64,000 bases of DNA from the NCBI GenBank assembly GCA_965222225.1, contig CBDCTK010000002.1, positions 4,288,001 to 4,352,000 on the forward strand, written 5' to 3'. Both the position numbers and the translations under genes were made by a program. Origin of the DNA: Candidatus Poribacteria bacterium (GTDB lineage: Bacteria; Poribacteria; WGA-4E; JAJDTR01). Below are positions 1-64,000 of this stretch, in pieces. The stretch's first letter is position 1. Each line of letters begins with the position of its first letter. The notes beneath the pieces were generated by a model. That model had not been told where the DNA came from. It saw only the letters and a program-made list of their open reading frames with translations, and ran no database searches.

Positions 1-1644
1 CCCCGTTTGATGGGAGTGATGTCCTACGCCTACCGATTCGCCACTCCTGAAAACGATTGGGAGGCATTGCTGTTTCGCCATCTGCCCCCATGGCTCGTCA
101 TCGCCGACGCGGGATTGGTCAAGGATTTATATGAAGGAGAGGTCAGTTTCTTAGCGGGCGGTTATTGGCGGCACTGGGCAGTTCCCATCCTCTCGTGGTC
201 GGTCGTTATCCTCCTGCTGATAGCGATGTTCTTTTGCCTGACCGTAATGATTAGAAGACAGTGGGTGGAAAACGAGAAATTGGCATATCCCATCATCCGA
301 ATCCCGCTTGAAGTCAGTGCCGGATCTGGTGTCATTTTCAGAAACCGACTCTTATGGATAGGTTTCGCAATTGCCGCAGGTATCAATGTGCTCAACGGTC
401 TAGAATATTTTTTCCCGGCGCTCCCGTCGATGCCAGTGAAAAAATATGACCTAAATGTCCACTTCACGCAGAAACCGTGGAACGCGATGGGCAGCATGCC
501 GCTTCGATTTCATCCCTACCTAATCGGTCTCGCATTTATCCTTCCGTTAGATCTGTCGTTTTCCTGCGTGTTTTTCTACTTCGTCGCAAAAGCGCAGATG
601 TTGATGGGCAGCATGGTCGGCGTCGCGACCCTACCGGGATATCCGTTCTTGGGGGAACAAGGAGCGGGCGCACTGTTTGCCCTGCTTACCGTGGCATGTT
701 GGACGGGTCGGAAGCACCTCCTAAAGGTTTTGTCCAGCATAGTTCATTCCAGCCGTGAAGACGACGCCGGCGAACCCATCTCGTATCGAACCGCGGTCGT
801 GACATTCGGTATATGCATAGCACTACTGATGGTCATCTGCGTGAAAGGCGGAATGACAATCTGGGGGTATGCGCTTTTTATCACTATCTATCTATTGATT
901 GTCGTCGGTGTGACCCGAATGCGCGCGGAGTTGGGGCCGCCGATACACGCTATCGGCTATGCTACTCCACAGTATCTGATGATCGCTATGATTGGCACAC
1001 AACGTCTGCGGCCAGGCAACTTGACGATGCTGTCCCTGATGAACTGGCTCAGCGGAGCCAGCTACGCGTCATTCCGAACTCATCCAATGCCCGATCAGCT
1101 CGAAGCCTTCAAACTGGCAGAACTAACCGGCATACGCAACCGGGCAATGTTCGTCGCCTTGGTAATTGCCAGCGTTGTCGGCGTCGTATCCACCTTAATT
1201 CTTTTTCCTTATGCTGTCTACGACGAAGGAATCGTCTCCGGCTCCGAGCAGATTCACTCCGGCGGATCGGAAGCATACAACTTCCTCTCCGCATGGCTGG
1301 TCAATCCCAAATCTACAGATTGGTTTGGGATGTCAATTCTCGGGCTAACATTTTTCGCAAATTTGGGTATCATGTTTCTCCGCACCCGATTTGTTTGGTG
1401 TCCATTGCACCCGGCAGGATACGTCATCGGCGTTGCCCCCGGCACCCTAATCATCAATGTACTTTGGCTGCCACTGGTAATCGCAATGACCGCCAAGTGG
1501 CTAATACTCAAGCACGGCGGAGTCAAAGCCTATCGGCGCGCGATTCCCTTCTTTGTTGGCTTAGTCCTCGGCGAGGCCCTCCTCGGCTGCTTTTGGCCAA
1601 TAATCAGTCTTGTCCTGCGCACCTCGGTCTACAGCTTTTATTGA
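1..1644 (+). CDS. DUF6785/DUF6784-type multi-pass membrane protein (putative peptide/OPT-like transporter), 5'-truncated by the window edge
   Basis: Frame open from base 1. Many TM segments; motifs ATPENDW, RRQWVENEKLAYPI, TRMRAELG, HPMPDQLEAFKL, WCPLHPAGY. Paralog of 13142..15067. Confidence 0.8.
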   Translation, partial: PRLMGVMSYAYRFATPENDWEALLFRHLPPWLVIADAGLVKDLYEGEVSFLAGGYWRHWAVPILSWSVVILLLIAMFFCLTVMIRRQWVENEKLAYPIIRIPLEVSAGSGVIFRNRLLWIGFAIAAGINVLNGLEYFFPALPSMPVKKYDLNVHFTQKPWNAMGSMPLRFHPYLIGLAFILPLDLSFSCVFFYFVAKAQMLMGSMVGVATLPGYPFLGEQGAGALFALLTVACWTGRKHLLKVLSSIVHSSREDDAGEPISYRTAVVTFGICIALLMVICVKGGMTIWGYALFITIYLLIVVGVTRMRAELGPPIHAIGYATPQYLMIAMIGTQRLRPGNLTMLSLMNWLSGASYASFRTHPMPDQLEAFKLAELTGIRNRAMFVALVIASVVGVVSTLILFPYAVYDEGIVSGSEQIHSGGSEAYNFLSAWLVNPKSTDWFGMSILGLTFFANLGIMFLRTRFVWCPLHPAGYVIGVAPGTLIINVLWLPLVIAMTAKWLILKHGGVKAYRRAIPFFVGLVLGEALLGCFWPIISLVLRTSVYSFY

Positions 1645-1811
1645 GTCAGCAGAAAATCACAACACCTACCGCTTATTCATGTTTCTTCTCTCGCGATGAC
1701 GCGCTGTGTCTCACACGAGGATGTCTCGCCTCGCGGACTGGGCATAAGGTTAAAATGTCGACTGTGCACAGGCATCCAGGTATTTGCATGTTCCTTCGCT
1801 CCTGTTTCTAC

Positions 1812-1840
1812 TTGACACGAACTCTTAAATATGAGACAAT
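1812..1840 (+). promoter_or_regulatory. Possible sigma70 promoter
   Basis: TTGACA, 17 bp spacer, GACAAT (with TGn) upstream of phyH at 1949. Confidence 0.4.
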
Positions 1841-1948
1841 TCCTGTTATTTCCCTTACATCTCAACACCGCCGCTCGTTGCTCGCGCCCGTGTTTATTGA
1901 TTGAATATACGGTCTACACAAACAATTGCCAGAATGGGGGTTCTACAC

Positions 1949-2806
1949 ATGAATCTGACCGACCAACAAATCAACTTCTTTCATAATTTTGGCTACCTCA
2001 TGATTCCCCAACTCTTTAGTCCCGAGGAGATGGCTTGGGTCATTGAAGAGTACGAGAACATCCTTCAGAACCACGCCGGCGGCGATGTTCATGACGGCTC
2101 AAGGCGTACAATGATCGTGCCATCCTACGGTCACAGCGAAAGACTTTGTACCCTACTCGATGACCATCGTATTCTTGGGATTGCTTCAGGAATCCTCGGA
2201 GATGACTTTAACTATGGTGCAGGCGATGCCAACTACTACGTCGGCGACAGCCCGTGGCACCCCGATTCAAGCTGGCCAGAACTCTTTGCCATCAAAATGA
2301 CTTTCTACTTAGACCCGATGACACCAGATACCGGCTGCTTGCGCGTCATTCCGGGAAGTCATCGAATCGATTCCTACTGGCACAAATGTCTGGATCCAGA
2401 TTGGAGAAATGGCCGCGGCCACATTAATCTTAACGACGCAGAAGCCGTCTGGGGGCTTCCGCCATCCGACATCCCCGAGAGCGTCGCGCTAGAAACCAAT
2501 CCGGGCGATTTGGTTTTCTTTAACCATACCATTTTCCACGCATCCTTCGGCGGAGGTAATCGTCGTCGTATGTTCACGCTAAACCTAACCAAACGCGGCA
2601 AGACCGAGGCGGAAATCGCTCGTGTCGATGAGTATCTCACTACAAATTGTCCAGCGGCACACGGATTCAAGATTGGAGGAATGTACACCGACCTAACAAT
2701 TGATACCGCCACACCCGAGCGCCTGAGACACATGACCCAGTTTCATGAACGCCACGCCGTGGTGCACCCTAACGACACAATACCGCGCGAATTGCCAACA
2801 CTCTAA
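1949..2806 (+). CDS. Phytanoyl-CoA dioxygenase (PhyH) family 2OG-Fe(II) oxygenase
   Basis: FFHNFGYL, WHPD, GCLRVIPGSH, PGDLVFFNH..FHAS, RRR motifs. ATG 1949 chosen by alignment with paralogs. Confidence 0.9.
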   Translation: MNLTDQQINFFHNFGYLMIPQLFSPEEMAWVIEEYENILQNHAGGDVHDGSRRTMIVPSYGHSERLCTLLDDHRILGIASGILGDDFNYGAGDANYYVGDSPWHPDSSWPELFAIKMTFYLDPMTPDTGCLRVIPGSHRIDSYWHKCLDPDWRNGRGHINLNDAEAVWGLPPSDIPESVALETNPGDLVFFNHTIFHASFGGGNRRRMFTLNLTKRGKTEAEIARVDEYLTTNCPAAHGFKIGGMYTDLTIDTATPERLRHMTQFHERHAVVHPNDTIPRELPTL

Positions 2807-2966
2807 GGAGGTTTCGAGAAGAAACCTACAACTCGACAATCGTGGGCGAAACGCGTGGGATAGTTAGTTTGATTTTAGCGTAACACTGGAAAGCGGAGGT
2901 CAGACATCATCTCACTGGATGTGCTGCAAAATGATTTCCTTGCCTTGAAGGGGAGAACTTCTTCAA

Positions 2967-5090
2967 ATGGCTGATACACTCTCTGCAACGCCCGAGGAAA
3001 TGAAGAAAGCTCAGCGCTGGATAGCGGACGCAATTGATGGGCTAATACCAAATCTTCCATTCTCCTTCACCTACAACGGTGTATCCTCGCGTGACTTTCT
3101 TTCGTCGGCGGACCAATCGAAGTGGACATGGGATTTGAAGCGGGAAGAGATAAAACTGGACGAGAGACGGACAGAACACAGTCTCACCTATGACGACCCG
3201 CTTACAGGCCTGCAGGTTCGCTGTGAAACCGTTATCTACGCCAACTATCCCGCTGTCGAATGGGTTGTGTATTTCCAAAACAACGGTGACCGGGATACCC
3301 CACTCATCGAAAATATCCTAGCAATGGACGTGTCATTCACCCGTCCAGGCCCAGGAGATCCGACCTACGTCAGACGATGGATTGAGTGGAAGGGAGAAGC
3401 CGAAACCGTCGCGGTGCACCGGGAGCCCGGCGAATTTGTCGTACACCACGCCACCGGGGGCATACATTCCTTTTGGGCGTTCCAGCCGCATGACGAGGAG
3501 TTGGGACCGGGGCAGGAGCTGACTATCGGCGGGGTTTCATCTCAACCCGATCTGCCTTTCTTCAATGTTGAATGGCCCAACGAAGGAATCATCGCCGGTA
3601 TTGGATGGACAGCGCCATGGCGGGCAGATTTCGTTCGTAACCATAAGAGATCGCTACGCGTAAGTGTCGCCATGACTGAATGGGTAGCACCTTGGCGTGC
3701 GGATGCGATGAGAGGCGCACATCTATTTCTGCGACCGGGTGAACGTATCCGCATACCCCGGGTACTCATGTTGTTCTGGAGTCAAGATCGGCTTCGCGCC
3801 CAAAATCGCTGGCGTCGACTGTTGCTCGACCATTACTCGCCTCGACCCGACGGCGAGTTAGTCAAAATGCCGTTCGGCGCCGCAACCCAGTGGCACAGCG
3901 GAGAACAGAACATTGCAATCATGAACTGGCATCTTGACAATGGAATACCAATCGAGGATTTTTGGATGGATATCGGCTGGCAGCGGGCACCAACGGAGGA
4001 GGAAGCTTTTGAGCACCTAGCCGATGATGTCGTCAACGAAAAACTGTTTCCCAACGGTATTCAAGCAGTGTCCGACGCCGCCCATAAACGGGGTGTCAAG
4101 TATTTGCTCTGGTTTGGCGGCGATGAACGTTGTCGGTTTCAGGCGATTTATCCCTACCTTGAGCGCGTCCGGAAGTATCGCCCCGAATTACTGTCGGATG
4201 AATTTCCCGGTGTTGATAACGGCAACCCCATGATTAACCAATGGATGATTGATCACTATGGGCAGCAGATTGAAAACCTCGGTATCGACATCTTTCGCTG
4301 GGACTCCCGCAGCACTCCACCCCCGGACACCGATAACAATCGACGGGGTGTAAACTGGGCAAGATCAGCAGAAGGATTTTATAAGTTTTGGGATGCGTTG
4401 TTAGAGCGTTTCTACAGTCTCATCATTGACTGCTGTGGCGGTGGCGCCATAAATATGGACCTTGAGACCATCCAACGCAGCGTCTTTCTCCACCGTTGCG
4501 ACTACCAGTGCGGCGGCATCCACGAACCCGAGAACGTATTCAATCCCACCGGCATGCAAGGCCAAACGCATGGGGTATCGTCGTGGGCGCCGCTAACCAG
4601 CGGGTGTGTCCGCCAATTGAGCGCCTACGCCTTCCGAAGCGCATACAGCGCCGGATTGCGAGTCACCTTTGAAGTTGTCGTTGAAAGTTTTTTCACCACT
4701 CCACCGTCCGCTCCGTCGGAAGAGGAGTTTGATGTCGAGCTCGCACGCACACTATCTGAGGAGTACCTCTCCATCCGTCACTGCTTTTACGGCGATTACT
4801 ATCCGCTCTGCCGATACAACCTAGAAGAGGACGCTTGGATGGCATGGCAATTCGATCGCCCCGATCTCGGGGAAGGCATTGTGCAAGCCTTTCGGCGGAC
4901 TCAAAGTAACATCCTTACCTGCCTGTATCGACTCCACGGATTAGAACCGAATACTCAATACGAATTGACCAATTTTGACATTCCCGGAACCACGAGCTTG
5001 ACAGGTGGCGAATTGATGCAAGATGGACTGATTATTGACATTACGGACCAACCCGGTGCCGTCGTAATCAGATACAAAGCACTCAGGTAG
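2967..5090 (+). CDS. Alpha-galactosidase-like glycoside hydrolase (GH36 clan D)
   Basis: FWMDIGW, LFPNG, YLLWF, IDIFRWD, IIDCCGGG, GDYYPL, WMAWQF motifs and a GH36 C-terminal beta domain. Confidence 0.8.
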   Translation: MADTLSATPEEMKKAQRWIADAIDGLIPNLPFSFTYNGVSSRDFLSSADQSKWTWDLKREEIKLDERRTEHSLTYDDPLTGLQVRCETVIYANYPAVEWVVYFQNNGDRDTPLIENILAMDVSFTRPGPGDPTYVRRWIEWKGEAETVAVHREPGEFVVHHATGGIHSFWAFQPHDEELGPGQELTIGGVSSQPDLPFFNVEWPNEGIIAGIGWTAPWRADFVRNHKRSLRVSVAMTEWVAPWRADAMRGAHLFLRPGERIRIPRVLMLFWSQDRLRAQNRWRRLLLDHYSPRPDGELVKMPFGAATQWHSGEQNIAIMNWHLDNGIPIEDFWMDIGWQRAPTEEEAFEHLADDVVNEKLFPNGIQAVSDAAHKRGVKYLLWFGGDERCRFQAIYPYLERVRKYRPELLSDEFPGVDNGNPMINQWMIDHYGQQIENLGIDIFRWDSRSTPPPDTDNNRRGVNWARSAEGFYKFWDALLERFYSLIIDCCGGGAINMDLETIQRSVFLHRCDYQCGGIHEPENVFNPTGMQGQTHGVSSWAPLTSGCVRQLSAYAFRSAYSAGLRVTFEVVVESFFTTPPSAPSEEEFDVELARTLSEEYLSIRHCFYGDYYPLCRYNLEEDAWMAWQFDRPDLGEGIVQAFRRTQSNILTCLYRLHGLEPNTQYELTNFDIPGTTSLTGGELMQDGLIIDITDQPGAVVIRYKALR

Positions 5091-5098
5091 AATCGCAC

Positions 5099-5230
5099 CA
5101 GGGCCTTGACGACGCCGAAAGCAAGATGATGACCGGCGCCAAACTAACAGTATGCGAATTGATCGTCACAATCCCCGATAGGCCAAGCGCCGCCGTCATC
5201 ACGTATAAGACGGAACTCCAGAACGGGTAG
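5099..5230 (+). pseudogene. Relic C-terminal 43 codons of a second GH36 paralog
   Basis: Translates QGLDDAESKMMTGAKLTVCELIVTIPDRPSAAVITYKTELQNG*, which aligns with the upstream gene end (DIPGTTSLTGGELMQDGLIIDITDQPGAVVIRYKALR*). Confidence 0.7.
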
Positions 5231-5240
5231 GAGATTACGT

Positions 5241-6113
5241 ATGCAACCGACAAAGCAGCAACTCAATCACTTTCACACGTTCGGGTTCCTAGTTTTTCCT
5301 GCACTTCTCCGTCCAGACGAGGTCATATGGATTACGGAGGAATTCGAGCAAGTACTTCATACTCATGGCGCTATCCATGACGGCTCTACGCGTACCCAAA
5401 TTGTCCCGATGCTCGATCACAGCGAGCGACTTTGCACACTGCTTGATGACACACGTGTTTTGACAATTGCCAACGCCATACTAGGCGACGACTTCAACTA
5501 TGCGGGTGGCGATGGCGACTTTTGGGTTGGTGATACGGCTTGGCACCCCGATGGAAACTATCCGGATCTTTTCGCCATCAAGCTTGCCTTTTATTTGGAC
5601 CCTCTCACCCGCGACGCCGGCTGTCTGCGCTTTCTCCCCGGCAGTCATCTGCCCGAATCCTATTGGCGAAGCGGGGATATGCACCTAGGTAAGGCACAGG
5701 CGTCTTGGGGTATCACTCCGTGGGAGATTCCGGGCAATGTCACGATAGAGACCAATCCTGGAGATCTCGTGGTCTTCAACCACAGTATCTTCCACGCCTC
5801 TTTCGGCGGTGACAATCGACGGAGACAGTTCTCCATGAATTTGCACAAACGCGGCAAGACCGATGCGGAATTTGCGCGTATCGATCAGTATCTCAGTCAT
5901 CATGGCGCAATTCCTCGTGGCATCCGAATCGGGGGTAAATTCACCGGACGCAAACCAGGCAGCATGTATGCGGACTTCAGCATGTACACTGACCTGATGA
6001 TTGACACGGCGACGCCAGAGCGGCTGCGTCATCTCTCACAGTTACACCAACGTGTGGCGCTTGTTCACCCGAATGCGGCCCCGCCACGGCCTCTACCGGC
6101 CAACAATACATAG
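5241..6113 (+). CDS. PhyH family dioxygenase
   Basis: WHPD, GCLRFLPGSH, FNHSIFHASFGG; RBS AGGAGA. Close paralog of 8225..9094. Confidence 0.9.
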   Translation: MQPTKQQLNHFHTFGFLVFPALLRPDEVIWITEEFEQVLHTHGAIHDGSTRTQIVPMLDHSERLCTLLDDTRVLTIANAILGDDFNYAGGDGDFWVGDTAWHPDGNYPDLFAIKLAFYLDPLTRDAGCLRFLPGSHLPESYWRSGDMHLGKAQASWGITPWEIPGNVTIETNPGDLVVFNHSIFHASFGGDNRRRQFSMNLHKRGKTDAEFARIDQYLSHHGAIPRGIRIGGKFTGRKPGSMYADFSMYTDLMIDTATPERLRHLSQLHQRVALVHPNAAPPRPLPANNT

Positions 6114-6131
6114 CCTATCAAGATAACATCT

Positions 6132-6959
6132 ATGAAGATCAAGTTCCCAGCGACCGACCCCGGAATCCCGTCTTTTGTAACGCTTGACGATTTTCTTGAT
6201 TGCGCCTTTGCTAAATGTATTTCTGACGAACTCGGATCTGGAGTGGTCAAGGAAATAATGGAGCCGTTCCTAGCCGACAACCCGAGAGCAAACTTCTCAA
6301 ACAATTTACCATTTATTCCCGACGGCAAAGGGATACCCGACCCCGATCGTTCCTACGAAAAGGAAAACGCGGCACAGACGTTCAACAAAATATTAAACAT
6401 CTGTCCCAATCTGTTCAAGCTCTGGTTACAGATGCGCACCGAGGTATTCTTTCATCAGTGTATCCTTGAAAATCTTGACATCCTAAAATACAAAGGAATA
6501 GTATCGACCAATCTTGCATTCAACCCTGACGCACAGTTGTCCGTTAAGAAGAAACAGTTCGTCAACGAACGTACTCGACTCACGATTGCTCCAGATTTCC
6601 ATTTATCAATCGCAAAACGTGGCTATGATGTAAAGGTACATTCGGATAACAGGTACAAAATTCTCTTCGGGGCGCTCTATTTTAACGATGTCCCGGAGAA
6701 AGAAGGCGGTCAAACCTGCTTCTGGGAATCGCGGGGCAGTCGCAATATTGGCGACTATCCGCGCTATCCTAAACCTGAAGACATTCGGCTCGTGAGCGCG
6801 GTTAAGCCAAAAGCAGGGCGGCTGGTACTTGGTCTGAATAGTAACGACGCCTACCACAGCGTCAATGGATACACCGGCAGCGGCCGACGCCAATTTGTCT
6901 ATTTTTCGTTCTTTGTACCGGATTGCGAGAACGTCTGGAAGGTAAACTACCAACTCTAA
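6132..6959 (+). CDS. 2OG-Fe(II) oxygenase (prolyl-hydroxylase-like, non-PhyH type)
   Basis: HSD, LYF, GGQT, AYHSV and RRQF motifs give the HxD...H...R signature. Confidence 0.7.
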   Translation: MKIKFPATDPGIPSFVTLDDFLDCAFAKCISDELGSGVVKEIMEPFLADNPRANFSNNLPFIPDGKGIPDPDRSYEKENAAQTFNKILNICPNLFKLWLQMRTEVFFHQCILENLDILKYKGIVSTNLAFNPDAQLSVKKKQFVNERTRLTIAPDFHLSIAKRGYDVKVHSDNRYKILFGALYFNDVPEKEGGQTCFWESRGSRNIGDYPRYPKPEDIRLVSAVKPKAGRLVLGLNSNDAYHSVNGYTGSGRRQFVYFSFFVPDCENVWKVNYQL

Positions 6960-6996
6960 CCAAACTTGCGATATTAGACGTAACCCCATAGTTTTG

Positions 6997-7017
6997 TAGA
7001 GTGGGCACTGCCCACCA
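6997..7017 (+). repeat. GTAG-type REP palindrome
   Basis: GTAGAGTGGGCACTGCCCACC; related to 11518 (GTAGGGTGCGCACCGAGCACC). Confidence 0.6.
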
Positions 7018-7111
7018 GCCTTTTGACCTCCTCTTTTCGCGCATCACGAGTCATTTATTGCCTTGTTAACTCTGAGATTTAAGTTGCACGTGGATCCAAG
7101 ACAAGCCCAAA

Positions 7112-7969
7112 ATGCCAATCCTTACGCGGGCACATCACGATCACTTCAATGAACACGGCTACATGGTCGTAGATGATGCTGTACCAATTGACCTTTGCGA
7201 TGCGGTTGTCGCTGCGATTTGGGCGTTCATGGAAATAGATCCGAACGATCCGGACGATTGGTACCGCTTGCCGCACAAACCGCCGGAACGTCCGGGTGTT
7301 GGAATGGTCGGCATGTATTGGCATCAAGCGATGTGGAACGTCTACCAGCATCCACGGATTCATCAGATATACAGCGAGGTCTACGGCACCCATCGACTTT
7401 GGGTGCATATTGATCGCGTAAATATGAAACCGCCTCGACACCCCGATTATCCGGAATGGATGCGCCGGTCAAAGTACCATTGGGATGCCGACACATCAAA
7501 ATTGCCAATTCGATTCGGGACACAGGGCGTGCTATATTTGAGGAACACGGACGCCGATCAAGGCTCATTCGTCTGTTGCCCCGGAGCGCATAAATCACTC
7601 ATTGACGAAGAACATCCGTCAATTCCGGAGTTAACACCCGATAAATTCGTGCCGATTCCCGCCAATGGTGGATCGATGCTTATCTGGCATCAGGCGCTGC
7701 CGCATGGAAATGGGGCGAACACCTCCGACAAGCCACGATTCGCACAGTATATGAACTATTATCCCGCTCCCGCCCCAATGAATGAACAACGGCGAGAGGA
7801 ACGCATTACCCTCTGGAAAGAACGTCGAGCACTGGGTGAAGGCCCATATACCCTTGATCCACGCGGTTGGGAAGCGGTGAATTATGGACCACCCGATCTT
7901 ACATGGCTAGGACGAAGATTGTTAGGCCTCGACCTTTGGGACCGATCGGCGCCTGGCAATCTTTCGTGA
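7112..7969 (+). CDS. PhyH family dioxygenase
   Basis: FNEHGY, HWD, QGVLYL, GSFVCCPGAH, LIWHQALPHG, RFAQY. Confidence 0.9.
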   Translation: MPILTRAHHDHFNEHGYMVVDDAVPIDLCDAVVAAIWAFMEIDPNDPDDWYRLPHKPPERPGVGMVGMYWHQAMWNVYQHPRIHQIYSEVYGTHRLWVHIDRVNMKPPRHPDYPEWMRRSKYHWDADTSKLPIRFGTQGVLYLRNTDADQGSFVCCPGAHKSLIDEEHPSIPELTPDKFVPIPANGGSMLIWHQALPHGNGANTSDKPRFAQYMNYYPAPAPMNEQRREERITLWKERRALGEGPYTLDPRGWEAVNYGPPDLTWLGRRLLGLDLWDRSAPGNLS

Positions 7970-8012
7970 ACGCTACAACATTAGGACTGACGCAAAAATA
8001 GAAAATCGTTAC

Positions 8013-8070
8013 GGTAGGCAGGGATCAAGTAAGCGAATACCGAGTGCGATAGAGAGTTTCTTGCCCCGCC
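8013..8070 (-). repeat. REP carrying the ~35-bp CTATCGC...TTGATC module (8023..8056)
   Basis: Reverse complement GGCGGGGCAAGAAACTCTCTATCGCACTCGGTATTCGCTTACTTGATCCCTGCCTAC closely resembles 46701..46754. Confidence 0.8.
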
Positions 8071-8224
8071 AAGAATAGGCGGTCGCCATCGGGAGATTGG
8101 TCCCACCAGAGCCTTTAGGCGTTCAATTGCGTATGTCCTAACCGAATCTATAATGTGTACTACAGTTTCTGGTTCATGCGGCTCGATAACACCGAAACAC
8201 CCAGACGTTGAAAGGAGATTCCTC

Positions 8225-9094
8225 ATGCAACCGACCGAACAGCAACTCAATCACTTCCATACCTTCGGCTTTGTGGCTATTCGCGAACTTTTTGCCCCTG
8301 ATGAGATATCTTGGATTACCGATGAGTTTGAGCAGGTCGTCGAGATTCACGGGGGCGACCACGATGGATCGAAGCATACCGGAACCGTGCCGGCGGTCGA
8401 TCACAGTGCTCGACTCTGCACACTGCTTGATGACGCGCGCATTCTCGGTATTGCTTCCGCCATTCTGGGTAATGACTTCAATTATGCCGGTGGCGATGCC
8501 AACTTCTATGTTGGTGAAACCAGATGGCATCCCGACGGAAATTATCCCGATCTATTCGCGATCAAACTAGCGTTCTACTTGGACCCGCTGACCCGTGATA
8601 CCGGCTGTCTCCGCGTACTGCCGGCCAGCCATCGTGCGGACTCCGCTTGGCGAACCGAAGGTATGCAGCCCAGAGATGCCGAAGCGTTATGGGGAATTCC
8701 GTCATCAGAGGTACCTGGTGACGTTGCGCTAGAGACCAAGCCGAGCGATCTTGTGGTCTTTAACCACAACACCTTTCATGCCTCTTTCGGCGGCGCCAAT
8801 CGTAGACGGATGTTCACAATGAATCTGCACAAACGCGGCAAAACAGAAGCGGAATTGGCACGTATAGATGAATACCTCCGCCATCACGGCACGCTGGCAC
8901 GCGGAATCCGTATCGGCGGGAAGTTCACGGGAAACGGCAAGAACAACATGTATTCCCATTTCAGCATGTACACCGACGTGATGCTTGATACGGCTACCCC
9001 GGAGCGACTTCGGCATCTCTCGCAGCTCCACGAACGTGTGGCGCTTGTTCACCCAAAAGCCGCTCCTCCACGTCCCTTGGGTGCGGCGAATTAA
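8225..9094 (+). CDS. PhyH family dioxygenase
   Basis: Same motifs as 5241..6113; RBS AAGGAG before ATG 8225. Confidence 0.9.
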   Translation: MQPTEQQLNHFHTFGFVAIRELFAPDEISWITDEFEQVVEIHGGDHDGSKHTGTVPAVDHSARLCTLLDDARILGIASAILGNDFNYAGGDANFYVGETRWHPDGNYPDLFAIKLAFYLDPLTRDTGCLRVLPASHRADSAWRTEGMQPRDAEALWGIPSSEVPGDVALETKPSDLVVFNHNTFHASFGGANRRRMFTMNLHKRGKTEAELARIDEYLRHHGTLARGIRIGGKFTGNGKNNMYSHFSMYTDVMLDTATPERLRHLSQLHERVALVHPKAAPPRPLGAAN

Positions 9095-9302
9095 CACGTT
9101 GCGGATACCATACGCACAACGTGTCATCTCTCTTCATGGGCGTTTTTTAGGCTCTTGATTTTTTTCTTGCATCGGATCTGATTTTCATGTAAACTAGTAA
9201 CACATTTCAAGACGCATGTGTTATCAGCCTATCTGTGCGTTGCACACAGACAAGGCATTCCTCTTTGAAATGCAACAGTTCAAGGCGAAAAGGAGTAGAC
9301 AC

Positions 9303-10109
9303 ATGAAAACGGGATTTGTTCTAATATGCGCAAGCGTAATCGGCATTGCTGCGCTAATGACAACGAACAGTACAGCGCAGATTGACCCTGCCAATGCCTT
9401 GGGAATATATCTCATGGACGAGGGTGAGGGCAACACAATCGCTGATTCCAGCGGTAACGGAAGTGATGGGAAACTCATGAACGACCCTCAATGGGTTGAT
9501 GGGAAGTTCGGCAAGGCGCTCAAGTTTGACGGCTTGACGACTGTCGTTGAGCTGAACAACCCGATGAATGTTGGGGACTTCGGCACAAGTCACAGCATTT
9601 CGGTTTGGGCGAATCTCGCCGCAGAACAAAATGGTAACGCCGATATGCTCGGTAATCACGGGAAACCCGGCGGCTATGAAATTGAACAGCGGGGAGAGGA
9701 ACATAACAAGTTTTACTTTGGCATGAAAATTAACGACGCATGGCAAGGTGGACCTTGGGCAGAACGTCCGTCAACTCAACTCGTTGACGGCGTATGGGAG
9801 CATCTCGTGGTCATTCGCGAAGGCGACACCGTAAAACACTATTTGAACGGCGACCAAACTGTGGAATACGGCGTTGACCCGGAACGAGTTGAGGACACCA
9901 CCGATTCGAACTTTCTCATCGGTAACAGTGCCTGTTGTGGCGAAGGACGTACCATCACTGGTACGTTGGATGAGGTCGCCATATTTACGGTAGCACTAAC
10001 TGAGGCAGATGTCACCGCCCTTGCGGGAGGATTGATGAATGCTACTTCCGTTGATAGCGCCGGTAAGATGACCACCACTTGGGGCCAACTCAAGTCACAG
10101 TATAAATAA
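9303..10109 (+). CDS. Secreted LamG/concanavalin A-like domain protein
   Basis: Signal peptide; DEGEG, WVDGKFGKALKFDG, GTLDEVAIF; tail VDSAGKMTTTWGQLK; RBS AAGGAG. Confidence 0.85.
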   Translation: MKTGFVLICASVIGIAALMTTNSTAQIDPANALGIYLMDEGEGNTIADSSGNGSDGKLMNDPQWVDGKFGKALKFDGLTTVVELNNPMNVGDFGTSHSISVWANLAAEQNGNADMLGNHGKPGGYEIEQRGEEHNKFYFGMKINDAWQGGPWAERPSTQLVDGVWEHLVVIREGDTVKHYLNGDQTVEYGVDPERVEDTTDSNFLIGNSACCGEGRTITGTLDEVAIFTVALTEADVTALAGGLMNATSVDSAGKMTTTWGQLKSQYK

Positions 10110-10169
10110 TAGACTGCTTTCGACAAGGAAACCACAATCCCTTGAAGTAAAGCAAACCAGATTCAAGTT

Positions 10170-10210
10170 AGGGATGGCTTTCAATTGAAACATTGAGCCA
10201 TCCCTTTTTT
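10170..10210 (+). terminator. Intrinsic terminator
   Basis: AGGGATGGC...GCCATCCCT stem followed by a T run, downstream of the LamG gene. Confidence 0.7.
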
Positions 10211-10298
10211 CATGTCCTACTGTTATAGTCATTTGCATTTATATTTACACATACTTGCTGGCGATTTTATGATTGGAAGTTATTACGAAATGTTTTTT

Positions 10299-10423
10299 GT
10301 AGGAGCGATCGGGAGAAAGATCTCTATCGCCCTCCCTATCCGGTCGGTTGATCGCTCCGACAGAAGCCGCGTAATAAAGGGATTTCTATCGCAGTCGCTA
10401 TTCGCTCCCTTGATCGCCACTAC
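10299..10423 (+). repeat. REP arms carrying two 35-bp modules (10319..10353 and 10381..10415)
   Basis: GTAGGAGCGATC-GGGAGAAA-[module]-GCTCCGAC; second module followed by GCCACTAC. Confidence 0.8.
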
Positions 10424-10681
10424 GAACCGAACCAAGTTGATCCCACGTGTGTAATTCTTAATTGTGTGATGACTATAAGATCGCAAGTTGCGTTTTTCCT
10501 GTTTTCTCGTAGTATCTGAAAACACTGTGTGCCTCGTTCGTTTTAGATTGGCAGATTTGGTATACCGAATTTGCGTGTACGATTATCTTGAGTGTCTCAA
10601 CTCACCTGTTAATAGATGCAGTAAAGCAACAGCCGGACATACAGTTGCCTCACCGTTACGAAAGGCTCAAGGACTAATCAC

Positions 10682-11491
10682 ATGAAAACGAAACTCTTGT
10701 CTATCTGCGTTAGTTTTCTTGGAATTGGTGCACTGTTCGCATTCGACATTTCAGCGCAATTAAGAGTTGAAGACACCGTCGGAATCTGGCTTCTTGACGA
10801 AGGTCGAGGTAAGAACGCCAAGGAGATGGCAGGAAAGGGCCTTGATGGAGAATTGATTAATGGTCCCCAGTGGGTTAATGGGAAGTTCGGTAAAGCGATT
10901 CGCTTTGATGGAGTGTCGCAGTACGTAGAGGTCAATGACCCGCTAAACGTGGGAAGGCTCGGGACGAGTCATAGTATCTCGGTCTGGGTAAATCCGAGCG
11001 CCACGCAGAATGCTCATGCGGACATGCTTGGCAATCACGGTAAACCCGGCGGATATGAGATTGAACAACGGGGCGGCGAGAACAACAACTTCTACTTTGG
11101 CATGAAAATTAATGACACATGGCAAGGAGGACCATGGGCGGATCGTCCCTCAACCAAGCTGGCTGACGGGAAGTGGAACCATTTTGTTGTCATTCGCGAT
11201 ACCGTTACTGTCAAACACTACTTGAATGGGAAGAAAACCGTCGAGTATAAAATCTCCGACGACCCAGTTGACGACAGCCAGGGAAATTTTCTCTTTGGCC
11301 ATAGCGCCTGCTGCGCAGGTCGCAATTTTAAGGGACTTCTAGACGAGGTAGTCATATTCAAGAAAGCAATAGGCACAGACGAAATTCACGCGCTTTCCAA
11401 AGGTGTGGAGGCGGCGATGCATGTCGAATCAACAGGCAAACTCACAACAACGTGGGGCACACTGAAGTCCTACTACGATGCGACACCGTAA
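10682..11491 (+). CDS. Secreted LamG domain protein (tandem paralog of 9303..10109)
   Basis: Shared core DMLGNHGKPGGYEIEQRG...WQGGPWA and SACC; tail VESTGKLTTTWGTLK. Confidence 0.85.
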   Translation: MKTKLLSICVSFLGIGALFAFDISAQLRVEDTVGIWLLDEGRGKNAKEMAGKGLDGELINGPQWVNGKFGKAIRFDGVSQYVEVNDPLNVGRLGTSHSISVWVNPSATQNAHADMLGNHGKPGGYEIEQRGGENNNFYFGMKINDTWQGGPWADRPSTKLADGKWNHFVVIRDTVTVKHYLNGKKTVEYKISDDPVDDSQGNFLFGHSACCAGRNFKGLLDEVVIFKKAIGTDEIHALSKGVEAAMHVESTGKLTTTWGTLKSYYDATP

Positions 11492-11517
11492 GAACTGCAC
11501 CTGTGCGAATCCTCCGC

Positions 11518-11538
11518 GTAGGGTGCGCACCGAGCACC
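11518..11538 (+). repeat. GTAG-type REP palindrome (uninterrupted)
   Basis: GTAGGGTGCGCACCGAGCACC between convergent genes. Confidence 0.55.
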
Positions 11539-11640
11539 AGCCTTTTAGTATTCGAGATTCCGAAGTGTTTACATGAGGGGTACGGGGAATTGATGTCGGC
11601 TGGTTTTTTTATGGACAACCCTATACCTCTGAACGCAACC

Positions 11641-12462
11641 TTAATTTCCTGCCTTAATTTCTCCCCAAGTAACTGCCGCTTTCCCCGACGCCTCGACTGC
11701 AAAAAATCGCTTCAGGGATCCCCGCATCGCACGCTTGATTTCGGCATCTGTCAAAGCGGTGCTGAAGAAGGCGACCTCATCGATAATTCCCTTGAACCAC
11801 TGTTGAACACCGCCGCCGACCCAATTTCTCCCGCCAATCTTCAGCCCTGTCTCATTCGCATCCACTTTAGGCACGAGATCGATTTCCTCCGCAACCTTTC
11901 CATCCACGTAGAGCAAGCGTTTATTGGATTTCCTATCATCCTGCACCCCGACCACATGGTACCACTTGTTCGGCTTGATTTCGGGTCCGTTTGCGGTGGC
12001 GTTTTCGGCTCTTGATTGAAAAGCAAGTTGGTTCTTGTTGGTCAATGAGAGCCGATAAGTCGGTGTGTTGTCCCAGTCGAGCCCCCCCTCCTTGAAATAG
12101 CTCTTGTCAATAATCGAGTAGAACTCTTTGTCGATAACCTTCGGAAATATCCATGCCATGATTGTAAAACTTCCTTTGTCGCCGATATCCAAGGAGAGGC
12201 TATCGTGGTCCGCAACCTCGACGTGCCCCTTGAATCCCGTAAATTCCAGCGCGCCGGCAAACTTCCCCTCTTTCACCCATTTGACGCCCTTTCCCACCAA
12301 GGTCGTCTTGTGCCCATTCAGACTTAGATCTCTCGTGTTCGTGCCCAGACCCTCGTCAAAGGGAAGATAAAGAACGAGTGACTCCTCCTGTATTGCGTCT
12401 ACGCTCCAGACAAACAGAACGGCAGAGCAAGCAACCATTATGCCCAGAATTAATGTTTTCAT
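11641..12462 (-). CDS. Secreted LamG domain protein
   Basis: Signal peptide; LVLYLPFDEG, GKFAGALEF, WYHVVGV, LYVDG, GIIDEVAFF; tail VEASGKAAVTWGEIK; RBS AGGAGG. Confidence 0.85.
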   Translation of the reverse strand: MKTLILGIMVACSAVLFVWSVDAIQEESLVLYLPFDEGLGTNTRDLSLNGHKTTLVGKGVKWVKEGKFAGALEFTGFKGHVEVADHDSLSLDIGDKGSFTIMAWIFPKVIDKEFYSIIDKSYFKEGGLDWDNTPTYRLSLTNKNQLAFQSRAENATANGPEIKPNKWYHVVGVQDDRKSNKRLLYVDGKVAEEIDLVPKVDANETGLKIGGRNWVGGGVQQWFKGIIDEVAFFSTALTDAEIKRAMRGSLKRFFAVEASGKAAVTWGEIKAGN

Positions 12463-12580
12463 AAGCTGATCCTCCTGTGTCAACGTGAATACCCAAAAAC
12501 GGCTATTTCATTCTAACACGTTTTGCGTCTCAGATCAACAAAAACCGTTGGCTAGATCGTATTCATGAAAAGGGCATCTA

Positions 12581-12923
12581 GGCGCCGTTGACATTTCGTC
12601 GTCACCTGATGATCGAAGGAGGCAAAAGTAAGTTTGCTCAGATGAGCAAATTGGCCAAAGCAACCGAGTTTGTGGTAAGTCAGGGCGGGCAGGAAGATCC
12701 CTATCGCATTCGCTATTCGCTCATTTGATCCCCGCCCCTACGGGTTCTGTTTCTGCTTTGCACGTGTTTTGACATGTGGACACAGCTTTACTCGTTTGAG
12801 GAACGACCGAAAAACAAGTCCCCTGGTTAGACATGCACCGGCAACCGTAGGGGTTGGGTCTCCCAACCCTTTGGATGCCTCCGTCGAATTACGCATGCGC
12901 CTAACACAAATGTCAACAGAACC
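12581..12923. mobile_element. Putative MITE with IS5-like ends, containing two inverted REPs and one 35-bp module (12696..12730)
   Basis: Left end (cTA)GGCGCCGTTGACATTT, right end AAATGTCAACAGAACC(TAg): imperfect terminal inverted repeats with a TA duplication. No transposase ORF. Confidence 0.55.
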
Positions 12924-13141
12924 TAGTAATCATCCTTTAGGCGTGCCTCGGATTAACACCTTTTCTCGTGCCAGCTACGTATCAGTATCTGAATATGTCA
13001 CCGAAAATCACTGAACCCTTACCGCTGCCCTGTGCCTCCATAATTCTTTGAACAGAAAGTCATGCCTTTATGATATAATCGGGGGGAGTGAGGCCGTCCC
13101 TCACCCACCTAACCGATGAATCAAAAGGGAAAGCATTCGGT

Positions 13142-15067
13142 ATGGCCGTCGAGGCAGCAAACCAAAGGATAAACGTCACATGGCGATCGGTCATTATAGG
13201 TCTCCTCCTCATCCCACTGAATGCCGTCTGGATTATGCAGATGGAAGCGGTCTACTACTCCGCGCACTCGACGCTAATCGCTCTTTTCTTCAACGTCGTG
13301 TGTAATATCCTAATCCTAATATTGCTGAACATCCCGTTACGAAAGCTATCTCCGAGCTTGGCTTTCAACCAAGGGGAACTTCTCACTATCTATATGATGC
13401 TGAGTTTGTCCTCCGCTCTCGTTGGTCACAGTATGTTACAAGTTCTGCCGCCGACGATGGCGGCCCCCTTGGCTTTAGCCACGCCGGAGAATGACTGGCA
13501 CGACTTGTTTTGGCGACACATCCCACAATGGCTTGCTATCAGCGACGAGCGAGCGCTTGATGGATATGTCAGAGGCGTGAAGAAGGGGGAGCCAACACTT
13601 TATTTGCCGCGAAATATTGAAGCGTGGCTTATGCCGGTTCTCGCATGGTCTGTGTTCGTTGTTGTGCTCATGTTTGTCATGCTTTGTATAAACATCATCA
13701 TCCGCAAGCAGTGGACGGATAGAGAGAAGCTCACATATCCGATTGCCCAACTGCCATTTGAGATGACGAAGTCGGGGACTGGGTTGTTTAGCAGCAAACT
13801 GTTTTGGCTCAGTTTTTCCATTGTCGGACTCATCGGAATCGTCAATGGATTGAGTTTTTTCTTTCCCAACGTCCCCTTTCTCCGTAACACGCCGCCGCTT
13901 GACCTAGCTGTCTACTTTACCACTAAACCTTGGAACGCATTGGGCAAAACTGCACTTCTGATTAGGCCTTTCATCTTGGGACTAGTTTTTCTCATCCCCC
14001 TTGACATCGCTTTTTCCTGTTGGTTCTTCTTCTTTTTTTGGAAGGCTCAGTTGATTTCAGCGAGCGCTTTGGGCTGGAGGGAACGTCCGGAGTTTCCCGA
14101 ACAGAGCATGGGCGCATACATCGCGCTCTCTGCTATCGCATTGTGGACGGGCAGACGCCACCTGATACGCTTCTTCAAATCTGCGTGGAATGCAGATCTT
14201 CGGACTGGTGTCAATGACAACTTGACCGAGCCGCTACGATACCGTACGGCGGTGATTGGACTCGTCTTAGGCTTCGCCTTCCTCGTTATTTTCTGCTGGT
14301 ATGCGGAGATGTCGATGTGGGCGGCGGTTGTCTTCTTCGCACTATTCTTGATGACCGAAATAGGGATTACGCGAATTCGCGCCGAGGTCGGGTCGCCTAT
14401 CCACGACCTTCACTTCGCAGGGCCAGAATATCTGATGGTAGACGCTGTTGGAACACGCAAATTAGGTTCAAGCAGTTTGACCGTGATGTCCTTTTTCTGG
14501 TTCTTGACACGTGCGCACTACAGTGACGTCATGCCACACCAACTTGAAGGCTTCAAGCTGGCAGATCGTGCACGCATGAATCAGCGTAGTGTTCTCATCG
14601 CCATGCTCGTTGCAACAATCTTTGGTACATTTGTCGCTTTCTGGGCAATCCTTGACGCTTCGTACAGATTTGGAAGCGCGTGGAGCGGAAGCGAGCCGTT
14701 CCTACGCTTGAGTGGCTGGCTCACCTACTCAAAATCGACAGACCTCGCCGGGGTCGGCTTCTTTGCCTATGGTCTGTTAATCGGACTCTTTCTTATGGTC
14801 ATGCGACTTCGATTCATTTGGTGGCCCTTTCATCCCGCCGGCTATGCCGTGTCTAGCACCTACGGAATGCGCGGTTTATGGTCAATGTTCTTTCTCGCCT
14901 GGCTTGTCAAACTGCTAGTTCTAAAACACGGTGGACTAAAACTGCATCGTCGAATTCTACCACTGTTCTACGGTATGATTCTTGGCGATTTCGTCGTAGG
15001 CGGATTCTGGGCGCTTTTCGGCGTGGTATTCCAAACTCCGACCTATAATTTTTTAAAGTGGTGGTAG
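13142..15067 (+). CDS. DUF6785/DUF6784-type multi-pass membrane protein
   Basis: GELLTIY, ATPENDW, RKQWTDREKLTYPIAQLP, TRIRAEVG, MPHQLEGFKL, WWPFHPAGY. Confidence 0.8.
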   Translation: MAVEAANQRINVTWRSVIIGLLLIPLNAVWIMQMEAVYYSAHSTLIALFFNVVCNILILILLNIPLRKLSPSLAFNQGELLTIYMMLSLSSALVGHSMLQVLPPTMAAPLALATPENDWHDLFWRHIPQWLAISDERALDGYVRGVKKGEPTLYLPRNIEAWLMPVLAWSVFVVVLMFVMLCINIIIRKQWTDREKLTYPIAQLPFEMTKSGTGLFSSKLFWLSFSIVGLIGIVNGLSFFFPNVPFLRNTPPLDLAVYFTTKPWNALGKTALLIRPFILGLVFLIPLDIAFSCWFFFFFWKAQLISASALGWRERPEFPEQSMGAYIALSAIALWTGRRHLIRFFKSAWNADLRTGVNDNLTEPLRYRTAVIGLVLGFAFLVIFCWYAEMSMWAAVVFFALFLMTEIGITRIRAEVGSPIHDLHFAGPEYLMVDAVGTRKLGSSSLTVMSFFWFLTRAHYSDVMPHQLEGFKLADRARMNQRSVLIAMLVATIFGTFVAFWAILDASYRFGSAWSGSEPFLRLSGWLTYSKSTDLAGVGFFAYGLLIGLFLMVMRLRFIWWPFHPAGYAVSSTYGMRGLWSMFFLAWLVKLLVLKHGGLKLHRRILPLFYGMILGDFVVGGFWALFGVVFQTPTYNFLKWW

Positions 15068-15130
15068 CAATCTTTCTGTTATAATGACATGAACTTAATC
15101 CTCTACCTACTCAAGACAAGGAGATAGATT

Positions 15131-15550
15131 ATGGCAAAAATCGAAATGTACAAAGGTTATGACACGGAACCACCATTTCCCAAACCGGAAGAGAAAGTGC
15201 TGCCGAATATCGTCACCGTCCAAGATGGAATGCCCGTGAAATACCGAAACTGCGAAGGCATCGGCGTACGGATTCTCCATCCCAGCAATCCAAAAGCGCC
15301 CGCTAAGAACATGAGTCTCGTGATGTTTTATGTTCCGCCCCATGTCGAGTTAGAACCGGGCACGGGGCACCACACAGAGGAATGTTACGTCATCCTGAGA
15401 GGCAAAGGAACAATGACGCTGGCAGATAAAAAAGTAGAGGTAGAAGCCGGTACGTTTATCCACCTGCCACCATGGTGCGAGCACGGTATTGAGAACACCG
15501 GCGACGAGACGTTGGAGATATTGATCTGTACCTCACCGCCAAACCCCTAG
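15131..15550 (+). CDS. Cupin domain protein
   Basis: HHTEECYVILRGKG and HLPPWCEHGIENTG cupin motifs; RBS AAGGAG. Confidence 0.85.
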   Translation: MAKIEMYKGYDTEPPFPKPEEKVLPNIVTVQDGMPVKYRNCEGIGVRILHPSNPKAPAKNMSLVMFYVPPHVELEPGTGHHTEECYVILRGKGTMTLADKKVEVEAGTFIHLPPWCEHGIENTGDETLEILICTSPPNP

Positions 15551-15795
15551 TCCTTTGAATGTGGCTAGTCAGCGTAACCGTGAATTTGATTCATGAAAAG
15601 CCTAATTCAGACTCCGTCGTGATTTGAAAATTGGTGAAACCTTGTTACACGCCCGATCTCGACTAACAAACCCAGAATGCTCCCGGCTGAGCTATGCCGA
15701 AATCCTGGGAGTTTCGTTTGACCCACTCACCGATGCTTAGGGGTGATTTTAATCACATCACAAGGTTTGGATATTCACGAAGAAAAATACCTACT

Positions 15796-17595
15796 ATGGA
15801 TAAAACTCTTACTGCTTTGATTGTATTCCTGGCAATAGGGTTAACTGCATGTGGCATCTGTCGGCTCGCACATGCAGACGAAGATCCGGACGGAAACGAA
15901 GTCATTGTGACACAATATGAGTGGGGCAACGTCCAATATCATATCTCGCTCGCCGACCTAAAGTCCGCCATAAGGAAACTGCCGAGAAATCGTCGTGACA
16001 AACTTGAATCTAAAAAGAACGTGGTGGAATATCTTGAGGAACTTACGGATGAAAAACTAAAAGTCCGGGACGCCATCGGCAGAAACTTGGATACGGATTC
16101 ATCTCTGCTAAAATCGGTAGAGGAATATCAACAGCAGCGGATGGTGCGACGCTTAATAGAGATCGAAGTCGATGAGAAAATGGCTTATACCGAGGCAGAA
16201 CTCAAGGCGTACTACAATGCGCACAAAGAGGATTACTTGGCGAAAGCCGAGTCGCACGCCACCTGTATTAGTCTCACCAATAGTCGCCGAGCTCAAGAGG
16301 TACTAGATGACATAAAAAACGGAAAAGATATCGCGGAATTGGCGATAGAACTTTCAAGAAAGGGGGAGCTGAGGGGCCCCGGTGATACCGAATCCGACCC
16401 GGGCAAAACACGACTTTTTGCCCAAACCGAATATCCACGCTGGAAAAAGTTTGCAGACGCCGTGTTCGCGCTGGATATCGGCGAAATGACTGAGGAAGTT
16501 TTTGAAAGCGAAGTCAGCAATGTGACCTATTACATGATTTTCCGAAAAGACGCTAATATACCCGAACGGCAAAAGCTCTACGATGAAGTGAAGGATGACG
16601 TTGAGCGGAAAGTCCAAGACCAGAAGAAACGTCTAGGCTTTGCGCAGTGGATGAGTGCGGTACGCGAGGATGCCAAATTCGTCATTTATTCAGATCGCCT
16701 TCCTGCTCCGTCAGCCATATACGGCGTCCAATCGGGCGAGAGAGAAATCCGATGTGACGAAACCGATACGGCGATAATTGCCGAATTTGAGTGCGGAGGC
16801 AAACAGATAATCACGCTCGCGGAGGTACAAAATGAACTTAACGGTCTCCCTAAATTTGCGAGAAAGAAATATGAGGATAAGGCAGGAATTGAGGAATACA
16901 TTAATCTCATGGCTGAGAGTCGCTTAATGTTGTGCCTTGGCAAGGAACGAAAGATTGATGAAGAGGCAAATATTATTGAGGAAGTGAGAGACCATCAACA
17001 CAAAATACTAATTGACAAAGCCACAGAATTGGAAGTCGATCAGAATCTCCAACTCACCGAGGAAGACTACCGGCGCTACTACGAGAAACACAAGGCAGAC
17101 TATTTTCAACCAGAGAAAGTACGTCTCACATGCATAACACTCCGGAGCAAGGAGTTGGCAGAACAGGTCTTCCCACGAATTCGGGATGGCGAAGAAATAA
17201 GCGAGATTGCCATAGAACTGTCTGACAGAGGGGAACTGGCGGTGGGACCGGGGTCGAACCCCAAAAAACCGGGTGATACGGGTTTCTTCACACACGCATC
17301 ATATATTGAGCGGGCAAAAGCTTTCGCCGATGCCGCCTTTGCGATTGAAGTCGATGAAATGGTAAAGGCGGTTTTCCCGATCGAAGTTGAGGGAGAGCAG
17401 TATTACCTAATCTTTCGGAAGGAAGAATATCGTGAGGCGCGCCAACCAGAATTTGAAGAAGATAGGATACGCCGGCGCGTGGAAAAAGACGCTGAACGCC
17501 AAGAACGTCAAAGCCTTACCGACAAGTGGTTATCTCGGCTGCGCGAACGAGCGCTCGTTAAAACCTTTCCAGACCGAATACCCGAATCATTGTAG
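15796..17595 (+). CDS. Exported tandem PrsA/PpiC-like (parvulin) foldase
   Basis: Signal peptide plus two repeats of YY..HK.DY...TCI.L...ELAIELS..GEL..GPG...FADA.FA...YY.IFRK. Confidence 0.7.
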   Translation: MDKTLTALIVFLAIGLTACGICRLAHADEDPDGNEVIVTQYEWGNVQYHISLADLKSAIRKLPRNRRDKLESKKNVVEYLEELTDEKLKVRDAIGRNLDTDSSLLKSVEEYQQQRMVRRLIEIEVDEKMAYTEAELKAYYNAHKEDYLAKAESHATCISLTNSRRAQEVLDDIKNGKDIAELAIELSRKGELRGPGDTESDPGKTRLFAQTEYPRWKKFADAVFALDIGEMTEEVFESEVSNVTYYMIFRKDANIPERQKLYDEVKDDVERKVQDQKKRLGFAQWMSAVREDAKFVIYSDRLPAPSAIYGVQSGEREIRCDETDTAIIAEFECGGKQIITLAEVQNELNGLPKFARKKYEDKAGIEEYINLMAESRLMLCLGKERKIDEEANIIEEVRDHQHKILIDKATELEVDQNLQLTEEDYRRYYEKHKADYFQPEKVRLTCITLRSKELAEQVFPRIRDGEEISEIAIELSDRGELAVGPGSNPKKPGDTGFFTHASYIERAKAFADAAFAIEVDEMVKAVFPIEVEGEQYYLIFRKEEYREARQPEFEEDRIRRRVEKDAERQERQSLTDKWLSRLRERALVKTFPDRIPESL

Positions 17596-17676
17596 GGTGC
17601 GCACTGCGATTAAGCAAACGCATAGTGCGCGATCAAGTGAATGCACAATGACCGCGATAGAACTCCCATAGAATCC
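17592..17676 (-). repeat. REP arm plus two nested 35-bp modules
   Basis: GTAGGGTGCGCACTGC, then an outer module (17608..17630 and 17668..17676) interrupted by an inner module (17631..17665). The REP GTAG supplies the foldase stop codon. Confidence 0.75.
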
Positions 17677-17788
17677 CAACCAGCCTTCTTGGATTCGGAG
17701 AATCTCATGTATGAAGACTGATAGCGGCAGATGGGGATGTAGGCTAGGACTATAAACCTCAACAAGGTCTCTCGCCCCAGCCACATAA

Positions 17789-19033
17789 TCATCCAATCAA
17801 TGACAGTACAGGTTCTGCCAAAAGCTGACAGACCCTTTCCAAGAACCGCGCCGCCGGGACACCGTCCATTACGCGATGATCGAACGTTAGGCTCAACGAC
17901 ATCATCTCGCCGGTGACAACCTCGTCGCCCACAACAATCGGTTCGCGGACAATACGGCCAACACCCAAGATTGCGGATTGCGGTAAGTTAATGATCGGAG
18001 TAAACGAATCAACACCGTAACCCCCCAGATTGGTTATCGTAAAGACGCCGTTCTGCAATTGATTGGCTTTCAACTCGCCTCTTCGCGCGGCTTCAACTAT
18101 TTGCCGCGATTCCCCGGCAATTTTCGATAAACTCTTTTCCAGAACATCGAAAATGACCGGTGCAAGTAAGCCACTCTCCGTGTCAACGGCGAAGGCGATA
18201 TTGATATTCTCGGGAATGAATATACCGTCGTTGCGCCATTGTCCCGTAATCATCGGGTGCTCACCTACGGCAATTGCCACGAGTTTCAGAACCATATCTG
18301 TGTAGGTTGGAGAGGATTCGTACTGATTTGAGTCTTTGAATCTATCGCGCAGTGCCACCAAGCCGGATGCATCCACTTTTGTCGTAATGGTTACTGGGGC
18401 TGCCTCGTTCACACCGGCGACCATTCGCTCGGCAATCGTTTGCCGTATTCGCGTAATCGGGACTGTCTTTCCTCGCACTGCTGTAGGCGGAACTTCTACT
18501 GGCGCCGGCGCCTTCGAATCGAGAGCGGCTGACCTGATGTCCTCTTCTCGAATGCGCCCTCCAGCACCGCTTCCACGGAGACCCGACCAATCAACTCCAA
18601 GTTCGCGCGCCACACGACGTGCGCGGGGAGTAATCGCAGTTCTCTTGGGGGACGGGCTAGCCGGTTCAGCCAGCTTAGTTTTTGGCACGGAGGGAGGTGT
18701 TGCGGACTGAGCTACCGGTTCCTCCTGACGAGGCGGTTCGGGGGCTTTCGGCTTGGCGACTCCTTCCAACTCAAACGGAGGGGTTTCACCCTCCTCCACC
18801 AAGTAGGCAAGCAACTGGCTCACCACAACCTCGTCACCGGGTTGCGGTGCATCGGGTGGTATTCGCAGAATCCCTGCATCAAATGATTCAATTTCTTGCG
18901 ACGCCTTTTCGCCTTCGAGGACAAATACCATCTCACCCGCTTCAACTTTCTCGCCATCCTGTTTTAGCCACTCTACAAACGTACCTTCGTCCATAGACCA
19001 ACCAAGACGTGGTACAACAATCTCAATTGCCAT
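17789..19033 (-). CDS. Dihydrolipoamide acyltransferase (E2)
   Basis: Lipoyl domain EGEKASQE, E3-binding TPRARR..GSG.GGRI, catalytic DHRVMDG. Confidence 0.92.
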   Translation of the reverse strand: MAIEIVVPRLGWSMDEGTFVEWLKQDGEKVEAGEMVFVLEGEKASQEIESFDAGILRIPPDAPQPGDEVVVSQLLAYLVEEGETPPFELEGVAKPKAPEPPRQEEPVAQSATPPSVPKTKLAEPASPSPKRTAITPRARRVARELGVDWSGLRGSGAGGRIREEDIRSAALDSKAPAPVEVPPTAVRGKTVPITRIRQTIAERMVAGVNEAAPVTITTKVDASGLVALRDRFKDSNQYESSPTYTDMVLKLVAIAVGEHPMITGQWRNDGIFIPENINIAFAVDTESGLLAPVIFDVLEKSLSKIAGESRQIVEAARRGELKANQLQNGVFTITNLGGYGVDSFTPIINLPQSAILGVGRIVREPIVVGDEVVTGEMMSLSLTFDHRVMDGVPAARFLERVCQLLAEPVLSLIG

Positions 19034-19045
19034 CAATTCACCTCA

Positions 19046-21046
19046 TCATTCGGCGAGCAAGTCTCGAATCGCACGCTCAATACTTTCAACGTTGGGGACT
19101 ATTTCCTTTTCCAACGTCGGACTATACGGCGTTGGGGCAAATGCGCCATTCAGGCACTTTATCGGCGCGTCAAGGTCGTCGAAGCCGGCATCCGCTACCC
19201 GTGCTGCGATTTCAGAAGCCATACTGCACGGAGCAAAAACCTCGTCGACAACAAGAAGACGTCCCGTTTTGTGCACCGATTCCAAGATAGTCTCCAGATC
19301 GAGCGGCGAAACTGACCGCGGATCGATGATTTCCACGGATACACTTTCGTCTGCCAACCGTGCTGCAACTTTTTCCGCGTGATGGCGCATCAATGCCAAG
19401 GCGACAACTGTGAGATCCGTGCCTTCTCGAACAATGGTTGACTTTCCAAACGGAATCTCATACGACTCCTCGGGCACTGGGCCTTTTATTGCCATTAACT
19501 CCCGATGCTCAAGAAACAGTACCGGATCCGTGCACCGAAGCGCATGTGTGAACAAACCTTTGGCATCATACGGGGTGGCCGGCATTACAACGCGCAGCCC
19601 TGGAATCTGGGAATAGATGGAGTGATAGTTGCCCGAATGATGGGTAGCCGCCGAGTGCCCAATCCCGACGCAGCCGCGCACGAGAATCGGCATCTTCAAT
19701 CGTCCACTGCTCATGTATTGCATTTTGGCAATCTGATTGACGAGCTCCCCGAAACTGTCGTTAATGAAATCAAAAAACATGCAATCAATGACAGGTCGAG
19801 TGCCCGACATTGCAGCGCCGCCGCCAAGTCCGACAAATCCGCGCTCGCAGATTGGCGTATCGCATAGCCTGTCTGCGCCATATTTCTCGAATAAGCCGTA
19901 GGTTGTCATAAAGTTGCCGCCGCGGACACCAGACCCCTCTCCCATGACAAAGATAGTATCGTCTGCCGCCATCGCCGCGTCAAGTGCTTCAAGCGTCGCA
20001 CCGACGAACGTCGTCTCGCGATCTCCTTTCGAAGGTGGCTCCGAAATTGAATCCGTCGCAGCCCCGGAATAAACATGGTCAGTCGCGGTTTTTCCATCCG
20101 GATAGCTACTCGCCTCGGCAAATTGGTGCGACTCGGCAACTAGCCCGCGAATCTCCTCGTCAATGGCATCCAACTCCGTGGCATCGGCCGTTCCTTTGTC
20201 TTTTAGCGTTCGTCGCAGTCGCTGAATGGGACATCGCTCCTTCCATTCTTCAACATTCTCTCGCGTGCGATAAGTGAAATCTCCCATGCCTTCCGCATGT
20301 GCCCGCGTCCGGTAGGTCTTACACTCGATTAACGTAGCGCCGCCGCCGCTACGAGCTCGATTGATCGCCTCTCCCGCGATTCGATAAATCTCCAAGACAT
20401 TGTTCCCATCAACTTCATACCCGGGTATTCCATAGCTTGAGGCGCGTCGACCTACATCGGGAATTCCGCTTGCATACTCAAACGGCACTTCGGTGGCGAA
20501 TTGGTTGTTTTCGCAGACGAATATAACAGGCAAATTCCAAATGCTTGCCATGTTCAATCCTTCGTGGAACGCGCCGTTGTTCACGCCGCCATCGCCAAAA
20601 CACGCCACCGCGACATTGTCGGTTTTCTTGATTTTGAATGTGTATCCGCCGCCGCACGCTTGCAGAATACACGGCCCAACAATACCGCTCGTCCCCATTA
20701 GTCCTATTTCCGGTTTGAACAGATGCATACTGCCGCCGCGTCCTTGGGAACAGCCCGTTTCTCGCCCGTACAATTCCGCAATTAGCTCTCTCGGATGCAG
20801 CCCTTTGGCTAACGCATGGCCATGACCACGATGCGTGCTAAAGACAACATCGTCTACCCGCAAATGGGCAAAGACACCCGCTGCAATAGCCTCTTCTCCG
20901 ACATAGGTGTGACATGCTCCGTGTACCAGACCACGCTGATGGGATCTGGCGAGTTGTTCTTCAGACTGCCGAATCAACTGCATCGTGCGATAACAGTCAA
21001 GCACGGCGGCTTTGTTTAAGCCCGAATTTTCTTGTTGTGCTGCCAT
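19046..21046 (-). CDS. Fused E1 alpha/beta TPP-dependent dehydrogenase (AcoA/AcoB-like)
   Basis: STHRGHGH, GRGGSMH, FGDG...N TPP motif, then beta-subunit DTPICE, PATPYDAKGL, DP.LFLEH. Confidence 0.92.
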   Translation of the reverse strand: MAAQQENSGLNKAAVLDCYRTMQLIRQSEEQLARSHQRGLVHGACHTYVGEEAIAAGVFAHLRVDDVVFSTHRGHGHALAKGLHPRELIAELYGRETGCSQGRGGSMHLFKPEIGLMGTSGIVGPCILQACGGGYTFKIKKTDNVAVACFGDGGVNNGAFHEGLNMASIWNLPVIFVCENNQFATEVPFEYASGIPDVGRRASSYGIPGYEVDGNNVLEIYRIAGEAINRARSGGGATLIECKTYRTRAHAEGMGDFTYRTRENVEEWKERCPIQRLRRTLKDKGTADATELDAIDEEIRGLVAESHQFAEASSYPDGKTATDHVYSGAATDSISEPPSKGDRETTFVGATLEALDAAMAADDTIFVMGEGSGVRGGNFMTTYGLFEKYGADRLCDTPICERGFVGLGGGAAMSGTRPVIDCMFFDFINDSFGELVNQIAKMQYMSSGRLKMPILVRGCVGIGHSAATHHSGNYHSIYSQIPGLRVVMPATPYDAKGLFTHALRCTDPVLFLEHRELMAIKGPVPEESYEIPFGKSTIVREGTDLTVVALALMRHHAEKVAARLADESVSVEIIDPRSVSPLDLETILESVHKTGRLLVVDEVFAPCSMASEIAARVADAGFDDLDAPIKCLNGAFAPTPYSPTLEKEIVPNVESIERAIRDLLAE

Positions 21047-21048
21047 TC

Positions 21049-21855
21049 TCACTCCTTAAATACTTCGCTACCGACCGATCCGCCGGCGTTCATCGCGAGG
21101 TTGCCACCGTCCATCGGGATAATTGCCCCCGTAATCCATGACGACGCATCTGATGCTAGCAGCACGGCGAGGCCACGGATGTCGTCAGGACTGCCGAATC
21201 GTCCCCTCGGAATGCCGCTAAGGAATCGTTCCTTGATACGTGGATCGGTGTCAATCCGCTTCTGCAATCCTGCATTCAAAACCTGTGCAGGCAAGATTGC
21301 GTTAACACGCACACCTCGTCCAGACCATTCGGTGCTCAGTTCCCTCGTCATTTGGACAACTGCTCCCATCGCCATACTGTAGGCAATGTGTCCCCTGCCC
21401 ATGCCCGTGATACTGGCAAGTGAACCGAGACTAACGATGCTACCACTCCCCGCTGCAAGCATCCGCCGTCCGGCTTCTTGGCAGCAACAAAACCGTCCGT
21501 AGACAAGATTACGCCAGGTCCACTCAACGTCTTCTAGGGAGATAACCTCCGGTTTGGCTCGTACCGCTTCGCCGGCGACGTTTCCCAGAAAGTCAACGCG
21601 ACCGAATTCGTTGTCCAGTTGCGCAAACATCGCTCGGATTTCGTCCGGACGGGATACATTACAGTTTACCGGAACCGCGCGGCGCCCCATGGCTTCTATT
21701 TCACCAGCGGTTTTCTCCGCGCCCTCCAAATTGATGTCGGCAAGCATCAAGTCCGCGCCGGCTTCCGCCAGTGCAAGCGACATGGCACGCCCCATCCCGC
21801 TAGCAGCTCCCGATACAACGGCAACTCGACCCGAAAGATCGAACATCTTTGTCAT
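21049..21855 (-). CDS. SDR family oxidoreductase
   Basis: SGAASGMG, NVAG, VRVNAILP, DGG. Catalytic YxxxK appears as YSMAM (Lys replaced). Confidence 0.9.
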   Translation of the reverse strand: MTKMFDLSGRVAVVSGAASGMGRAMSLALAEAGADLMLADINLEGAEKTAGEIEAMGRRAVPVNCNVSRPDEIRAMFAQLDNEFGRVDFLGNVAGEAVRAKPEVISLEDVEWTWRNLVYGRFCCCQEAGRRMLAAGSGSIVSLGSLASITGMGRGHIAYSMAMGAVVQMTRELSTEWSGRGVRVNAILPAQVLNAGLQKRIDTDPRIKERFLSGIPRGRFGSPDDIRGLAVLLASDASSWITGAIIPMDGGNLAMNAGGSVGSEVFKE

Positions 21856-21994
21856 AGCTTTATCTCCCTGTTCATGCGTTTCCTAAACTCGTTCTCGGAG
21901 CGGTCGGTGGTTTTCAATCCGTCATTTCGTGGTGCCCAAGTCAACGAACATCGTAGAATCCGTTATGCAGTCCGACCTGCTTTACGCAGATTGC

Positions 21995-22023
21995 AGTATA
22001 GCATACCCACCTGTCGGTGTCAA
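21995..22023 (-). promoter_or_regulatory. Sigma70 promoter for the SDR-E1-E2 operon
   Basis: Minus strand TTGACA, 17 bp spacer, TATACT, with extended -10 TGn. Confidence 0.7.
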
Positions 22024-22157
22024 CGGGTATGTCCATCAGCACCGGGAACTGAAGAGAAGATTCCACCAAAGATGGAAAATCGACGAGGTGATGATTGCCG
22101 ATTGTGTGCGATGAACGTATTGTAAACATTGGACTTAAGCCCTTGGAATAAGGTACT

Positions 22158-23159
22158 TCAATTTCGCGCAATTGGTATCGTCACCTTCCCGTTCCCTTGG
22201 CGCTGCGACTCCAAGAACCCAATCATTATTTCGACGACGTTGAGTGCCGCTCTCGCGGGTGATTTGGGTTCACCACCTTCATCGATTAAGCGCACCAGTT
22301 CCCGGACGCCCGCAGGGATTCCCTCCACTTCCCATTCGGGTGGCTGAATCGATTCAACGGCATCCTCACGGTAGATGGTGGCGCCGTGATTTCCGATTAA
22401 GATGTAGCCGGTAGCACCCACGATTTCAAGCCGAACTCCACTCCAAAAAGCTGTCTTGGGACCGCCGGCGTAATATCCACGGACGCCGTTAGCGAAGTGG
22501 ATGTAACCGTGGGCGGACGGCTCGGTTTTCGGATCGTGACCGCCATCCCCGCGATACTCTGAATAATCTTCATAGCCGTCCTCGAGTTCTGCAGAGACCC
22601 ATTCCGGATGGGAATCAGCAATGTAGCAGATCGCATCAATCATGTGCGTCCCGTTACGAAAGAGCATCGCGCGGGGGCCGTTAAGTGTGCCAATGATATA
22701 ATGCACGGCACCTATCTCGCCTGCGTCGACTACCTCCTCTTTCGTGTGGCGCCACAAGGGATTAAACCTGCGCGTGTGGTCAATGGACAGAATTGTCCCG
22801 TTACGTTCGGCGGCTTCAACCATCCGATCCGCATCAACTAGATTGGTAGCCATCGGTTTTTCGCAAAAGATTCCCTTTGCTCCCGCATTCGAAGCGTCCA
22901 CGACGAGATCCGCATGCCGGTGATCCGAGGTCGCCACGGTGACGATGTCGAGGTTTTCCCTTTCCAACATTTCACGATGGTTTGTGTACAAACCAAGATT
23001 GGGCCAAGTGTCCTTCCAGTCTTCTTGGAAGCCGTCCAGTGCAGGTTGCAATAGATCGCATGCGGCGACCAATTCGGCGTTGGGCAATCCCACCAAACCG
23101 GACGCATGCATTCTCCCAACCCCCCTACATCCGATAACTGCAGCGCGAAGTTTTTCCAT
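22158..23159 (-). CDS. Gfo/Idh/MocA family oxidoreductase
   Basis: VIGCRGVG, FCEKPM, GTHMID; RBS GGAGG. Confidence 0.9.
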   Translation of the reverse strand: MEKLRAAVIGCRGVGRMHASGLVGLPNAELVAACDLLQPALDGFQEDWKDTWPNLGLYTNHREMLERENLDIVTVATSDHRHADLVVDASNAGAKGIFCEKPMATNLVDADRMVEAAERNGTILSIDHTRRFNPLWRHTKEEVVDAGEIGAVHYIIGTLNGPRAMLFRNGTHMIDAICYIADSHPEWVSAELEDGYEDYSEYRGDGGHDPKTEPSAHGYIHFANGVRGYYAGGPKTAFWSGVRLEIVGATGYILIGNHGATIYREDAVESIQPPEWEVEGIPAGVRELVRLIDEGGEPKSPARAALNVVEIMIGFLESQRQGNGKVTIPIARN

Positions 23160-23309
23160 AATGTCCTCCAAAATAATGTCTATACCAGTTAAATACTCGA
23201 CCGAGGCTAATGAAAAACATATCCTTGTGAAACGCAAAATGAAAGGGACTTAAACCCTGAATCCTCTTACGTTTTCAATCTTCCACCCTTAACCATACTC
23301 GCTATTGTA

Positions 23310-23945
23310 TTACATATGTTTACCCACCCATAGCACGCCACGTCGAATAATCTCTTGGAAATTTGGATTCTCAAGAACTGCCATGTCATGCCCGAGTGCA
23401 AAGTAGAATACACGCCCATCCCCGTAGGTGTGATGAAATGCCATGACGAGCGTTTCATCGCAGGTTGGATCGTACGCTTGCATCACATGGTGCGACGTCG
23501 ACGACTCATGTTTCAGATAATACAGTTCGTCCGTCACCACGAAATCAGAAAGTCCGCGCGTAATTTCGTGCTCCGCATCAACGATGTTGACGGTAAAATC
23601 CATGTATTTGCTGTGACCGAGGAGGAACGAATTCAACATGCCATGGTATCCCTCGGAGGCATGGAAAGACGCCGCAGCCGTGTGAAGTCCGAAAAACCCT
23701 CCTCCCCGCTTTATATAGCTTAGCAAACCGTTTTCTTGGGCGTCCGTGAGGTCACCTACATCGGTATAAAAGAGGACGGAACGGTAGTCGTCAAGTCCGT
23801 CTGCCAGGAAATCATAGTCCCGAGAAAAATCCGCTGTGATATCGCCGGCTTTCGACACTGTTTCGGCAATGAAACTTCCCTGCCCCGCATGGTTGTGATA
23901 GATACCTTCCGTACCAACAAATACCAGAAGTCTTAGAGGCTCCAT
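23310..23945 (-). CDS. ThuA (trehalose utilisation-like, class I glutamine amidotransferase fold) domain protein
   Basis: GGGFFGLH, DELY, YGDGRVFYFALGH, RRGVLW. Confidence 0.85.
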   Translation of the reverse strand: MEPLRLLVFVGTEGIYHNHAGQGSFIAETVSKAGDITADFSRDYDFLADGLDDYRSVLFYTDVGDLTDAQENGLLSYIKRGGGFFGLHTAAASFHASEGYHGMLNSFLLGHSKYMDFTVNIVDAEHEITRGLSDFVVTDELYYLKHESSTSHHVMQAYDPTCDETLVMAFHHTYGDGRVFYFALGHDMAVLENPNFQEIIRRGVLWVGKHM

Positions 23946-24414
23946 ACGCTCCCCCATCAAATTTCTCGGATTCTCCCGCCGACAAGTACAACAATGAATG
24001 TACAATGAACCAGTAAGTTTAGTCTGTTGTAACGGCCCGATCTGTAACCCTAATCAAGGTATCACGAAAACCTGAATGAGTCAAGTATCATTAAACATCG
24101 ACAATTCCGCTTTAGGCTCGACATTCGCAGCTTTACATTTGTAGTGCGAAAGAGATGACTCAACGCCTCAATGCACAAGGGATACTTAACCCAAGTTGCT
24201 ACTTACAAGATTTTAGACATGCACCACCGTTTTTAATTGAGAATAGTTCATTAATTGCGGAGATTTCGTCGCGCAAACTGTCTGTTTGCGCATCACAAGC
24301 ACAATCTAACAGATTGTGCTACAAAGGTGCCAACTTAGGTTTCTTAAATAGACGTTCTAGCAAACATCGTCCGACAAATCAGATGCGATTGCCGTGAAAT
24401 ATCGGCTTAAAAAC

Positions 24415-24443
24415 TTGACACATTCTCGTAGTTCGTTTATGAT
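24415..24443 (+). promoter_or_regulatory. Sigma70 promoter
   Basis: TTGACA, 17 bp spacer, TATGAT. Confidence 0.6.
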
Positions 24444-24696
24444 GGTTGAACATAATAGATTAGACATCCGGCGAACCGATTGCAACTGATTACTACGGAT
24501 TGCTGTCCTATCATAGCAAACTACTTAATATCGGCATTGATGAATCGAAGACGTATTCTCTTTTGATTCTTTCTCAACTTGTGAGAGCACGCTATACTGC
24601 GCTACCACCGCTTCAAGCCTTTCGTGCTTCACATCGAAGTTGCTTGTCACGAGAAATCGAATTTTTAACTTTTTTATACGCTAGTGTGGTTGCAAC

Positions 24697-25491
24697 ATGA
24701 ACAAATCTCTCGTTTCTAAATTGGGACTATTCTTCATGCTCCTATCCTTCCTCGCCTCGACATTCGCCGAAATCTGTGACGCGAAACTGGACATGGAAGG
24801 AGTCGTTACAATGTGGCTGCTTGACGAAGGAGAACGAGATCAGGTTATTGACACGTCTGACAACGGGCATGATGGAAGATTTGTAGGAGGAAGAGTAAAA
24901 TGGGTTGATGGAAAGTATGGTCAAGCACTCGAGTTCAGTCAGGAAGGTTGGGTCGAGATGAATGCGTCGGTTGTTGTGGACACGGTCGATTGGTCAATGG
25001 GTTGTTGGGCGAAACCTTGGGACAGTCAAAAAAATTGGGCGAACATTCTCTCTAGCCATAATGCTCTCCGAGGAATTTCCTTCGAACAGTTAGATAATAA
25101 TGTCAATCGAATGGGAGTTGCTATGGGTGACGGCGAAACGTGGGGAGGCGCAGGTTTCGTACGACTCAAAACCAATCAGTGGAATCACATGGTTTTCACG
25201 CGAAAAGGGAAAACAGGAACATGGTATCTTAACGGGAAAATGGACAATGCAAAGCAGATGGATTCGGACAATCCGGTTGTTGCTTCCCCTTCACACTTTC
25301 GAATTGGCAATTGGGTGCTCGGTAGTCGCGGATGGAACGGAATTGTCGATGAAGCCTTTATCTTCGAGAGGGCGCTTAGCGAAGAAGAGATAAGAACCAT
25401 CATGAATCAGGGTCTAGAGCGTGCCCGATCCGTAAATCCAAATGACAAAGTTGCCACGTCGTGGGGAAGGATAAAAACTTCGTACGAATAA
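24697..25491 (+). CDS. Secreted LamG domain protein
   Basis: Signal peptide; WLLDEG, WVDGKYGQALEF, WNHM, GIVDEAFIF; tail VNPNDKVATSWGRIK. Confidence 0.85.
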   Translation: MNKSLVSKLGLFFMLLSFLASTFAEICDAKLDMEGVVTMWLLDEGERDQVIDTSDNGHDGRFVGGRVKWVDGKYGQALEFSQEGWVEMNASVVVDTVDWSMGCWAKPWDSQKNWANILSSHNALRGISFEQLDNNVNRMGVAMGDGETWGGAGFVRLKTNQWNHMVFTRKGKTGTWYLNGKMDNAKQMDSDNPVVASPSHFRIGNWVLGSRGWNGIVDEAFIFERALSEEEIRTIMNQGLERARSVNPNDKVATSWGRIKTSYE

Positions 25492-25658
25492 CTTGGACGC
25501 CTCCCCGACTAACTCATGGCTGCACTTCAATGAGAGTGTGACATCCCATTGGTCGTGGATCGCGTTAATCTCACCCTCGGATGCCGGATGACATCGGGTA
25601 GACCTCAGCCAAACCTGACTGAATTCATACCACATTTATAGGAAAGGAAATCCAAGCT

Positions 25659-26705
25659 ATGGCGCAGGGCGCCGGTCATCAGCCATATCGGGTTGCAATT
25701 GTCGGAACGGGCAGCATTGCAACACGGCACGGTAGAGCGTGCAACGAAGTCAATTCCGCCGAATTGTGGGCGATTTGCGACATATCGGAAGATTCGTTGT
25801 CATCATTCGGCGATGAGTTCGGTGTCGCTCGTCGATACACCAACCTGAAAGAGATGTTGGCGACCGAGGAAATCGACATAGCTATCGTTTCCACCTGGGG
25901 CCCGGCGCACGCCGAAACTACCATACAAATTGCGGAATCCAAGAGCGTTAAGGCAATTCTCTGCGAAAAACCCTTTGCGCTCACCGCTAGCGAGGCTGAG
26001 CGGATGGCAGCAGCGGCACACCGAAACGGTGTTTTGCTTGCCGAGGCGTTCAAATTTCGTCATCACCCCATGCACCTGCGCGCAAAAGAGTTGGTGGATA
26101 GCGGTGTCATCGGCGAAGTCCGATCTATCCGCAGTACACTTCTCACCCCTCCGAGGGTGCTTCGGCTGGAGGTAAACGATGGTAAGCTTCTCCCTGACAG
26201 GAATTGGCGATGGAACAGACAAAAAGGCGGGGGAAGCATTTATGATGTCGGGTGTTACTGCATTCACCATGCACGGTTTATCTTGGATGCCGAACCGGTT
26301 CGAGTCTTCGCCGTCGCAGAACGCGGAGTGGAAGTGGATGACGCAACCTATATTATTCTCGAATTTGCCGGCGACCACGCTGCTCAAATCTCGGTCGGCT
26401 ACACCTCTTGGGATTCTCAATACACTGAAATCTGTGGAACAAGTGGAATGATTCGTATGGACCGCGCGTGGAGCAACGAAGACAAACCCGTTACGCTCCA
26501 ACTTCAAACAAACCGGGGAACCGAAAACATTGACTTTGAGCCGACATTCCAGTTCACCGATCAACTCCAACACCTTTGCGATTGCCTAAGCTCGGGTATT
26601 CCTGTCCGTATTTCATTGAATAACAGTATCTGTCAAGTTAGGGTAATTGACGCCGTCTTTGAATCACTCGAAACAGGTAAGGCAATCGAAATGCATCCTG
26701 CATAA
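25659..26705 (+). CDS. Gfo/Idh/MocA family oxidoreductase (D-xylose dehydrogenase-like)
   Basis: IVGTGSIA, LCEKPF, GGGSIYDVGCY. Confidence 0.9.
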   Translation: MAQGAGHQPYRVAIVGTGSIATRHGRACNEVNSAELWAICDISEDSLSSFGDEFGVARRYTNLKEMLATEEIDIAIVSTWGPAHAETTIQIAESKSVKAILCEKPFALTASEAERMAAAAHRNGVLLAEAFKFRHHPMHLRAKELVDSGVIGEVRSIRSTLLTPPRVLRLEVNDGKLLPDRNWRWNRQKGGGSIYDVGCYCIHHARFILDAEPVRVFAVAERGVEVDDATYIILEFAGDHAAQISVGYTSWDSQYTEICGTSGMIRMDRAWSNEDKPVTLQLQTNRGTENIDFEPTFQFTDQLQHLCDCLSSGIPVRISLNNSICQVRVIDAVFESLETGKAIEMHPA

Positions 26706-26816
26706 GCCGTCCTTGTATTCGCCGTGCTTGTCCATATTCGCGGTATCGTCGTGCTCCTTGACCTGCAGAAGGAAAATCCCCTTCTGATTGCCATTATCAT
26801 TATCACTTGGTTTAGA

Positions 26817-27188
26817 ATGGAAGGCCCATTTCAACTAGACGAAAACGTGATTGACGCAGTCGTCACCCAAACAACACCCGCTGTTTACCTGATTCGCCGA
26901 ATTGAAGAAACTGAAGCATACGCCCACTACAAGGCACGAATTGAGCGCGCCGATGCTGGCGCCCTTAAGGATGAACTCAAACAATGGATTGGCTCCGACT
27001 ACCGCGTCTTCTGTTTCCAATATGTAAAGGGGATAGATACGGCATTCCAACGGCAATGCATTTTATGGCATGAAATGGGTGGAGCAGCAAATAAGCTTGA
27101 CAACGAACGGCATCCGGTACCAAACGAAGGATGCGCAATCCTATGTCCTATCTGTTCCACAACGACAGATAATCCTGCCTCTACTTAG
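26817..27188 (+). CDS. Small hypothetical protein; degenerate GIY-YIG-like fold with a C/H/CxxC tail
   Basis: PAVYLI...FCFQY...AFQRQC..WHE.GG...LDNERHP...CPIC. Start codon uncertain. Confidence 0.5.
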   Translation: MEGPFQLDENVIDAVVTQTTPAVYLIRRIEETEAYAHYKARIERADAGALKDELKQWIGSDYRVFCFQYVKGIDTAFQRQCILWHEMGGAANKLDNERHPVPNEGCAILCPICSTTTDNPAST

Positions 27189-27309
27189 TTTATACGCGGT
27201 CATAGGCATCGCGTAATATCTTTACCTGTTGACCCAAGCTGAAGAGCTTGGTCTTCCAGAGGGCATGTTATGTCTGCCCCCAAGCTAGAATTCCAAGGAG
27301 ATATCCTAA

Positions 27310-28146
27310 ATGAAACTGTCCCAAGAACAACAAAACTTCTTCGAGACGTTCGGATACCTGCTGATACCACAGCTATTTTCCCCGGAAGAAACGGAGAAGA
27401 TTATTGAAAACTTTGAATGGTCAATCCAAAATCGTGGCGGTGGAAAAGATCATGATGGTTCCCGTCGCACTATGTTTGGGGCCCCCATTGAGCGTCATGC
27501 TGAGATGTGCGCGATTCTCGACCACCCTTCGATACTTGGCCTCCTTGGAGGCGTAATGGGCGACGATTTCTATTATTGTGGGGGTGACGGCAACTACTAT
27601 ACCGGAAACACGAGCTGGCACCCTGATGGAGGCTGGGGGCGGCTCATTGCAACGAAAACCGCTTTCTATCTGGACCATCTCACTCGTGACACCGGAGCAC
27701 TTCGTCTCATTCCGGGTAGTCATCACCCCGACCATTTCGTTCGGAAAGAAAAATTGGATGTCAATAACTCGCTAGAACTTTTTGGCGTGCCGCCCTCGGA
27801 GCTTCCCGGCAGTATAGCCGTCGAAACGAATCCCGGCGACATTGCTATCTTCAATCACGATGTCTACCATGCCTCCTTTAGGGGCACCACAAGAAGACGT
27901 ATGTTCACGATGAACTGCACCATCTGTCCCAAGACGCCAGACGAAGAGGAAGGGGTACGCCAATATGTGCAGCGTCATTCCCCCGGCACTGGAAATAATG
28001 CCACGGGAGCGGGAATGTATTTTCCACTCATGATAGATACTGCTAGTGAAGATCGGATGACCCATCTCCGGGGACCAATAAAGATTCATGACCAGCTTTT
28101 CCCGCATTTGGCGAGAGATGTCGTGAATAGGGAAGCCGCTGTCTAG
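27310..28146 (+). CDS. PhyH family dioxygenase
   Basis: FFETFGYL, WHPD, GALRLIPGSH, FNHDVYHAS, RRRMFTMN. Confidence 0.9.
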   Translation: MKLSQEQQNFFETFGYLLIPQLFSPEETEKIIENFEWSIQNRGGGKDHDGSRRTMFGAPIERHAEMCAILDHPSILGLLGGVMGDDFYYCGGDGNYYTGNTSWHPDGGWGRLIATKTAFYLDHLTRDTGALRLIPGSHHPDHFVRKEKLDVNNSLELFGVPPSELPGSIAVETNPGDIAIFNHDVYHASFRGTTRRRMFTMNCTICPKTPDEEEGVRQYVQRHSPGTGNNATGAGMYFPLMIDTASEDRMTHLRGPIKIHDQLFPHLARDVVNREAAV

Positions 28147-28285
28147 ATTACCGCATTCGATTGTACATTGAAAAACCTCATTACAACGAAAAGATTGTTC
28201 GGCGCGACCGGTCAAGCGCCACTTTGCAACCACCCGTCCGACGACATTCCCCACTAGTTTCAATTTTACCTGTTGGAGTAACAAG

Positions 28286-29833
28286 ATGTCAATGTGGCTT
28301 ACGAATCAGCAAATTCAGCATTTGCGGCGCGGATACCAAAAGAATATCGAGTCCCCTGTGCCAACGCAGGTTATCTCCAGCGGAGAGTGCTTTCCCCCGC
28401 CGCAAACCCGTCAACAGGTTCAGGTAGAGTCGCTGATTCAGGAAAATGCTCACATATATGCTCGTCGTCAGGGTTTGGAGCGTCAATCCTACCTACGTTC
28501 TCGCAGCGGCATGGCTAGCGCATTTCTCGCCATGAATCAGGTATTCGGAGAGGTTTACGAAATCGACCCCGCCGAAGCCGAAGACCACGCTGCTGCGCGC
28601 GAACGACATGACAAAACCGCAGATCAGTTTATCTTTGATGTCCATACCCATCATGTACACGACGATTACAGTTGGGAGGGCATACTTTGGTTACGTGACG
28701 CCGCCCGTGGAAACAACCAAGCAAAGAAACCGTGGAACCCGGATCTTACCGACTTGGAACTCGATCTCAAATATTACAAGTTCGACTACTATCTCAAGGA
28801 CATGTTCTTCGATAGCGATACCACGGTTGCCCTGCTAAGCACGTCGCCGGCAGTCGATCCGTATAAAAGGCTTCTATCCGATGATCAGATGGTCGCCACA
28901 AGAAACCTCGTCAATCGCCTGTCCGGTACGCGGCGGATGTTTGCCCACGGGATTATCTGGCCAAGTATTCCCGAGTATTCGGAGGCGATGGAGCGCGCCG
29001 CCACGGAACTGAAGGTGGATTCGTGGAAAGGCTACACTGTTGGAGATATACTCGGCGAAATACCGAGTTTTGAAAAACCTTGGCTCATGGACGACGAAGA
29101 TCTGACCTATCCAACCTACGAAAAGGCACGTAAGTTAGGTGTCCGAACCATATGCGTACACAAGGGAGTCTTGCCAATCGACTACGAGACAATCCCAAAC
29201 TGGCATTACGCCTCGGTGGATGATGTTGGAAAAGCGGCTCAGGATTGGCCCGACTTAAATTTCCACATCTATCACGCCGGCTTGAAAATGTGGCGGGACG
29301 CTCGTAGCGTCAGTGAAGAGTTTGAAAGGACCGGACGGCTGGAGTGGATTGACGAGATGGCAGCAATACCCGAAAAATACGGCGTCTCGAACGTGTATGC
29401 CGACATCGGGCTTTCGTTCGGCGCCTTGGCTATTACGCATCCCAGGATTGCCGCCGCGATGCTGGCAAAACTAGTCAAAGGGCTCGGAGCCGATCGCGTC
29501 CTCTGGGGCACGGATTCAATCTGGGCGGGGTCGCCGCAATGGCAAATCGAGGCATTCCGACGTATTGAAATTCCACCCGATATACAGGAAAAATACGACT
29601 TTGAACCGCTAGGCCCCCCAGATGGTCCAGTAAAAACCGCTATCTTTGGCGTCAACGCCGCCTGTCAATACGGCATCGAATTAGACGTGAACCGCCGTCC
29701 GATAGCAGATTACCGGAACGACGAGCTGTCACGCCTGAAAGCCGAGTATCTGGCAGCCGGCAACCAGCGCGATAATCTGTACTGGGGTTGGATACAACAA
29801 CAGAAAGCCAATTCACCTGCCTGTCCTCCATAG
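28286..29833 (+). CDS. Amidohydrolase family protein (Amidohydro_2-like)
   Basis: FDVHTH, WKGY, CVHKG, IYHAG, NVYAD, VLWGTD. Confidence 0.85.
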   Translation: MSMWLTNQQIQHLRRGYQKNIESPVPTQVISSGECFPPPQTRQQVQVESLIQENAHIYARRQGLERQSYLRSRSGMASAFLAMNQVFGEVYEIDPAEAEDHAAARERHDKTADQFIFDVHTHHVHDDYSWEGILWLRDAARGNNQAKKPWNPDLTDLELDLKYYKFDYYLKDMFFDSDTTVALLSTSPAVDPYKRLLSDDQMVATRNLVNRLSGTRRMFAHGIIWPSIPEYSEAMERAATELKVDSWKGYTVGDILGEIPSFEKPWLMDDEDLTYPTYEKARKLGVRTICVHKGVLPIDYETIPNWHYASVDDVGKAAQDWPDLNFHIYHAGLKMWRDARSVSEEFERTGRLEWIDEMAAIPEKYGVSNVYADIGLSFGALAITHPRIAAAMLAKLVKGLGADRVLWGTDSIWAGSPQWQIEAFRRIEIPPDIQEKYDFEPLGPPDGPVKTAIFGVNAACQYGIELDVNRRPIADYRNDELSRLKAEYLAAGNQRDNLYWGWIQQQKANSPACPP

Positions 29834-29986
29834 AATTGCTAATGCCGGTTATCAATTGAGGTATCCAAATCGTGCGTCTTCTTGACGAGTAACCGTCATT
29901 GTATATATCGGTGCCTCTCAAGGTATTTGGCGTGCCTCAAGAAATAGTGCAAAAGTGGCCAGTGAAGGCAATCCCCGTTACGGATT

Positions 29987-30814
29987 CTACGCACGTTTCG
30001 GCGGGGCGGCAGACACCCCTTCCAAACCTCCGCTGACTCTGAGGACCTCACCGGTTATCCAGGACGCCTGAGGACTACATAGGAAGGTCACTACCCGTGC
30101 GATGTCGATCGGTTCGCCCCATCGTCCTAACGGAATTGCCGTACGGATGCGTTCAATCATCTCGTCCTCGGTGATGTTCAAGCTCTGGCAGCGTTGCGCC
30201 ATGGTTTGCCTATTGAACTCGGTGTATACGGGCCCTGGACTCACGGCATTTACGCGCACGCCGTAAGCCGCCAACTCTATCGCCAAGGTTCGGGTCAGGC
30301 TGATTACCCCCGCTTTCGCTACGTTATAAGCTGCAACCAGCGCCGCTGGATTCTGACCGTTGATTGATGCGAGGTTTACGATGCACCCCGACTCCTGCTG
30401 TTCCATAATTGCCCCTGCCGCGCGACAACAGTAGAACGTCCCGGTCAATGTCGCGCTCAAAACCCGATCCCACTCCTCATCGCTCAAGGCAACGACTGGG
30501 GCGATATTCTGTCCGACGCCGGCATTATTGACAAGAATATCCATCCGTCCATGTTCGTCTATCACATCATCAAAAAATGCAGTGGCTCCGGCACTATCGG
30601 TAATGTTCAAGTAAGCTGCCTGCACTTTTAAGCCATCTGTCTGCAGCCGCGCGGCTTCAGTCCTACCCTTGTCGTGTTGCAGGTCGGCGATGATTACCGT
30701 TGCGCCATCGCGGGCGAGTTGCTCGCAGATTCCCAAACCCAACCCCTGGGAAGCCCCGGTCACCACTGCGATCAAACCATCAAGGTTGCGCGGAGCAGCC
30801 ACACTATCGTTCAT
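29987..30814 (-). CDS. SDR family oxidoreductase (FabG-like)
   Basis: TGASQGLG, NNAG, YNVAK, VRVNAVSPG. Confidence 0.92.
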   Translation of the reverse strand: MNDSVAAPRNLDGLIAVVTGASQGLGLGICEQLARDGATVIIADLQHDKGRTEAARLQTDGLKVQAAYLNITDSAGATAFFDDVIDEHGRMDILVNNAGVGQNIAPVVALSDEEWDRVLSATLTGTFYCCRAAGAIMEQQESGCIVNLASINGQNPAALVAAYNVAKAGVISLTRTLAIELAAYGVRVNAVSPGPVYTEFNRQTMAQRCQSLNITEDEMIERIRTAIPLGRWGEPIDIARVVTFLCSPQASWITGEVLRVSGGLEGVSAAPPKRA

Positions 30815-30851
30815 GAATATACCTCCTCGGATTCAATTACCGTCTGAAGAT

Positions 30852-31360
30852 TCATAGCCCTTCCATACTCACCCATGTCGATCCTTTGGCACAAGACTCT
30901 ACCGCTTTATAGATGAACCGCATGCCTCGGAGGCCATCATAAACCGTCGGAAAGTCATACTCCTCGCTCTCGACAGAGGTCTGCCATCAATGCGTCGCCG
31001 TATCGCCTCAACGACACCCACGTAAATGGTAGCGAAATCCTCCAAGTACCCTTCCGGATGTCCGGGTGGGATACGTGCGCTCACGACCGCCGCTTCAGAA
31101 AGATACCCCTGGCCGCGAGTAAGTGTCTGCCTCGGCTTGCCATAACGATAGAGTTCAAGATAGTTTGGAGTCTCGTGGCCCACTTAATCGCCCCCTTTTC
31201 GTCGTACACGCGGAGCGTCAGTCCATTTTCTTTACCGGTAGCTGCCTGGCTGATAGTGAGCACGCCCTTCCCGCCTCCCTCAAAGGTGCACACCGCCGAT
31301 AAATGCAACCTGGCCACTGCCAACCATGTCCATTCGTAATCTGCGGTTCCAAGAGTCCAT
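30852..31360 (-). pseudogene. Gfo/Idh/MocA pseudogene with a large internal deletion and frameshifts
   Basis: RBS GGAGGA + MDSWNRRLRMDMVGSGQVAFIGGVH joined out of frame at (G)TGCACC to CTFEGGGKGVLTISQAATGKENGL, then GHPEGYLEDF and DFPTVYDGLRGMRFI...GSTWV in shifting frames. Confidence 0.85.
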
Positions 31361-31422
31361 TGATTTTCCTCCGTAAAAAGCAATACATCCGGGTGGTCCC
31401 TACCTCCCATCTAGTCTCTAAC

Positions 31423-32475
31423 TCATCCGCCCAAACCAAGAATTTTTCGATTGCGCTCAAGATTCACCTCGCCTCCCGCAAAGTCATCAAAGGCTACTTC
31501 GGTAGTTTCAATGATGTGATCGGAAATAAAGGGTGCGCCTTCCGCCGCCCCCTGCGCGGGGCTTTTCACGCAACATTCCCACTCAAGTGTAGCCCAACCT
31601 TCATAGCCGGCCTCCGACAAGAGCGTGAAAACTCGCCTAAAATCGACTTGGCCGTCACCCAGCGAACGGAACCGACCTGCGCGTCCCGCCCACGACTGAT
31701 ATCCTCCATAAACACCCACTCGCCCCGTTGGTCGGAACTCAGCATCCTTGACGTGAAATCCCTTTACGCGTTCGCCATAAAGCCTGATAAATTCGAGGTA
31801 GTCCAGTTGTTGCAGCAGAAGATGGCTCGGATCGTAATTCAGGCAGGCTGCCGGGTGGTTGTCCGTGAAATCGAGAAACATTTCGTACGTAGCGCCATCA
31901 TATATGTCCGAGCCGGGGTGTAACTCGTACGCGAATACAGTTCCGTTGTCATGTGCCAAATCGAGAAGCGGGCGCCACCGCTTAGCCAATTCCTTGAACG
32001 CTTCGTCAATAATCCCCTCGGGGCGTTGAGGCCACGGATAAACCATGTGCCATGCGAACCCGCCGGATAGCGCCGGGATGACATCGGTGCCCATGTTGAC
32101 CGAGGCGTAAACGCATTTCTTTAATTCTCCCGATGCCCATTCGGTTCTGGCATCACCCTTCAAGCCCTCTGGATGGAACATTTCAAACATGACCTCGTAA
32201 GCCGGATGCACCGCGAGAACCTGTCCCGCGAGATAGCCTCCTAACTCCGATGGCTCAAGCCCAATTTCTTTTAATTTGCCCTTATAATCATCACAGTACG
32301 TTTTCGATTGCGCCGCCCGGTCAAGATCGATAATCCGCTTGTCCCACGTCGGGATTTGTACACCTACGTATCCCAAACCTGCGACCCATCGTCCAATGTT
32401 TTCGATGTTATTGTACGGTTTTTCATCTCTCATAAACTGGGCAAGCAGTATGGCTGGGCCCTTCATCTTCGGCAT
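31423..32475 (-). CDS. Sugar phosphate isomerase/epimerase (xylose isomerase-like TIM barrel)
   Basis: GPAILLAQF, YELHPG, NYDPSH, FHVKDAE, LEWEC. Confidence 0.9.
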   Translation of the reverse strand: MPKMKGPAILLAQFMRDEKPYNNIENIGRWVAGLGYVGVQIPTWDKRIIDLDRAAQSKTYCDDYKGKLKEIGLEPSELGGYLAGQVLAVHPAYEVMFEMFHPEGLKGDARTEWASGELKKCVYASVNMGTDVIPALSGGFAWHMVYPWPQRPEGIIDEAFKELAKRWRPLLDLAHDNGTVFAYELHPGSDIYDGATYEMFLDFTDNHPAACLNYDPSHLLLQQLDYLEFIRLYGERVKGFHVKDAEFRPTGRVGVYGGYQSWAGRAGRFRSLGDGQVDFRRVFTLLSEAGYEGWATLEWECCVKSPAQGAAEGAPFISDHIIETTEVAFDDFAGGEVNLERNRKILGLGG

Positions 32476-32540
32476 GGCTTATTCATCACTCCTATTTAGT
32501 AGATTGTTCAGACAAGGGGCTAATATTTCCCACGCGAGCT

Positions 32541-32569
32541 AGTATATCACTCGAGAAGTGCCCTGTCAA
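32541..32569 (-). promoter_or_regulatory. Sigma70 promoter
   Basis: Minus strand TTGACA, 17 bp spacer, TATACT upstream of the isomerase. Confidence 0.7.
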
Positions 32570-33024
32570 ACTTGGCGGTTGCGACCAAAACGAAATCACC
32601 ACCGATTCTGACGGAACAGATATACCTCACATTTCCCACCTAGTCTGGCGCAGCTTTCCCTTGTGGCGGGAGCCGCGCACGACTCTTGATTTGCGATGTG
32701 CCTTCATCCCCGTACCCCACTTTCTTTGTGGTTACAGTTTCACATTTTTCTTCCGCCAACTAGCTGGCTGTGCTATAATCGGGATTAGATGCTTCGGAAA
32801 CTTGCGACGCTATAGTAAAGGACGGAACTTCATGTGAAGTGATCTCGGAGCGAGAATATAGGCGGATTGTTGTACCGAGTTTACACTCTAACATTTCGCT
32901 TGGCGCGGACCTACGCGCGAACGATTCGGGACAGAATACCGGCGAATTTAGGTGTTTTGGACGTTCAATTGGCTCACGCTTGCGGTTCTTTGCCCAAGTC
33001 TCAACGATATCAAAGGATTAGAGA

Positions 33025-33876
33025 ATGGCAGACCAAAGTTTTAGACTTACAGAATACCAGATTAACTTTTTTGACGTTTTCGGCTACCTTAGTTTCCCCG
33101 GGTTAGTTGCCGACCGAATAGAAGAACTTCAACAAGAGTTCGAGAACGTTTGGGCGGAGCGCGGCGGTGGACATGACGGCAATCCGCATGCGGGCAACGC
33201 CCGCTCATGCATTGTACCCTTCATTGATCAAAGCGAAGTGCTCTGCACGCTGCTTGATGATTACCGAATTCTTGCTATCGCCAAAACAGTGCTGGGCGAC
33301 GATTTCAACTACATGGGAAGCGATGGAAACTTTTATGTCGGTGATACAGGCTGGCACTCTGACGGAGCACATGGTCCCGGCGACCCAATGCACATCAAAA
33401 TCGCATTCTACCTCGATACCCTGACTGGGGACACGGGTTCCTTACGAGTTATCCCCGGGAGTCATCGATTGGGAGACCATTATGCGGACGCCCTTAGTGG
33501 GCAAATCAAGCAGAGCCAAGATCTATGGGGCATTCACGGGCGTGATGTTCCCGCCACTATCTTCAACACCCAACCGGGAGATGTTGTGGTGTTCAATCAC
33601 AACTGCAAACACGCGGCATTTGGCGGCGGGGGTCGCCGCCGTATGTTCACTATGAACCTGTGTCAGCGGCACCCTGAGGACCGTCTACAAGATTTGCGCA
33701 ACTACATTAGTGGCGGCGCCCGCTTCTGGATTGAACGCGTCTATGGAGAGAAAATGGTGAAAACCGCAGGGCCCGGGCGTATGCAACACCTTGAACAGGT
33801 GATGGCAAACGATGGACACCTTGCCGAAATGTCGCGTCAGGCGCGGGCCAAAATGGACGAACCCTCACGTGGTTGA
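33025..33876 (+). CDS. PhyH family dioxygenase
   Basis: FFDVFGYL, WHSD, GSLRVIPGSH, FNHNCKHAAFGG, RRRMFTMN. Confidence 0.9.
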   Translation: MADQSFRLTEYQINFFDVFGYLSFPGLVADRIEELQQEFENVWAERGGGHDGNPHAGNARSCIVPFIDQSEVLCTLLDDYRILAIAKTVLGDDFNYMGSDGNFYVGDTGWHSDGAHGPGDPMHIKIAFYLDTLTGDTGSLRVIPGSHRLGDHYADALSGQIKQSQDLWGIHGRDVPATIFNTQPGDVVVFNHNCKHAAFGGGGRRRMFTMNLCQRHPEDRLQDLRNYISGGARFWIERVYGEKMVKTAGPGRMQHLEQVMANDGHLAEMSRQARAKMDEPSRG

Positions 33877-33920
33877 CAATTCCTGTTCCATACGCCTATG
33901 TCTTACCAGTTATTCATGTA

Positions 33921-34826
33921 ATGACGCAACGAGATAATAGCAACGACAATATTGAAGCTGACTACACTCCGATCGTCGCCGACAATGAGCCGACTCGGTT
34001 TCTACACGAAAGCCCGATTGAGATAGTTTGCCCGGTTGAATTCACCAATCCTCCCGAATATGCCTTGTTCGACTTTGATGGCACGTTGAGCCTCGTACGC
34101 GAGGGGTGGATGGACGTGATGATCCCGATGATGGTCACGGTTCTGCTTGAAACGGGAACCCAGGAATCACGAGATCAGTTGCACAGCCTTGTTTACAAAT
34201 TTGTGACCGAGCTAACGGGCAAGCAAACAATCTATCAGATGATTCGATTGAAGGAGGAAGTAGCACTTCGCGGAGGGAATCCGGCAGATCCTCTTGAGTA
34301 CAAACATGAGTATCACAACCGCTTGATGGAGCGCATAAACTCGCGGCGAGAAGGTCTCCGGACTGGTCGAAATACGCCTACTGATATGCTTGTCCCCGGA
34401 AGTTTGGATTTGCTTAACGCTCTCGAACAGAAGGGCGTAAAAATGTATCTCGCAAGCGGCACCGACGAAGGCTACGTACGCGAGGAAGCTGCGTTGCTGG
34501 AAATCGACTCGTACTTTGGGGAAAATATCTACGGCGCCATTGATGATTACCAGTCATTTTCAAAAGCACACGTCATTCGTAGCATTCTCAACAATGAGAA
34601 TGTTGTGCCTTCCAAGCTCGTGGGTTTCGGCGACGGATACGTCGAAATCCTGAACGTGAAAGAGGCAGGGGGTACAGCAGTCGGTGTCGCAAGCGACGAA
34701 TCCGGGCGCAGCGGCAAACCCGATAGTTGGAAACGTGAAAGACTAATCGGGGTCGGAGCCGATTTGATCGTGCCAGACTTTCGCCACCACGAAGATTTGG
34801 TTGAATACCTTTGGCCGTCCCGTTAA
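33921..34826 (+). CDS. HAD superfamily phosphatase
   Basis: FDFDGTLS (motif I), LASGT (II), K (III), GFGDGYVE (IV). Start uncertain. Confidence 0.85.
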   Translation: MTQRDNSNDNIEADYTPIVADNEPTRFLHESPIEIVCPVEFTNPPEYALFDFDGTLSLVREGWMDVMIPMMVTVLLETGTQESRDQLHSLVYKFVTELTGKQTIYQMIRLKEEVALRGGNPADPLEYKHEYHNRLMERINSRREGLRTGRNTPTDMLVPGSLDLLNALEQKGVKMYLASGTDEGYVREEAALLEIDSYFGENIYGAIDDYQSFSKAHVIRSILNNENVVPSKLVGFGDGYVEILNVKEAGGTAVGVASDESGRSGKPDSWKRERLIGVGADLIVPDFRHHEDLVEYLWPSR

Positions 34827-34976
34827 TTTGATACCTCGGTGCGGCCTCGTTCCGCCTAGCCTGAAGGTAACACATAAGAGGATAGATAATCGCGATCGCT
34901 TTTGAGCACATGCTCCAGCGAGCAGTAAAGTAAAGTTGATAGAAAACGTCCACCAATACACAACTCGGAGAAAGCC

Positions 34977-36044
34977 ATGAAAGCAGCAGTGTTTTACCAA
35001 CCCAATGTTCCCGTGTCCATTGAGGAGCTCGAAATTGAAGCGCCGCGCACAGGCGAAGTCCTAATTGACATTGTGGGCGCGGGTGTTTGTCACAGCGATT
35101 ACCACTTCGTGGATGGCCACGTAAAACGTGAGGTAACACCATGGGTCATGGGTCATGAAGGCGCAGGCGTGGTCTCAGAGATCGGTCCTGGTGTCACCAG
35201 CCTCACCCCCGGCGACAAGGTCATTCTCTCCCTCGACGCAATGTGTGGTTACTGCCGCAACTGCAGCCAAGGGAGTCCCGCACTGTGTGAGACACATCCA
35301 GATGTCCCTGTCAGTCGCATGAAGAAGAATGGGCAACCGATTTACCACATCAGGCCAACATTTGTGGAGCAGACCATAGCCCTGGCCAATGCCTGCGTCA
35401 AAGTTCCAAGCGATACTCCATTAGAAAAGACGTGTCTCATTAGCTGCGCAGTTATTACCGGTATAGGCGCGGTCGTAAACAGGGCGAAAGTCGAAACGGG
35501 AGCCACGATGGCCGTATTCGGTTGCGGCGGCGTCGGACTCAATGCCATTCAAGGCGGCGTCTTGGCGTCTGCGGGAAAAATCATCGCCGTTGACAAAGTT
35601 CCGTACAAGTTGGAGCTAGCTGAACAATTCGGTGCTACTCATTTTGTCAATGCTGCCAACGAGGACCCCGTCCAGAGAATCAAGGAGATAACGGGCGGTG
35701 GTGCAGACTACGCCTTTGAAGTTGTCGGCTTCCCTGCCTTAGTTCGACAGGCAATCGACTCGGTTCGCACAACCGGGACGGCTGTTGTGGTCGGCGTGCA
35801 GCCGACGGGTCAAGATGTTTCTGTTGACGGCTGGCACCTATTGCTGGACCGTACTTTAATGGGAGGTTGGCACGGCGCAGCGCGGGCTCGGGTTGACTTT
35901 CTTTGGCTGCTCGACCTCTACAACCAAGGGAAAATAAAACTCGACGAATTAATTTCGCGCTACCGGCCACTGGACGAACTCAACGAGGCATTTGATGACA
36001 TGAACCAAGGCAAGGTCGCGCGCAGTGTAATCGTATTTGACTGA
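34977..36044 (+). CDS. Zn-dependent alcohol dehydrogenase (class III-like MDR)
   Basis: GVCHSD, GHEG, C-x2-C-x2-C-x7-C, GCGGVG. Confidence 0.92.
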   Translation: MKAAVFYQPNVPVSIEELEIEAPRTGEVLIDIVGAGVCHSDYHFVDGHVKREVTPWVMGHEGAGVVSEIGPGVTSLTPGDKVILSLDAMCGYCRNCSQGSPALCETHPDVPVSRMKKNGQPIYHIRPTFVEQTIALANACVKVPSDTPLEKTCLISCAVITGIGAVVNRAKVETGATMAVFGCGGVGLNAIQGGVLASAGKIIAVDKVPYKLELAEQFGATHFVNAANEDPVQRIKEITGGGADYAFEVVGFPALVRQAIDSVRTTGTAVVVGVQPTGQDVSVDGWHLLLDRTLMGGWHGAARARVDFLWLLDLYNQGKIKLDELISRYRPLDELNEAFDDMNQGKVARSVIVFD

Positions 36045-36123
36045 TTAGTTTGTAGTAGTGCAATTCAACCCGCGTGCAGGTGAAAGCCTTGACTACAATC
36101 CGTGAAGTTTTGCGCGTTCAAAT

Positions 36124-36158
36124 TCTCTGACCACTGGCTACTAACCACTGACCACTGT
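36124..36158 (+). repeat. Short tandem heptamer repeat (5 degenerate CCACTGA units)
   Basis: TCTCTGA CCACTGG CTACTAA CCACTGA CCACTGT just upstream of ATG 36167. Confidence 0.55.
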
Positions 36159-36166
36159 TTTTCCAC

Positions 36167-37282
36167 ATGCCTTTTCCCCAATTAGATCGCTTTGCTGTCC
36201 GCATGCAGCCGCTTTCAGCGAGGATAAACAAGAAGCACATCGTGCGCGACCATGTCCCTGCCGATGCTGAACCGAAGCAGTTGAGTACAACTGCTCAATC
36301 GTTGATTAGCGAATGCGCAGAGCGTGTAAGGGAGGCTCGACGACAAGATCGTCCGGTGATTATTGCCTTCGGTGCCCATGCCATCAAAAATGGACTCGCA
36401 CCCGTTTTCTTGCGTCTGATAGAGGGCGGATGGGTCACCCATTTGGCGACCAACGGCGCCGGGATTATCCACGACTGGGAGTTTGCATTTCAAGGCAAGA
36501 GTTGCGAAGATGTAGCACTCATGGTGCAGCAGGGGCGGTTCGGCAACTGGGAAGAAACCGGATTCTATATCAACCTTGCGCTCAACGTTGGCGCTTATGA
36601 AGGCAAGGGATATGGAGAATCAGTCGGTGCCCTGATTCAGAACGAGGGGTTATCCATTCCGGCAGCTGACGAATTGGAGAGTTTTGTCCGGGGCGAGATT
36701 GCCCAACAGCCCGAGGCGGTAGCCGGTGCTGCCGATCTGCTTGGAGTACTGCAGAAATTTGACCTTCCGAGCGGTGCGTTAAACATTCCCCATCCGTGGA
36801 AAAAATTCAGTATTCAAGCAGGCGCCTTCCGTCACGGCATCCCATTCACCGGTCACCCCATGATTGGACACGACATCATCTATAACCATCCGATGAATTG
36901 CTGTGCCAGTCTCGGTCGAGCCGCTCAACGCGATTTTTTGACCTTCGCCGAAAGCGTCAGCCGTTTGAATGGTGGCGTTTATATATCTGTCGGCTCGGCA
37001 ATCATGAGCCCAATGATTTTCGAGAAATCGCTATCTATGGCGCAGAATCTAGCTATCCAGAACGGCGGATACATCAACGACCATTTCATCTTGGTGAACG
37101 ATCTCGCCGAGTCAGATTGGGATTGGTCACAAGGAGAGCCGCCGGAAGAAAATCCCGCCTACTATTTGAGGTACAACAAGACATTTAGCAGGATGGGCGG
37201 GACAATGCGATATCTTCAAGCAGACAACCGAGACTTCCTACTCGCTCTGTTGCGGCAACTCACAAGGGGGGTTAATACTTGA
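36167..37282 (+). CDS. Hypothetical protein with deoxyhypusine-synthase-like fold (GSU2086-like)
   Basis: FGAHAIKNGL, HLATNGAGIIHDWE, EDV, TGHPMIGHDI, GSAIMSPMIFEKSLSMAQN. Confidence 0.6.
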   Translation: MPFPQLDRFAVRMQPLSARINKKHIVRDHVPADAEPKQLSTTAQSLISECAERVREARRQDRPVIIAFGAHAIKNGLAPVFLRLIEGGWVTHLATNGAGIIHDWEFAFQGKSCEDVALMVQQGRFGNWEETGFYINLALNVGAYEGKGYGESVGALIQNEGLSIPAADELESFVRGEIAQQPEAVAGAADLLGVLQKFDLPSGALNIPHPWKKFSIQAGAFRHGIPFTGHPMIGHDIIYNHPMNCCASLGRAAQRDFLTFAESVSRLNGGVYISVGSAIMSPMIFEKSLSMAQNLAIQNGGYINDHFILVNDLAESDWDWSQGEPPEENPAYYLRYNKTFSRMGGTMRYLQADNRDFLLALLRQLTRGVNT

Positions 37283-38331
37283 ATACCGCATTACTATCCC
37301 AAGATCGACTTCATCAACTCATCAAACGCTTCGACAGTTGTCGCATTGCCGTGCTAGGCGATTTCTTTCTGGACAAATACTTAGACACGGATCCGACGCT
37401 TGTGGAAACCAGTGTTGAAACCGGCAAAGAAGCTCATCAAGTCGTTAGTATCCGTTGCAGTCCGGGCGCCGCCGGAACGGTCATCAATAACCTAGCCGCC
37501 CTAAATCCGGGGGTACTCCATGCTATTGGCATCACCGGCGACGACGGTGAAGCCTTTGAATTGCGGCGCGGACTGGCTGCACGCAACTGTACCACCGATC
37601 GTCTAATCAGGTCGCCTTCGCACAACACGCCCACATACCTCAAGCCGAGAAATAACTCGATCCCGGGTTTAGCCGGAGAAATATGCCGCTATGACACAAA
37701 AAACCGAGATGTCATGTCTCCTGAACTAGAAATGCGACTTGTTGGGGCGCTTGACGTGCTCCTGCCAGAGCTTGACGCCGTAATCATTTTGGACCAGGTT
37801 GAGGAGGCCGTAGGCGGCGTGCTTTCTACCGCCATTCGTGATGCCGCCATTGAGCGCGCTAGGCGCTTTCCGGGAGTTGTCTTCTGGGTGGATAGCCGAG
37901 AGCGCGTCCACGATTTCCGACGCATGACGCTAAAATCAAATGAATACGAAGTCCTCGGCATGAAACAACCTCCGCCGGGAACAACGGTTGACTTGAATCA
38001 AGTATATGATGAAGCGCGAATACTCCGGCAGAAAAACGGCGCACCGGTCGTTGTCACGTGCGGCGACAAGGGCGTCTTAATTAGCGATCCCGAATGGATG
38101 TGGGTGCCATGTGTACAAATAGACGGCGAAATTGATGCCACCGGGGCTGGGGATAGTTTCAACGCCGGAGCCACCCTTGCTCTTGCCGCCGGCGCTTCCC
38201 TCGCCGAAGCCATGGTCGTCGCCCACCTCGTCGCATCAATTACCATCCAACAACTCGCTACGACCGGCGTCGCGCGCCCGGACCAGTTACCGGACCGATT
38301 AAGTCTTTGGATTCAGCAGCAAAAGGAATAA
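37279..38331 (+). CDS. PfkB-family kinase resembling the HldE/RfaE kinase domain
   Basis: IAVLGDFFLDKY, SPGAAGTVINNL, IDATGAGDSF. No adenylyltransferase domain. Confidence 0.8.
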   Translation: MNTALLSQDRLHQLIKRFDSCRIAVLGDFFLDKYLDTDPTLVETSVETGKEAHQVVSIRCSPGAAGTVINNLAALNPGVLHAIGITGDDGEAFELRRGLAARNCTTDRLIRSPSHNTPTYLKPRNNSIPGLAGEICRYDTKNRDVMSPELEMRLVGALDVLLPELDAVIILDQVEEAVGGVLSTAIRDAAIERARRFPGVVFWVDSRERVHDFRRMTLKSNEYEVLGMKQPPPGTTVDLNQVYDEARILRQKNGAPVVVTCGDKGVLISDPEWMWVPCVQIDGEIDATGAGDSFNAGATLALAAGASLAEAMVVAHLVASITIQQLATTGVARPDQLPDRLSLWIQQQKE

Positions 38332-38335
38332 CAGT

Positions 38336-38905
38336 ATGGATAAACCGTCATTTGCTTTCCAATACCTTGATTCTCTCTCAGGTGTCCTCCGGGCAATCGA
38401 TGCCTCCCAAGTCCAGCACGCAGTTGAAACTTTGCGAGATGCACGCGACCGAGGAAGCACTATCTACTCGTGCGGCAACGGCGGGAGCGCAAGCATCGCT
38501 TCACAGATGGTTGTTGATCTCGTGAAAGGTGGCTCCTACGGCAAGCAGACCCGTCGTATCAAGATGATTGGACTAACCGATAGCATTTCCACGATAACCG
38601 CCTACGCCAACGATGTGAGTTATGATTCGGTGTTTGTGGAGCAACTCAAGAACTGGGCAACCCCCGGCGACGTTCTCATCGCCATTAGCGGTAGCGGCAA
38701 CAGCCAAAATGTGTTGAGTGCCGTTGAATACGCCAACGACTGCGGCGTGATCACCATTGCGTGCACCACCGCCGAAGGTGGAAAACTCAAGGATCTCGCC
38801 CGTGTCCCACTCCTCGTCCCGTCCTCACACATGGGTCACCTCGAAGATTGTTTTTTCGCTATGACGCACGTTCTTTGCTACGCATTCATTGAAGATCGGG
38901 TGTAA
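38336..38905 (+). CDS. gmhA: Phosphoheptose isomerase-like SIS domain protein
   Basis: CGNGGSA, ITAYAND..YD.VF..Q, DVLIAISGSGNSQNV, ED..F..TH. Confidence 0.8.
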   Translation: MDKPSFAFQYLDSLSGVLRAIDASQVQHAVETLRDARDRGSTIYSCGNGGSASIASQMVVDLVKGGSYGKQTRRIKMIGLTDSISTITAYANDVSYDSVFVEQLKNWATPGDVLIAISGSGNSQNVLSAVEYANDCGVITIACTTAEGGKLKDLARVPLLVPSSHMGHLEDCFFAMTHVLCYAFIEDRV

Positions 38906-39022
38906 CATGCACGGGAGAATGTCGCTTGTACAGAAACGGTCTCTGCGCTATACAACACGAGCGACGTGCAATACCTACTTCAGATGCGCGGTGCACATAC
39001 TGGAGTGAATGAGGTCATCTGC

Positions 39023-40963
39023 ATGATAAGAAAAAGCCTGCCTCTTTTTAGTTTTAGTCTAATTTTGGTATCTGTTCTGTTCTTACAAGACATTTCCGCG
39101 CAGGATCCTACCCAGTTGGGACTACCCGAAGGTGCGAGAGCGCGACTCGGTAAGGGTCAAATATCTGGAAATATTGCATTCTCGGCGGATGGGGCGCGAC
39201 TAGCGGTGGCAGGTAGCATCGGTATTTGGGTGTATAATGCGGACACCGGCGCCGAAATCACCCTGCTCGCCGGGCACAAAGCACCTGTCAGCTCTGTTGC
39301 TTACTCTTTCAATGGTACTACGCTTGTCAGTGGAAGTGACGAGGATAACTCAATTCGTATGTTGGATGCGCGTAATGGAGAACTCAAGAAGACCATTAAG
39401 GATAAGAAGACTCATCAATGGCATAATAAGAATTCCATGGCAATCTCCCCAGATGGGACCACGCTTGCCTATGGATCCTATAAAGAAATTCATTTGTGGG
39501 ATGTGCACATTGGACAATACAAGAAAACCCTTCAAGGACACACAAATGACGTCACTTCCCTAGCGTTCTCTCCTGATGGCCGTACGCTTGCTAGCGGAGG
39601 AGACAGAACGATCCGGTTGTGGAATGTACAAACGGGAGAACACAAGAAGACCATTCCAGGGCATATACTTACGGTCGGTTCCGTGGCGTTTTCCCCTGAT
39701 GGCCATACGCTTGCTAGCGGAGGATACAGAACGATTCGGCTGTGGAATGCCCAAACTGCGGAACACGTGCGGACGCTAGAAGGACATACCAGTAGCGTTT
39801 CGTCCGTTGCTTTCTCTCCGGATGGTCTTACGCTTGCCAGTGGCAGTTGGGACTCGACGATACGGTTGTGGAATGTCTCTTCTGGCGGACACCAGCGAAC
39901 GCTTAAGGGACACGGGGATAGTATTACATCGGTTGTGTTTTCTCCTAATGGTGTCACGCTTGCCAGCGCAAGTAGAGACAACACTGTTCGGTTGTGGGAT
40001 GCGCGTACTGGAGAACACAAACACACCCTTGAAGGGTATATGGGTGGCGTGAAATCCGTAGCGTTTTCGCCTCATGGGTATATGCTTGCCAGCGGGAATG
40101 GCGACAACACGATTCGGTTATGGGATGCCCGAACTAGGGAACACAAACGAAGCTTTAAGGGGCATACAGATGCCGTCTCGACTGTAGCGTTTTCCCCCGA
40201 TGGTTTCACGCTTGCTAGTGGGAGTTGGGACTCGACGACACGGTTGTGGGGCGCCTATACCGGGGAACACAAACGCACGCTTAAGGGTCATACCGGTCGT
40301 GTCACGTCCGTTGCGTTTTCTCCTAGTGGTTTAACGATTGCGAGCGGGAGTACTGGGAATCACATTGAGAAAGACGACACGATTCGGTTGTGGAACGTCC
40401 AAACTGGCGAACACCGGCACACGCTTAAGGGGCATAGGCTCGGTGTATCGTCGGTTGTTTTTTCGCCCGACGGTTTAACAATAGCTAGTGGAAGTGCAGA
40501 TGCGACGATTCGGTTATGGGATTCTCACACTGGGAAACACATCCGGACCCTTAATGGGCACACGGATTTTGTTCTTGGTGTTGCATTCTCTCCCGATGGA
40601 AGCACCCTTGCAAGTGTTGCAGGTTTAGACCGTAGCATTTGGTTGTGGGATGCCCACACAGGCCAACGTAAGCGGAGCCTTGAGGTCCCTACGGGTGTGG
40701 TCAGATCTGTTGCGATTTCCCCCGATAGCCGTATACTTGCAAGTGGATTTGCAGCCATGCCCGATCTATCGTACGACACCGCGATCCGATTGTGGGACGC
40801 GGAGACGGGAAAACACCTTCAGACGCTTGAAGGACATACAGATAGTGTCCATTCCGTCGCGTTTTCCGTAGACGGTCGGACGCTTGCAAGTGGAAGTTGG
40901 GATGGGACCATTCTGCTGTGGGACTTGGCAGCCGACAAGAACGTACTCGGAATTATGCAGTAA
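39023..40963 (+). CDS. Secreted WD40 repeat protein
   Basis: Signal peptide, GLPEGARARLGKG, about 14 repeats of GH...V.SVAFSPDG.TLASGS.D.TIRLWD. Confidence 0.92.
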   Translation: MIRKSLPLFSFSLILVSVLFLQDISAQDPTQLGLPEGARARLGKGQISGNIAFSADGARLAVAGSIGIWVYNADTGAEITLLAGHKAPVSSVAYSFNGTTLVSGSDEDNSIRMLDARNGELKKTIKDKKTHQWHNKNSMAISPDGTTLAYGSYKEIHLWDVHIGQYKKTLQGHTNDVTSLAFSPDGRTLASGGDRTIRLWNVQTGEHKKTIPGHILTVGSVAFSPDGHTLASGGYRTIRLWNAQTAEHVRTLEGHTSSVSSVAFSPDGLTLASGSWDSTIRLWNVSSGGHQRTLKGHGDSITSVVFSPNGVTLASASRDNTVRLWDARTGEHKHTLEGYMGGVKSVAFSPHGYMLASGNGDNTIRLWDARTREHKRSFKGHTDAVSTVAFSPDGFTLASGSWDSTTRLWGAYTGEHKRTLKGHTGRVTSVAFSPSGLTIASGSTGNHIEKDDTIRLWNVQTGEHRHTLKGHRLGVSSVVFSPDGLTIASGSADATIRLWDSHTGKHIRTLNGHTDFVLGVAFSPDGSTLASVAGLDRSIWLWDAHTGQRKRSLEVPTGVVRSVAISPDSRILASGFAAMPDLSYDTAIRLWDAETGKHLQTLEGHTDSVHSVAFSVDGRTLASGSWDGTILLWDLAADKNVLGIMQ

Positions 40964-41043
40964 ACATTCTAGGACTGCGTAAGAGCTTGTTTTGAAGATA
41001 GATAACAAAGCCTTTTTTGGGCATTCGAGTGCTATTACCTGTG

Positions 41044-41112
41044 GAATCTCTATCGCACGGAATTTTCTATCGCGCTCATTATTCATTTGCTTGATCGCAG
41101 TGCACATCCTAC
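41044..41112 (+). repeat. Partial plus full 35-bp module followed by a REP arm
   Basis: GAATCTCTATCGCA, then GGAATTTTCTATCGCGCTCATTATTCATTTGCTTGATC, then GCAGTGCACATCCTAC. Confidence 0.75.
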
Positions 41113-41124
41113 AGGATAGTGCAT

Positions 41125-41329
41125 TTGACTGACCAATACTATCGCTACGATGACTAGCTACGCCAACGACGTGATTACCATCGCGTGTACCACCGCAGAA
41201 GGCGGGAAGCTCAAAGATCTCGCTCGCATCCCGCTTCTCGTTCCGTCTTCACACATGGGTCACCTAGAAGACTGCTTCTTCGTTATGACACACGTGCTCT
41301 GTTACGCATTCATTGAAGACCGTGTTTAA
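41125..41329 (+). pseudogene. Relic 3' part of a second gmhA-like gene with an internal deletion
   Basis: TSYANDVITIACTTAEGGKLKDLARIPLLVPSSHMGHLEDCFFVMTHVLCYAFIEDRV* matches the end of 38336..38905 with mostly synonymous changes. Confidence 0.9.
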
Positions 41330-41591
41330 TGTAAGTCGGCGTGATTTGTTCGTAGGAGAATTGGTTGTCAACGGCCTCTACTTTTGCACGCTAACCGCGG
41401 GCGATTTCACTGCCACTCGGAGAATGTTGGTCAGCAAGCAGTCTGTCCGCCAATCGTCAATATGGTAGAGAGCTGACTGCACGCCATCGCGAAACGCCCG
41501 TGATTATCTTCTGTTTGTAGGGGTGTCCCTTGTGGGAACTGCCCACCATCCCTGCATTCATACACAATCGTAACTCCGTGACTACATCACT

Positions 41592-42809
41592 ATGAAAATA
41601 ACCGACCTCAAGACATACGTAGTCGCCAATCCGCCTCCCCACCGCGGCGGTCCTTATTTTGTCTTCTTGAAACTGACCACCGATGACAACGTGCATGGCT
41701 TCGGAGAGGTGTATGGCGTGCCGTTCCAACCCGGCAAAGTTGCCCAACTCATTGAGGACGTTGTAGAACGATACGTCATAGGATGGGATCCATTCAAGAT
41801 TGAAAAACTCTGGCGGATAGTTTACTCCAGCGGGTACACGCAACACCCCGACCTAACGTTGGTAGGAGTGCTTAGCGGAATTGAGATAGCCTGCTGGGAT
41901 ATAATCGGCAAAGCCCTAAACCAACCCATCTATAACCTGCTTGGCGGGCAGGTTCACGAGAAACTCCGCTCTTACACCTACCTGTACGCCATATCCGACG
42001 AGGCTCCCGCAACCGATAACATCCATGACCGCAGGATACCTACCAACCTGCACAGTGACCCCGACCTCGCGCCGGAACGAGCCGCCGCCTACGTTAAGCA
42101 AGGCTTTACCGCCCTTAAGTTTGACCCCGTTTTGGGAATGTCTGCCTTTGATCCGCGACAGCTTTCTCTAGAAGTGCTGGACAACGCCGAGCTTGTCACA
42201 AAGAACATTCGCGAGGCGGTCGGAAACAGGTGCGACCTCCTCATTGGCACTCACGGACAAATGACCACGTCCAGCGCGATTCGTCTAGCTAAACGATTAG
42301 AACCGTTCGACCCGCTCTGGTTCGAGGAGCCGGTACCGCCTGAAAATAAATCTGAAATGGCGCGTGTCGCGCAATCTACCAGCATCCCGGTGGCTTCCGG
42401 CGAACGCTTGACTACAAAATACGAATACGTTGAACTCCTCCAAAAGCAAGCCGCCGCGATTCTTCAACCCGCCCTTGCAAGAGTTGGAGGAATTCTAGAA
42501 GCAAAGAAGATTGCGGGTATGGCGGAGGCGCATTACGCGCAAATTGCCCCCCACCTTTACTGTGGTCCCATTGAAGCCGCCGCCAACATACAACTCGGAA
42601 CATGCAGCCCCAATTTCCTTATCCAAGAAAGCATCGAATCGTTCGGTGGATTTCATGCCGAACTTCTCAAAGAACCCATCAGATGGGAAGACGGCTACAT
42701 CATACCCTCCGACAAACCCGGTTTAGGCGTTGAATTGGACGAGGAAGTCGCGGCACAGCATCCGTATACCGGCACAATCTTTCCCGAAATGACCGACAGG
42801 CCTATCTAG
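41592..42809 (+). CDS. Mandelate racemase/muconate lactonizing enzyme family dehydratase (DgoD-like)
   Basis: SGIEIACWDIIGK, GFTALKFD, GTHG, WFEEP, SGE, APH, PGLG. Confidence 0.9.
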   Translation: MKITDLKTYVVANPPPHRGGPYFVFLKLTTDDNVHGFGEVYGVPFQPGKVAQLIEDVVERYVIGWDPFKIEKLWRIVYSSGYTQHPDLTLVGVLSGIEIACWDIIGKALNQPIYNLLGGQVHEKLRSYTYLYAISDEAPATDNIHDRRIPTNLHSDPDLAPERAAAYVKQGFTALKFDPVLGMSAFDPRQLSLEVLDNAELVTKNIREAVGNRCDLLIGTHGQMTTSSAIRLAKRLEPFDPLWFEEPVPPENKSEMARVAQSTSIPVASGERLTTKYEYVELLQKQAAAILQPALARVGGILEAKKIAGMAEAHYAQIAPHLYCGPIEAAANIQLGTCSPNFLIQESIESFGGFHAELLKEPIRWEDGYIIPSDKPGLGVELDEEVAAQHPYTGTIFPEMTDRPI

Positions 42810-42941
42810 CGTAGATTTCGGTCACACGTTGTGTGTTCCGATTATCCACTGATAAAAGGCGCTATGGGGACCGACCGAAACGTGTCGCGAGATACGGGGC
42901 AACCCACTCTCGCAACTGTCAATATCAGGAGCCAACCTACC

Positions 42942-44306
42942 ATGACTGGAGTCATATTTTTCTTAACACAATCTTTACTACAAGCCAAAACCGATACTCC
43001 CGGACCAAATACGCCCTCATCCGTGACTGAAGCTTCGAGCAAAGGACCGACCAAGGCCAACAAACCCGGAGGGTGGAAATGGGATGTGACAATCTATGAT
43101 CGTCCCGGCTGGTCAACGCCGTGGATTGGGGGTCCCAAACTCATTGGGGACGAAATTCTCATCCAGTGTATTTCACACCCGGAAGATATCTACTACGATG
43201 ATTGGTATGCGGAAGAGAGCGACACAGTCACACTGTCTTCGATTGATGGCGGCCTGACTTGGAAGGAAACTTCTAACGAACGATTTGCGAGCGAACCAAC
43301 GAGCTCCTCTGATGACATATTGGTCGATGTATCCACATACTCCGCCCTCACGAACGAAGAAGACCAGGAAAGAAAACGGAGATTGGAGGCTGCCGGGCTT
43401 GGGCATTTATACGATACAACCCTCGGCAGCGGGCCGTCAGGTTGGCTAATCTACCCCGATTCAATGGCAGCCGAACTCAAGGCAAAAGGATATTCCGTTT
43501 TCGACGAGCATCCGACCATTCCCGAAGGGCAAGCCGCGGTTCACGCACGAGCGATAAAGGGGTGGTATTCTACAGACCGTGGGAGGACTTGGGCCGATGC
43601 GGACATTCAAGGGTTACCGATTTTCGGACATGGGCCCGTCCCTAATGGAAGCCTTGAGCTGTCCGACGGTACCAGACTCGAATTCTTTTACGGATGCGAA
43701 CTTCATGAGCAGATGCGGTCGGTTTACGTGCTCCGTTCAACCGACCACGGGGTGAACTGGCATACAGTCAGGATACCTGCCGATCCTGAATTGTCCCTGA
43801 CTGAAACTTCAATGGTGGCTTTCCCCGGCGGTAGAGTGCACATGATGATGAGATGCGACGTTGGCGAGGGTTATATCTACTCGACAAATTCCAACGATGG
43901 CGGCTTGACGTGGAGTGCGGCGGAGCGCACGCCCATACGTGGTCAACCGCTCCTACTACTCAAACTACGGGATGGGGGGATACTTTGCACCTATTGCCAT
44001 CGCTTATTTCCCGGCGGAATACGATCCTGTCTGAGTTACGATGAAGGGGAAACCTACGAATTCGAAAATGAAAAAATCTTGAGAGACGACGTGATTCCCG
44101 GTCCCTGGATTTCCCCGTGCGGTCCCCCCTCAATTGAACTTGATGATGGCACAATCTTCACCGTATACACGTTACCGAAAGTAACCAAGTTGAAGCCGGG
44201 GGAAACAGCCGACGGAGGTCTGTTCAGTGTTCGCCCGAAGTACCACTGCTATGTTGCAGGCAGCCGTTACACCCTAAACTACGTCCGCCCTCTACCCGGG
44301 ATGTGA
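42942..44306 (+). CDS. Sialidase/BNR (Asp-box) beta-propeller protein
   Basis: Asp boxes SIDGGLTW, STDRGRTW, STDHGVNW, SNDGGLTW, SYDEGETY. Confidence 0.8.
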   Translation: MTGVIFFLTQSLLQAKTDTPGPNTPSSVTEASSKGPTKANKPGGWKWDVTIYDRPGWSTPWIGGPKLIGDEILIQCISHPEDIYYDDWYAEESDTVTLSSIDGGLTWKETSNERFASEPTSSSDDILVDVSTYSALTNEEDQERKRRLEAAGLGHLYDTTLGSGPSGWLIYPDSMAAELKAKGYSVFDEHPTIPEGQAAVHARAIKGWYSTDRGRTWADADIQGLPIFGHGPVPNGSLELSDGTRLEFFYGCELHEQMRSVYVLRSTDHGVNWHTVRIPADPELSLTETSMVAFPGGRVHMMMRCDVGEGYIYSTNSNDGGLTWSAAERTPIRGQPLLLLKLRDGGILCTYCHRLFPGGIRSCLSYDEGETYEFENEKILRDDVIPGPWISPCGPPSIELDDGTIFTVYTLPKVTKLKPGETADGGLFSVRPKYHCYVAGSRYTLNYVRPLPGM

Positions 44307-44460
44307 CCCGTGTCCCGGTTCGTAGCAAGGTGATTGAATGCGAGTCCGTAATATGGGGTCGTTCATCCCTTTTGTCCAACCCTCTCCGACCCAGCGTTGT
44401 TTCCCCTCCACTGCTGTAGCCTGAATTCGTGCGAGAGACTTAATGATGACGAGAACGCTG

Positions 44461-44489
44461 TTGACAGCCGCTAAGGACATGTCTATAAT
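44461..44489 (+). promoter_or_regulatory. Consensus sigma70 promoter
   Basis: Perfect TTGACA, 17 bp spacer, TATAAT. Confidence 0.8.
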
Positions 44490-44810
44490 GTCAACGTCAT
44501 ACAGCCTGTGCACCACTTCAATGATACCACGGAGAAGTGCTACGACGTTTCTGGCAACTACTCTATCAAGGGGACCACGCACATTAGAATGGACAGAGCA
44601 ATCGCAAGAGGTATCTGTCCAACAGTTGTCAATCCTCTGTACATACGTCGAGGTGAAGACAGCTTCGGTCCGCAAACCGGTATTTTACCGGATTTGCCTG
44701 AGAATCAGAAATGTGGAGGCCTTGTAAAGAATTGTACTCTTCATGTCGTAATCGTAGCCAGTTTGTTTGTGATACCAAGTCTCATTATGGGAACGGAGGT
44801 AAACAGCGCC

Positions 44811-46586
44811 GTGGCTTCAGAGTTTATTGACACACCAAATGCACGCTACGTCACCCAAATGGACATGTGTCAGCCCCAACAAGCTCTCTCGGATAGAATG
44901 GAACAGGGCAAATGGCAACTGATAACGTACGAAACCGAGGAATTGAAGGGTACCATGGTCGGGGCGCCGCCCATCATCAATGCCCCCAATCTCACCATAC
45001 CGCTAGATGCTTCCGGCTGGCACAAGGTCTACATTGGCTACTGGAATCCGTCCCATCTGTACGAGGACGACGCAATTATAAAGGTCAAGTTAAGTGACCA
45101 ACCGGCTTTTCGTATCTTTCATGAAGACGTGAGCGCCGACAGGCAGGATTCCACCTTCCTGCGCGAAGCGTTTTTTGACTACGCGGACCTTACCGGTCGA
45201 AGTCTGGTAATCGGCAAGTCAAACGGTATCTTGGGCAAACAGATGTTCTTTGCGTATGTCAAGTTGGCCCCCATGAGCGCCGAGGAGATTGACCGAGTCA
45301 TCAAAGATCGAGCGGATAGGTGCACGCGAAAACTAGCCGTCAGTATTGATGGAGCCAGCTACCTTCACCTGTGCGAGTTTAGTAGCCCCAATGACATACT
45401 CTCTCTTGTCGAACCTTATCGCAACTCCGACGTGGGGAGAATCTTCTGGGCAGTCTGTTACGGCGCACTCACCAACTATCCCACTTCGGTTAAAGGGGCG
45501 CAATATCGGGCAGAAGGTGCATGGCCGAATCTTCTCGATCAGGCTTATAGCGATCGTGACCGTGGCATCACGTCTAGGCATCAAGGCGAAAAACAGACGT
45601 TGAACACGCTCAGAACTTTGGCTGTCGACGGGCTCATCCCCCAGCAGTTGGCTGCCGACCACGTTCATAGCATGGGGGTGGGCATCAAGTTCGATTTGAT
45701 GTTTCGCATGGGCATCCTCGGAAATCTTCCGCGGCAACCCGACAGGGGCGATTTTGTCTCCGTGCACCCCGAGTACCGTCAAGTGCTCCGAGACGGCACG
45801 GTGATTGAAAAAGCCAGCTACGCTTTCCCCGAGGTGCAGCAACTGATGCTCAATCTCATTCGAGAGGCAACAACCCTGATTGACGCTGATGGGATTAATC
45901 TCTGCTATACCCGCGGTCCCCGATTTCTCTCGTATGAGCAACCGATACTAGATGCCTTTACTAGCAAGTATGGCGAGGATGCCCGCAGCGTGGATCCCGA
46001 GGATCCGCGCTTACTTGAGGTTCGCGCCGGCATTATGACGGACTTTATGTACAAGGTGCGTCAGACGCTTGATGAAGTAGGCGCCGAGAAGGGCAAACGA
46101 CTGGAATTGTCAGTCTGGGCTTGGCCGCATGACCAAAACGTTTGGCTCGGGAAACGCCCGATTGACGAAGGACTCGATATTCAAGCGTGGATAAAGGCGG
46201 GGCTGTTGGATAGTGTTGTCTCTCGAGGCAATGATCCCGAACGTGGAATATACGGCATCGACAGCGATTACATTTCGCTCGGCAAAGCGCATAACTGCAA
46301 GTTCACTTTGGGTGATGGCGAATACATGCACGCGCTTGGCGAAGAGAGAAGACAGCACTGGTTATTAGCCGCCAGAGAGGCGGACGTTGAATACTTCGCG
46401 TACTGGGATGCGGATTTTGCACAAATCAATCCGGAGCTCTGGGCTTGGCTGCGCTGTATAGGCCACGAGGAAGAGCGGCTCAACTGGGATCACGAAGCCC
46501 ATAAAATCAAATCCATACTTCTCCACACCATTGACGGGATTGATGTCCTGCAGGGCTTGTCCCAAACGGTGTATTCGGGCGGTTAG
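44811..46586 (+). CDS. Putative glycoside hydrolase-like TIM-barrel protein (GHL10-like)
   Basis: HPEYR, YAFPEVQQ, DADGINLCYTRGP, DIQAWIKAGLLD. GTG 44811 follows GGAGGT; the frame is open further upstream, so the start is uncertain. Confidence 0.55.
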   Translation: MASEFIDTPNARYVTQMDMCQPQQALSDRMEQGKWQLITYETEELKGTMVGAPPIINAPNLTIPLDASGWHKVYIGYWNPSHLYEDDAIIKVKLSDQPAFRIFHEDVSADRQDSTFLREAFFDYADLTGRSLVIGKSNGILGKQMFFAYVKLAPMSAEEIDRVIKDRADRCTRKLAVSIDGASYLHLCEFSSPNDILSLVEPYRNSDVGRIFWAVCYGALTNYPTSVKGAQYRAEGAWPNLLDQAYSDRDRGITSRHQGEKQTLNTLRTLAVDGLIPQQLAADHVHSMGVGIKFDLMFRMGILGNLPRQPDRGDFVSVHPEYRQVLRDGTVIEKASYAFPEVQQLMLNLIREATTLIDADGINLCYTRGPRFLSYEQPILDAFTSKYGEDARSVDPEDPRLLEVRAGIMTDFMYKVRQTLDEVGAEKGKRLELSVWAWPHDQNVWLGKRPIDEGLDIQAWIKAGLLDSVVSRGNDPERGIYGIDSDYISLGKAHNCKFTLGDGEYMHALGEERRQHWLLAAREADVEYFAYWDADFAQINPELWAWLRCIGHEEERLNWDHEAHKIKSILLHTIDGIDVLQGLSQTVYSGG

Positions 46587-46700
46587 CCCGATCCCGATCG
46601 GTTGTAGAACGAATCCGAAATCGGGAAAACACGGGGACAGATAATACCATTTCCCGATATTTGAAATGCATTAATAGCGTTACTCAAATCTTACCGATGT

Positions 46701-46754
46701 GGGGCAAGAAGATCTCTATCGCACTCACTATCCGTTCGCTCGATCCCCGCCTAC
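46701..46754 (+). repeat. REP carrying the 35-bp module (46711..46745)
   Basis: GGGGCAAGAA-GATCTCTATCGCACTCACTATCCGTTCGCTCGATC-CCCGCCTAC. Confidence 0.8.
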
Positions 46755-46866
46755 GGGTTTGGTGTGCGGGGTAATAGTTGGTATCGGTAATTTCATAACA
46801 GTATGATTGAAAAACATCATACGCAATATTATTCAAGCGAAATAGTATAACGACTAGCGGAGAAAT

Positions 46867-47685
46867 ATGGGATTCCAACTCACAGACCAACACATTGAAG
46901 ACTTTCATATGTTGGGATACACGGTATTTCGTAAGATTCTTCCCACATCCCTGATTCGAGATCTTCGTCAAGTGAGCCACACCGCGAGAAAAATTGCCCG
47001 TGAACGACTGGGACCGCAAACTCAACGGCTTCAGCCAGTCGGAAACTTCGACATCGATCAACAACCCTTCGTCGACTATGCTGAACTGCCGGATCTCTTA
47101 AAGGCATTCACCGAGTTGTTATCCCCGCGTCATCGACACGGTAACAGAAACCATCTCGGAATCCTAATTGAGCCAGCGGAAGAACCTTACTGTACAGCGT
47201 GGCACCGCGATTGGCGTGATAACCTGCGAGGTTTAAAGCTGGAACGATGGAATCAGCGATTCCAAGATATGAACCTCTTCAATCAAATAAACTGTGCGCT
47301 CTACAACGATAGTTGCACGTGGCTCGTGCCGGGTAGCCACTTGCGGCACGATCTGTCTTGCGAAGCGGAACGGTTTCCCGACCGCCCAATCTGCGGTCCA
47401 AATCTGGAGGACAAGATTGCAGAAGAGCGGGAGAAAATCTGTCTGGAATACTGTCGAAGCATGCCCGGCGGCGTCCAAGTGCACCTGGAAGCAGGTGATT
47501 TTGCTCTTTATCGAAGTTCGCTGTGGCATATAGGAAACTATGTTCCCTACAGCATCCGAGCGACACTCCACGACAGCGCCATGACGCCGGAATTCGAGGC
47601 ATGGAGTCTACAGGTACAGCAGGAGGCATCCGAGCGTCGAGAAGCTGGTGTAGTGATGGACAACCCCAACACCAATCGGCTCTAA
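46867..47685 (+). CDS. PhyH family dioxygenase
   Basis: FHMLGY, WHRD, VPGSH, AGD, WHIG, RATLH. Confidence 0.88.
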   Translation: MGFQLTDQHIEDFHMLGYTVFRKILPTSLIRDLRQVSHTARKIARERLGPQTQRLQPVGNFDIDQQPFVDYAELPDLLKAFTELLSPRHRHGNRNHLGILIEPAEEPYCTAWHRDWRDNLRGLKLERWNQRFQDMNLFNQINCALYNDSCTWLVPGSHLRHDLSCEAERFPDRPICGPNLEDKIAEEREKICLEYCRSMPGGVQVHLEAGDFALYRSSLWHIGNYVPYSIRATLHDSAMTPEFEAWSLQVQQEASERREAGVVMDNPNTNRL

Positions 47686-47749
47686 CCTATGGTACGGACA
47701 CCCTCGATCGCCTACACACTGAACTGCGTGAATCCTAAGGTAAAACCTG

Positions 47750-49656
47750 ATGAAAATCCTCCTGTGTTGCAAGCTTAGCCTTCTGTTCATTTCAGTCCTA
47801 TTGCCACAAAGCGCTTTCGCCCAAGATTACACACGATGGGGGTTGCCGGAAGGCGCCACGGCGCGTCTCGGCAAGGGTCAAATATTCAATATCGCGTATT
47901 CACCGGATGGTATTCGACTCGCTGTTGCCAGTTCCGTGGGCATTTGGCTCTACGATGCACGCACGGGCGTCGAATTCGCTCTACTTACCGGGCACACGGG
48001 ACGCCTCTCTAGCGTTGCATTCAGTCCAGATGGCGGGACGCTCGTCAGTGGAAGTGACAACGGTACTATCCATCTGTGGGATGCGCCCACAAGCACTCTA
48101 AAGCTAACATTCAAAGGGCATGGGGATTGGACCACTAGCGTAGCGTTCAGTCCGGATGGCAGGACGCTTGCCAGCACGGGTTTGCACGGGACCATCCGAC
48201 TGTGGGATGCGCTCACAGGCGCACGTAAACAGACTCTCGAAGGGCATATGCGTGTCGTCCATAGTGTAGCGTTCAGTCCGGATGGCGGGACGCTCGCCAG
48301 TGGAAGTAGTGACAACACAATCCGGCTATGGAATGCGGTCACAGGCGCCCACAGCAAGACTCTCAAAGGGCATACAGATTTAGTCAGTAGCATAGCCTTC
48401 AGTCCGGATGGGAGCACACTCGTGAGCGGGAGTTCGGACGGGACCATCCGGTTGTGGGATGCCGTTGCAGGCGCACAAGTGCAGACTCTCGAAGGGCATA
48501 CGGATTGGGTCGGTAGCGTAGCCTTCAGTCCAGACGGCGGGACAGTTGTGAGCGGAAGTGGCGACAAGACCATTCGCTTGTGGAACACCGTCACAGGTGC
48601 ACAGGTGCAGACTCTAAAGGGACATATGCATCCAGTACACAGTATAGCCTTCAGCCTAGATGGCGGGACGATCGCCAGCAGCAGTGACAATACCGTCCGG
48701 CTGTGGAATGCGCTCACCGGTGTGCCAAAGCTAATACTTGAAGGGTATACGGATTGGGTCTCAAGTATAGTGTTTAGTCCGGATGGGGGTACGCTCGCCA
48801 GCGGGAGTTGGTTTGGGACCGTACAGATGTGGGATGCAGTCACGGGTGCTCACAAGCGAACCCTAAAAGGGCATAGGAAATGCGTCAATAGCGTGGCGTT
48901 CAGCCCGGATGGTGGGACTCTCGCAAGCGGGAGTTGGGACTGGACCATCCGTCTGTGGGATGCGCACACGGGTGTCCATAAACAGACGCTCAAAGGGCAT
49001 ATAGGAGACGTTAATAGTCTTGCGTTCAGTCCGGATGGGAGGACGCTTGCTAGTGGGGGTGAACGTACTAGCTTATCTGGAGGTGACAAAACCATACGGA
49101 TATGGGACGCGGTTACTGGCGTTCAGTTGCAGGTTCTCATAGGACATACAAGTTCGGTGAATAGCATATAGCCTTTAGTCCGGATGGCGGAACGCTTGGC
49201 AGTGGGAGTGGATACGCGCTTCGACGTGGGGATGACAACACCGTCCGTCTGTGGGATGCCGTCACGGGCCAATACAAGCGAGTGCTCACCGGTTATACAG
49301 ATGAGGTTACTAGCATAGCGTTTAGTCCGCATGGGAAGACACTTGCTAGTACGAGTAGCGATGAACTCCACTTGCGGGATGCCAGCACGGGCATCCACAA
49401 ATGGATCCGAAAACCAGACTCGGGGGGCCTCTCAAGTGTAGCATTTAGCCCGGACGGAGGCACCATCGCCAGTGGAAGTTACGATGGCACGCTGCTCTTG
49501 TGGGATGCGGTCACGGGCGCCCACAAAAAAACCTTAAAAGGGCATACGAGTTGGGTCACCAGCGTAGCCTTGAGCCCGGATGGAGGGACGCTCGCCAGCG
49601 GAAGCCAAGATGGTACAGTGCTCCTATGGTCAATGACGCCGTACCTACGCAAATAA
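47750..49656 (+). pseudogene. Secreted WD40 repeat protein split by a +2 frameshift at ~49165-49170
   Basis: WGLPEGATARLGKG plus WD repeats. AGCATATAGCCTTTAGTCCG has an extra AT relative to the repeat unit AGCATAGCCTTYAGTCCG; repeats resume in the 49282..49656 frame. Confidence 0.85.
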
Positions 49657-49736
49657 TTTTGTGTAGTACATCCGCCTAATTTACCAGCTAAAACGGTCGG
49701 GGTTATACCGATCACTACTTTGCGGAGGAAAAACTG

Positions 49737-50693
49737 ATGACTGCAATTCAGACCTACATTGATACTTACAATCGCGATGGCTATGTCGTCGTACCGGACG
49801 TTTTCGATCCGGATCGCGCCGCAGCCGCTTTGCGGGACATGGAGAGCTTATTCTATGGAATGAGTTTCGAGGAATATTTGGCAAAGTCGGACAAGGCAGG
49901 AGAAAATGCGCCCCTTGAGTCGGCTTACGGGTTTCAGTTTCCTTGCGGCAAAGACTCTCTCGATTGCCTAATAGAAAACGACTACCTTCTCGACTTGATG
50001 GGAGCACTTCTGGGCGCAGACCAAATAAGGTTCCGTTTCGGCGGATTGTTTCTCCGATCAGGTCCGACCGACACCGTTCCCGGTGGGTCCGGTATCGAAC
50101 ACTCCTGGCAGGGCTATCATACCGACCATCATACAGCCTGCTATTTGCCGCATACACAGGATTCACATTTTAACTGCTATCTGATTGCCGGCGCGCTTCT
50201 TCATGATATCGAAGATGACAATGCTCCCATGCACATCATACCCGGTTCGCATAAGCAGATTCCCGGTTTGATACCGCGTCTAATAGAAGAAGGAATCTTT
50301 AGCCATTGGTGCGCGATTAAAGACATTCGCGAGATCCCGGAATTTGCGGCGCCGGTGCCTGCGAAGGGTAAAGCCGGCAGCGTCTTGTTGCGATCTTCAT
50401 ACGGTGTACACGCCGCCGTCCCCTTCCGAAATAAACGTAACCGGCGGGCGACGTGGGGTTTCACGGTCAGTTCCGCGGCATCAAGCGATTGGATGACACG
50501 CCATATCGGCGAACGCGGACTAGAGACCGAGTTCACGCACGCCTTCTGGGCAAAGACTACGCCCCGCGTCCGATCAGTTTTTGGTTGGCCCATGCCCGGA
50601 CATCCGTATTATACGCGCGAAACGCTCTCCCTTCTCGCCGCTTGGTATCCAGGAATAGATCTTACCCCGTATGAACAGCGCCTAGTTGCCTAA
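49737..50693 (+). CDS. PhyH family dioxygenase
   Basis: YNRDGY, YHTD, IIPGSH, GKAGSV, HAA, RR; RBS GGAGG. Confidence 0.85.
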   Translation: MTAIQTYIDTYNRDGYVVVPDVFDPDRAAAALRDMESLFYGMSFEEYLAKSDKAGENAPLESAYGFQFPCGKDSLDCLIENDYLLDLMGALLGADQIRFRFGGLFLRSGPTDTVPGGSGIEHSWQGYHTDHHTACYLPHTQDSHFNCYLIAGALLHDIEDDNAPMHIIPGSHKQIPGLIPRLIEEGIFSHWCAIKDIREIPEFAAPVPAKGKAGSVLLRSSYGVHAAVPFRNKRNRRATWGFTVSSAASSDWMTRHIGERGLETEFTHAFWAKTTPRVRSVFGWPMPGHPYYTRETLSLLAAWYPGIDLTPYEQRLVA

Positions 50694-50715
50694 AACCTGT
50701 TTGAAATGTACATTT

Positions 50716-50880
50716 GTAGGGTATGTACTGCGATCAAGCGACTGGGCAAGGTGCGCGATAGAGATTCTACCTGCCTCTAAAAGCCCCAGAGGGGTCAAGC
50801 GAACGGATATATCAAGGGAGTGAACAGCGAGTAGGATTTCCTATCGCCTTCGCTATCCGCTCAGTTGATCGATAGGGATC
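50716..50880. repeat. Cluster of four 35-bp modules: one on a REP arm (50732..50766) and a nested group (50793..50880)
   Basis: Minus-strand module TATCAAGGGAGTGAACAGCGAGT...CGATAGGGATC is interrupted by a plus-strand module (50834..50870) and follows a partial copy at 50793..50809. Confidence 0.75.
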
Positions 50881-51006
50881 CCAACCTGTCGGGAAGTAGA
50901 GTCGCGATTCGGAGATCTCTCCTACAGTTGCAAAAAATCATAAATTTATCCGTAGATTAACACCCTTTTTGACCAATGGGTTCCGCCCAAGCGGAGGAGT
51001 CTTTAC

Positions 51007-53850
51007 ATGAATTCCAGTGCGACGATGAACCTAGACGGGAATAGTTGGCTTTTGAGCACGGATCCCGAAAACGTTGGCAGAAATCTACGATGGTATGATG
51101 AGGTAACAGGTGAGGCAAAGGCTACGCGCGTCCCCGGCATCCTCCAAGAAACCTTTCCAACCTACCACGGCGTTGTATGGTACTGGCATGAGTTTACTCC
51201 GCCGGACAATCCCCATGAAGATGGGCGATATTTGCTGAACTTCTGGCAAGTGGACTACCTCGCCGATGTTTGGGTCAACGGAAAGTACGTAGGGCAGCAT
51301 GAAGGTACGGGAGACCCGTTTACCCTCGACGTGACGGAACCGATCCTGCCGCGTGCCGTGAACCGGGTTGCCGTGCGTGTTTTGAACCCGAAGAATGAAC
51401 CGATCGACGGCATCTCCCTGATGGAGTCTCCCGTCTGGGCTAGAGGAATCCCATGTACTCCGGGCCTCGCCCTCAATTACGGCGGGATTACGGACTCGGT
51501 GGAACTACACATCGTACCCGCAGTTCGGGTTACCGACCTTTTTGTTAAGCCAGACTGGAAAACCGGCAACGTGCACGTGGGTACGAGTCTATACAATGCT
51601 CGAAATCGGACGGTTTCGGCAGAACTCCTCTTTTCCATCGCACCTTCCATCAGCGGGAGTACCTTGAATTCACTGCAACTGCACCGCGAGATTCCATCCG
51701 GCGAGACACTTGTCGAAGCCGAGTTGACGGTGGGGACTCCGCATCTCTGGGAACTCAACGATCCCTACATGTATCGTGTCAGCGTCAGCGCCCGCGAGAA
51801 CCAATCAGCGTCAATAGATGAGCAATCGACCCGTTGTGGCTTTCGAGATTTTCGATTCGAGGACGGCTACTTCCGCCTCAATGAACGCCGCATCTTCGTC
51901 AAGTGTGCTCAGACCGACGCGAGAGCTCCGATTGGGCACCTTGTGGCACATGATCCCGACCTGCCACGACGCGACTTAATCAACTGCAAAGCCACTCGGC
52001 ACAACATGATCCGATCTTTTGGAGGTCAAACTCCGCGCTATCAAATAGAACTCTGCGATGAAATCGGATTGCTCGTGTATCAGGAGCATGCCGCCGCGTG
52101 GCGAATGGAACCATCACCGCAGTTGCCCGACCGATTTCGCAGGTCCGTGCAAGCCATGGTAAAACGCGATCGAAACCATCCGAGCGTCGTCATATGGGGA
52201 ATGCTAAACGAAACGCATAAGGGACCCATTTACGACCAAGCTTTGGCAGGTTTGCCGTATGTTCGGGAACTCGACGATACACGTGTCGTCCTGCTCAACA
52301 GTGGCGACTTCGCCGAAACCGGAAAAACCATCGCCAATTCAAAGCTAGAAGAATGGGAGGCGACGCTCCTCGACGTTCACCCCTACAAAACGGTGCCGCA
52401 TCGCGCAGATGTAATCCAAGAGCTCCGCACGTTGGATAAAGACGGCAAACCCATATTTCACTCGGAGGGAGGAATCGGCAGTGCTATAGACGTCGTGCGT
52501 CTCACACGCCATTACGAACAGTTGGGAAGTACATCCTGCGAAGACGCCGCCGTGGTGCGTCATGTATTAGACCAGTTCACTGCCGATTGGGAACGCTGGA
52601 ATCTCGGCGATACCTTTCCCAATCCCGAGGATTACTTCCACCAGTGCATTGCTTGGATGGCAGAACTGCGTAAGTTGGCTGCCAATGCGCTTCGCGCCAA
52701 TCCGAACTTGATCGCCCACAATATCACGGGACTGGTTGACCCCAGCACAACAGGCGAAGGAATGCTATCCAGTACGTTTCGAGAGCTTAAACCCGGGGTT
52801 ATAGACGCCATGTTCGACGCTTTTGCCCCGTTGCGCTGGTGCTTGTTTGTCGAACCAGTTCAGGTCTACTGCGGGCAACCGATACGCATAGAAGCCGTAT
52901 TGGCGAATGAAGACATGCTCTCGCCGGGGGACTACCCGGTTCGGTTCCAAGTTGTAGGTCCCCAAAATGCCTCTGTCTTTGACCAAACGGTGACGGTCAC
53001 AATTGCCGATACCAAGACCGAACCTGAGCCAAAGTTCGCAACACCTGTGCTTGATGAGCAAGTAGCGATTGACGGGCCGCCCGGGAAGTATCGATTCTTA
53101 GCCACTTTTCAGAAGAATGCGGCAGCAGCCGGTGGAGATATGGAGTTCTATGCCGCAGACGCGGCAGGAATGCCCGAAGTCAAGAACGAAATAGTTCTTT
53201 GGGGCGACGACCCCAATCTTGCGAATTGGCTGGATGCCAATTGCATCGCGGCTCAAGAGTTTGACCCGAGCGCAGATAATTCGCGAAATGTCCTTCTCGT
53301 GGGCACTAGCCCTCCCGCCGCCAAAGCAGAAGCGTTCCGAGAGCTTGTGAAACAAATCGCCCGAGGTTCGCACGCCGTGTTTCTGTCGCCGGAAGTCTTT
53401 CACGAAGGGGATGACCGCACTCGCTGGCTGCCGTTAACGAACAAAGGAGCCGTCGTCGATTTGACTGTAATGTTATACCACAAGGACGACTGGGCAAAAA
53501 TCCATCCGATTTTCGAAGGGCTACCGGCGGGTTGTGTGCTAGATCACACATTCTATCGCGAAATACTTGGGGCGAAAGCATTTTCGGGACAGGACGTTCC
53601 GTCGGAGGTAGTCGCTGGAGCGATAAACACCTGTCTAGGATATAGCTCCGGACTCTCTTTGGCAATCTACAACCTTGGTGAGGGAAGGTTTACGGTCAAC
53701 ACCCTCCGTATCCTTGAGAATCTTGGGGGCGACCCGGTAGCAGAACGCTTGCTGCGGAACTTGCTGAACTATGCTGCACGTCATGTCAATCTGCCGCCAG
53801 CCCCTCTTCCTGACAACTACGACGCTCACCTTAGGGCAATAGGGTACTAG
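51007..53850 (+). CDS. Glycoside hydrolase family 2 protein
   Basis: VWVNG...HEG, YGGI, GFR, CDEIGLLVYQE, RDRNHPSVVIWGMLNE, HSEGG. Confidence 0.9.
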   Translation: MNSSATMNLDGNSWLLSTDPENVGRNLRWYDEVTGEAKATRVPGILQETFPTYHGVVWYWHEFTPPDNPHEDGRYLLNFWQVDYLADVWVNGKYVGQHEGTGDPFTLDVTEPILPRAVNRVAVRVLNPKNEPIDGISLMESPVWARGIPCTPGLALNYGGITDSVELHIVPAVRVTDLFVKPDWKTGNVHVGTSLYNARNRTVSAELLFSIAPSISGSTLNSLQLHREIPSGETLVEAELTVGTPHLWELNDPYMYRVSVSARENQSASIDEQSTRCGFRDFRFEDGYFRLNERRIFVKCAQTDARAPIGHLVAHDPDLPRRDLINCKATRHNMIRSFGGQTPRYQIELCDEIGLLVYQEHAAAWRMEPSPQLPDRFRRSVQAMVKRDRNHPSVVIWGMLNETHKGPIYDQALAGLPYVRELDDTRVVLLNSGDFAETGKTIANSKLEEWEATLLDVHPYKTVPHRADVIQELRTLDKDGKPIFHSEGGIGSAIDVVRLTRHYEQLGSTSCEDAAVVRHVLDQFTADWERWNLGDTFPNPEDYFHQCIAWMAELRKLAANALRANPNLIAHNITGLVDPSTTGEGMLSSTFRELKPGVIDAMFDAFAPLRWCLFVEPVQVYCGQPIRIEAVLANEDMLSPGDYPVRFQVVGPQNASVFDQTVTVTIADTKTEPEPKFATPVLDEQVAIDGPPGKYRFLATFQKNAAAAGGDMEFYAADAAGMPEVKNEIVLWGDDPNLANWLDANCIAAQEFDPSADNSRNVLLVGTSPPAAKAEAFRELVKQIARGSHAVFLSPEVFHEGDDRTRWLPLTNKGAVVDLTVMLYHKDDWAKIHPIFEGLPAGCVLDHTFYREILGAKAFSGQDVPSEVVAGAINTCLGYSSGLSLAIYNLGEGRFTVNTLRILENLGGDPVAERLLRNLLNYAARHVNLPPAPLPDNYDAHLRAIGY

Positions 53851-53909
53851 CACATGTCAAGACGGTTCCGGATTTTTGGCTCTCACAGATTCCGGCGACA
53901 AGGTATAGT

Positions 53910-55035
53910 ATGCACATTCTTGGTTCCGTTCTGGCATTCTCGGCACTTAGTTTTTGCGTCGGGCAGGAAATCAATTCCCAATTGGTCGAGACAGCTCCCT
54001 CTATTAAGACGTATCGGGTGACGACTTCGCCGGTTATTGACGGAAAATTGACAGACGATTGTTGGCTAGAAGCCGAAGCCGCGACCGATTTCTGGCGGTC
54101 TAACGGCTCATCCCGTATCGAATCATCTGCCTCGGTTCAGCTCGCCTATGACGATGAAAATCTTTTCGTTGGATTCAGGTGCCCATTGCCCAACCCACAA
54201 TCAGTAACAGCCGTCAAAAACCTCAAACCGGATAAGATGTTCGACGGGAACACCGCACCGGTGTTCTTGGATCCACTGTTGGATTATCGGCGCGATGTTG
54301 GTCTTGCCGAAGACCCGGACGCTCTGTTTTACACGCATCCCGGTCCAAAAATATTCCGATTTGCCGTCAACCCCGTTAACGGTCGGTTTTCAGACCTACT
54401 GGGGACTCCGTGGTGGAAAGTTCCTTGGCGGAGCGCCGCGCACATTGGAGACAGTTTTTGGAGTGCGGAGCTTGCGATTCCCTTTGCGTCGCTCGCGTTT
54501 TTCGAGCCGACCGATAGAAGCGGTTTGCAGCCCGGTTGGGAATCAACTTGAGGAGTCAATTTTGCGCTTGATGACACTGTTTGGGTACCAAACTTTGACC
54601 CGCAGGACGCCACTACCCCACTCAGCAAATATAATCCTCTAGCCACCGAATTTGGCGACCCCCTCGCTTATGGCTCCGCTACCGCCATTGACGTGGATCC
54701 GAGTTCGCACCGGTGGGCATATCTGGTCGGAATCGGCCCGAAGATTGTGGGGGAGGTTCCCATTGCCCTCACCATGAGCAACCACACCGGCGCTCATCCT
54801 AAGGTTAAAGTCGTTGCGTCGGCTATCTCTCATAACGACACAGAAGCCGAGGACATATTCCCGCCTCAGAAGGGGATTTGGGAGGTCGCGCCGGAAGGCG
54901 TTCATTGGGCACACGGGAGTTTGTCAATACCACTGAACTCACCGGGGAAGTACCTGCTGCTGTTGTCGGTTCACGATCTGGAAGCCGAGAAGGTGGTAGT
55001 ACATCGCCCCTTGCTAATCGACGAAGTCGAGAGAG
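53910..55035 (+). pseudogene. Secreted CBM9-like sugar-binding protein with an in-frame TGA (54549..54551) and 3' truncation
   Basis: PVIDGKLTD..W, LAYDDENLFVGF, WSAELAIPF, then EST*GVNF. The frame continues through the 54693 ORF to the methyltransferase junction. Confidence 0.7.
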
Positions 55036-55401
55036 GAGCTCTATCAGATCATTCAGGCATCCGAAACCGTCTACGACAAATCCATGAAGATTTACCTCAT
55101 GGCAATGGCAGTCCGACTGTTTGAAATGAAACGCATCCTCAAGCGCACCGGTTCAATCTATCTACACTGCGATCCGACCGCCAGCCACTACTTGAAACTG
55201 GTTATGGATAGCCTGTTTGGAAAGAACCTTTTTCGGAATGAGATTACATGGAGACGACACTCTAGCGTAACCAAAGGAAGTCAACACGCTCCCAAAACAT
55301 GGGGAACTACAACAGATACTATCCTGTTTTATGCCGGTAAGAATGCCAAACTCGCCCCATATCGAGATATGCCGGAATCGGACCGGAGAGAGCGGACGTG
55401 A
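55036..55401 (+). pseudogene. Internal fragment of a site-specific N6/N4 DNA methyltransferase
   Basis: ELYQIIQASE...MAVRLFEMKRILKRTGSIYLHCDPTASHYLKLVMD.LFG...FRNEITW...DTILFY. Lacks the DPPY/F and FxGxG motifs. Confidence 0.85.
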
Positions 55402-56057
55402 TGCGAGAGATAGTATGGGATTTTCCTATGGGTCCAATGGAGCGGACGCTGTGGTGGGTGGGGAGCGCGGCGGACGTGACGACGGGGATAGTGGAGTTAC
55501 TGAAGGAAGCGAAAAACCTCCAGGAAGCGATGGTCGAAGTGGTTGAGGTGCTGCACAGTAACCTACAAGCCGATCCGGACCTGAGCGGATTATACGATCC
55601 GCTGGGGACGCTGAATTAGGGAGCCAAGTCGATTTCAGTCTGCCAAATCTGAAGACTCTCTGTTATAATATGGTGAACCTTTCAGGTGGGGGAAAGTCAC
55701 TGTTCTGACCCGAGCAGCCCCCGCCACCCTTTGACTGCGGATGAGAAGGCTCGTAGAGGTACTATTCATAGAAAGGTTTATCCCGTGAGGAACAGACCTA
55801 TGACGCCTAATCGTGCGTTCATAGTTAATTGCCGAATCGAGTCGGATGTGGACGAGCATGAGTTGGTTCGCCGCCGCCGCAGATGAAATGCAGGTTTCGG
55901 ACATCACGCCGGCGGAACACGCTTGCTCGAGGCCTAGTTCATCGAATGTCGGCAAGTTGACTTGGACTTGGGAGACGTGGGCTGAGGAAGATTCGCCGAA
56001 ATCATCGGCTTAGTCGTATTCTGTTTTGTTTTTTCAAGCATATTTTGCGAGGATTGT

Positions 56058-56636
56058 ATGCCAGTTGAAGAAAAATCAAACACGCCACCGACCTCTTTAT
56101 CGCGCCGCGATCAATTGCGTCTTAAGGAATACGACTCTCTCAACTTTTGGAATGATAACGAAAGCAAAGTTAATCTTGCCATAGATGCACTTCCTATATC
56201 TGTGATTGGTGGAATTGCGTATATCTTTTCGAAGATCGAATGCCCGTCCAACATACAGATAATAGTTGGAGTCGTCGCCTCGATACTAGTCGTAATTTTA
56301 TGGCTTGTTCTATCCAAAAAATATAGTGACCGCGTGGATAAAAGGTTTAAGTGGATGCAAGAGATAGAGCGGGAGCTCGGTTTTAGTGCACATATCAGGA
56401 TGACTGTCTTTATAAAAGCCAGCTTCTTGCAACACCACCTATCACACCTACGTGCTAGGCTAGTGATTGTCGCGATTGTTGTGGCCTCGGTGCTGATAGC
56501 CGGCCCCAAAATCATTGACGTCAGTATGGGTATTATCGTGCCTGTTGCACTTTCCGTGGCGGCAACTATTATTTTCATCGATAAGGTGTGGAGTTGTTTT
56601 AAGAAGGTCTATAGATATTTGTGTGGGAGAAAGTAA
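56058..56636 (+). CDS. Hypothetical membrane protein (about 4 TM)
   Basis: Four hydrophobic stretches; KEY and W...R...EIE pattern; RBS GAGG. Confidence 0.65.
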   Translation: MPVEEKSNTPPTSLSRRDQLRLKEYDSLNFWNDNESKVNLAIDALPISVIGGIAYIFSKIECPSNIQIIVGVVASILVVILWLVLSKKYSDRVDKRFKWMQEIERELGFSAHIRMTVFIKASFLQHHLSHLRARLVIVAIVVASVLIAGPKIIDVSMGIIVPVALSVAATIIFIDKVWSCFKKVYRYLCGRK

Positions 56637-56685
56637 GTCGGATGGTGGGCTTCAGAAAGATTTAGAAATAGCATTGAGGAAGACA

Positions 56686-57468
56686 ATGTATATAGAATTT
56701 GCCCTAAGAGCTAAAAATCATGTTAAGCGCGTACAAGAAGCTCTGTTTTCCATAGAAAATGCTCTAAAGAAAATTGATAGTGACGACAATGATTATGTAA
56801 ACATCACCAGAGCTGAATTGATTAGAAGGGCGTTGGTTCATGACAATGATAAGTGTGAAGACGACCATATAATCGAGGGGAAAAAAGTTCCGCGCCACTT
56901 TGCCGAATGCACAGTGTGGTGCGACTGTTTTTTTGGTCAGGGTGGGGCGGACCTTGAGTACGGCTCTGAAGCATATCGCAAATTACATTCAGAGGCAGGT
57001 AAGGGGCTAGATATTTTACGCCGTCATAAAGAGATTAACGATCATCACCCAGAATACTACGACGACCGCAATGACATGAAATTTATACAGCTAATTGAAA
57101 TGGTCTGTGATTGGTGGGGTGCTACTGCTTACAGTAATGACAGTCCGCTTGATAGGTTTCTAGAAAGTTGCGATGTCAATTTGTGTAAATACAAATTTAA
57201 CAGTTACCAAAGATTCGTGATAGAACGAACTCGTGATTTCATAGCTAAAGATGACACACATTTGATTAAAATCATTTTCACTGGTTGTGTTAATTACGAT
57301 AAAAGTTCTATCCAACCATTTACGTCAGTTAGTGATTTTGAAGTTCAATTCTATAAACAGCTGAAAGATTTTCTCAAAGATAGAATAGCTTTATTGAACC
57401 AAGCCGAAGCCAGGGGAAAATTAAAAATGAAAGACCTAATCATCAACAGAACGGATCTCATTGATTGA
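56686..57468 (+). CDS. HD-like metal-dependent phosphohydrolase (DUF5662-like)
   Basis: H..RV, RALVHDNDK, H...NDHHPEYY, LIEMVCDW; RBS GAGGA. Confidence 0.65.
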   Translation: MYIEFALRAKNHVKRVQEALFSIENALKKIDSDDNDYVNITRAELIRRALVHDNDKCEDDHIIEGKKVPRHFAECTVWCDCFFGQGGADLEYGSEAYRKLHSEAGKGLDILRRHKEINDHHPEYYDDRNDMKFIQLIEMVCDWWGATAYSNDSPLDRFLESCDVNLCKYKFNSYQRFVIERTRDFIAKDDTHLIKIIFTGCVNYDKSSIQPFTSVSDFEVQFYKQLKDFLKDRIALLNQAEARGKLKMKDLIINRTDLID

Positions 57469-57475
57469 CGTATTC

Positions 57476-58408
57476 ATGAAGATAGAGAGATGGGCGATCA
57501 TGATTAACAATAAAACTGTAGCGGTGTCTGGCGAGAACAAATTAGGAATACGCGACGTGCTTGAGGCACACGGTTTTGATTTGCACAGTAAATTTAGGCT
57601 TGTCAGGCACGCGCCTGATCCCACAAGGTATGATCGAAATGCGCTAATCGCGAGTCCCTGGTTTCTTCTATACCAGGCTATTCAAGTTGAACCTGTTTAT
57701 GGTGATAGCGATGTCATCGTAGTGTTTGTCTTCGATGGCGGGACACGAGCCAAGCTCTTTGGAATCTATAGTGTATTAGAGATGCGTGGTTTAAGACCGC
57801 GTGACATTCCGGAAAACTGCCCGTATAAAGAGAGTTGGCAATCTTATGAATACTTTTATGAACTTGAACATCTGTCCGAATATGCGGATTTAGATGGGCG
57901 CGTTGTTATTGACTGGGGTAAAGCCACGCAATCGTGGGTACAAGGATCTTATCCGGATAAAGATAAACCTGTTCTTGAGATATTACCTTTGAGCCGGGCA
58001 GCGCGCATATTGCAGCCATTTTCCGATTATCTGGATTTTACACTATCTCATGCGGAACTAAGGGGCATGATAGAGAATCCGGTCGCACACGCCGATTGGC
58101 AAGCAAGTTTGTCGGCGGTAGCAGGCGTTTATTTGATTCTCGCTGAAACCACCGGACAGCTTTATGTTGGATCAGCGTACGGTGAGAACGGGATTTGGGG
58201 GCGATGGGAGGACTATGCTGCCAATGGACACGGAGGAAACACATTACTTGAGGAGATGATTGACGCGAACGGAGAATATCCAGAGTCGTTTCGATATTCG
58301 GTGCTTCAGATCTTGCCCAAGAGCACGATAAACACTGAGGTCATTCGGTGGGAACAACGATACAAACAGAAACTAGGCAGCCGAGCAGTCGGTCTCAATT
58401 TGAATTGA
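57476..58408 (+). CDS. GIY-YIG nuclease family protein with an extended N-terminal domain
   Basis: GVYLI...GQLYVGSA.G..G..GRW..Y...GHGGN...E..YK..LGS...LN. Start could be 57461, 57476 or 57500. Confidence 0.85.
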   Translation: MKIERWAIMINNKTVAVSGENKLGIRDVLEAHGFDLHSKFRLVRHAPDPTRYDRNALIASPWFLLYQAIQVEPVYGDSDVIVVFVFDGGTRAKLFGIYSVLEMRGLRPRDIPENCPYKESWQSYEYFYELEHLSEYADLDGRVVIDWGKATQSWVQGSYPDKDKPVLEILPLSRAARILQPFSDYLDFTLSHAELRGMIENPVAHADWQASLSAVAGVYLILAETTGQLYVGSAYGENGIWGRWEDYAANGHGGNTLLEEMIDANGEYPESFRYSVLQILPKSTINTEVIRWEQRYKQKLGSRAVGLNLN

Positions 58409-58696
58409 CCGCGAGCGCGGAATCGCATAATGATTGGGATATTTGTAAAGGCGGGTAGCGAACCTACCCCCATGATTTGGATAGAAAATAAGGTGATTTA
58501 AGAAATAAAATTCGACTAATTCTGGTCGGATTTCCACGCTGGAGCCAAATTGTATGTTGGAAGGAAGCCGCTTCGGCACGGTGAGAAGGAGGGCAAAGAT
58601 TCCTTCACCCAGACTCCTTCCTTTTTTGCCCGCCTGCTTGGGCTTCGCCCTGAAAATCCATTCCGGGGCTACAAATTCAAAGGATGGCGGGTGGGG

Positions 58697-61546
58697 CTAG
58701 GTACTAAAACTATATTTTTGTTCGCGTTTCTGAAAAGCTTCTTTTCCACCCTCCAACACTTCGTAAACGTGCTGACGTTGTCCCTTCCTAAACAATATGG
58801 CTTCTTGTTTAGCTTCCGATAACTCAAAACTATTTTCCAAGGCACCAGAAACATATTCAAATTTGAATTGTTTGTTGTCCCTCCCTTTCTGTTGTCCTGC
58901 TTGATTCGCAACGATTACCTGTTCGGCATCCGCGCCAACAACCAAATTAGGATTGTGCGTTACTATAACTATTTGCCGTTGCTTTTTCTTGTTTTTGACG
59001 AACGAAACCAGTTCATCATAAACCGATCTATTGTCCAGGTCGTCCTCTGGCTGGTCCAATAATATCGGCCATTCCTCGTTACTCAAGTCAATAAGTAACC
59101 GGAGCAGTACAAGCCCCTTTTTGCCGGGAGACATCTTGTCCAAGGGATCATTCTTGTAGGTTATTTCGAAATCCAAATCAAAATAATCGTCCAATATCTT
59201 CGTCACTGCATCTTTCGCGGACCTGTTTTTTATCGTTTTTATGTTTCCGTCTACAACGCCACTTAGAATTTCTGTGATAAAGCTGACATGTGTGCTTGGG
59301 TCAAATTGATATTCATATTCATCCTTCCAATGTGCATCGCTAATGTTGCGTTTTATGTCCGACGTGTTTAGAACACTCTGTATAACTTCGTCGTTAAATC
59401 GCTCCGCATTAAAACCCACCGAGACATCCAACGATATAGATATATCTTCAAAACTATTTTCATACTTCTCAAACTCATTTCTTGCCGCATCGTAGCCGCT
59501 AAAAATTTCTCTGTAGGTTTCAATAAGGGATTTCTTTTCCTTGTCATAAAGATTCTTTTTTGATTCCAAGCTTTTCTTTTCAAGCGCAATCTTGTCCAGT
59601 TTTTTCTGCTCGTTGCTTATGGCTTCATTTTTCTTTTTCAATTCGTCCTGCAATTTAACCCTTGCCATAAATGGCGCGAGGTCTTTCTTAATTTTTTCAA
59701 GTTCCTTTTGATGAAGTTTTATTTTTGCGTCAACAGAAGTAATTATCTTATCAGTGCCCGCCAAAAGGTTTGTCTTTATTTGACCAATCCCAGCAAGCCC
59801 TTGAGTAAACTCATTCTTAATTTCCTCGTTGCCAAGATACGACGCTTGCACATCGCGCAATTCCTCTAAATTCTCTAATTGCTGGGATAAATCTTGCCTG
59901 AAAGAAGTAAGGTTCTTTTTGTCATCAGATAATACAGCGATGATCGTTGTTGTGCCTTTCTCCTTCTCTAACAGAGCCGCATAATCTTTAATTTCTTGCT
60001 CGGACAGGCCGGATTTTGATTTGATGCCATCGGCCTCCTTCTGTAGTTGGGCAATGTACTTTTTTATGCCCTTTTCTTCACCTAATTGTTTTATATTTTG
60101 CTCTATCTCTTCGATTTCCTGCTTCATCTGATAAAGATTGGCAACGCTTGCTGAAATTGATATTGATAGCCTTTTAATCTTGGTAAGAATGATTTCGTAA
60201 TGCTCGCGTAAATTCTCATCTTGTAACAGGACATCTCTAACAAACTGATTCAGTGTATCTCGGCCTATAACATCCTTCTCGGACAGCTTATTGAGATAAT
60301 TTTGTGGTATATAAAGGATTTTTCTGTTTCCCGCATCTTTTTCCCCCTCAACGCGCTTTAGGCGGGTAATGTCACCATCAGCCCATTCGACTTCAAAATC
60401 AAACTTCTGCAATTCGTCAAATCTGTATTGAGTAACAGCAGGAGGGTCGCCAAATCTGTATTCTACTTCGTGTCTATCGATAGTTTTCGCCATGTAGTAA
60501 AGAAGTAGGGACTTTCCAGTTGATTTCCCGCCAATTATTGTCGCTAGATTTTGATTGATCTCGATAGGATCCGAGGGAAAATCATGGTTGCCTGTGTTAT
60601 CTATAAATTGCACTTTGTCAATGAGATGGTAGGACTTTTTCGGTTCCGGTTTTTCATAACCGAAGGCAACGCGATCAACTGGTTCAAAAATTGTCTGTCT
60701 TAACCCTTCAAATGTTGTATCAGCCTTTATCCAGCTGAAGCCGTATCTCTCAACATCGTTGCTTTCTTGGACCGGCAACGTGAATTTCTTACCGAGTTGA
60801 ATTTCGCAATTATCGAAAGTGTGGCAATCGGATGTGGAAATCACTGGTTTTGGCTTAGCTTTTTTGTCCTTATTTTCATACCTATCTTCGTCGAAATAAT
60901 AGCCCCTGTCTTCGTCGTGGCCGAAGAATAAATCACAGAATTCATCAAAATCGTCCGATAGTGCCTTCTTGATGTTTGCATTTGCAATTGCGCGGTTACT
61001 GCCCATTCCCCTTGCTACACCAGCAATAAGAAATGGTTTGTCATTCCCAAAAGAGTCTTTTAGTGAATCGTCCAACGCTTTCTTCGTGACGCATATGCTA
61101 TCGTATCCGCCACAAGCGGTGATATCAGCGTCCGTACAGTAGGCCACCGCGCCATTTGTCATCCTATCCCTTAAGGGAAGACGAGTAAGAAAATCCTCGA
61201 TTGTGGTAATATCGTACTCATCATCAAAAATCAAATGACACTGAAGTTGCTCGGAAACTCTATTCACGCTTATATCTAGCCGAAGCTCGACACACGGAAA
61301 AAACCTTCTGTTTTTTAGTTCTGCGATGTCCTCTATCTTTGTTTTCAACGCTATATAGCTGGCAATAGAAAAATAATCAGTTATACCAAAGACTGATACA
61401 TCTGATTTCTTGATATATTCAATGAACCTTTCCCAGACATCAACGCCACGGTCGGGCTTATATTGGTCTGCGTGTTTAGCTCCAGGGACATGGATTTGTA
61501 GGTCCCACTTTCTCCACTCTGACCCTTTTGGATAATTATTATTCAT
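58697..61546 (-). CDS. PHP domain + coiled-coil ABC/SMC-like ATPase (Ppl/TrlF-like defence protein)
   Basis: GSEWRKWDLQIH, GITDY, ELR, SDCH, WIKADTTFEGL; Walker A GGKSTGKS; signature MSPG; Walker B LLDQPEDDLD; VTHN. Confidence 0.85.
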   Translation of the reverse strand: MNNNYPKGSEWRKWDLQIHVPGAKHADQYKPDRGVDVWERFIEYIKKSDVSVFGITDYFSIASYIALKTKIEDIAELKNRRFFPCVELRLDISVNRVSEQLQCHLIFDDEYDITTIEDFLTRLPLRDRMTNGAVAYCTDADITACGGYDSICVTKKALDDSLKDSFGNDKPFLIAGVARGMGSNRAIANANIKKALSDDFDEFCDLFFGHDEDRGYYFDEDRYENKDKKAKPKPVISTSDCHTFDNCEIQLGKKFTLPVQESNDVERYGFSWIKADTTFEGLRQTIFEPVDRVAFGYEKPEPKKSYHLIDKVQFIDNTGNHDFPSDPIEINQNLATIIGGKSTGKSLLLYYMAKTIDRHEVEYRFGDPPAVTQYRFDELQKFDFEVEWADGDITRLKRVEGEKDAGNRKILYIPQNYLNKLSEKDVIGRDTLNQFVRDVLLQDENLREHYEIILTKIKRLSISISASVANLYQMKQEIEEIEQNIKQLGEEKGIKKYIAQLQKEADGIKSKSGLSEQEIKDYAALLEKEKGTTTIIAVLSDDKKNLTSFRQDLSQQLENLEELRDVQASYLGNEEIKNEFTQGLAGIGQIKTNLLAGTDKIITSVDAKIKLHQKELEKIKKDLAPFMARVKLQDELKKKNEAISNEQKKLDKIALEKKSLESKKNLYDKEKKSLIETYREIFSGYDAARNEFEKYENSFEDISISLDVSVGFNAERFNDEVIQSVLNTSDIKRNISDAHWKDEYEYQFDPSTHVSFITEILSGVVDGNIKTIKNRSAKDAVTKILDDYFDLDFEITYKNDPLDKMSPGKKGLVLLRLLIDLSNEEWPILLDQPEDDLDNRSVYDELVSFVKNKKKQRQIVIVTHNPNLVVGADAEQVIVANQAGQQKGRDNKQFKFEYVSGALENSFELSEAKQEAILFRKGQRQHVYEVLEGGKEAFQKREQKYSFST

Positions 61547-61548
61547 AT

Positions 61549-61804
61549 TTATCTCCCACATTTGATGCGATTATCTTGCTTGCACAACGTGTGGCAGTTC
61601 TCTGCTGTTGTTTTTCCGCCCTCATGCCAAGGGGTAATGTAATCGGCTTCCATATCTTCATTTACCCACTTGTCTTTCTTATTCTCGCCTTTGCAGAACG
61701 GACAAATGCCTTTTTGCCCCTCGTACGCTTCTCGCTTCATTTTGTCGGTGAAAGTGCGCATAGAGAGATGCTTTTCTTCACCTGCGAGTACATAAGGATA
61801 TATG
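61549..61804 (-). pseudogene. C-terminal HNH fragment of a DUF262/GmrSD-HNH-type protein
   Basis: IYPYVLAGEEKHLSMRTFTDKMKREAYEGQKGICPFC...MEADYITPWHEGGKTTAENCHTLC..DNR.K. Cut at its 5' side by the IS end. Confidence 0.75.
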
Positions 61805-61806
61805 TG

Positions 61807-62032
61807 TGATTACCCCAAAACTAGACAGTTGAATAGGAGATCAATTCGACTAGAAAAATGGTCATCATATGAGCGAAAATAGGACTCGAAACCCCAAGAA
61901 AAAGAAAGGCGTTTCTCCACCATGTCCCGTAGAAAACAGCGTGATGGCCGATTCAAAGCGCAAGTGGCGTTTGAAGCTATCAAGAATCAGCAAACTATCA
62001 GTCAGATTGCCAGTGAATACGATGTCAATCCA
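61807..62032 (+). mobile_element. IS3-family remnant (left end plus truncated orfA)
   Basis: TGATTACCCCAAAACTAGACA terminal repeat; orfA from 61922 reads MSRRKQRDGRFKAQVAFEAIKNQQTISQIASEYDVNP and then loses homology. Confidence 0.75.
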
Positions 62033-62321
62033 GCATCATCCCTTCCCATAACAACCTCCCTATTGCAGCAACAGCGTATAACAGTTGCAATTAACCTCTT
62101 AGGGAATTTTACCATAATGCAAATAGGAAAGCACTAAGGATTAATGAGTTTTTTGATAATCACGTTTCCCCTGTGTTGTTCGGTTACATCTGCCTGTGGC
62201 ATAACCGTTTGCACATTTTCACCTATTCCCATTAGCATTCTTTATGATAACATACGTTCGCATTAAACCTACAACCCGCAAACTAGTAGTCGCCAAAAAT
62301 CATGTGTGACGTGAAACTGTA

Positions 62322-62723
62322 TTGGAGCATTTGAAGATGATTCAAACCGTCATAAACCGATTGGCATGGAACAGTCTCTTGATTAAAGGCTGGAGCATGA
62401 CGCTCATAGTGGCTATGGTGTTGGTCGCGAGGAAGGATGTGGAAAACCCATATTTTGTCATTCCCCTAATTCTTCCCGCCCTAGTATTCTGGTTTTTGGA
62501 CGGATATTTCCTGCAGCAAGAAAGGTTGTTTAGAAAATTGTACGACGAGATTAGAGGCGAATGCGACACGGATTACAATATGGGTGTTGGTAGGTACAAC
62601 ACTGAAGTACGTTGGTTAAAGACAACCTTTTCAAGGACGTTAATTCCTTTCTATTTGATGGAGATTGCCATAGTAGTTTTTCTGTTTTTTGTAGTTGGCG
62701 CGAACACTTCTCCGACGACATAA
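62322..62723 (+). CDS. Small 3-TM membrane protein of a defence-island-associated family
   Basis: HLKMIQTVINRLA.NS..IKGW, FWFLDGYFL.QERLFR.LYD.IR, FS.TL..FY. The nearest ATG (62302) is out of frame. Confidence 0.6.
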   Translation: MEHLKMIQTVINRLAWNSLLIKGWSMTLIVAMVLVARKDVENPYFVIPLILPALVFWFLDGYFLQQERLFRKLYDEIRGECDTDYNMGVGRYNTEVRWLKTTFSRTLIPFYLMEIAIVVFLFFVVGANTSPTT

Positions 62724-63184
62724 CCAGCTCGTTATACAGAGGCACAATGAATTCAGCTTTAGAGGAGTCACCGCCGCACACGTGACCAGGACTCACGGGG
62801 CTTCCTCTCGCTTGGAGTCTGGAGCATCAAAGCCTGCGCCGTTACATTCAGTAACGTTAAAATCCCGCTGATAATCCGCAACAAGCACTACAAACACGAA
62901 GCAATATATTCCTCAATCGCCATCATGACCGGCCTACATCTATAATCTCAAAAAACTGCAATTCGCTGGCCTTGCGATCCTGATTCGTTTTTTTAACTCC
63001 GACAGACATGAATTGTGGTTAATTACAAGACTGTACAGTAACGTGGACAAATTCCGTGGTATTTCCAGTGCGCGATGGGCCCGATACTGCTTGGCGACCC
63101 GCGGACACTCCTAGAGAACTGAGCCCTGACTTTCGAGACGTTTAGCCAAGCGAATGAATTGGGTTAGAATAAGGAGAGATAGAG

Positions 63185-63928
63185 ATGAAACGGATTTTGT
63201 TTACTTTTGTTGTAGTGGTTACAGCACTTAATCTAGCGATTGCGCAAACGGGTAAAATCTATCCGGTGACAATAAATTCCGCTGAGCAGGTGTATGATGG
63301 TGACACCATTCAAGATGTAATGCTTAAAGTCTCGGATGCGTCTACTGCGTATGGTGAAGTGTGGCCGGGGGTTTATAAGCGTCCAGATGGAATCTATGTC
63401 AAGTTTGATTTACGCATAAATGGGATAGATACCCCGGAAATACGCCCAAGTCTAAAATCCCGCGATGGTACATCAAGGACAAAAGCTAGTCGTGATGCAG
63501 AAAAGAACATGGCATTGCAGGCAAGGTTGTTTGTAATTGACGTGCTTAAAACCAACAGTAATCGATTTAGCGTAGAGAATCCAAAGTTAGGTAAATATGC
63601 CGGACGTATGGTTGCTGATGTGAAGGTCGGCGAAATCAATCTTGCGGATTACCTTCTACAATCTGGTCTCGCCAAACCCTACAACGGAGGACAAAAGCCT
63701 TCATGGGACAAAAGCATCAACACCGCACGGCAAACTAGCAAGGTAACAAGACAACACGTCGGCCAAGCCCAACAAGAAAGCACCTCGTCCGAAAGTGTAT
63801 ACATTACAGGAAAAGGAAAAAAATATCATAGGAAGGGGTGTCGCTACCTGAAACACGACATCAAAATGCTGACACCGCAAAAAACGGAGAAAAATGGGTA
63901 TTCGCCTTGCTCCGTTTGCAACCCGTAA
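63185..63928 (+). CDS. Secreted thermonuclease (SNase) with a C-terminal Ada-like zinc-binding domain
   Basis: Signal peptide; VYDGDTI, LRINGIDTPE, GKYAGR, GLA; VYIT..GKKYH..GC...GY.PC.VC.P; RBS AAGGAG. Confidence 0.88.
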   Translation: MKRILFTFVVVVTALNLAIAQTGKIYPVTINSAEQVYDGDTIQDVMLKVSDASTAYGEVWPGVYKRPDGIYVKFDLRINGIDTPEIRPSLKSRDGTSRTKASRDAEKNMALQARLFVIDVLKTNSNRFSVENPKLGKYAGRMVADVKVGEINLADYLLQSGLAKPYNGGQKPSWDKSINTARQTSKVTRQHVGQAQQESTSSESVYITGKGKKYHRKGCRYLKHDIKMLTPQKTEKNGYSPCSVCNP

Positions 63929-64000
63929 TGAATTACTCTGTCGTTGGTTAAGTTGCGGAGTCAAATCACGGATTATAGATGGCAAGCGATTTGGGGAAGG

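Follow-up and report, generated by a model that had tools for sequence, protein, structure and literature searches.

A gene-less element of 35–37 nt is present in about 1,000 copies in the genome of a Poribacteria sponge symbiont, and it is very probably an independently mobile unit. Its mobility is indicated by paralogous empty sites, by orthologous filled and empty pairs, and by nested hosts whose halves rejoin around an inner copy. This agrees with the original prediction that the module is a tiny mobile unit in its own right and non-autonomous, which was made on a 64-kb window, the whole stretch of DNA analysed here. The literature search found no description of the element. A match to a known repeat had been raised as a counter-explanation, and none was seen in Rfam: the whole window gave no match at the gathering score, and positions 7,900–18,000 gave just weak unrelated matches at E ≤ 10.

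Copies and empty sites

The profile search of the window showed nine full copies and four split or partial pieces (Table 1). The copies listed originally were found at their positions, together with three empty REP relatives. The genome-wide scan that had been proposed gave 1,111 matches at ≥20 bits, and the reversed-genome control gave 0 matches at ≥12 bits.

Table 1. Element copies, pieces and empty REPs in the window. The strand is that reading TTGATC, opposite to the folded strand.
Feature	Positions	Profile match	Strand	Host	Details
Full element	8024..8059	8023-8060	-	GTAGGCRGGG-type REP	29-nt core + 7-nt tail; 40 bits
Full element	10317..10352	10316-10353	+	GTAGGAGCGATC-type REP, 10299-10361	52 bits
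Full element	10379..10414	10378-10415	+	GTAGTRGCG-type REP	57 bits
Full element	12694..12729	12693-12730	+	GTAGGGGCGGGG-type REP	
Outer element, split by inner copy	17609..17678		-	GTAGGGTGCGCACTGCG REP	Break after CTAT, 2 nt lost; site class 12|16
Inner full element	17632..17667	17631-17668	-		7-nt tail type, enriched at its self site
5′ part of outer element	41043..41058		+		3′ part missing
Full element	41059..41095	41059-41096	+		8-nt tail, expected type at self site after CTATCGCNN
Full element	46709..46744	46708-46745	+	GTAGGCGGGG-type REP	3 target nt lost
Full element	50733..50768	50732-50769	-	GTAGGGT..CTGCG REP	
3′ remnant, outermost element	50793..50809		-		
Middle element, split by inner copy in opposite orientation	50811..50882		-		1 nt lost
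Inner full element	50833..50869	50833-50870	+		8-nt tail
Empty GTAG REP, GGTGCGCACTGCGCACC type	6996..7020		+		
Empty GTAG REP, GGTGCGCACTGCGCACC type	11518..11542		+		G005 counterpart also empty
Empty REP doublet, GTAGGAGCGATC type	50896..50925		.		

The cross-genome comparison covered 61 genomes, 14 element-rich and 47 others. The spacer of the copy at 10317 was without any copy in 4/4 recovered orthologues. The copy at 12694 was shared with G005 and missing from G001, G003, G008 and G009, and the site in G005 resembling that of the copy at 50733 was occupied by a copy whose core type is identical. Across the genome, paralogous empty sites were found for 327 of 1,084 copies, and the net gain was 33–36 nt at 284 of the 327 filled/empty sites. 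The comparison of filled and empty orthologous loci suggested originally yielded pairs between G001 and G009 and between G003 and G008. The halves of nested hosts rejoin into single elements around the inner copy, and host halves flanking an inner copy paired mutually in 32/44 cases (shuffled mean 19.7, maximum 27).

These filled/empty pairs largely refute the reading that the element is a mere REP/BIME linker or passenger, immobile alone and spread in composite repeats, which we regard as very improbable. Such spread would fit one core type that is present 45 times, mostly in a single REP context, the composites carrying the element that travel in a MITE, and the observation that most orthologous spacers are without the entire host repeat rather than without the element alone. 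However, the same host is filled and empty in both paralogues and orthologues, and one exact G junction recurs at six or more REP sites, in CRISPR repeats and at seven self sites. Several target classes and existing empty sites were found in place of one fixed REP context.

Hairpin core and site-dependent tail

The 5′ end of the element is exact, with the target G followed by ATCAA. The fixed target base was G in 969/1,084 copies, and the defined targets were mostly G^C or G^A. The TTGATC end had been thought to coincide with a GATC of the target; GAT belongs to the element, and the target contributes just the last C, which reads G on the opposite strand, mostly as G^C. From 0 to 3 target bases 3′ of the G are lost. 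Terminal inverted repeats and target duplication, the hallmarks of MITEs, are both absent, the latter never having been seen. The earlier description of an asymmetric module without terminal repeats holds for the repeats and had overlooked a hairpin, in which four column pairs covary.

The folded strand reads ATCAA-NN-GA-NN-G-RAY-A-NN-GA-NN-GCGATAG followed by the tail; its paired bases vary freely, whereas its G.A mismatches are fixed. Among 688 distinct cores, Watson-Crick pairs occupied columns 16-32, 17-31, 20-28 and 21-27 in 66, 84, 88 and 76%, compared with 30, 42, 36 and 48% when shuffled and 2–44% when slid by one column. The non-canonical cells held G.T 350 times on the ATCAA strand versus 90 times on the other strand. 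Energy folding of three copies on both strands gave no structure that was stable (−0.3 to −3.6 kcal/mol; z −0.6 to +1.6). Since standard DNA folding finds no stable hairpin, the fold rests on the covariation and on the stability of sheared G.A pairs.

The hairpin structure is strongly kept in two genera and the copies are mostly intergenic, as a host functional site under selection (protein-binding DNA or structured RNA) would be. We consider this reading extremely improbable, because insertion positions are mostly unconserved between species, copies break one another and CRISPR repeats, and sense or terminator positions are not preferred.

The length of the 3′ tail, either 7 or 8 nt, depends on the landing site. 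Tails of 8 nt were carried by 2/80, 62/64, 50/57, 1/25 and 15/17 copies at five self sites and by 2/75 copies at six REP sites. This rule was valid within every core type and also in other Poribacteria records. Tails differ between genera, identical cores bear many different tails, and the core–tail linkage is weak (MI 0.05–0.10). The same tail occurred in 14/243 nested pairs, compared with 42 expected from non-nested tails. A survivor explanation, in which identical nested tails collapse, fits partly and leaves the fixed tail length per site unexplained. An exact 5′ end combined with a site-varying 3′ end is a clue to the copying enzyme.

Target-primed copy-in is a somewhat doubtful possibility for this enzyme. 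The template would be a copy of the element, either RNA or DNA, on which a nicked or nascent target strand primes an RT or another polymerase. Of the two junctions, one would be exact, and at the other a template jump would add error-prone purines and skip 0–3 target bases. The element would amount to a minimal SINE-like unit of bacteria, its tail rewritten at each insertion. An invariant junction paired with a variable one, along with a small target loss, is the signature of retroelements that are target-primed, such as R2 and endonuclease-minus group II introns, which share a replication-strand bias with the element, and the tail length tracks the site rather than the core. In contrast to those retroelements, the element has 35–37 nt and no RT of its own, and an RNA intermediate is hypothetical. 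The AbiA RT is mostly confined to g1 (6/10 genomes) and g4 (1/4), that is, 7/14 element-rich genomes, with just fragments in 2 of the 47 others. However, it is a defence-type RT, is lacking in the other 7/14 element-rich genomes, and at 4/5 loci neither a template nor the element lies alongside it. No RT other than AbiA was found in five genomes, and orientation was not tied to transcription (338 copies antisense and 277 sense). Moreover, heritable tail variants that choose their targets would predict the same table of sites and tails, and core and tail do show a weak link.

Targets, distribution and strand bias

The immediate flanks of 1,084 copies comprised own copies (381), GTAG within 14 nt (277), a second REP type (74) and other sequence (352). 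The element was originally viewed as a parasite of REPs; it does enter several REP types and itself, yet REPs are one class among several, own copies form the largest single class, and CRISPR repeats are also entered. The 5′ flank of the element is target DNA, and GTAG, where present (277/1,084), is host sequence at varying distance. Folding of 154 rebuilt non-self empty sites gave −5.1, compared with −4.5 for mixed flanks and −4.0 for random intergenic sequence; a general hairpin-target rule is weak, because the rebuilt sites are barely lower in energy than the controls. Guide-like covariation or complementarity of core or tail with the flanks was not found beyond the site classes.

Copies interrupt one another, CRISPR repeats and REPtrons, so that CRISPR repeats and REPtrons of an uncultured sponge symbiont are disrupted by the element. 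A 5-kb bin of the local CRISPR array contains 25 copies, most within its repeats, and the element length matches the spacer length of this array. These observations could point to off-target capture of the folded strand by an integrase, namely Cas1-Cas2, a tyrosine recombinase or an unrecognised host or passenger enzyme, which we judge unlikely. Cas1 is present in 14/14 element-rich genomes but also in 31/47 others (45/61 in total). Cas1 duplicates its target, a duplication never seen in the element. For a solitary recombinase, members of the nearest clade (E < 1e-120) occurred in 12/14 element-rich versus 5/47 other genomes; related genomes are not independent. This recombinase is the last gene of a conserved operon, and no element adjoins it in most genomes among the loci listed.

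One full copy only was present in 598/814 clusters. Neighbouring copies lay on the same strand 241 times and on opposite strands 56 times, indicating that there is no inverted-doublet (REPIN/BIME) organisation. A wider record search showed at least 131 loci, all in Poribacteria among the matches listed, and the search of viral contigs gave 0 matches. Exact copies in G041, G043 and G010 adjoin ordinary genes, and those in G059, which are spread over four small contigs, may stem from carry-over during binning. In other genera, single matches with 3 mismatches were read as chance, because hairpin pairing is absent from them and they recur at like places.

The folded strand prefers the C-rich strand about 3:1 (423 versus 150 clusters), in the same direction in 6/6 skew segments, with replichores inferred from skew only. 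A gene-strand bias is absent (1,264 versus 1,246), and GTAG REPs have the same lean as the element (143 versus 38; 114 versus 61). The G-rich strand is generally the leading strand; if so here, the leading-strand template is the one that carries the folded strand, the reverse of what IS605 prefers.

Candidate mobilising enzymes and related systems

The REP dissemination mechanism has yet to be clarified, according to the cited passage (PMC8266576), and the spread of REPs, SDRs and other repeats of <50 nt is the open question that the element addresses. With hundreds of exact-ended filled/empty pairs, a structure with compensatory changes, a strand bias and a junction rule, the question becomes concrete: which protein cleaves G^A on the folded strand, and are tails passed on from the donor or written anew?

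We give slightly less than an even chance to HUH-type single-strand transfer with imprecise 3′ resolution as the whole mechanism. The non-autonomous 35–37-nt element would travel as one strand of DNA. Acting in trans, an enzyme of HUH type (Y1/RAYT-like) would read the folded strand by shape, cut it at G^A and hold the element 5′ end on its tyrosine. This end would be joined to the target 3′-OH G where DNA at the replication fork is single-stranded or nascent. The 3′ closure would be a looser step, through a second cut or through re-annealing and repair, in which the target is trimmed and the tail changed. A guide selecting the G may be provided by the TC conserved in the tail. Many copies would later have multiplied passively inside REPs and a MITE. 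As the cited passages describe, HUH enzymes use folded single-strand substrates, contact stem mismatches and form a 5′-phosphotyrosine, and a RAYT given a GTAC guide turns to GA and GT sites instead (PMC8266576). The HUH reading is favoured by this single-strand chemistry, the replication-linked strand bias and Y1 genes in 52/61 genomes, and weakened by the lack of a cognate enzyme, of guide–target complementarity, of a stable standard fold and of a readable excision signal.

A distinctly doubtful further conclusion is a new minimal mobile unit, in which a 29-nt hairpin core, read by its stacked G.A shape and not by its sequence, would be copied after G into a strand that is nicked or nascent, with a short, lineage-specific tail written anew at each insertion. 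If true, such a unit would parasitise, in the manner of a SINE, an enzyme of the host or its defences that belongs to no described transposase class. An enzyme that inserts a shape-defined 36-mer after G without duplication would offer a new small-cargo insertion chemistry.

Y1/RAYT, IS110, TnpB, the AbiA RT, Cas1 and one recombinase were searched, and none matched as the mobiliser. The Y1_Tnp family (52/61 genomes) was equally present in genera without the element, and the RAYT model matched 51/61 genomes, including such genera. The IS200-like L001 occurred in 36/61 genomes, g3 and g6 included, and another REP flanks it; the RAYT-like L002 had a narrow range (9/61 genomes, 0 in g4). The IS110 (DEDD) transposase was found in 0/5 genomes, three of them element-rich, with controls matched in 6/14; the Y2 transposase was found in 0/5 genomes, but its positive controls likewise had no match; TnpB was absent from G000 and G008. 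The copy flanking a transposase, RAYT or RT gene that had been sought originally did not emerge: among the RAYT matches listed, REPtron flanks bear host REPs and the element only as an invader, and 91 ORFs with the element on both sides included no recurrent enzyme. Crude motif screens of 4,605 ORFs gave nothing new. No excision signal was readable in contigs of four public runs over a 20-kb element-rich stretch, where repeat cross-mapping was dominant.

IS200/IS605 transposons insert without target loss. Their insertion is placed 3′ of a fixed tetra- or pentanucleotide in the cited passage (PMC7290912), whereas the element fixes only a G, has an imprecise 3′ junction and loses 0–3 nt. With PATEs and other IS200/IS605 derivatives, as described there, the element has in common hairpin dependence, the lack of TIRs and of target duplication, a replication-strand bias and movement in trans. 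It differs in having one hairpin rather than two ends and no parent IS found, and it is far shorter than the PATE-like unit of 271 nt (PMC7290912).

REPs, BIMEs and REPINs with their RAYTs are, in the cited passages (PMC8266576, PMC3116915, PMC3733652), like the element non-coding imperfect hairpins of 20–50 nt with hundreds to thousands of intergenic copies. Stem mismatches are conserved as in group 2 REPs, and the strand bias is that of the GTAG REPs of this genome. Unlike REPs so described, the element has no GTAG or other 5′ tag and no cognate RAYT locus among the matches listed; it is a single unit with defined ends rather than a doublet, nests in itself, loses 0–3 nt of target and has a site-dependent tail.

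SDRs, compared by description only, are also very small, gene-less, dispersed and mobile, with an enzyme that is not known; the mobility of the element is shown by filled and empty sites. According to the cited passages (PMC5861425, PMC4390886), reports of SDRs are confined to Nostocaceae, where SDR5 is inserted precisely into GCGATCGC (HIP1), between its third base and its fourth, i.e., after GCG. The element, in contrast, is found in Poribacteria among the matches listed, uses many targets and trims them, and many of its copies likewise follow GCG.

Copy number and predicted fold of the element

Sequence inspection and profile search showed that the element copies of the original prediction were present at their coordinates. 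Nine of those in the window were full and a further four were split or partial, and the 46 ORFs scanned in it, which included PhyH dioxygenases, LamG and WD40 proteins, and sugar enzymes, held no transposase, as had been predicted. Eight window copies seeded the profile, which was then run iteratively against the genome (5.70 Mb, two contigs). It gave 1,111 matches at ≥20 bits, and the reversed genome gave 0 at ≥12 bits. At ≤3 mismatches, 804–1,600 matches per genome were found in 10/10 genomes of genus g1 and 250–298 in 4/4 of genus g4. Among the other 47 genomes compared, one had 21 matches, one 6, one 2, nine had 1 and 35 had 0; the reversed pattern matched twice overall at the same threshold. 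In the species collection at least 131 loci matched a pattern search, and among the matches listed all were titled Candidatus Poribacteria. The viral contigs scanned gave 0 matches. The element, not recognised as described in the original prediction, had no match in Rfam.

Read on the TTGATC strand (reader's strand), the core has the sequence CTATCGC NN TC NY TRTYC RN TC NN TTGAT (columns 9–37). The mutual information of column pairs 20-28, 17-31, 16-32 and 21-27 was 1.11, 0.87, 0.73 and 0.37 bits (1,001 distinct 38-mers). On 688 distinct cores their Watson-Crick shares were 88, 84, 66 and 76%, against 36, 42, 30 and 48% after shuffling, which exaggerates significance because the copies are kin; sliding by one column gave 2–44%. 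The pairs were nearly independent of one another (MI 0.03–0.27), which despite this kinship points to compensatory changes that probably arose many times separately. Where these covarying pairs were non-canonical, they read as G.T 350 times on the ATCAA...GATAG strand against 90 times on the reader's strand, so it is the ATCAA strand that folds. The fixed columns between the pairs, T.C on the reader's strand, are tandem G.A on the folded strand. A 5′ A, thermodynamically the least stable context for tandem G.A, was seen once (8 cores) in the 12 most frequent contexts of each. Nearest-neighbour DNA folding gave no stable hairpin, which counts against the fold. From the covariation, the ATCAA strand is predicted to fold as a hairpin, either as DNA or as RNA.

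Insertion, nesting and target sites

Of the 1,084 copies scoring ≥25 bits, 339 had another copy's 3′ part after them, 414 had a 5′ part before them and 227 lay between both; the reversed-flank control gave 1. The halves of the interrupted host copy paired together in 32/44 testable cases (shuffled mean 19.7, maximum 27), and the variable bases of inner and host copies matched in 13/122 (approximately 24 shuffled), which is not above chance. Nested copies are insertions into one host rather than local duplications.

Empty paralogous sites were found for 327/1,084 copies; in 284 of these the net gain was 33–36 nt. On the folded strand, ATCAA lay immediately 3′ of a target G in 969/1,084 copies. 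Each insertion lost 0–3 target bases, the number being characteristic of the site, and duplication was never seen. The comparison of orthologous spacers from five sister genomes showed two clean filled/empty pairs. In one, G001 was filled and G009 empty, with 36 nt gained and 1 nt lost; in the other, G003 carried a double nest and G008 was empty. These pairs and the empty paralogous sites show that the element is independently mobile, as the original prediction held. They make a passive linker very improbable; a functional site of the host is more improbable still. Hitchhiking in REPs and a MITE accounts for a share of the copies. The window's own copies had no exact empty orthologue among the five sisters: two were common to G005, one spacer had no recovered orthologue, and elsewhere the host repeat was mostly absent entirely.

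The immediate 5′ flank on the folded strand was an own copy on the same strand (339) or the opposite one (42), GTAG within 14 nt (277; 145/3,000 in a control of random intergenic positions), a second REP type (74) or other sequence (352). REPs are thus common targets, as predicted, but not exclusive ones, since own copies, CRISPR repeats and other flanks were also used. The densest 5-kb bin (25 copies) lay over a CRISPR array, whose repeat hairpin was split by copies on both strands. The proposed GATC target is wrong; defined sites were most often G^C, then G^A. Rebuilt non-self empty sites folded just slightly better than controls.

REPs (PMC8266576, PMC3116915, PMC3733652) and PATEs (PMC7290912) resemble the element in their hairpin, lack of duplication and movement in trans. 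However, the element has no 5′ tag, REPtron (RAYT gene flanked by its REPs) or doublets, and, unlike PATEs, is one hairpin without a fixed target word; by their defining tests it is neither. Nostoc SDRs, as described in two citing papers (PMC5861425, PMC4390886), are nearest in kind and may overlap with the element in structure or junction rules. The open-access full texts searched gave no description of the element, which is a real, newly recognised form of very small mobile repeats.

Tail length and strand bias

The tail 3′ of GATAG was A-R-A-T-C-Y-Y in 646/1,084 copies and one base longer in 264/1,084; the difference is internal to the tail and so not a boundary artefact. Tail length followed the landing site: 8-nt tails made up 2/80, 62/64, 50/57, 1/25 and 15/17 at five self sites and 2/75 at six REP sites. 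This rule was kept inside each core type and in other Poribacteria records. Rare tail sequences concentrated at one self site, and the final base varied with the adjoining target bases. In g4 the core was the same but the tail differed, with AAGA or AAAA before CTAT in 19/30 loci (G012, G015). The tail is either shaped at insertion or heritable and choosing its target; both fit the tail data.

The reader's strand was the locally G-rich strand in 423 clusters and C-rich in 150 (523 and 242 without a skew threshold), in the same direction in 6/6 long skew segments. Genes showed no bias relative to skew, and GTAG REPs shared the lean of the folded strand. With a crude ORF caller, orientation was not clearly tied to transcription (338 antisense, 277 sense; 168 convergent, 170 divergent). 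If the G-rich strand is the leading one, as generally holds, the folded strand carries nascent lagging-strand sequence. The bias is linked to replication, with an apparent strand polarity. The GC skew of the 5.6-Mb contig G000:C2 switched sign at least six times, which suggests large inversions or misjoins.

Candidate enzymes and mechanism

The element has a strand-specific fold, an exact 5′ junction after G and a loose 3′ junction. We tentatively put its movement by HUH chemistry with loose 3′ closure at nearly even probability. The enzyme would form a 5′-phosphotyrosine on the element, which the target 3′-OH would attack, giving the exact 5′ end; it would rely on the stem mismatches of the folded strand, and a guide would choose the target G. 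The exact end, mismatch reliance and guide-chosen G fit this chemistry, and a GTAC guide directs a RAYT to GA sites, according to PMC8266576. Target loss, the site-dependent tail and apparent strand polarity do not fit it and are better suited to target-primed copying. Copying is held the less likely of the two. The sole reverse transcriptase found, AbiA, occurred in 7/14 element-rich genomes (fragments in 2/47 others) without an adjoining template.

Searched one family at a time, no candidate gene fitted the element profile (g1 and g4 rich, 47 others near-empty); some genomes may since have lost the enzyme. Y1 and RAYT genes were widespread or too narrow in range, with host REPs in their flanks. 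The IS110-type enzyme also proposed finds no support, IS110 not being found in the five genomes searched. TnpB was not found in G000 and G008; G018 and G036, both without the element, had 52 and 14 TnpB-like matches.

Capture by another integrase is quite improbable. Cas1 occurred in 45/61 genomes, more broadly than the element. A recombinase clade was closer in range (12/14 element-rich and 5/47 other genomes), but it is the terminal gene of a conserved operon. An enzyme of unforeseen class is about equally improbable. The solitary tyrosine recombinase, an operon end beside a gene of no Pfam family, had a conserved, structured-looking 110-nt leader on its 5′ side in G000 and G008.

Features with coordinates (G000, genome of the window; other G numbers, genomes compared; L numbers, extracted loci)
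Feature	Location	Observation
Tandem array	G000:C2:1578260-1578700	38-nt units, differing cores, one short common linker ending GTAG; resembles g4-type tails and BIME-like amplification
CRISPR array, cas3/cas10d-like operon	G000:C2:2705500-2707950	About 20 element copies split repeats; damaged blocks duplicated; may be non-functional
MITE, AGAGCCTGTTTGAA-type terminal inverted repeats	G000:C2:137800-138000 and ~30 similar sites	Cargo of two REP types and element copies
Collapsed element	G005 orthologue (L072) of window 17596-17788	Collapsed between two GCGAT repeats, just ATAG and tail left in REP; likely decay route
AbiA-family RT	L031:514-2526 (G000:C2:4499560-4501572)	Behind apparent restriction-modification locus; matches in several relatives with stops or fragmented
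RAYT-like gene directly 3′ of one Cas1 clade	G003:C1:3515347; G001:C1:3624220; G021, G024, G037, G041, G043, G045, G047, G055	About 10 genomes; nested element at the matching place in G000
Solitary tyrosine recombinase	G000:C2:460255, 1313887, 3335622, 3989323, 4161171	Five close copies
WD40-repeat gene	Window 47750-49700	Repeats continue beyond ORF end (49171) in a different frame; possibly frameshifted
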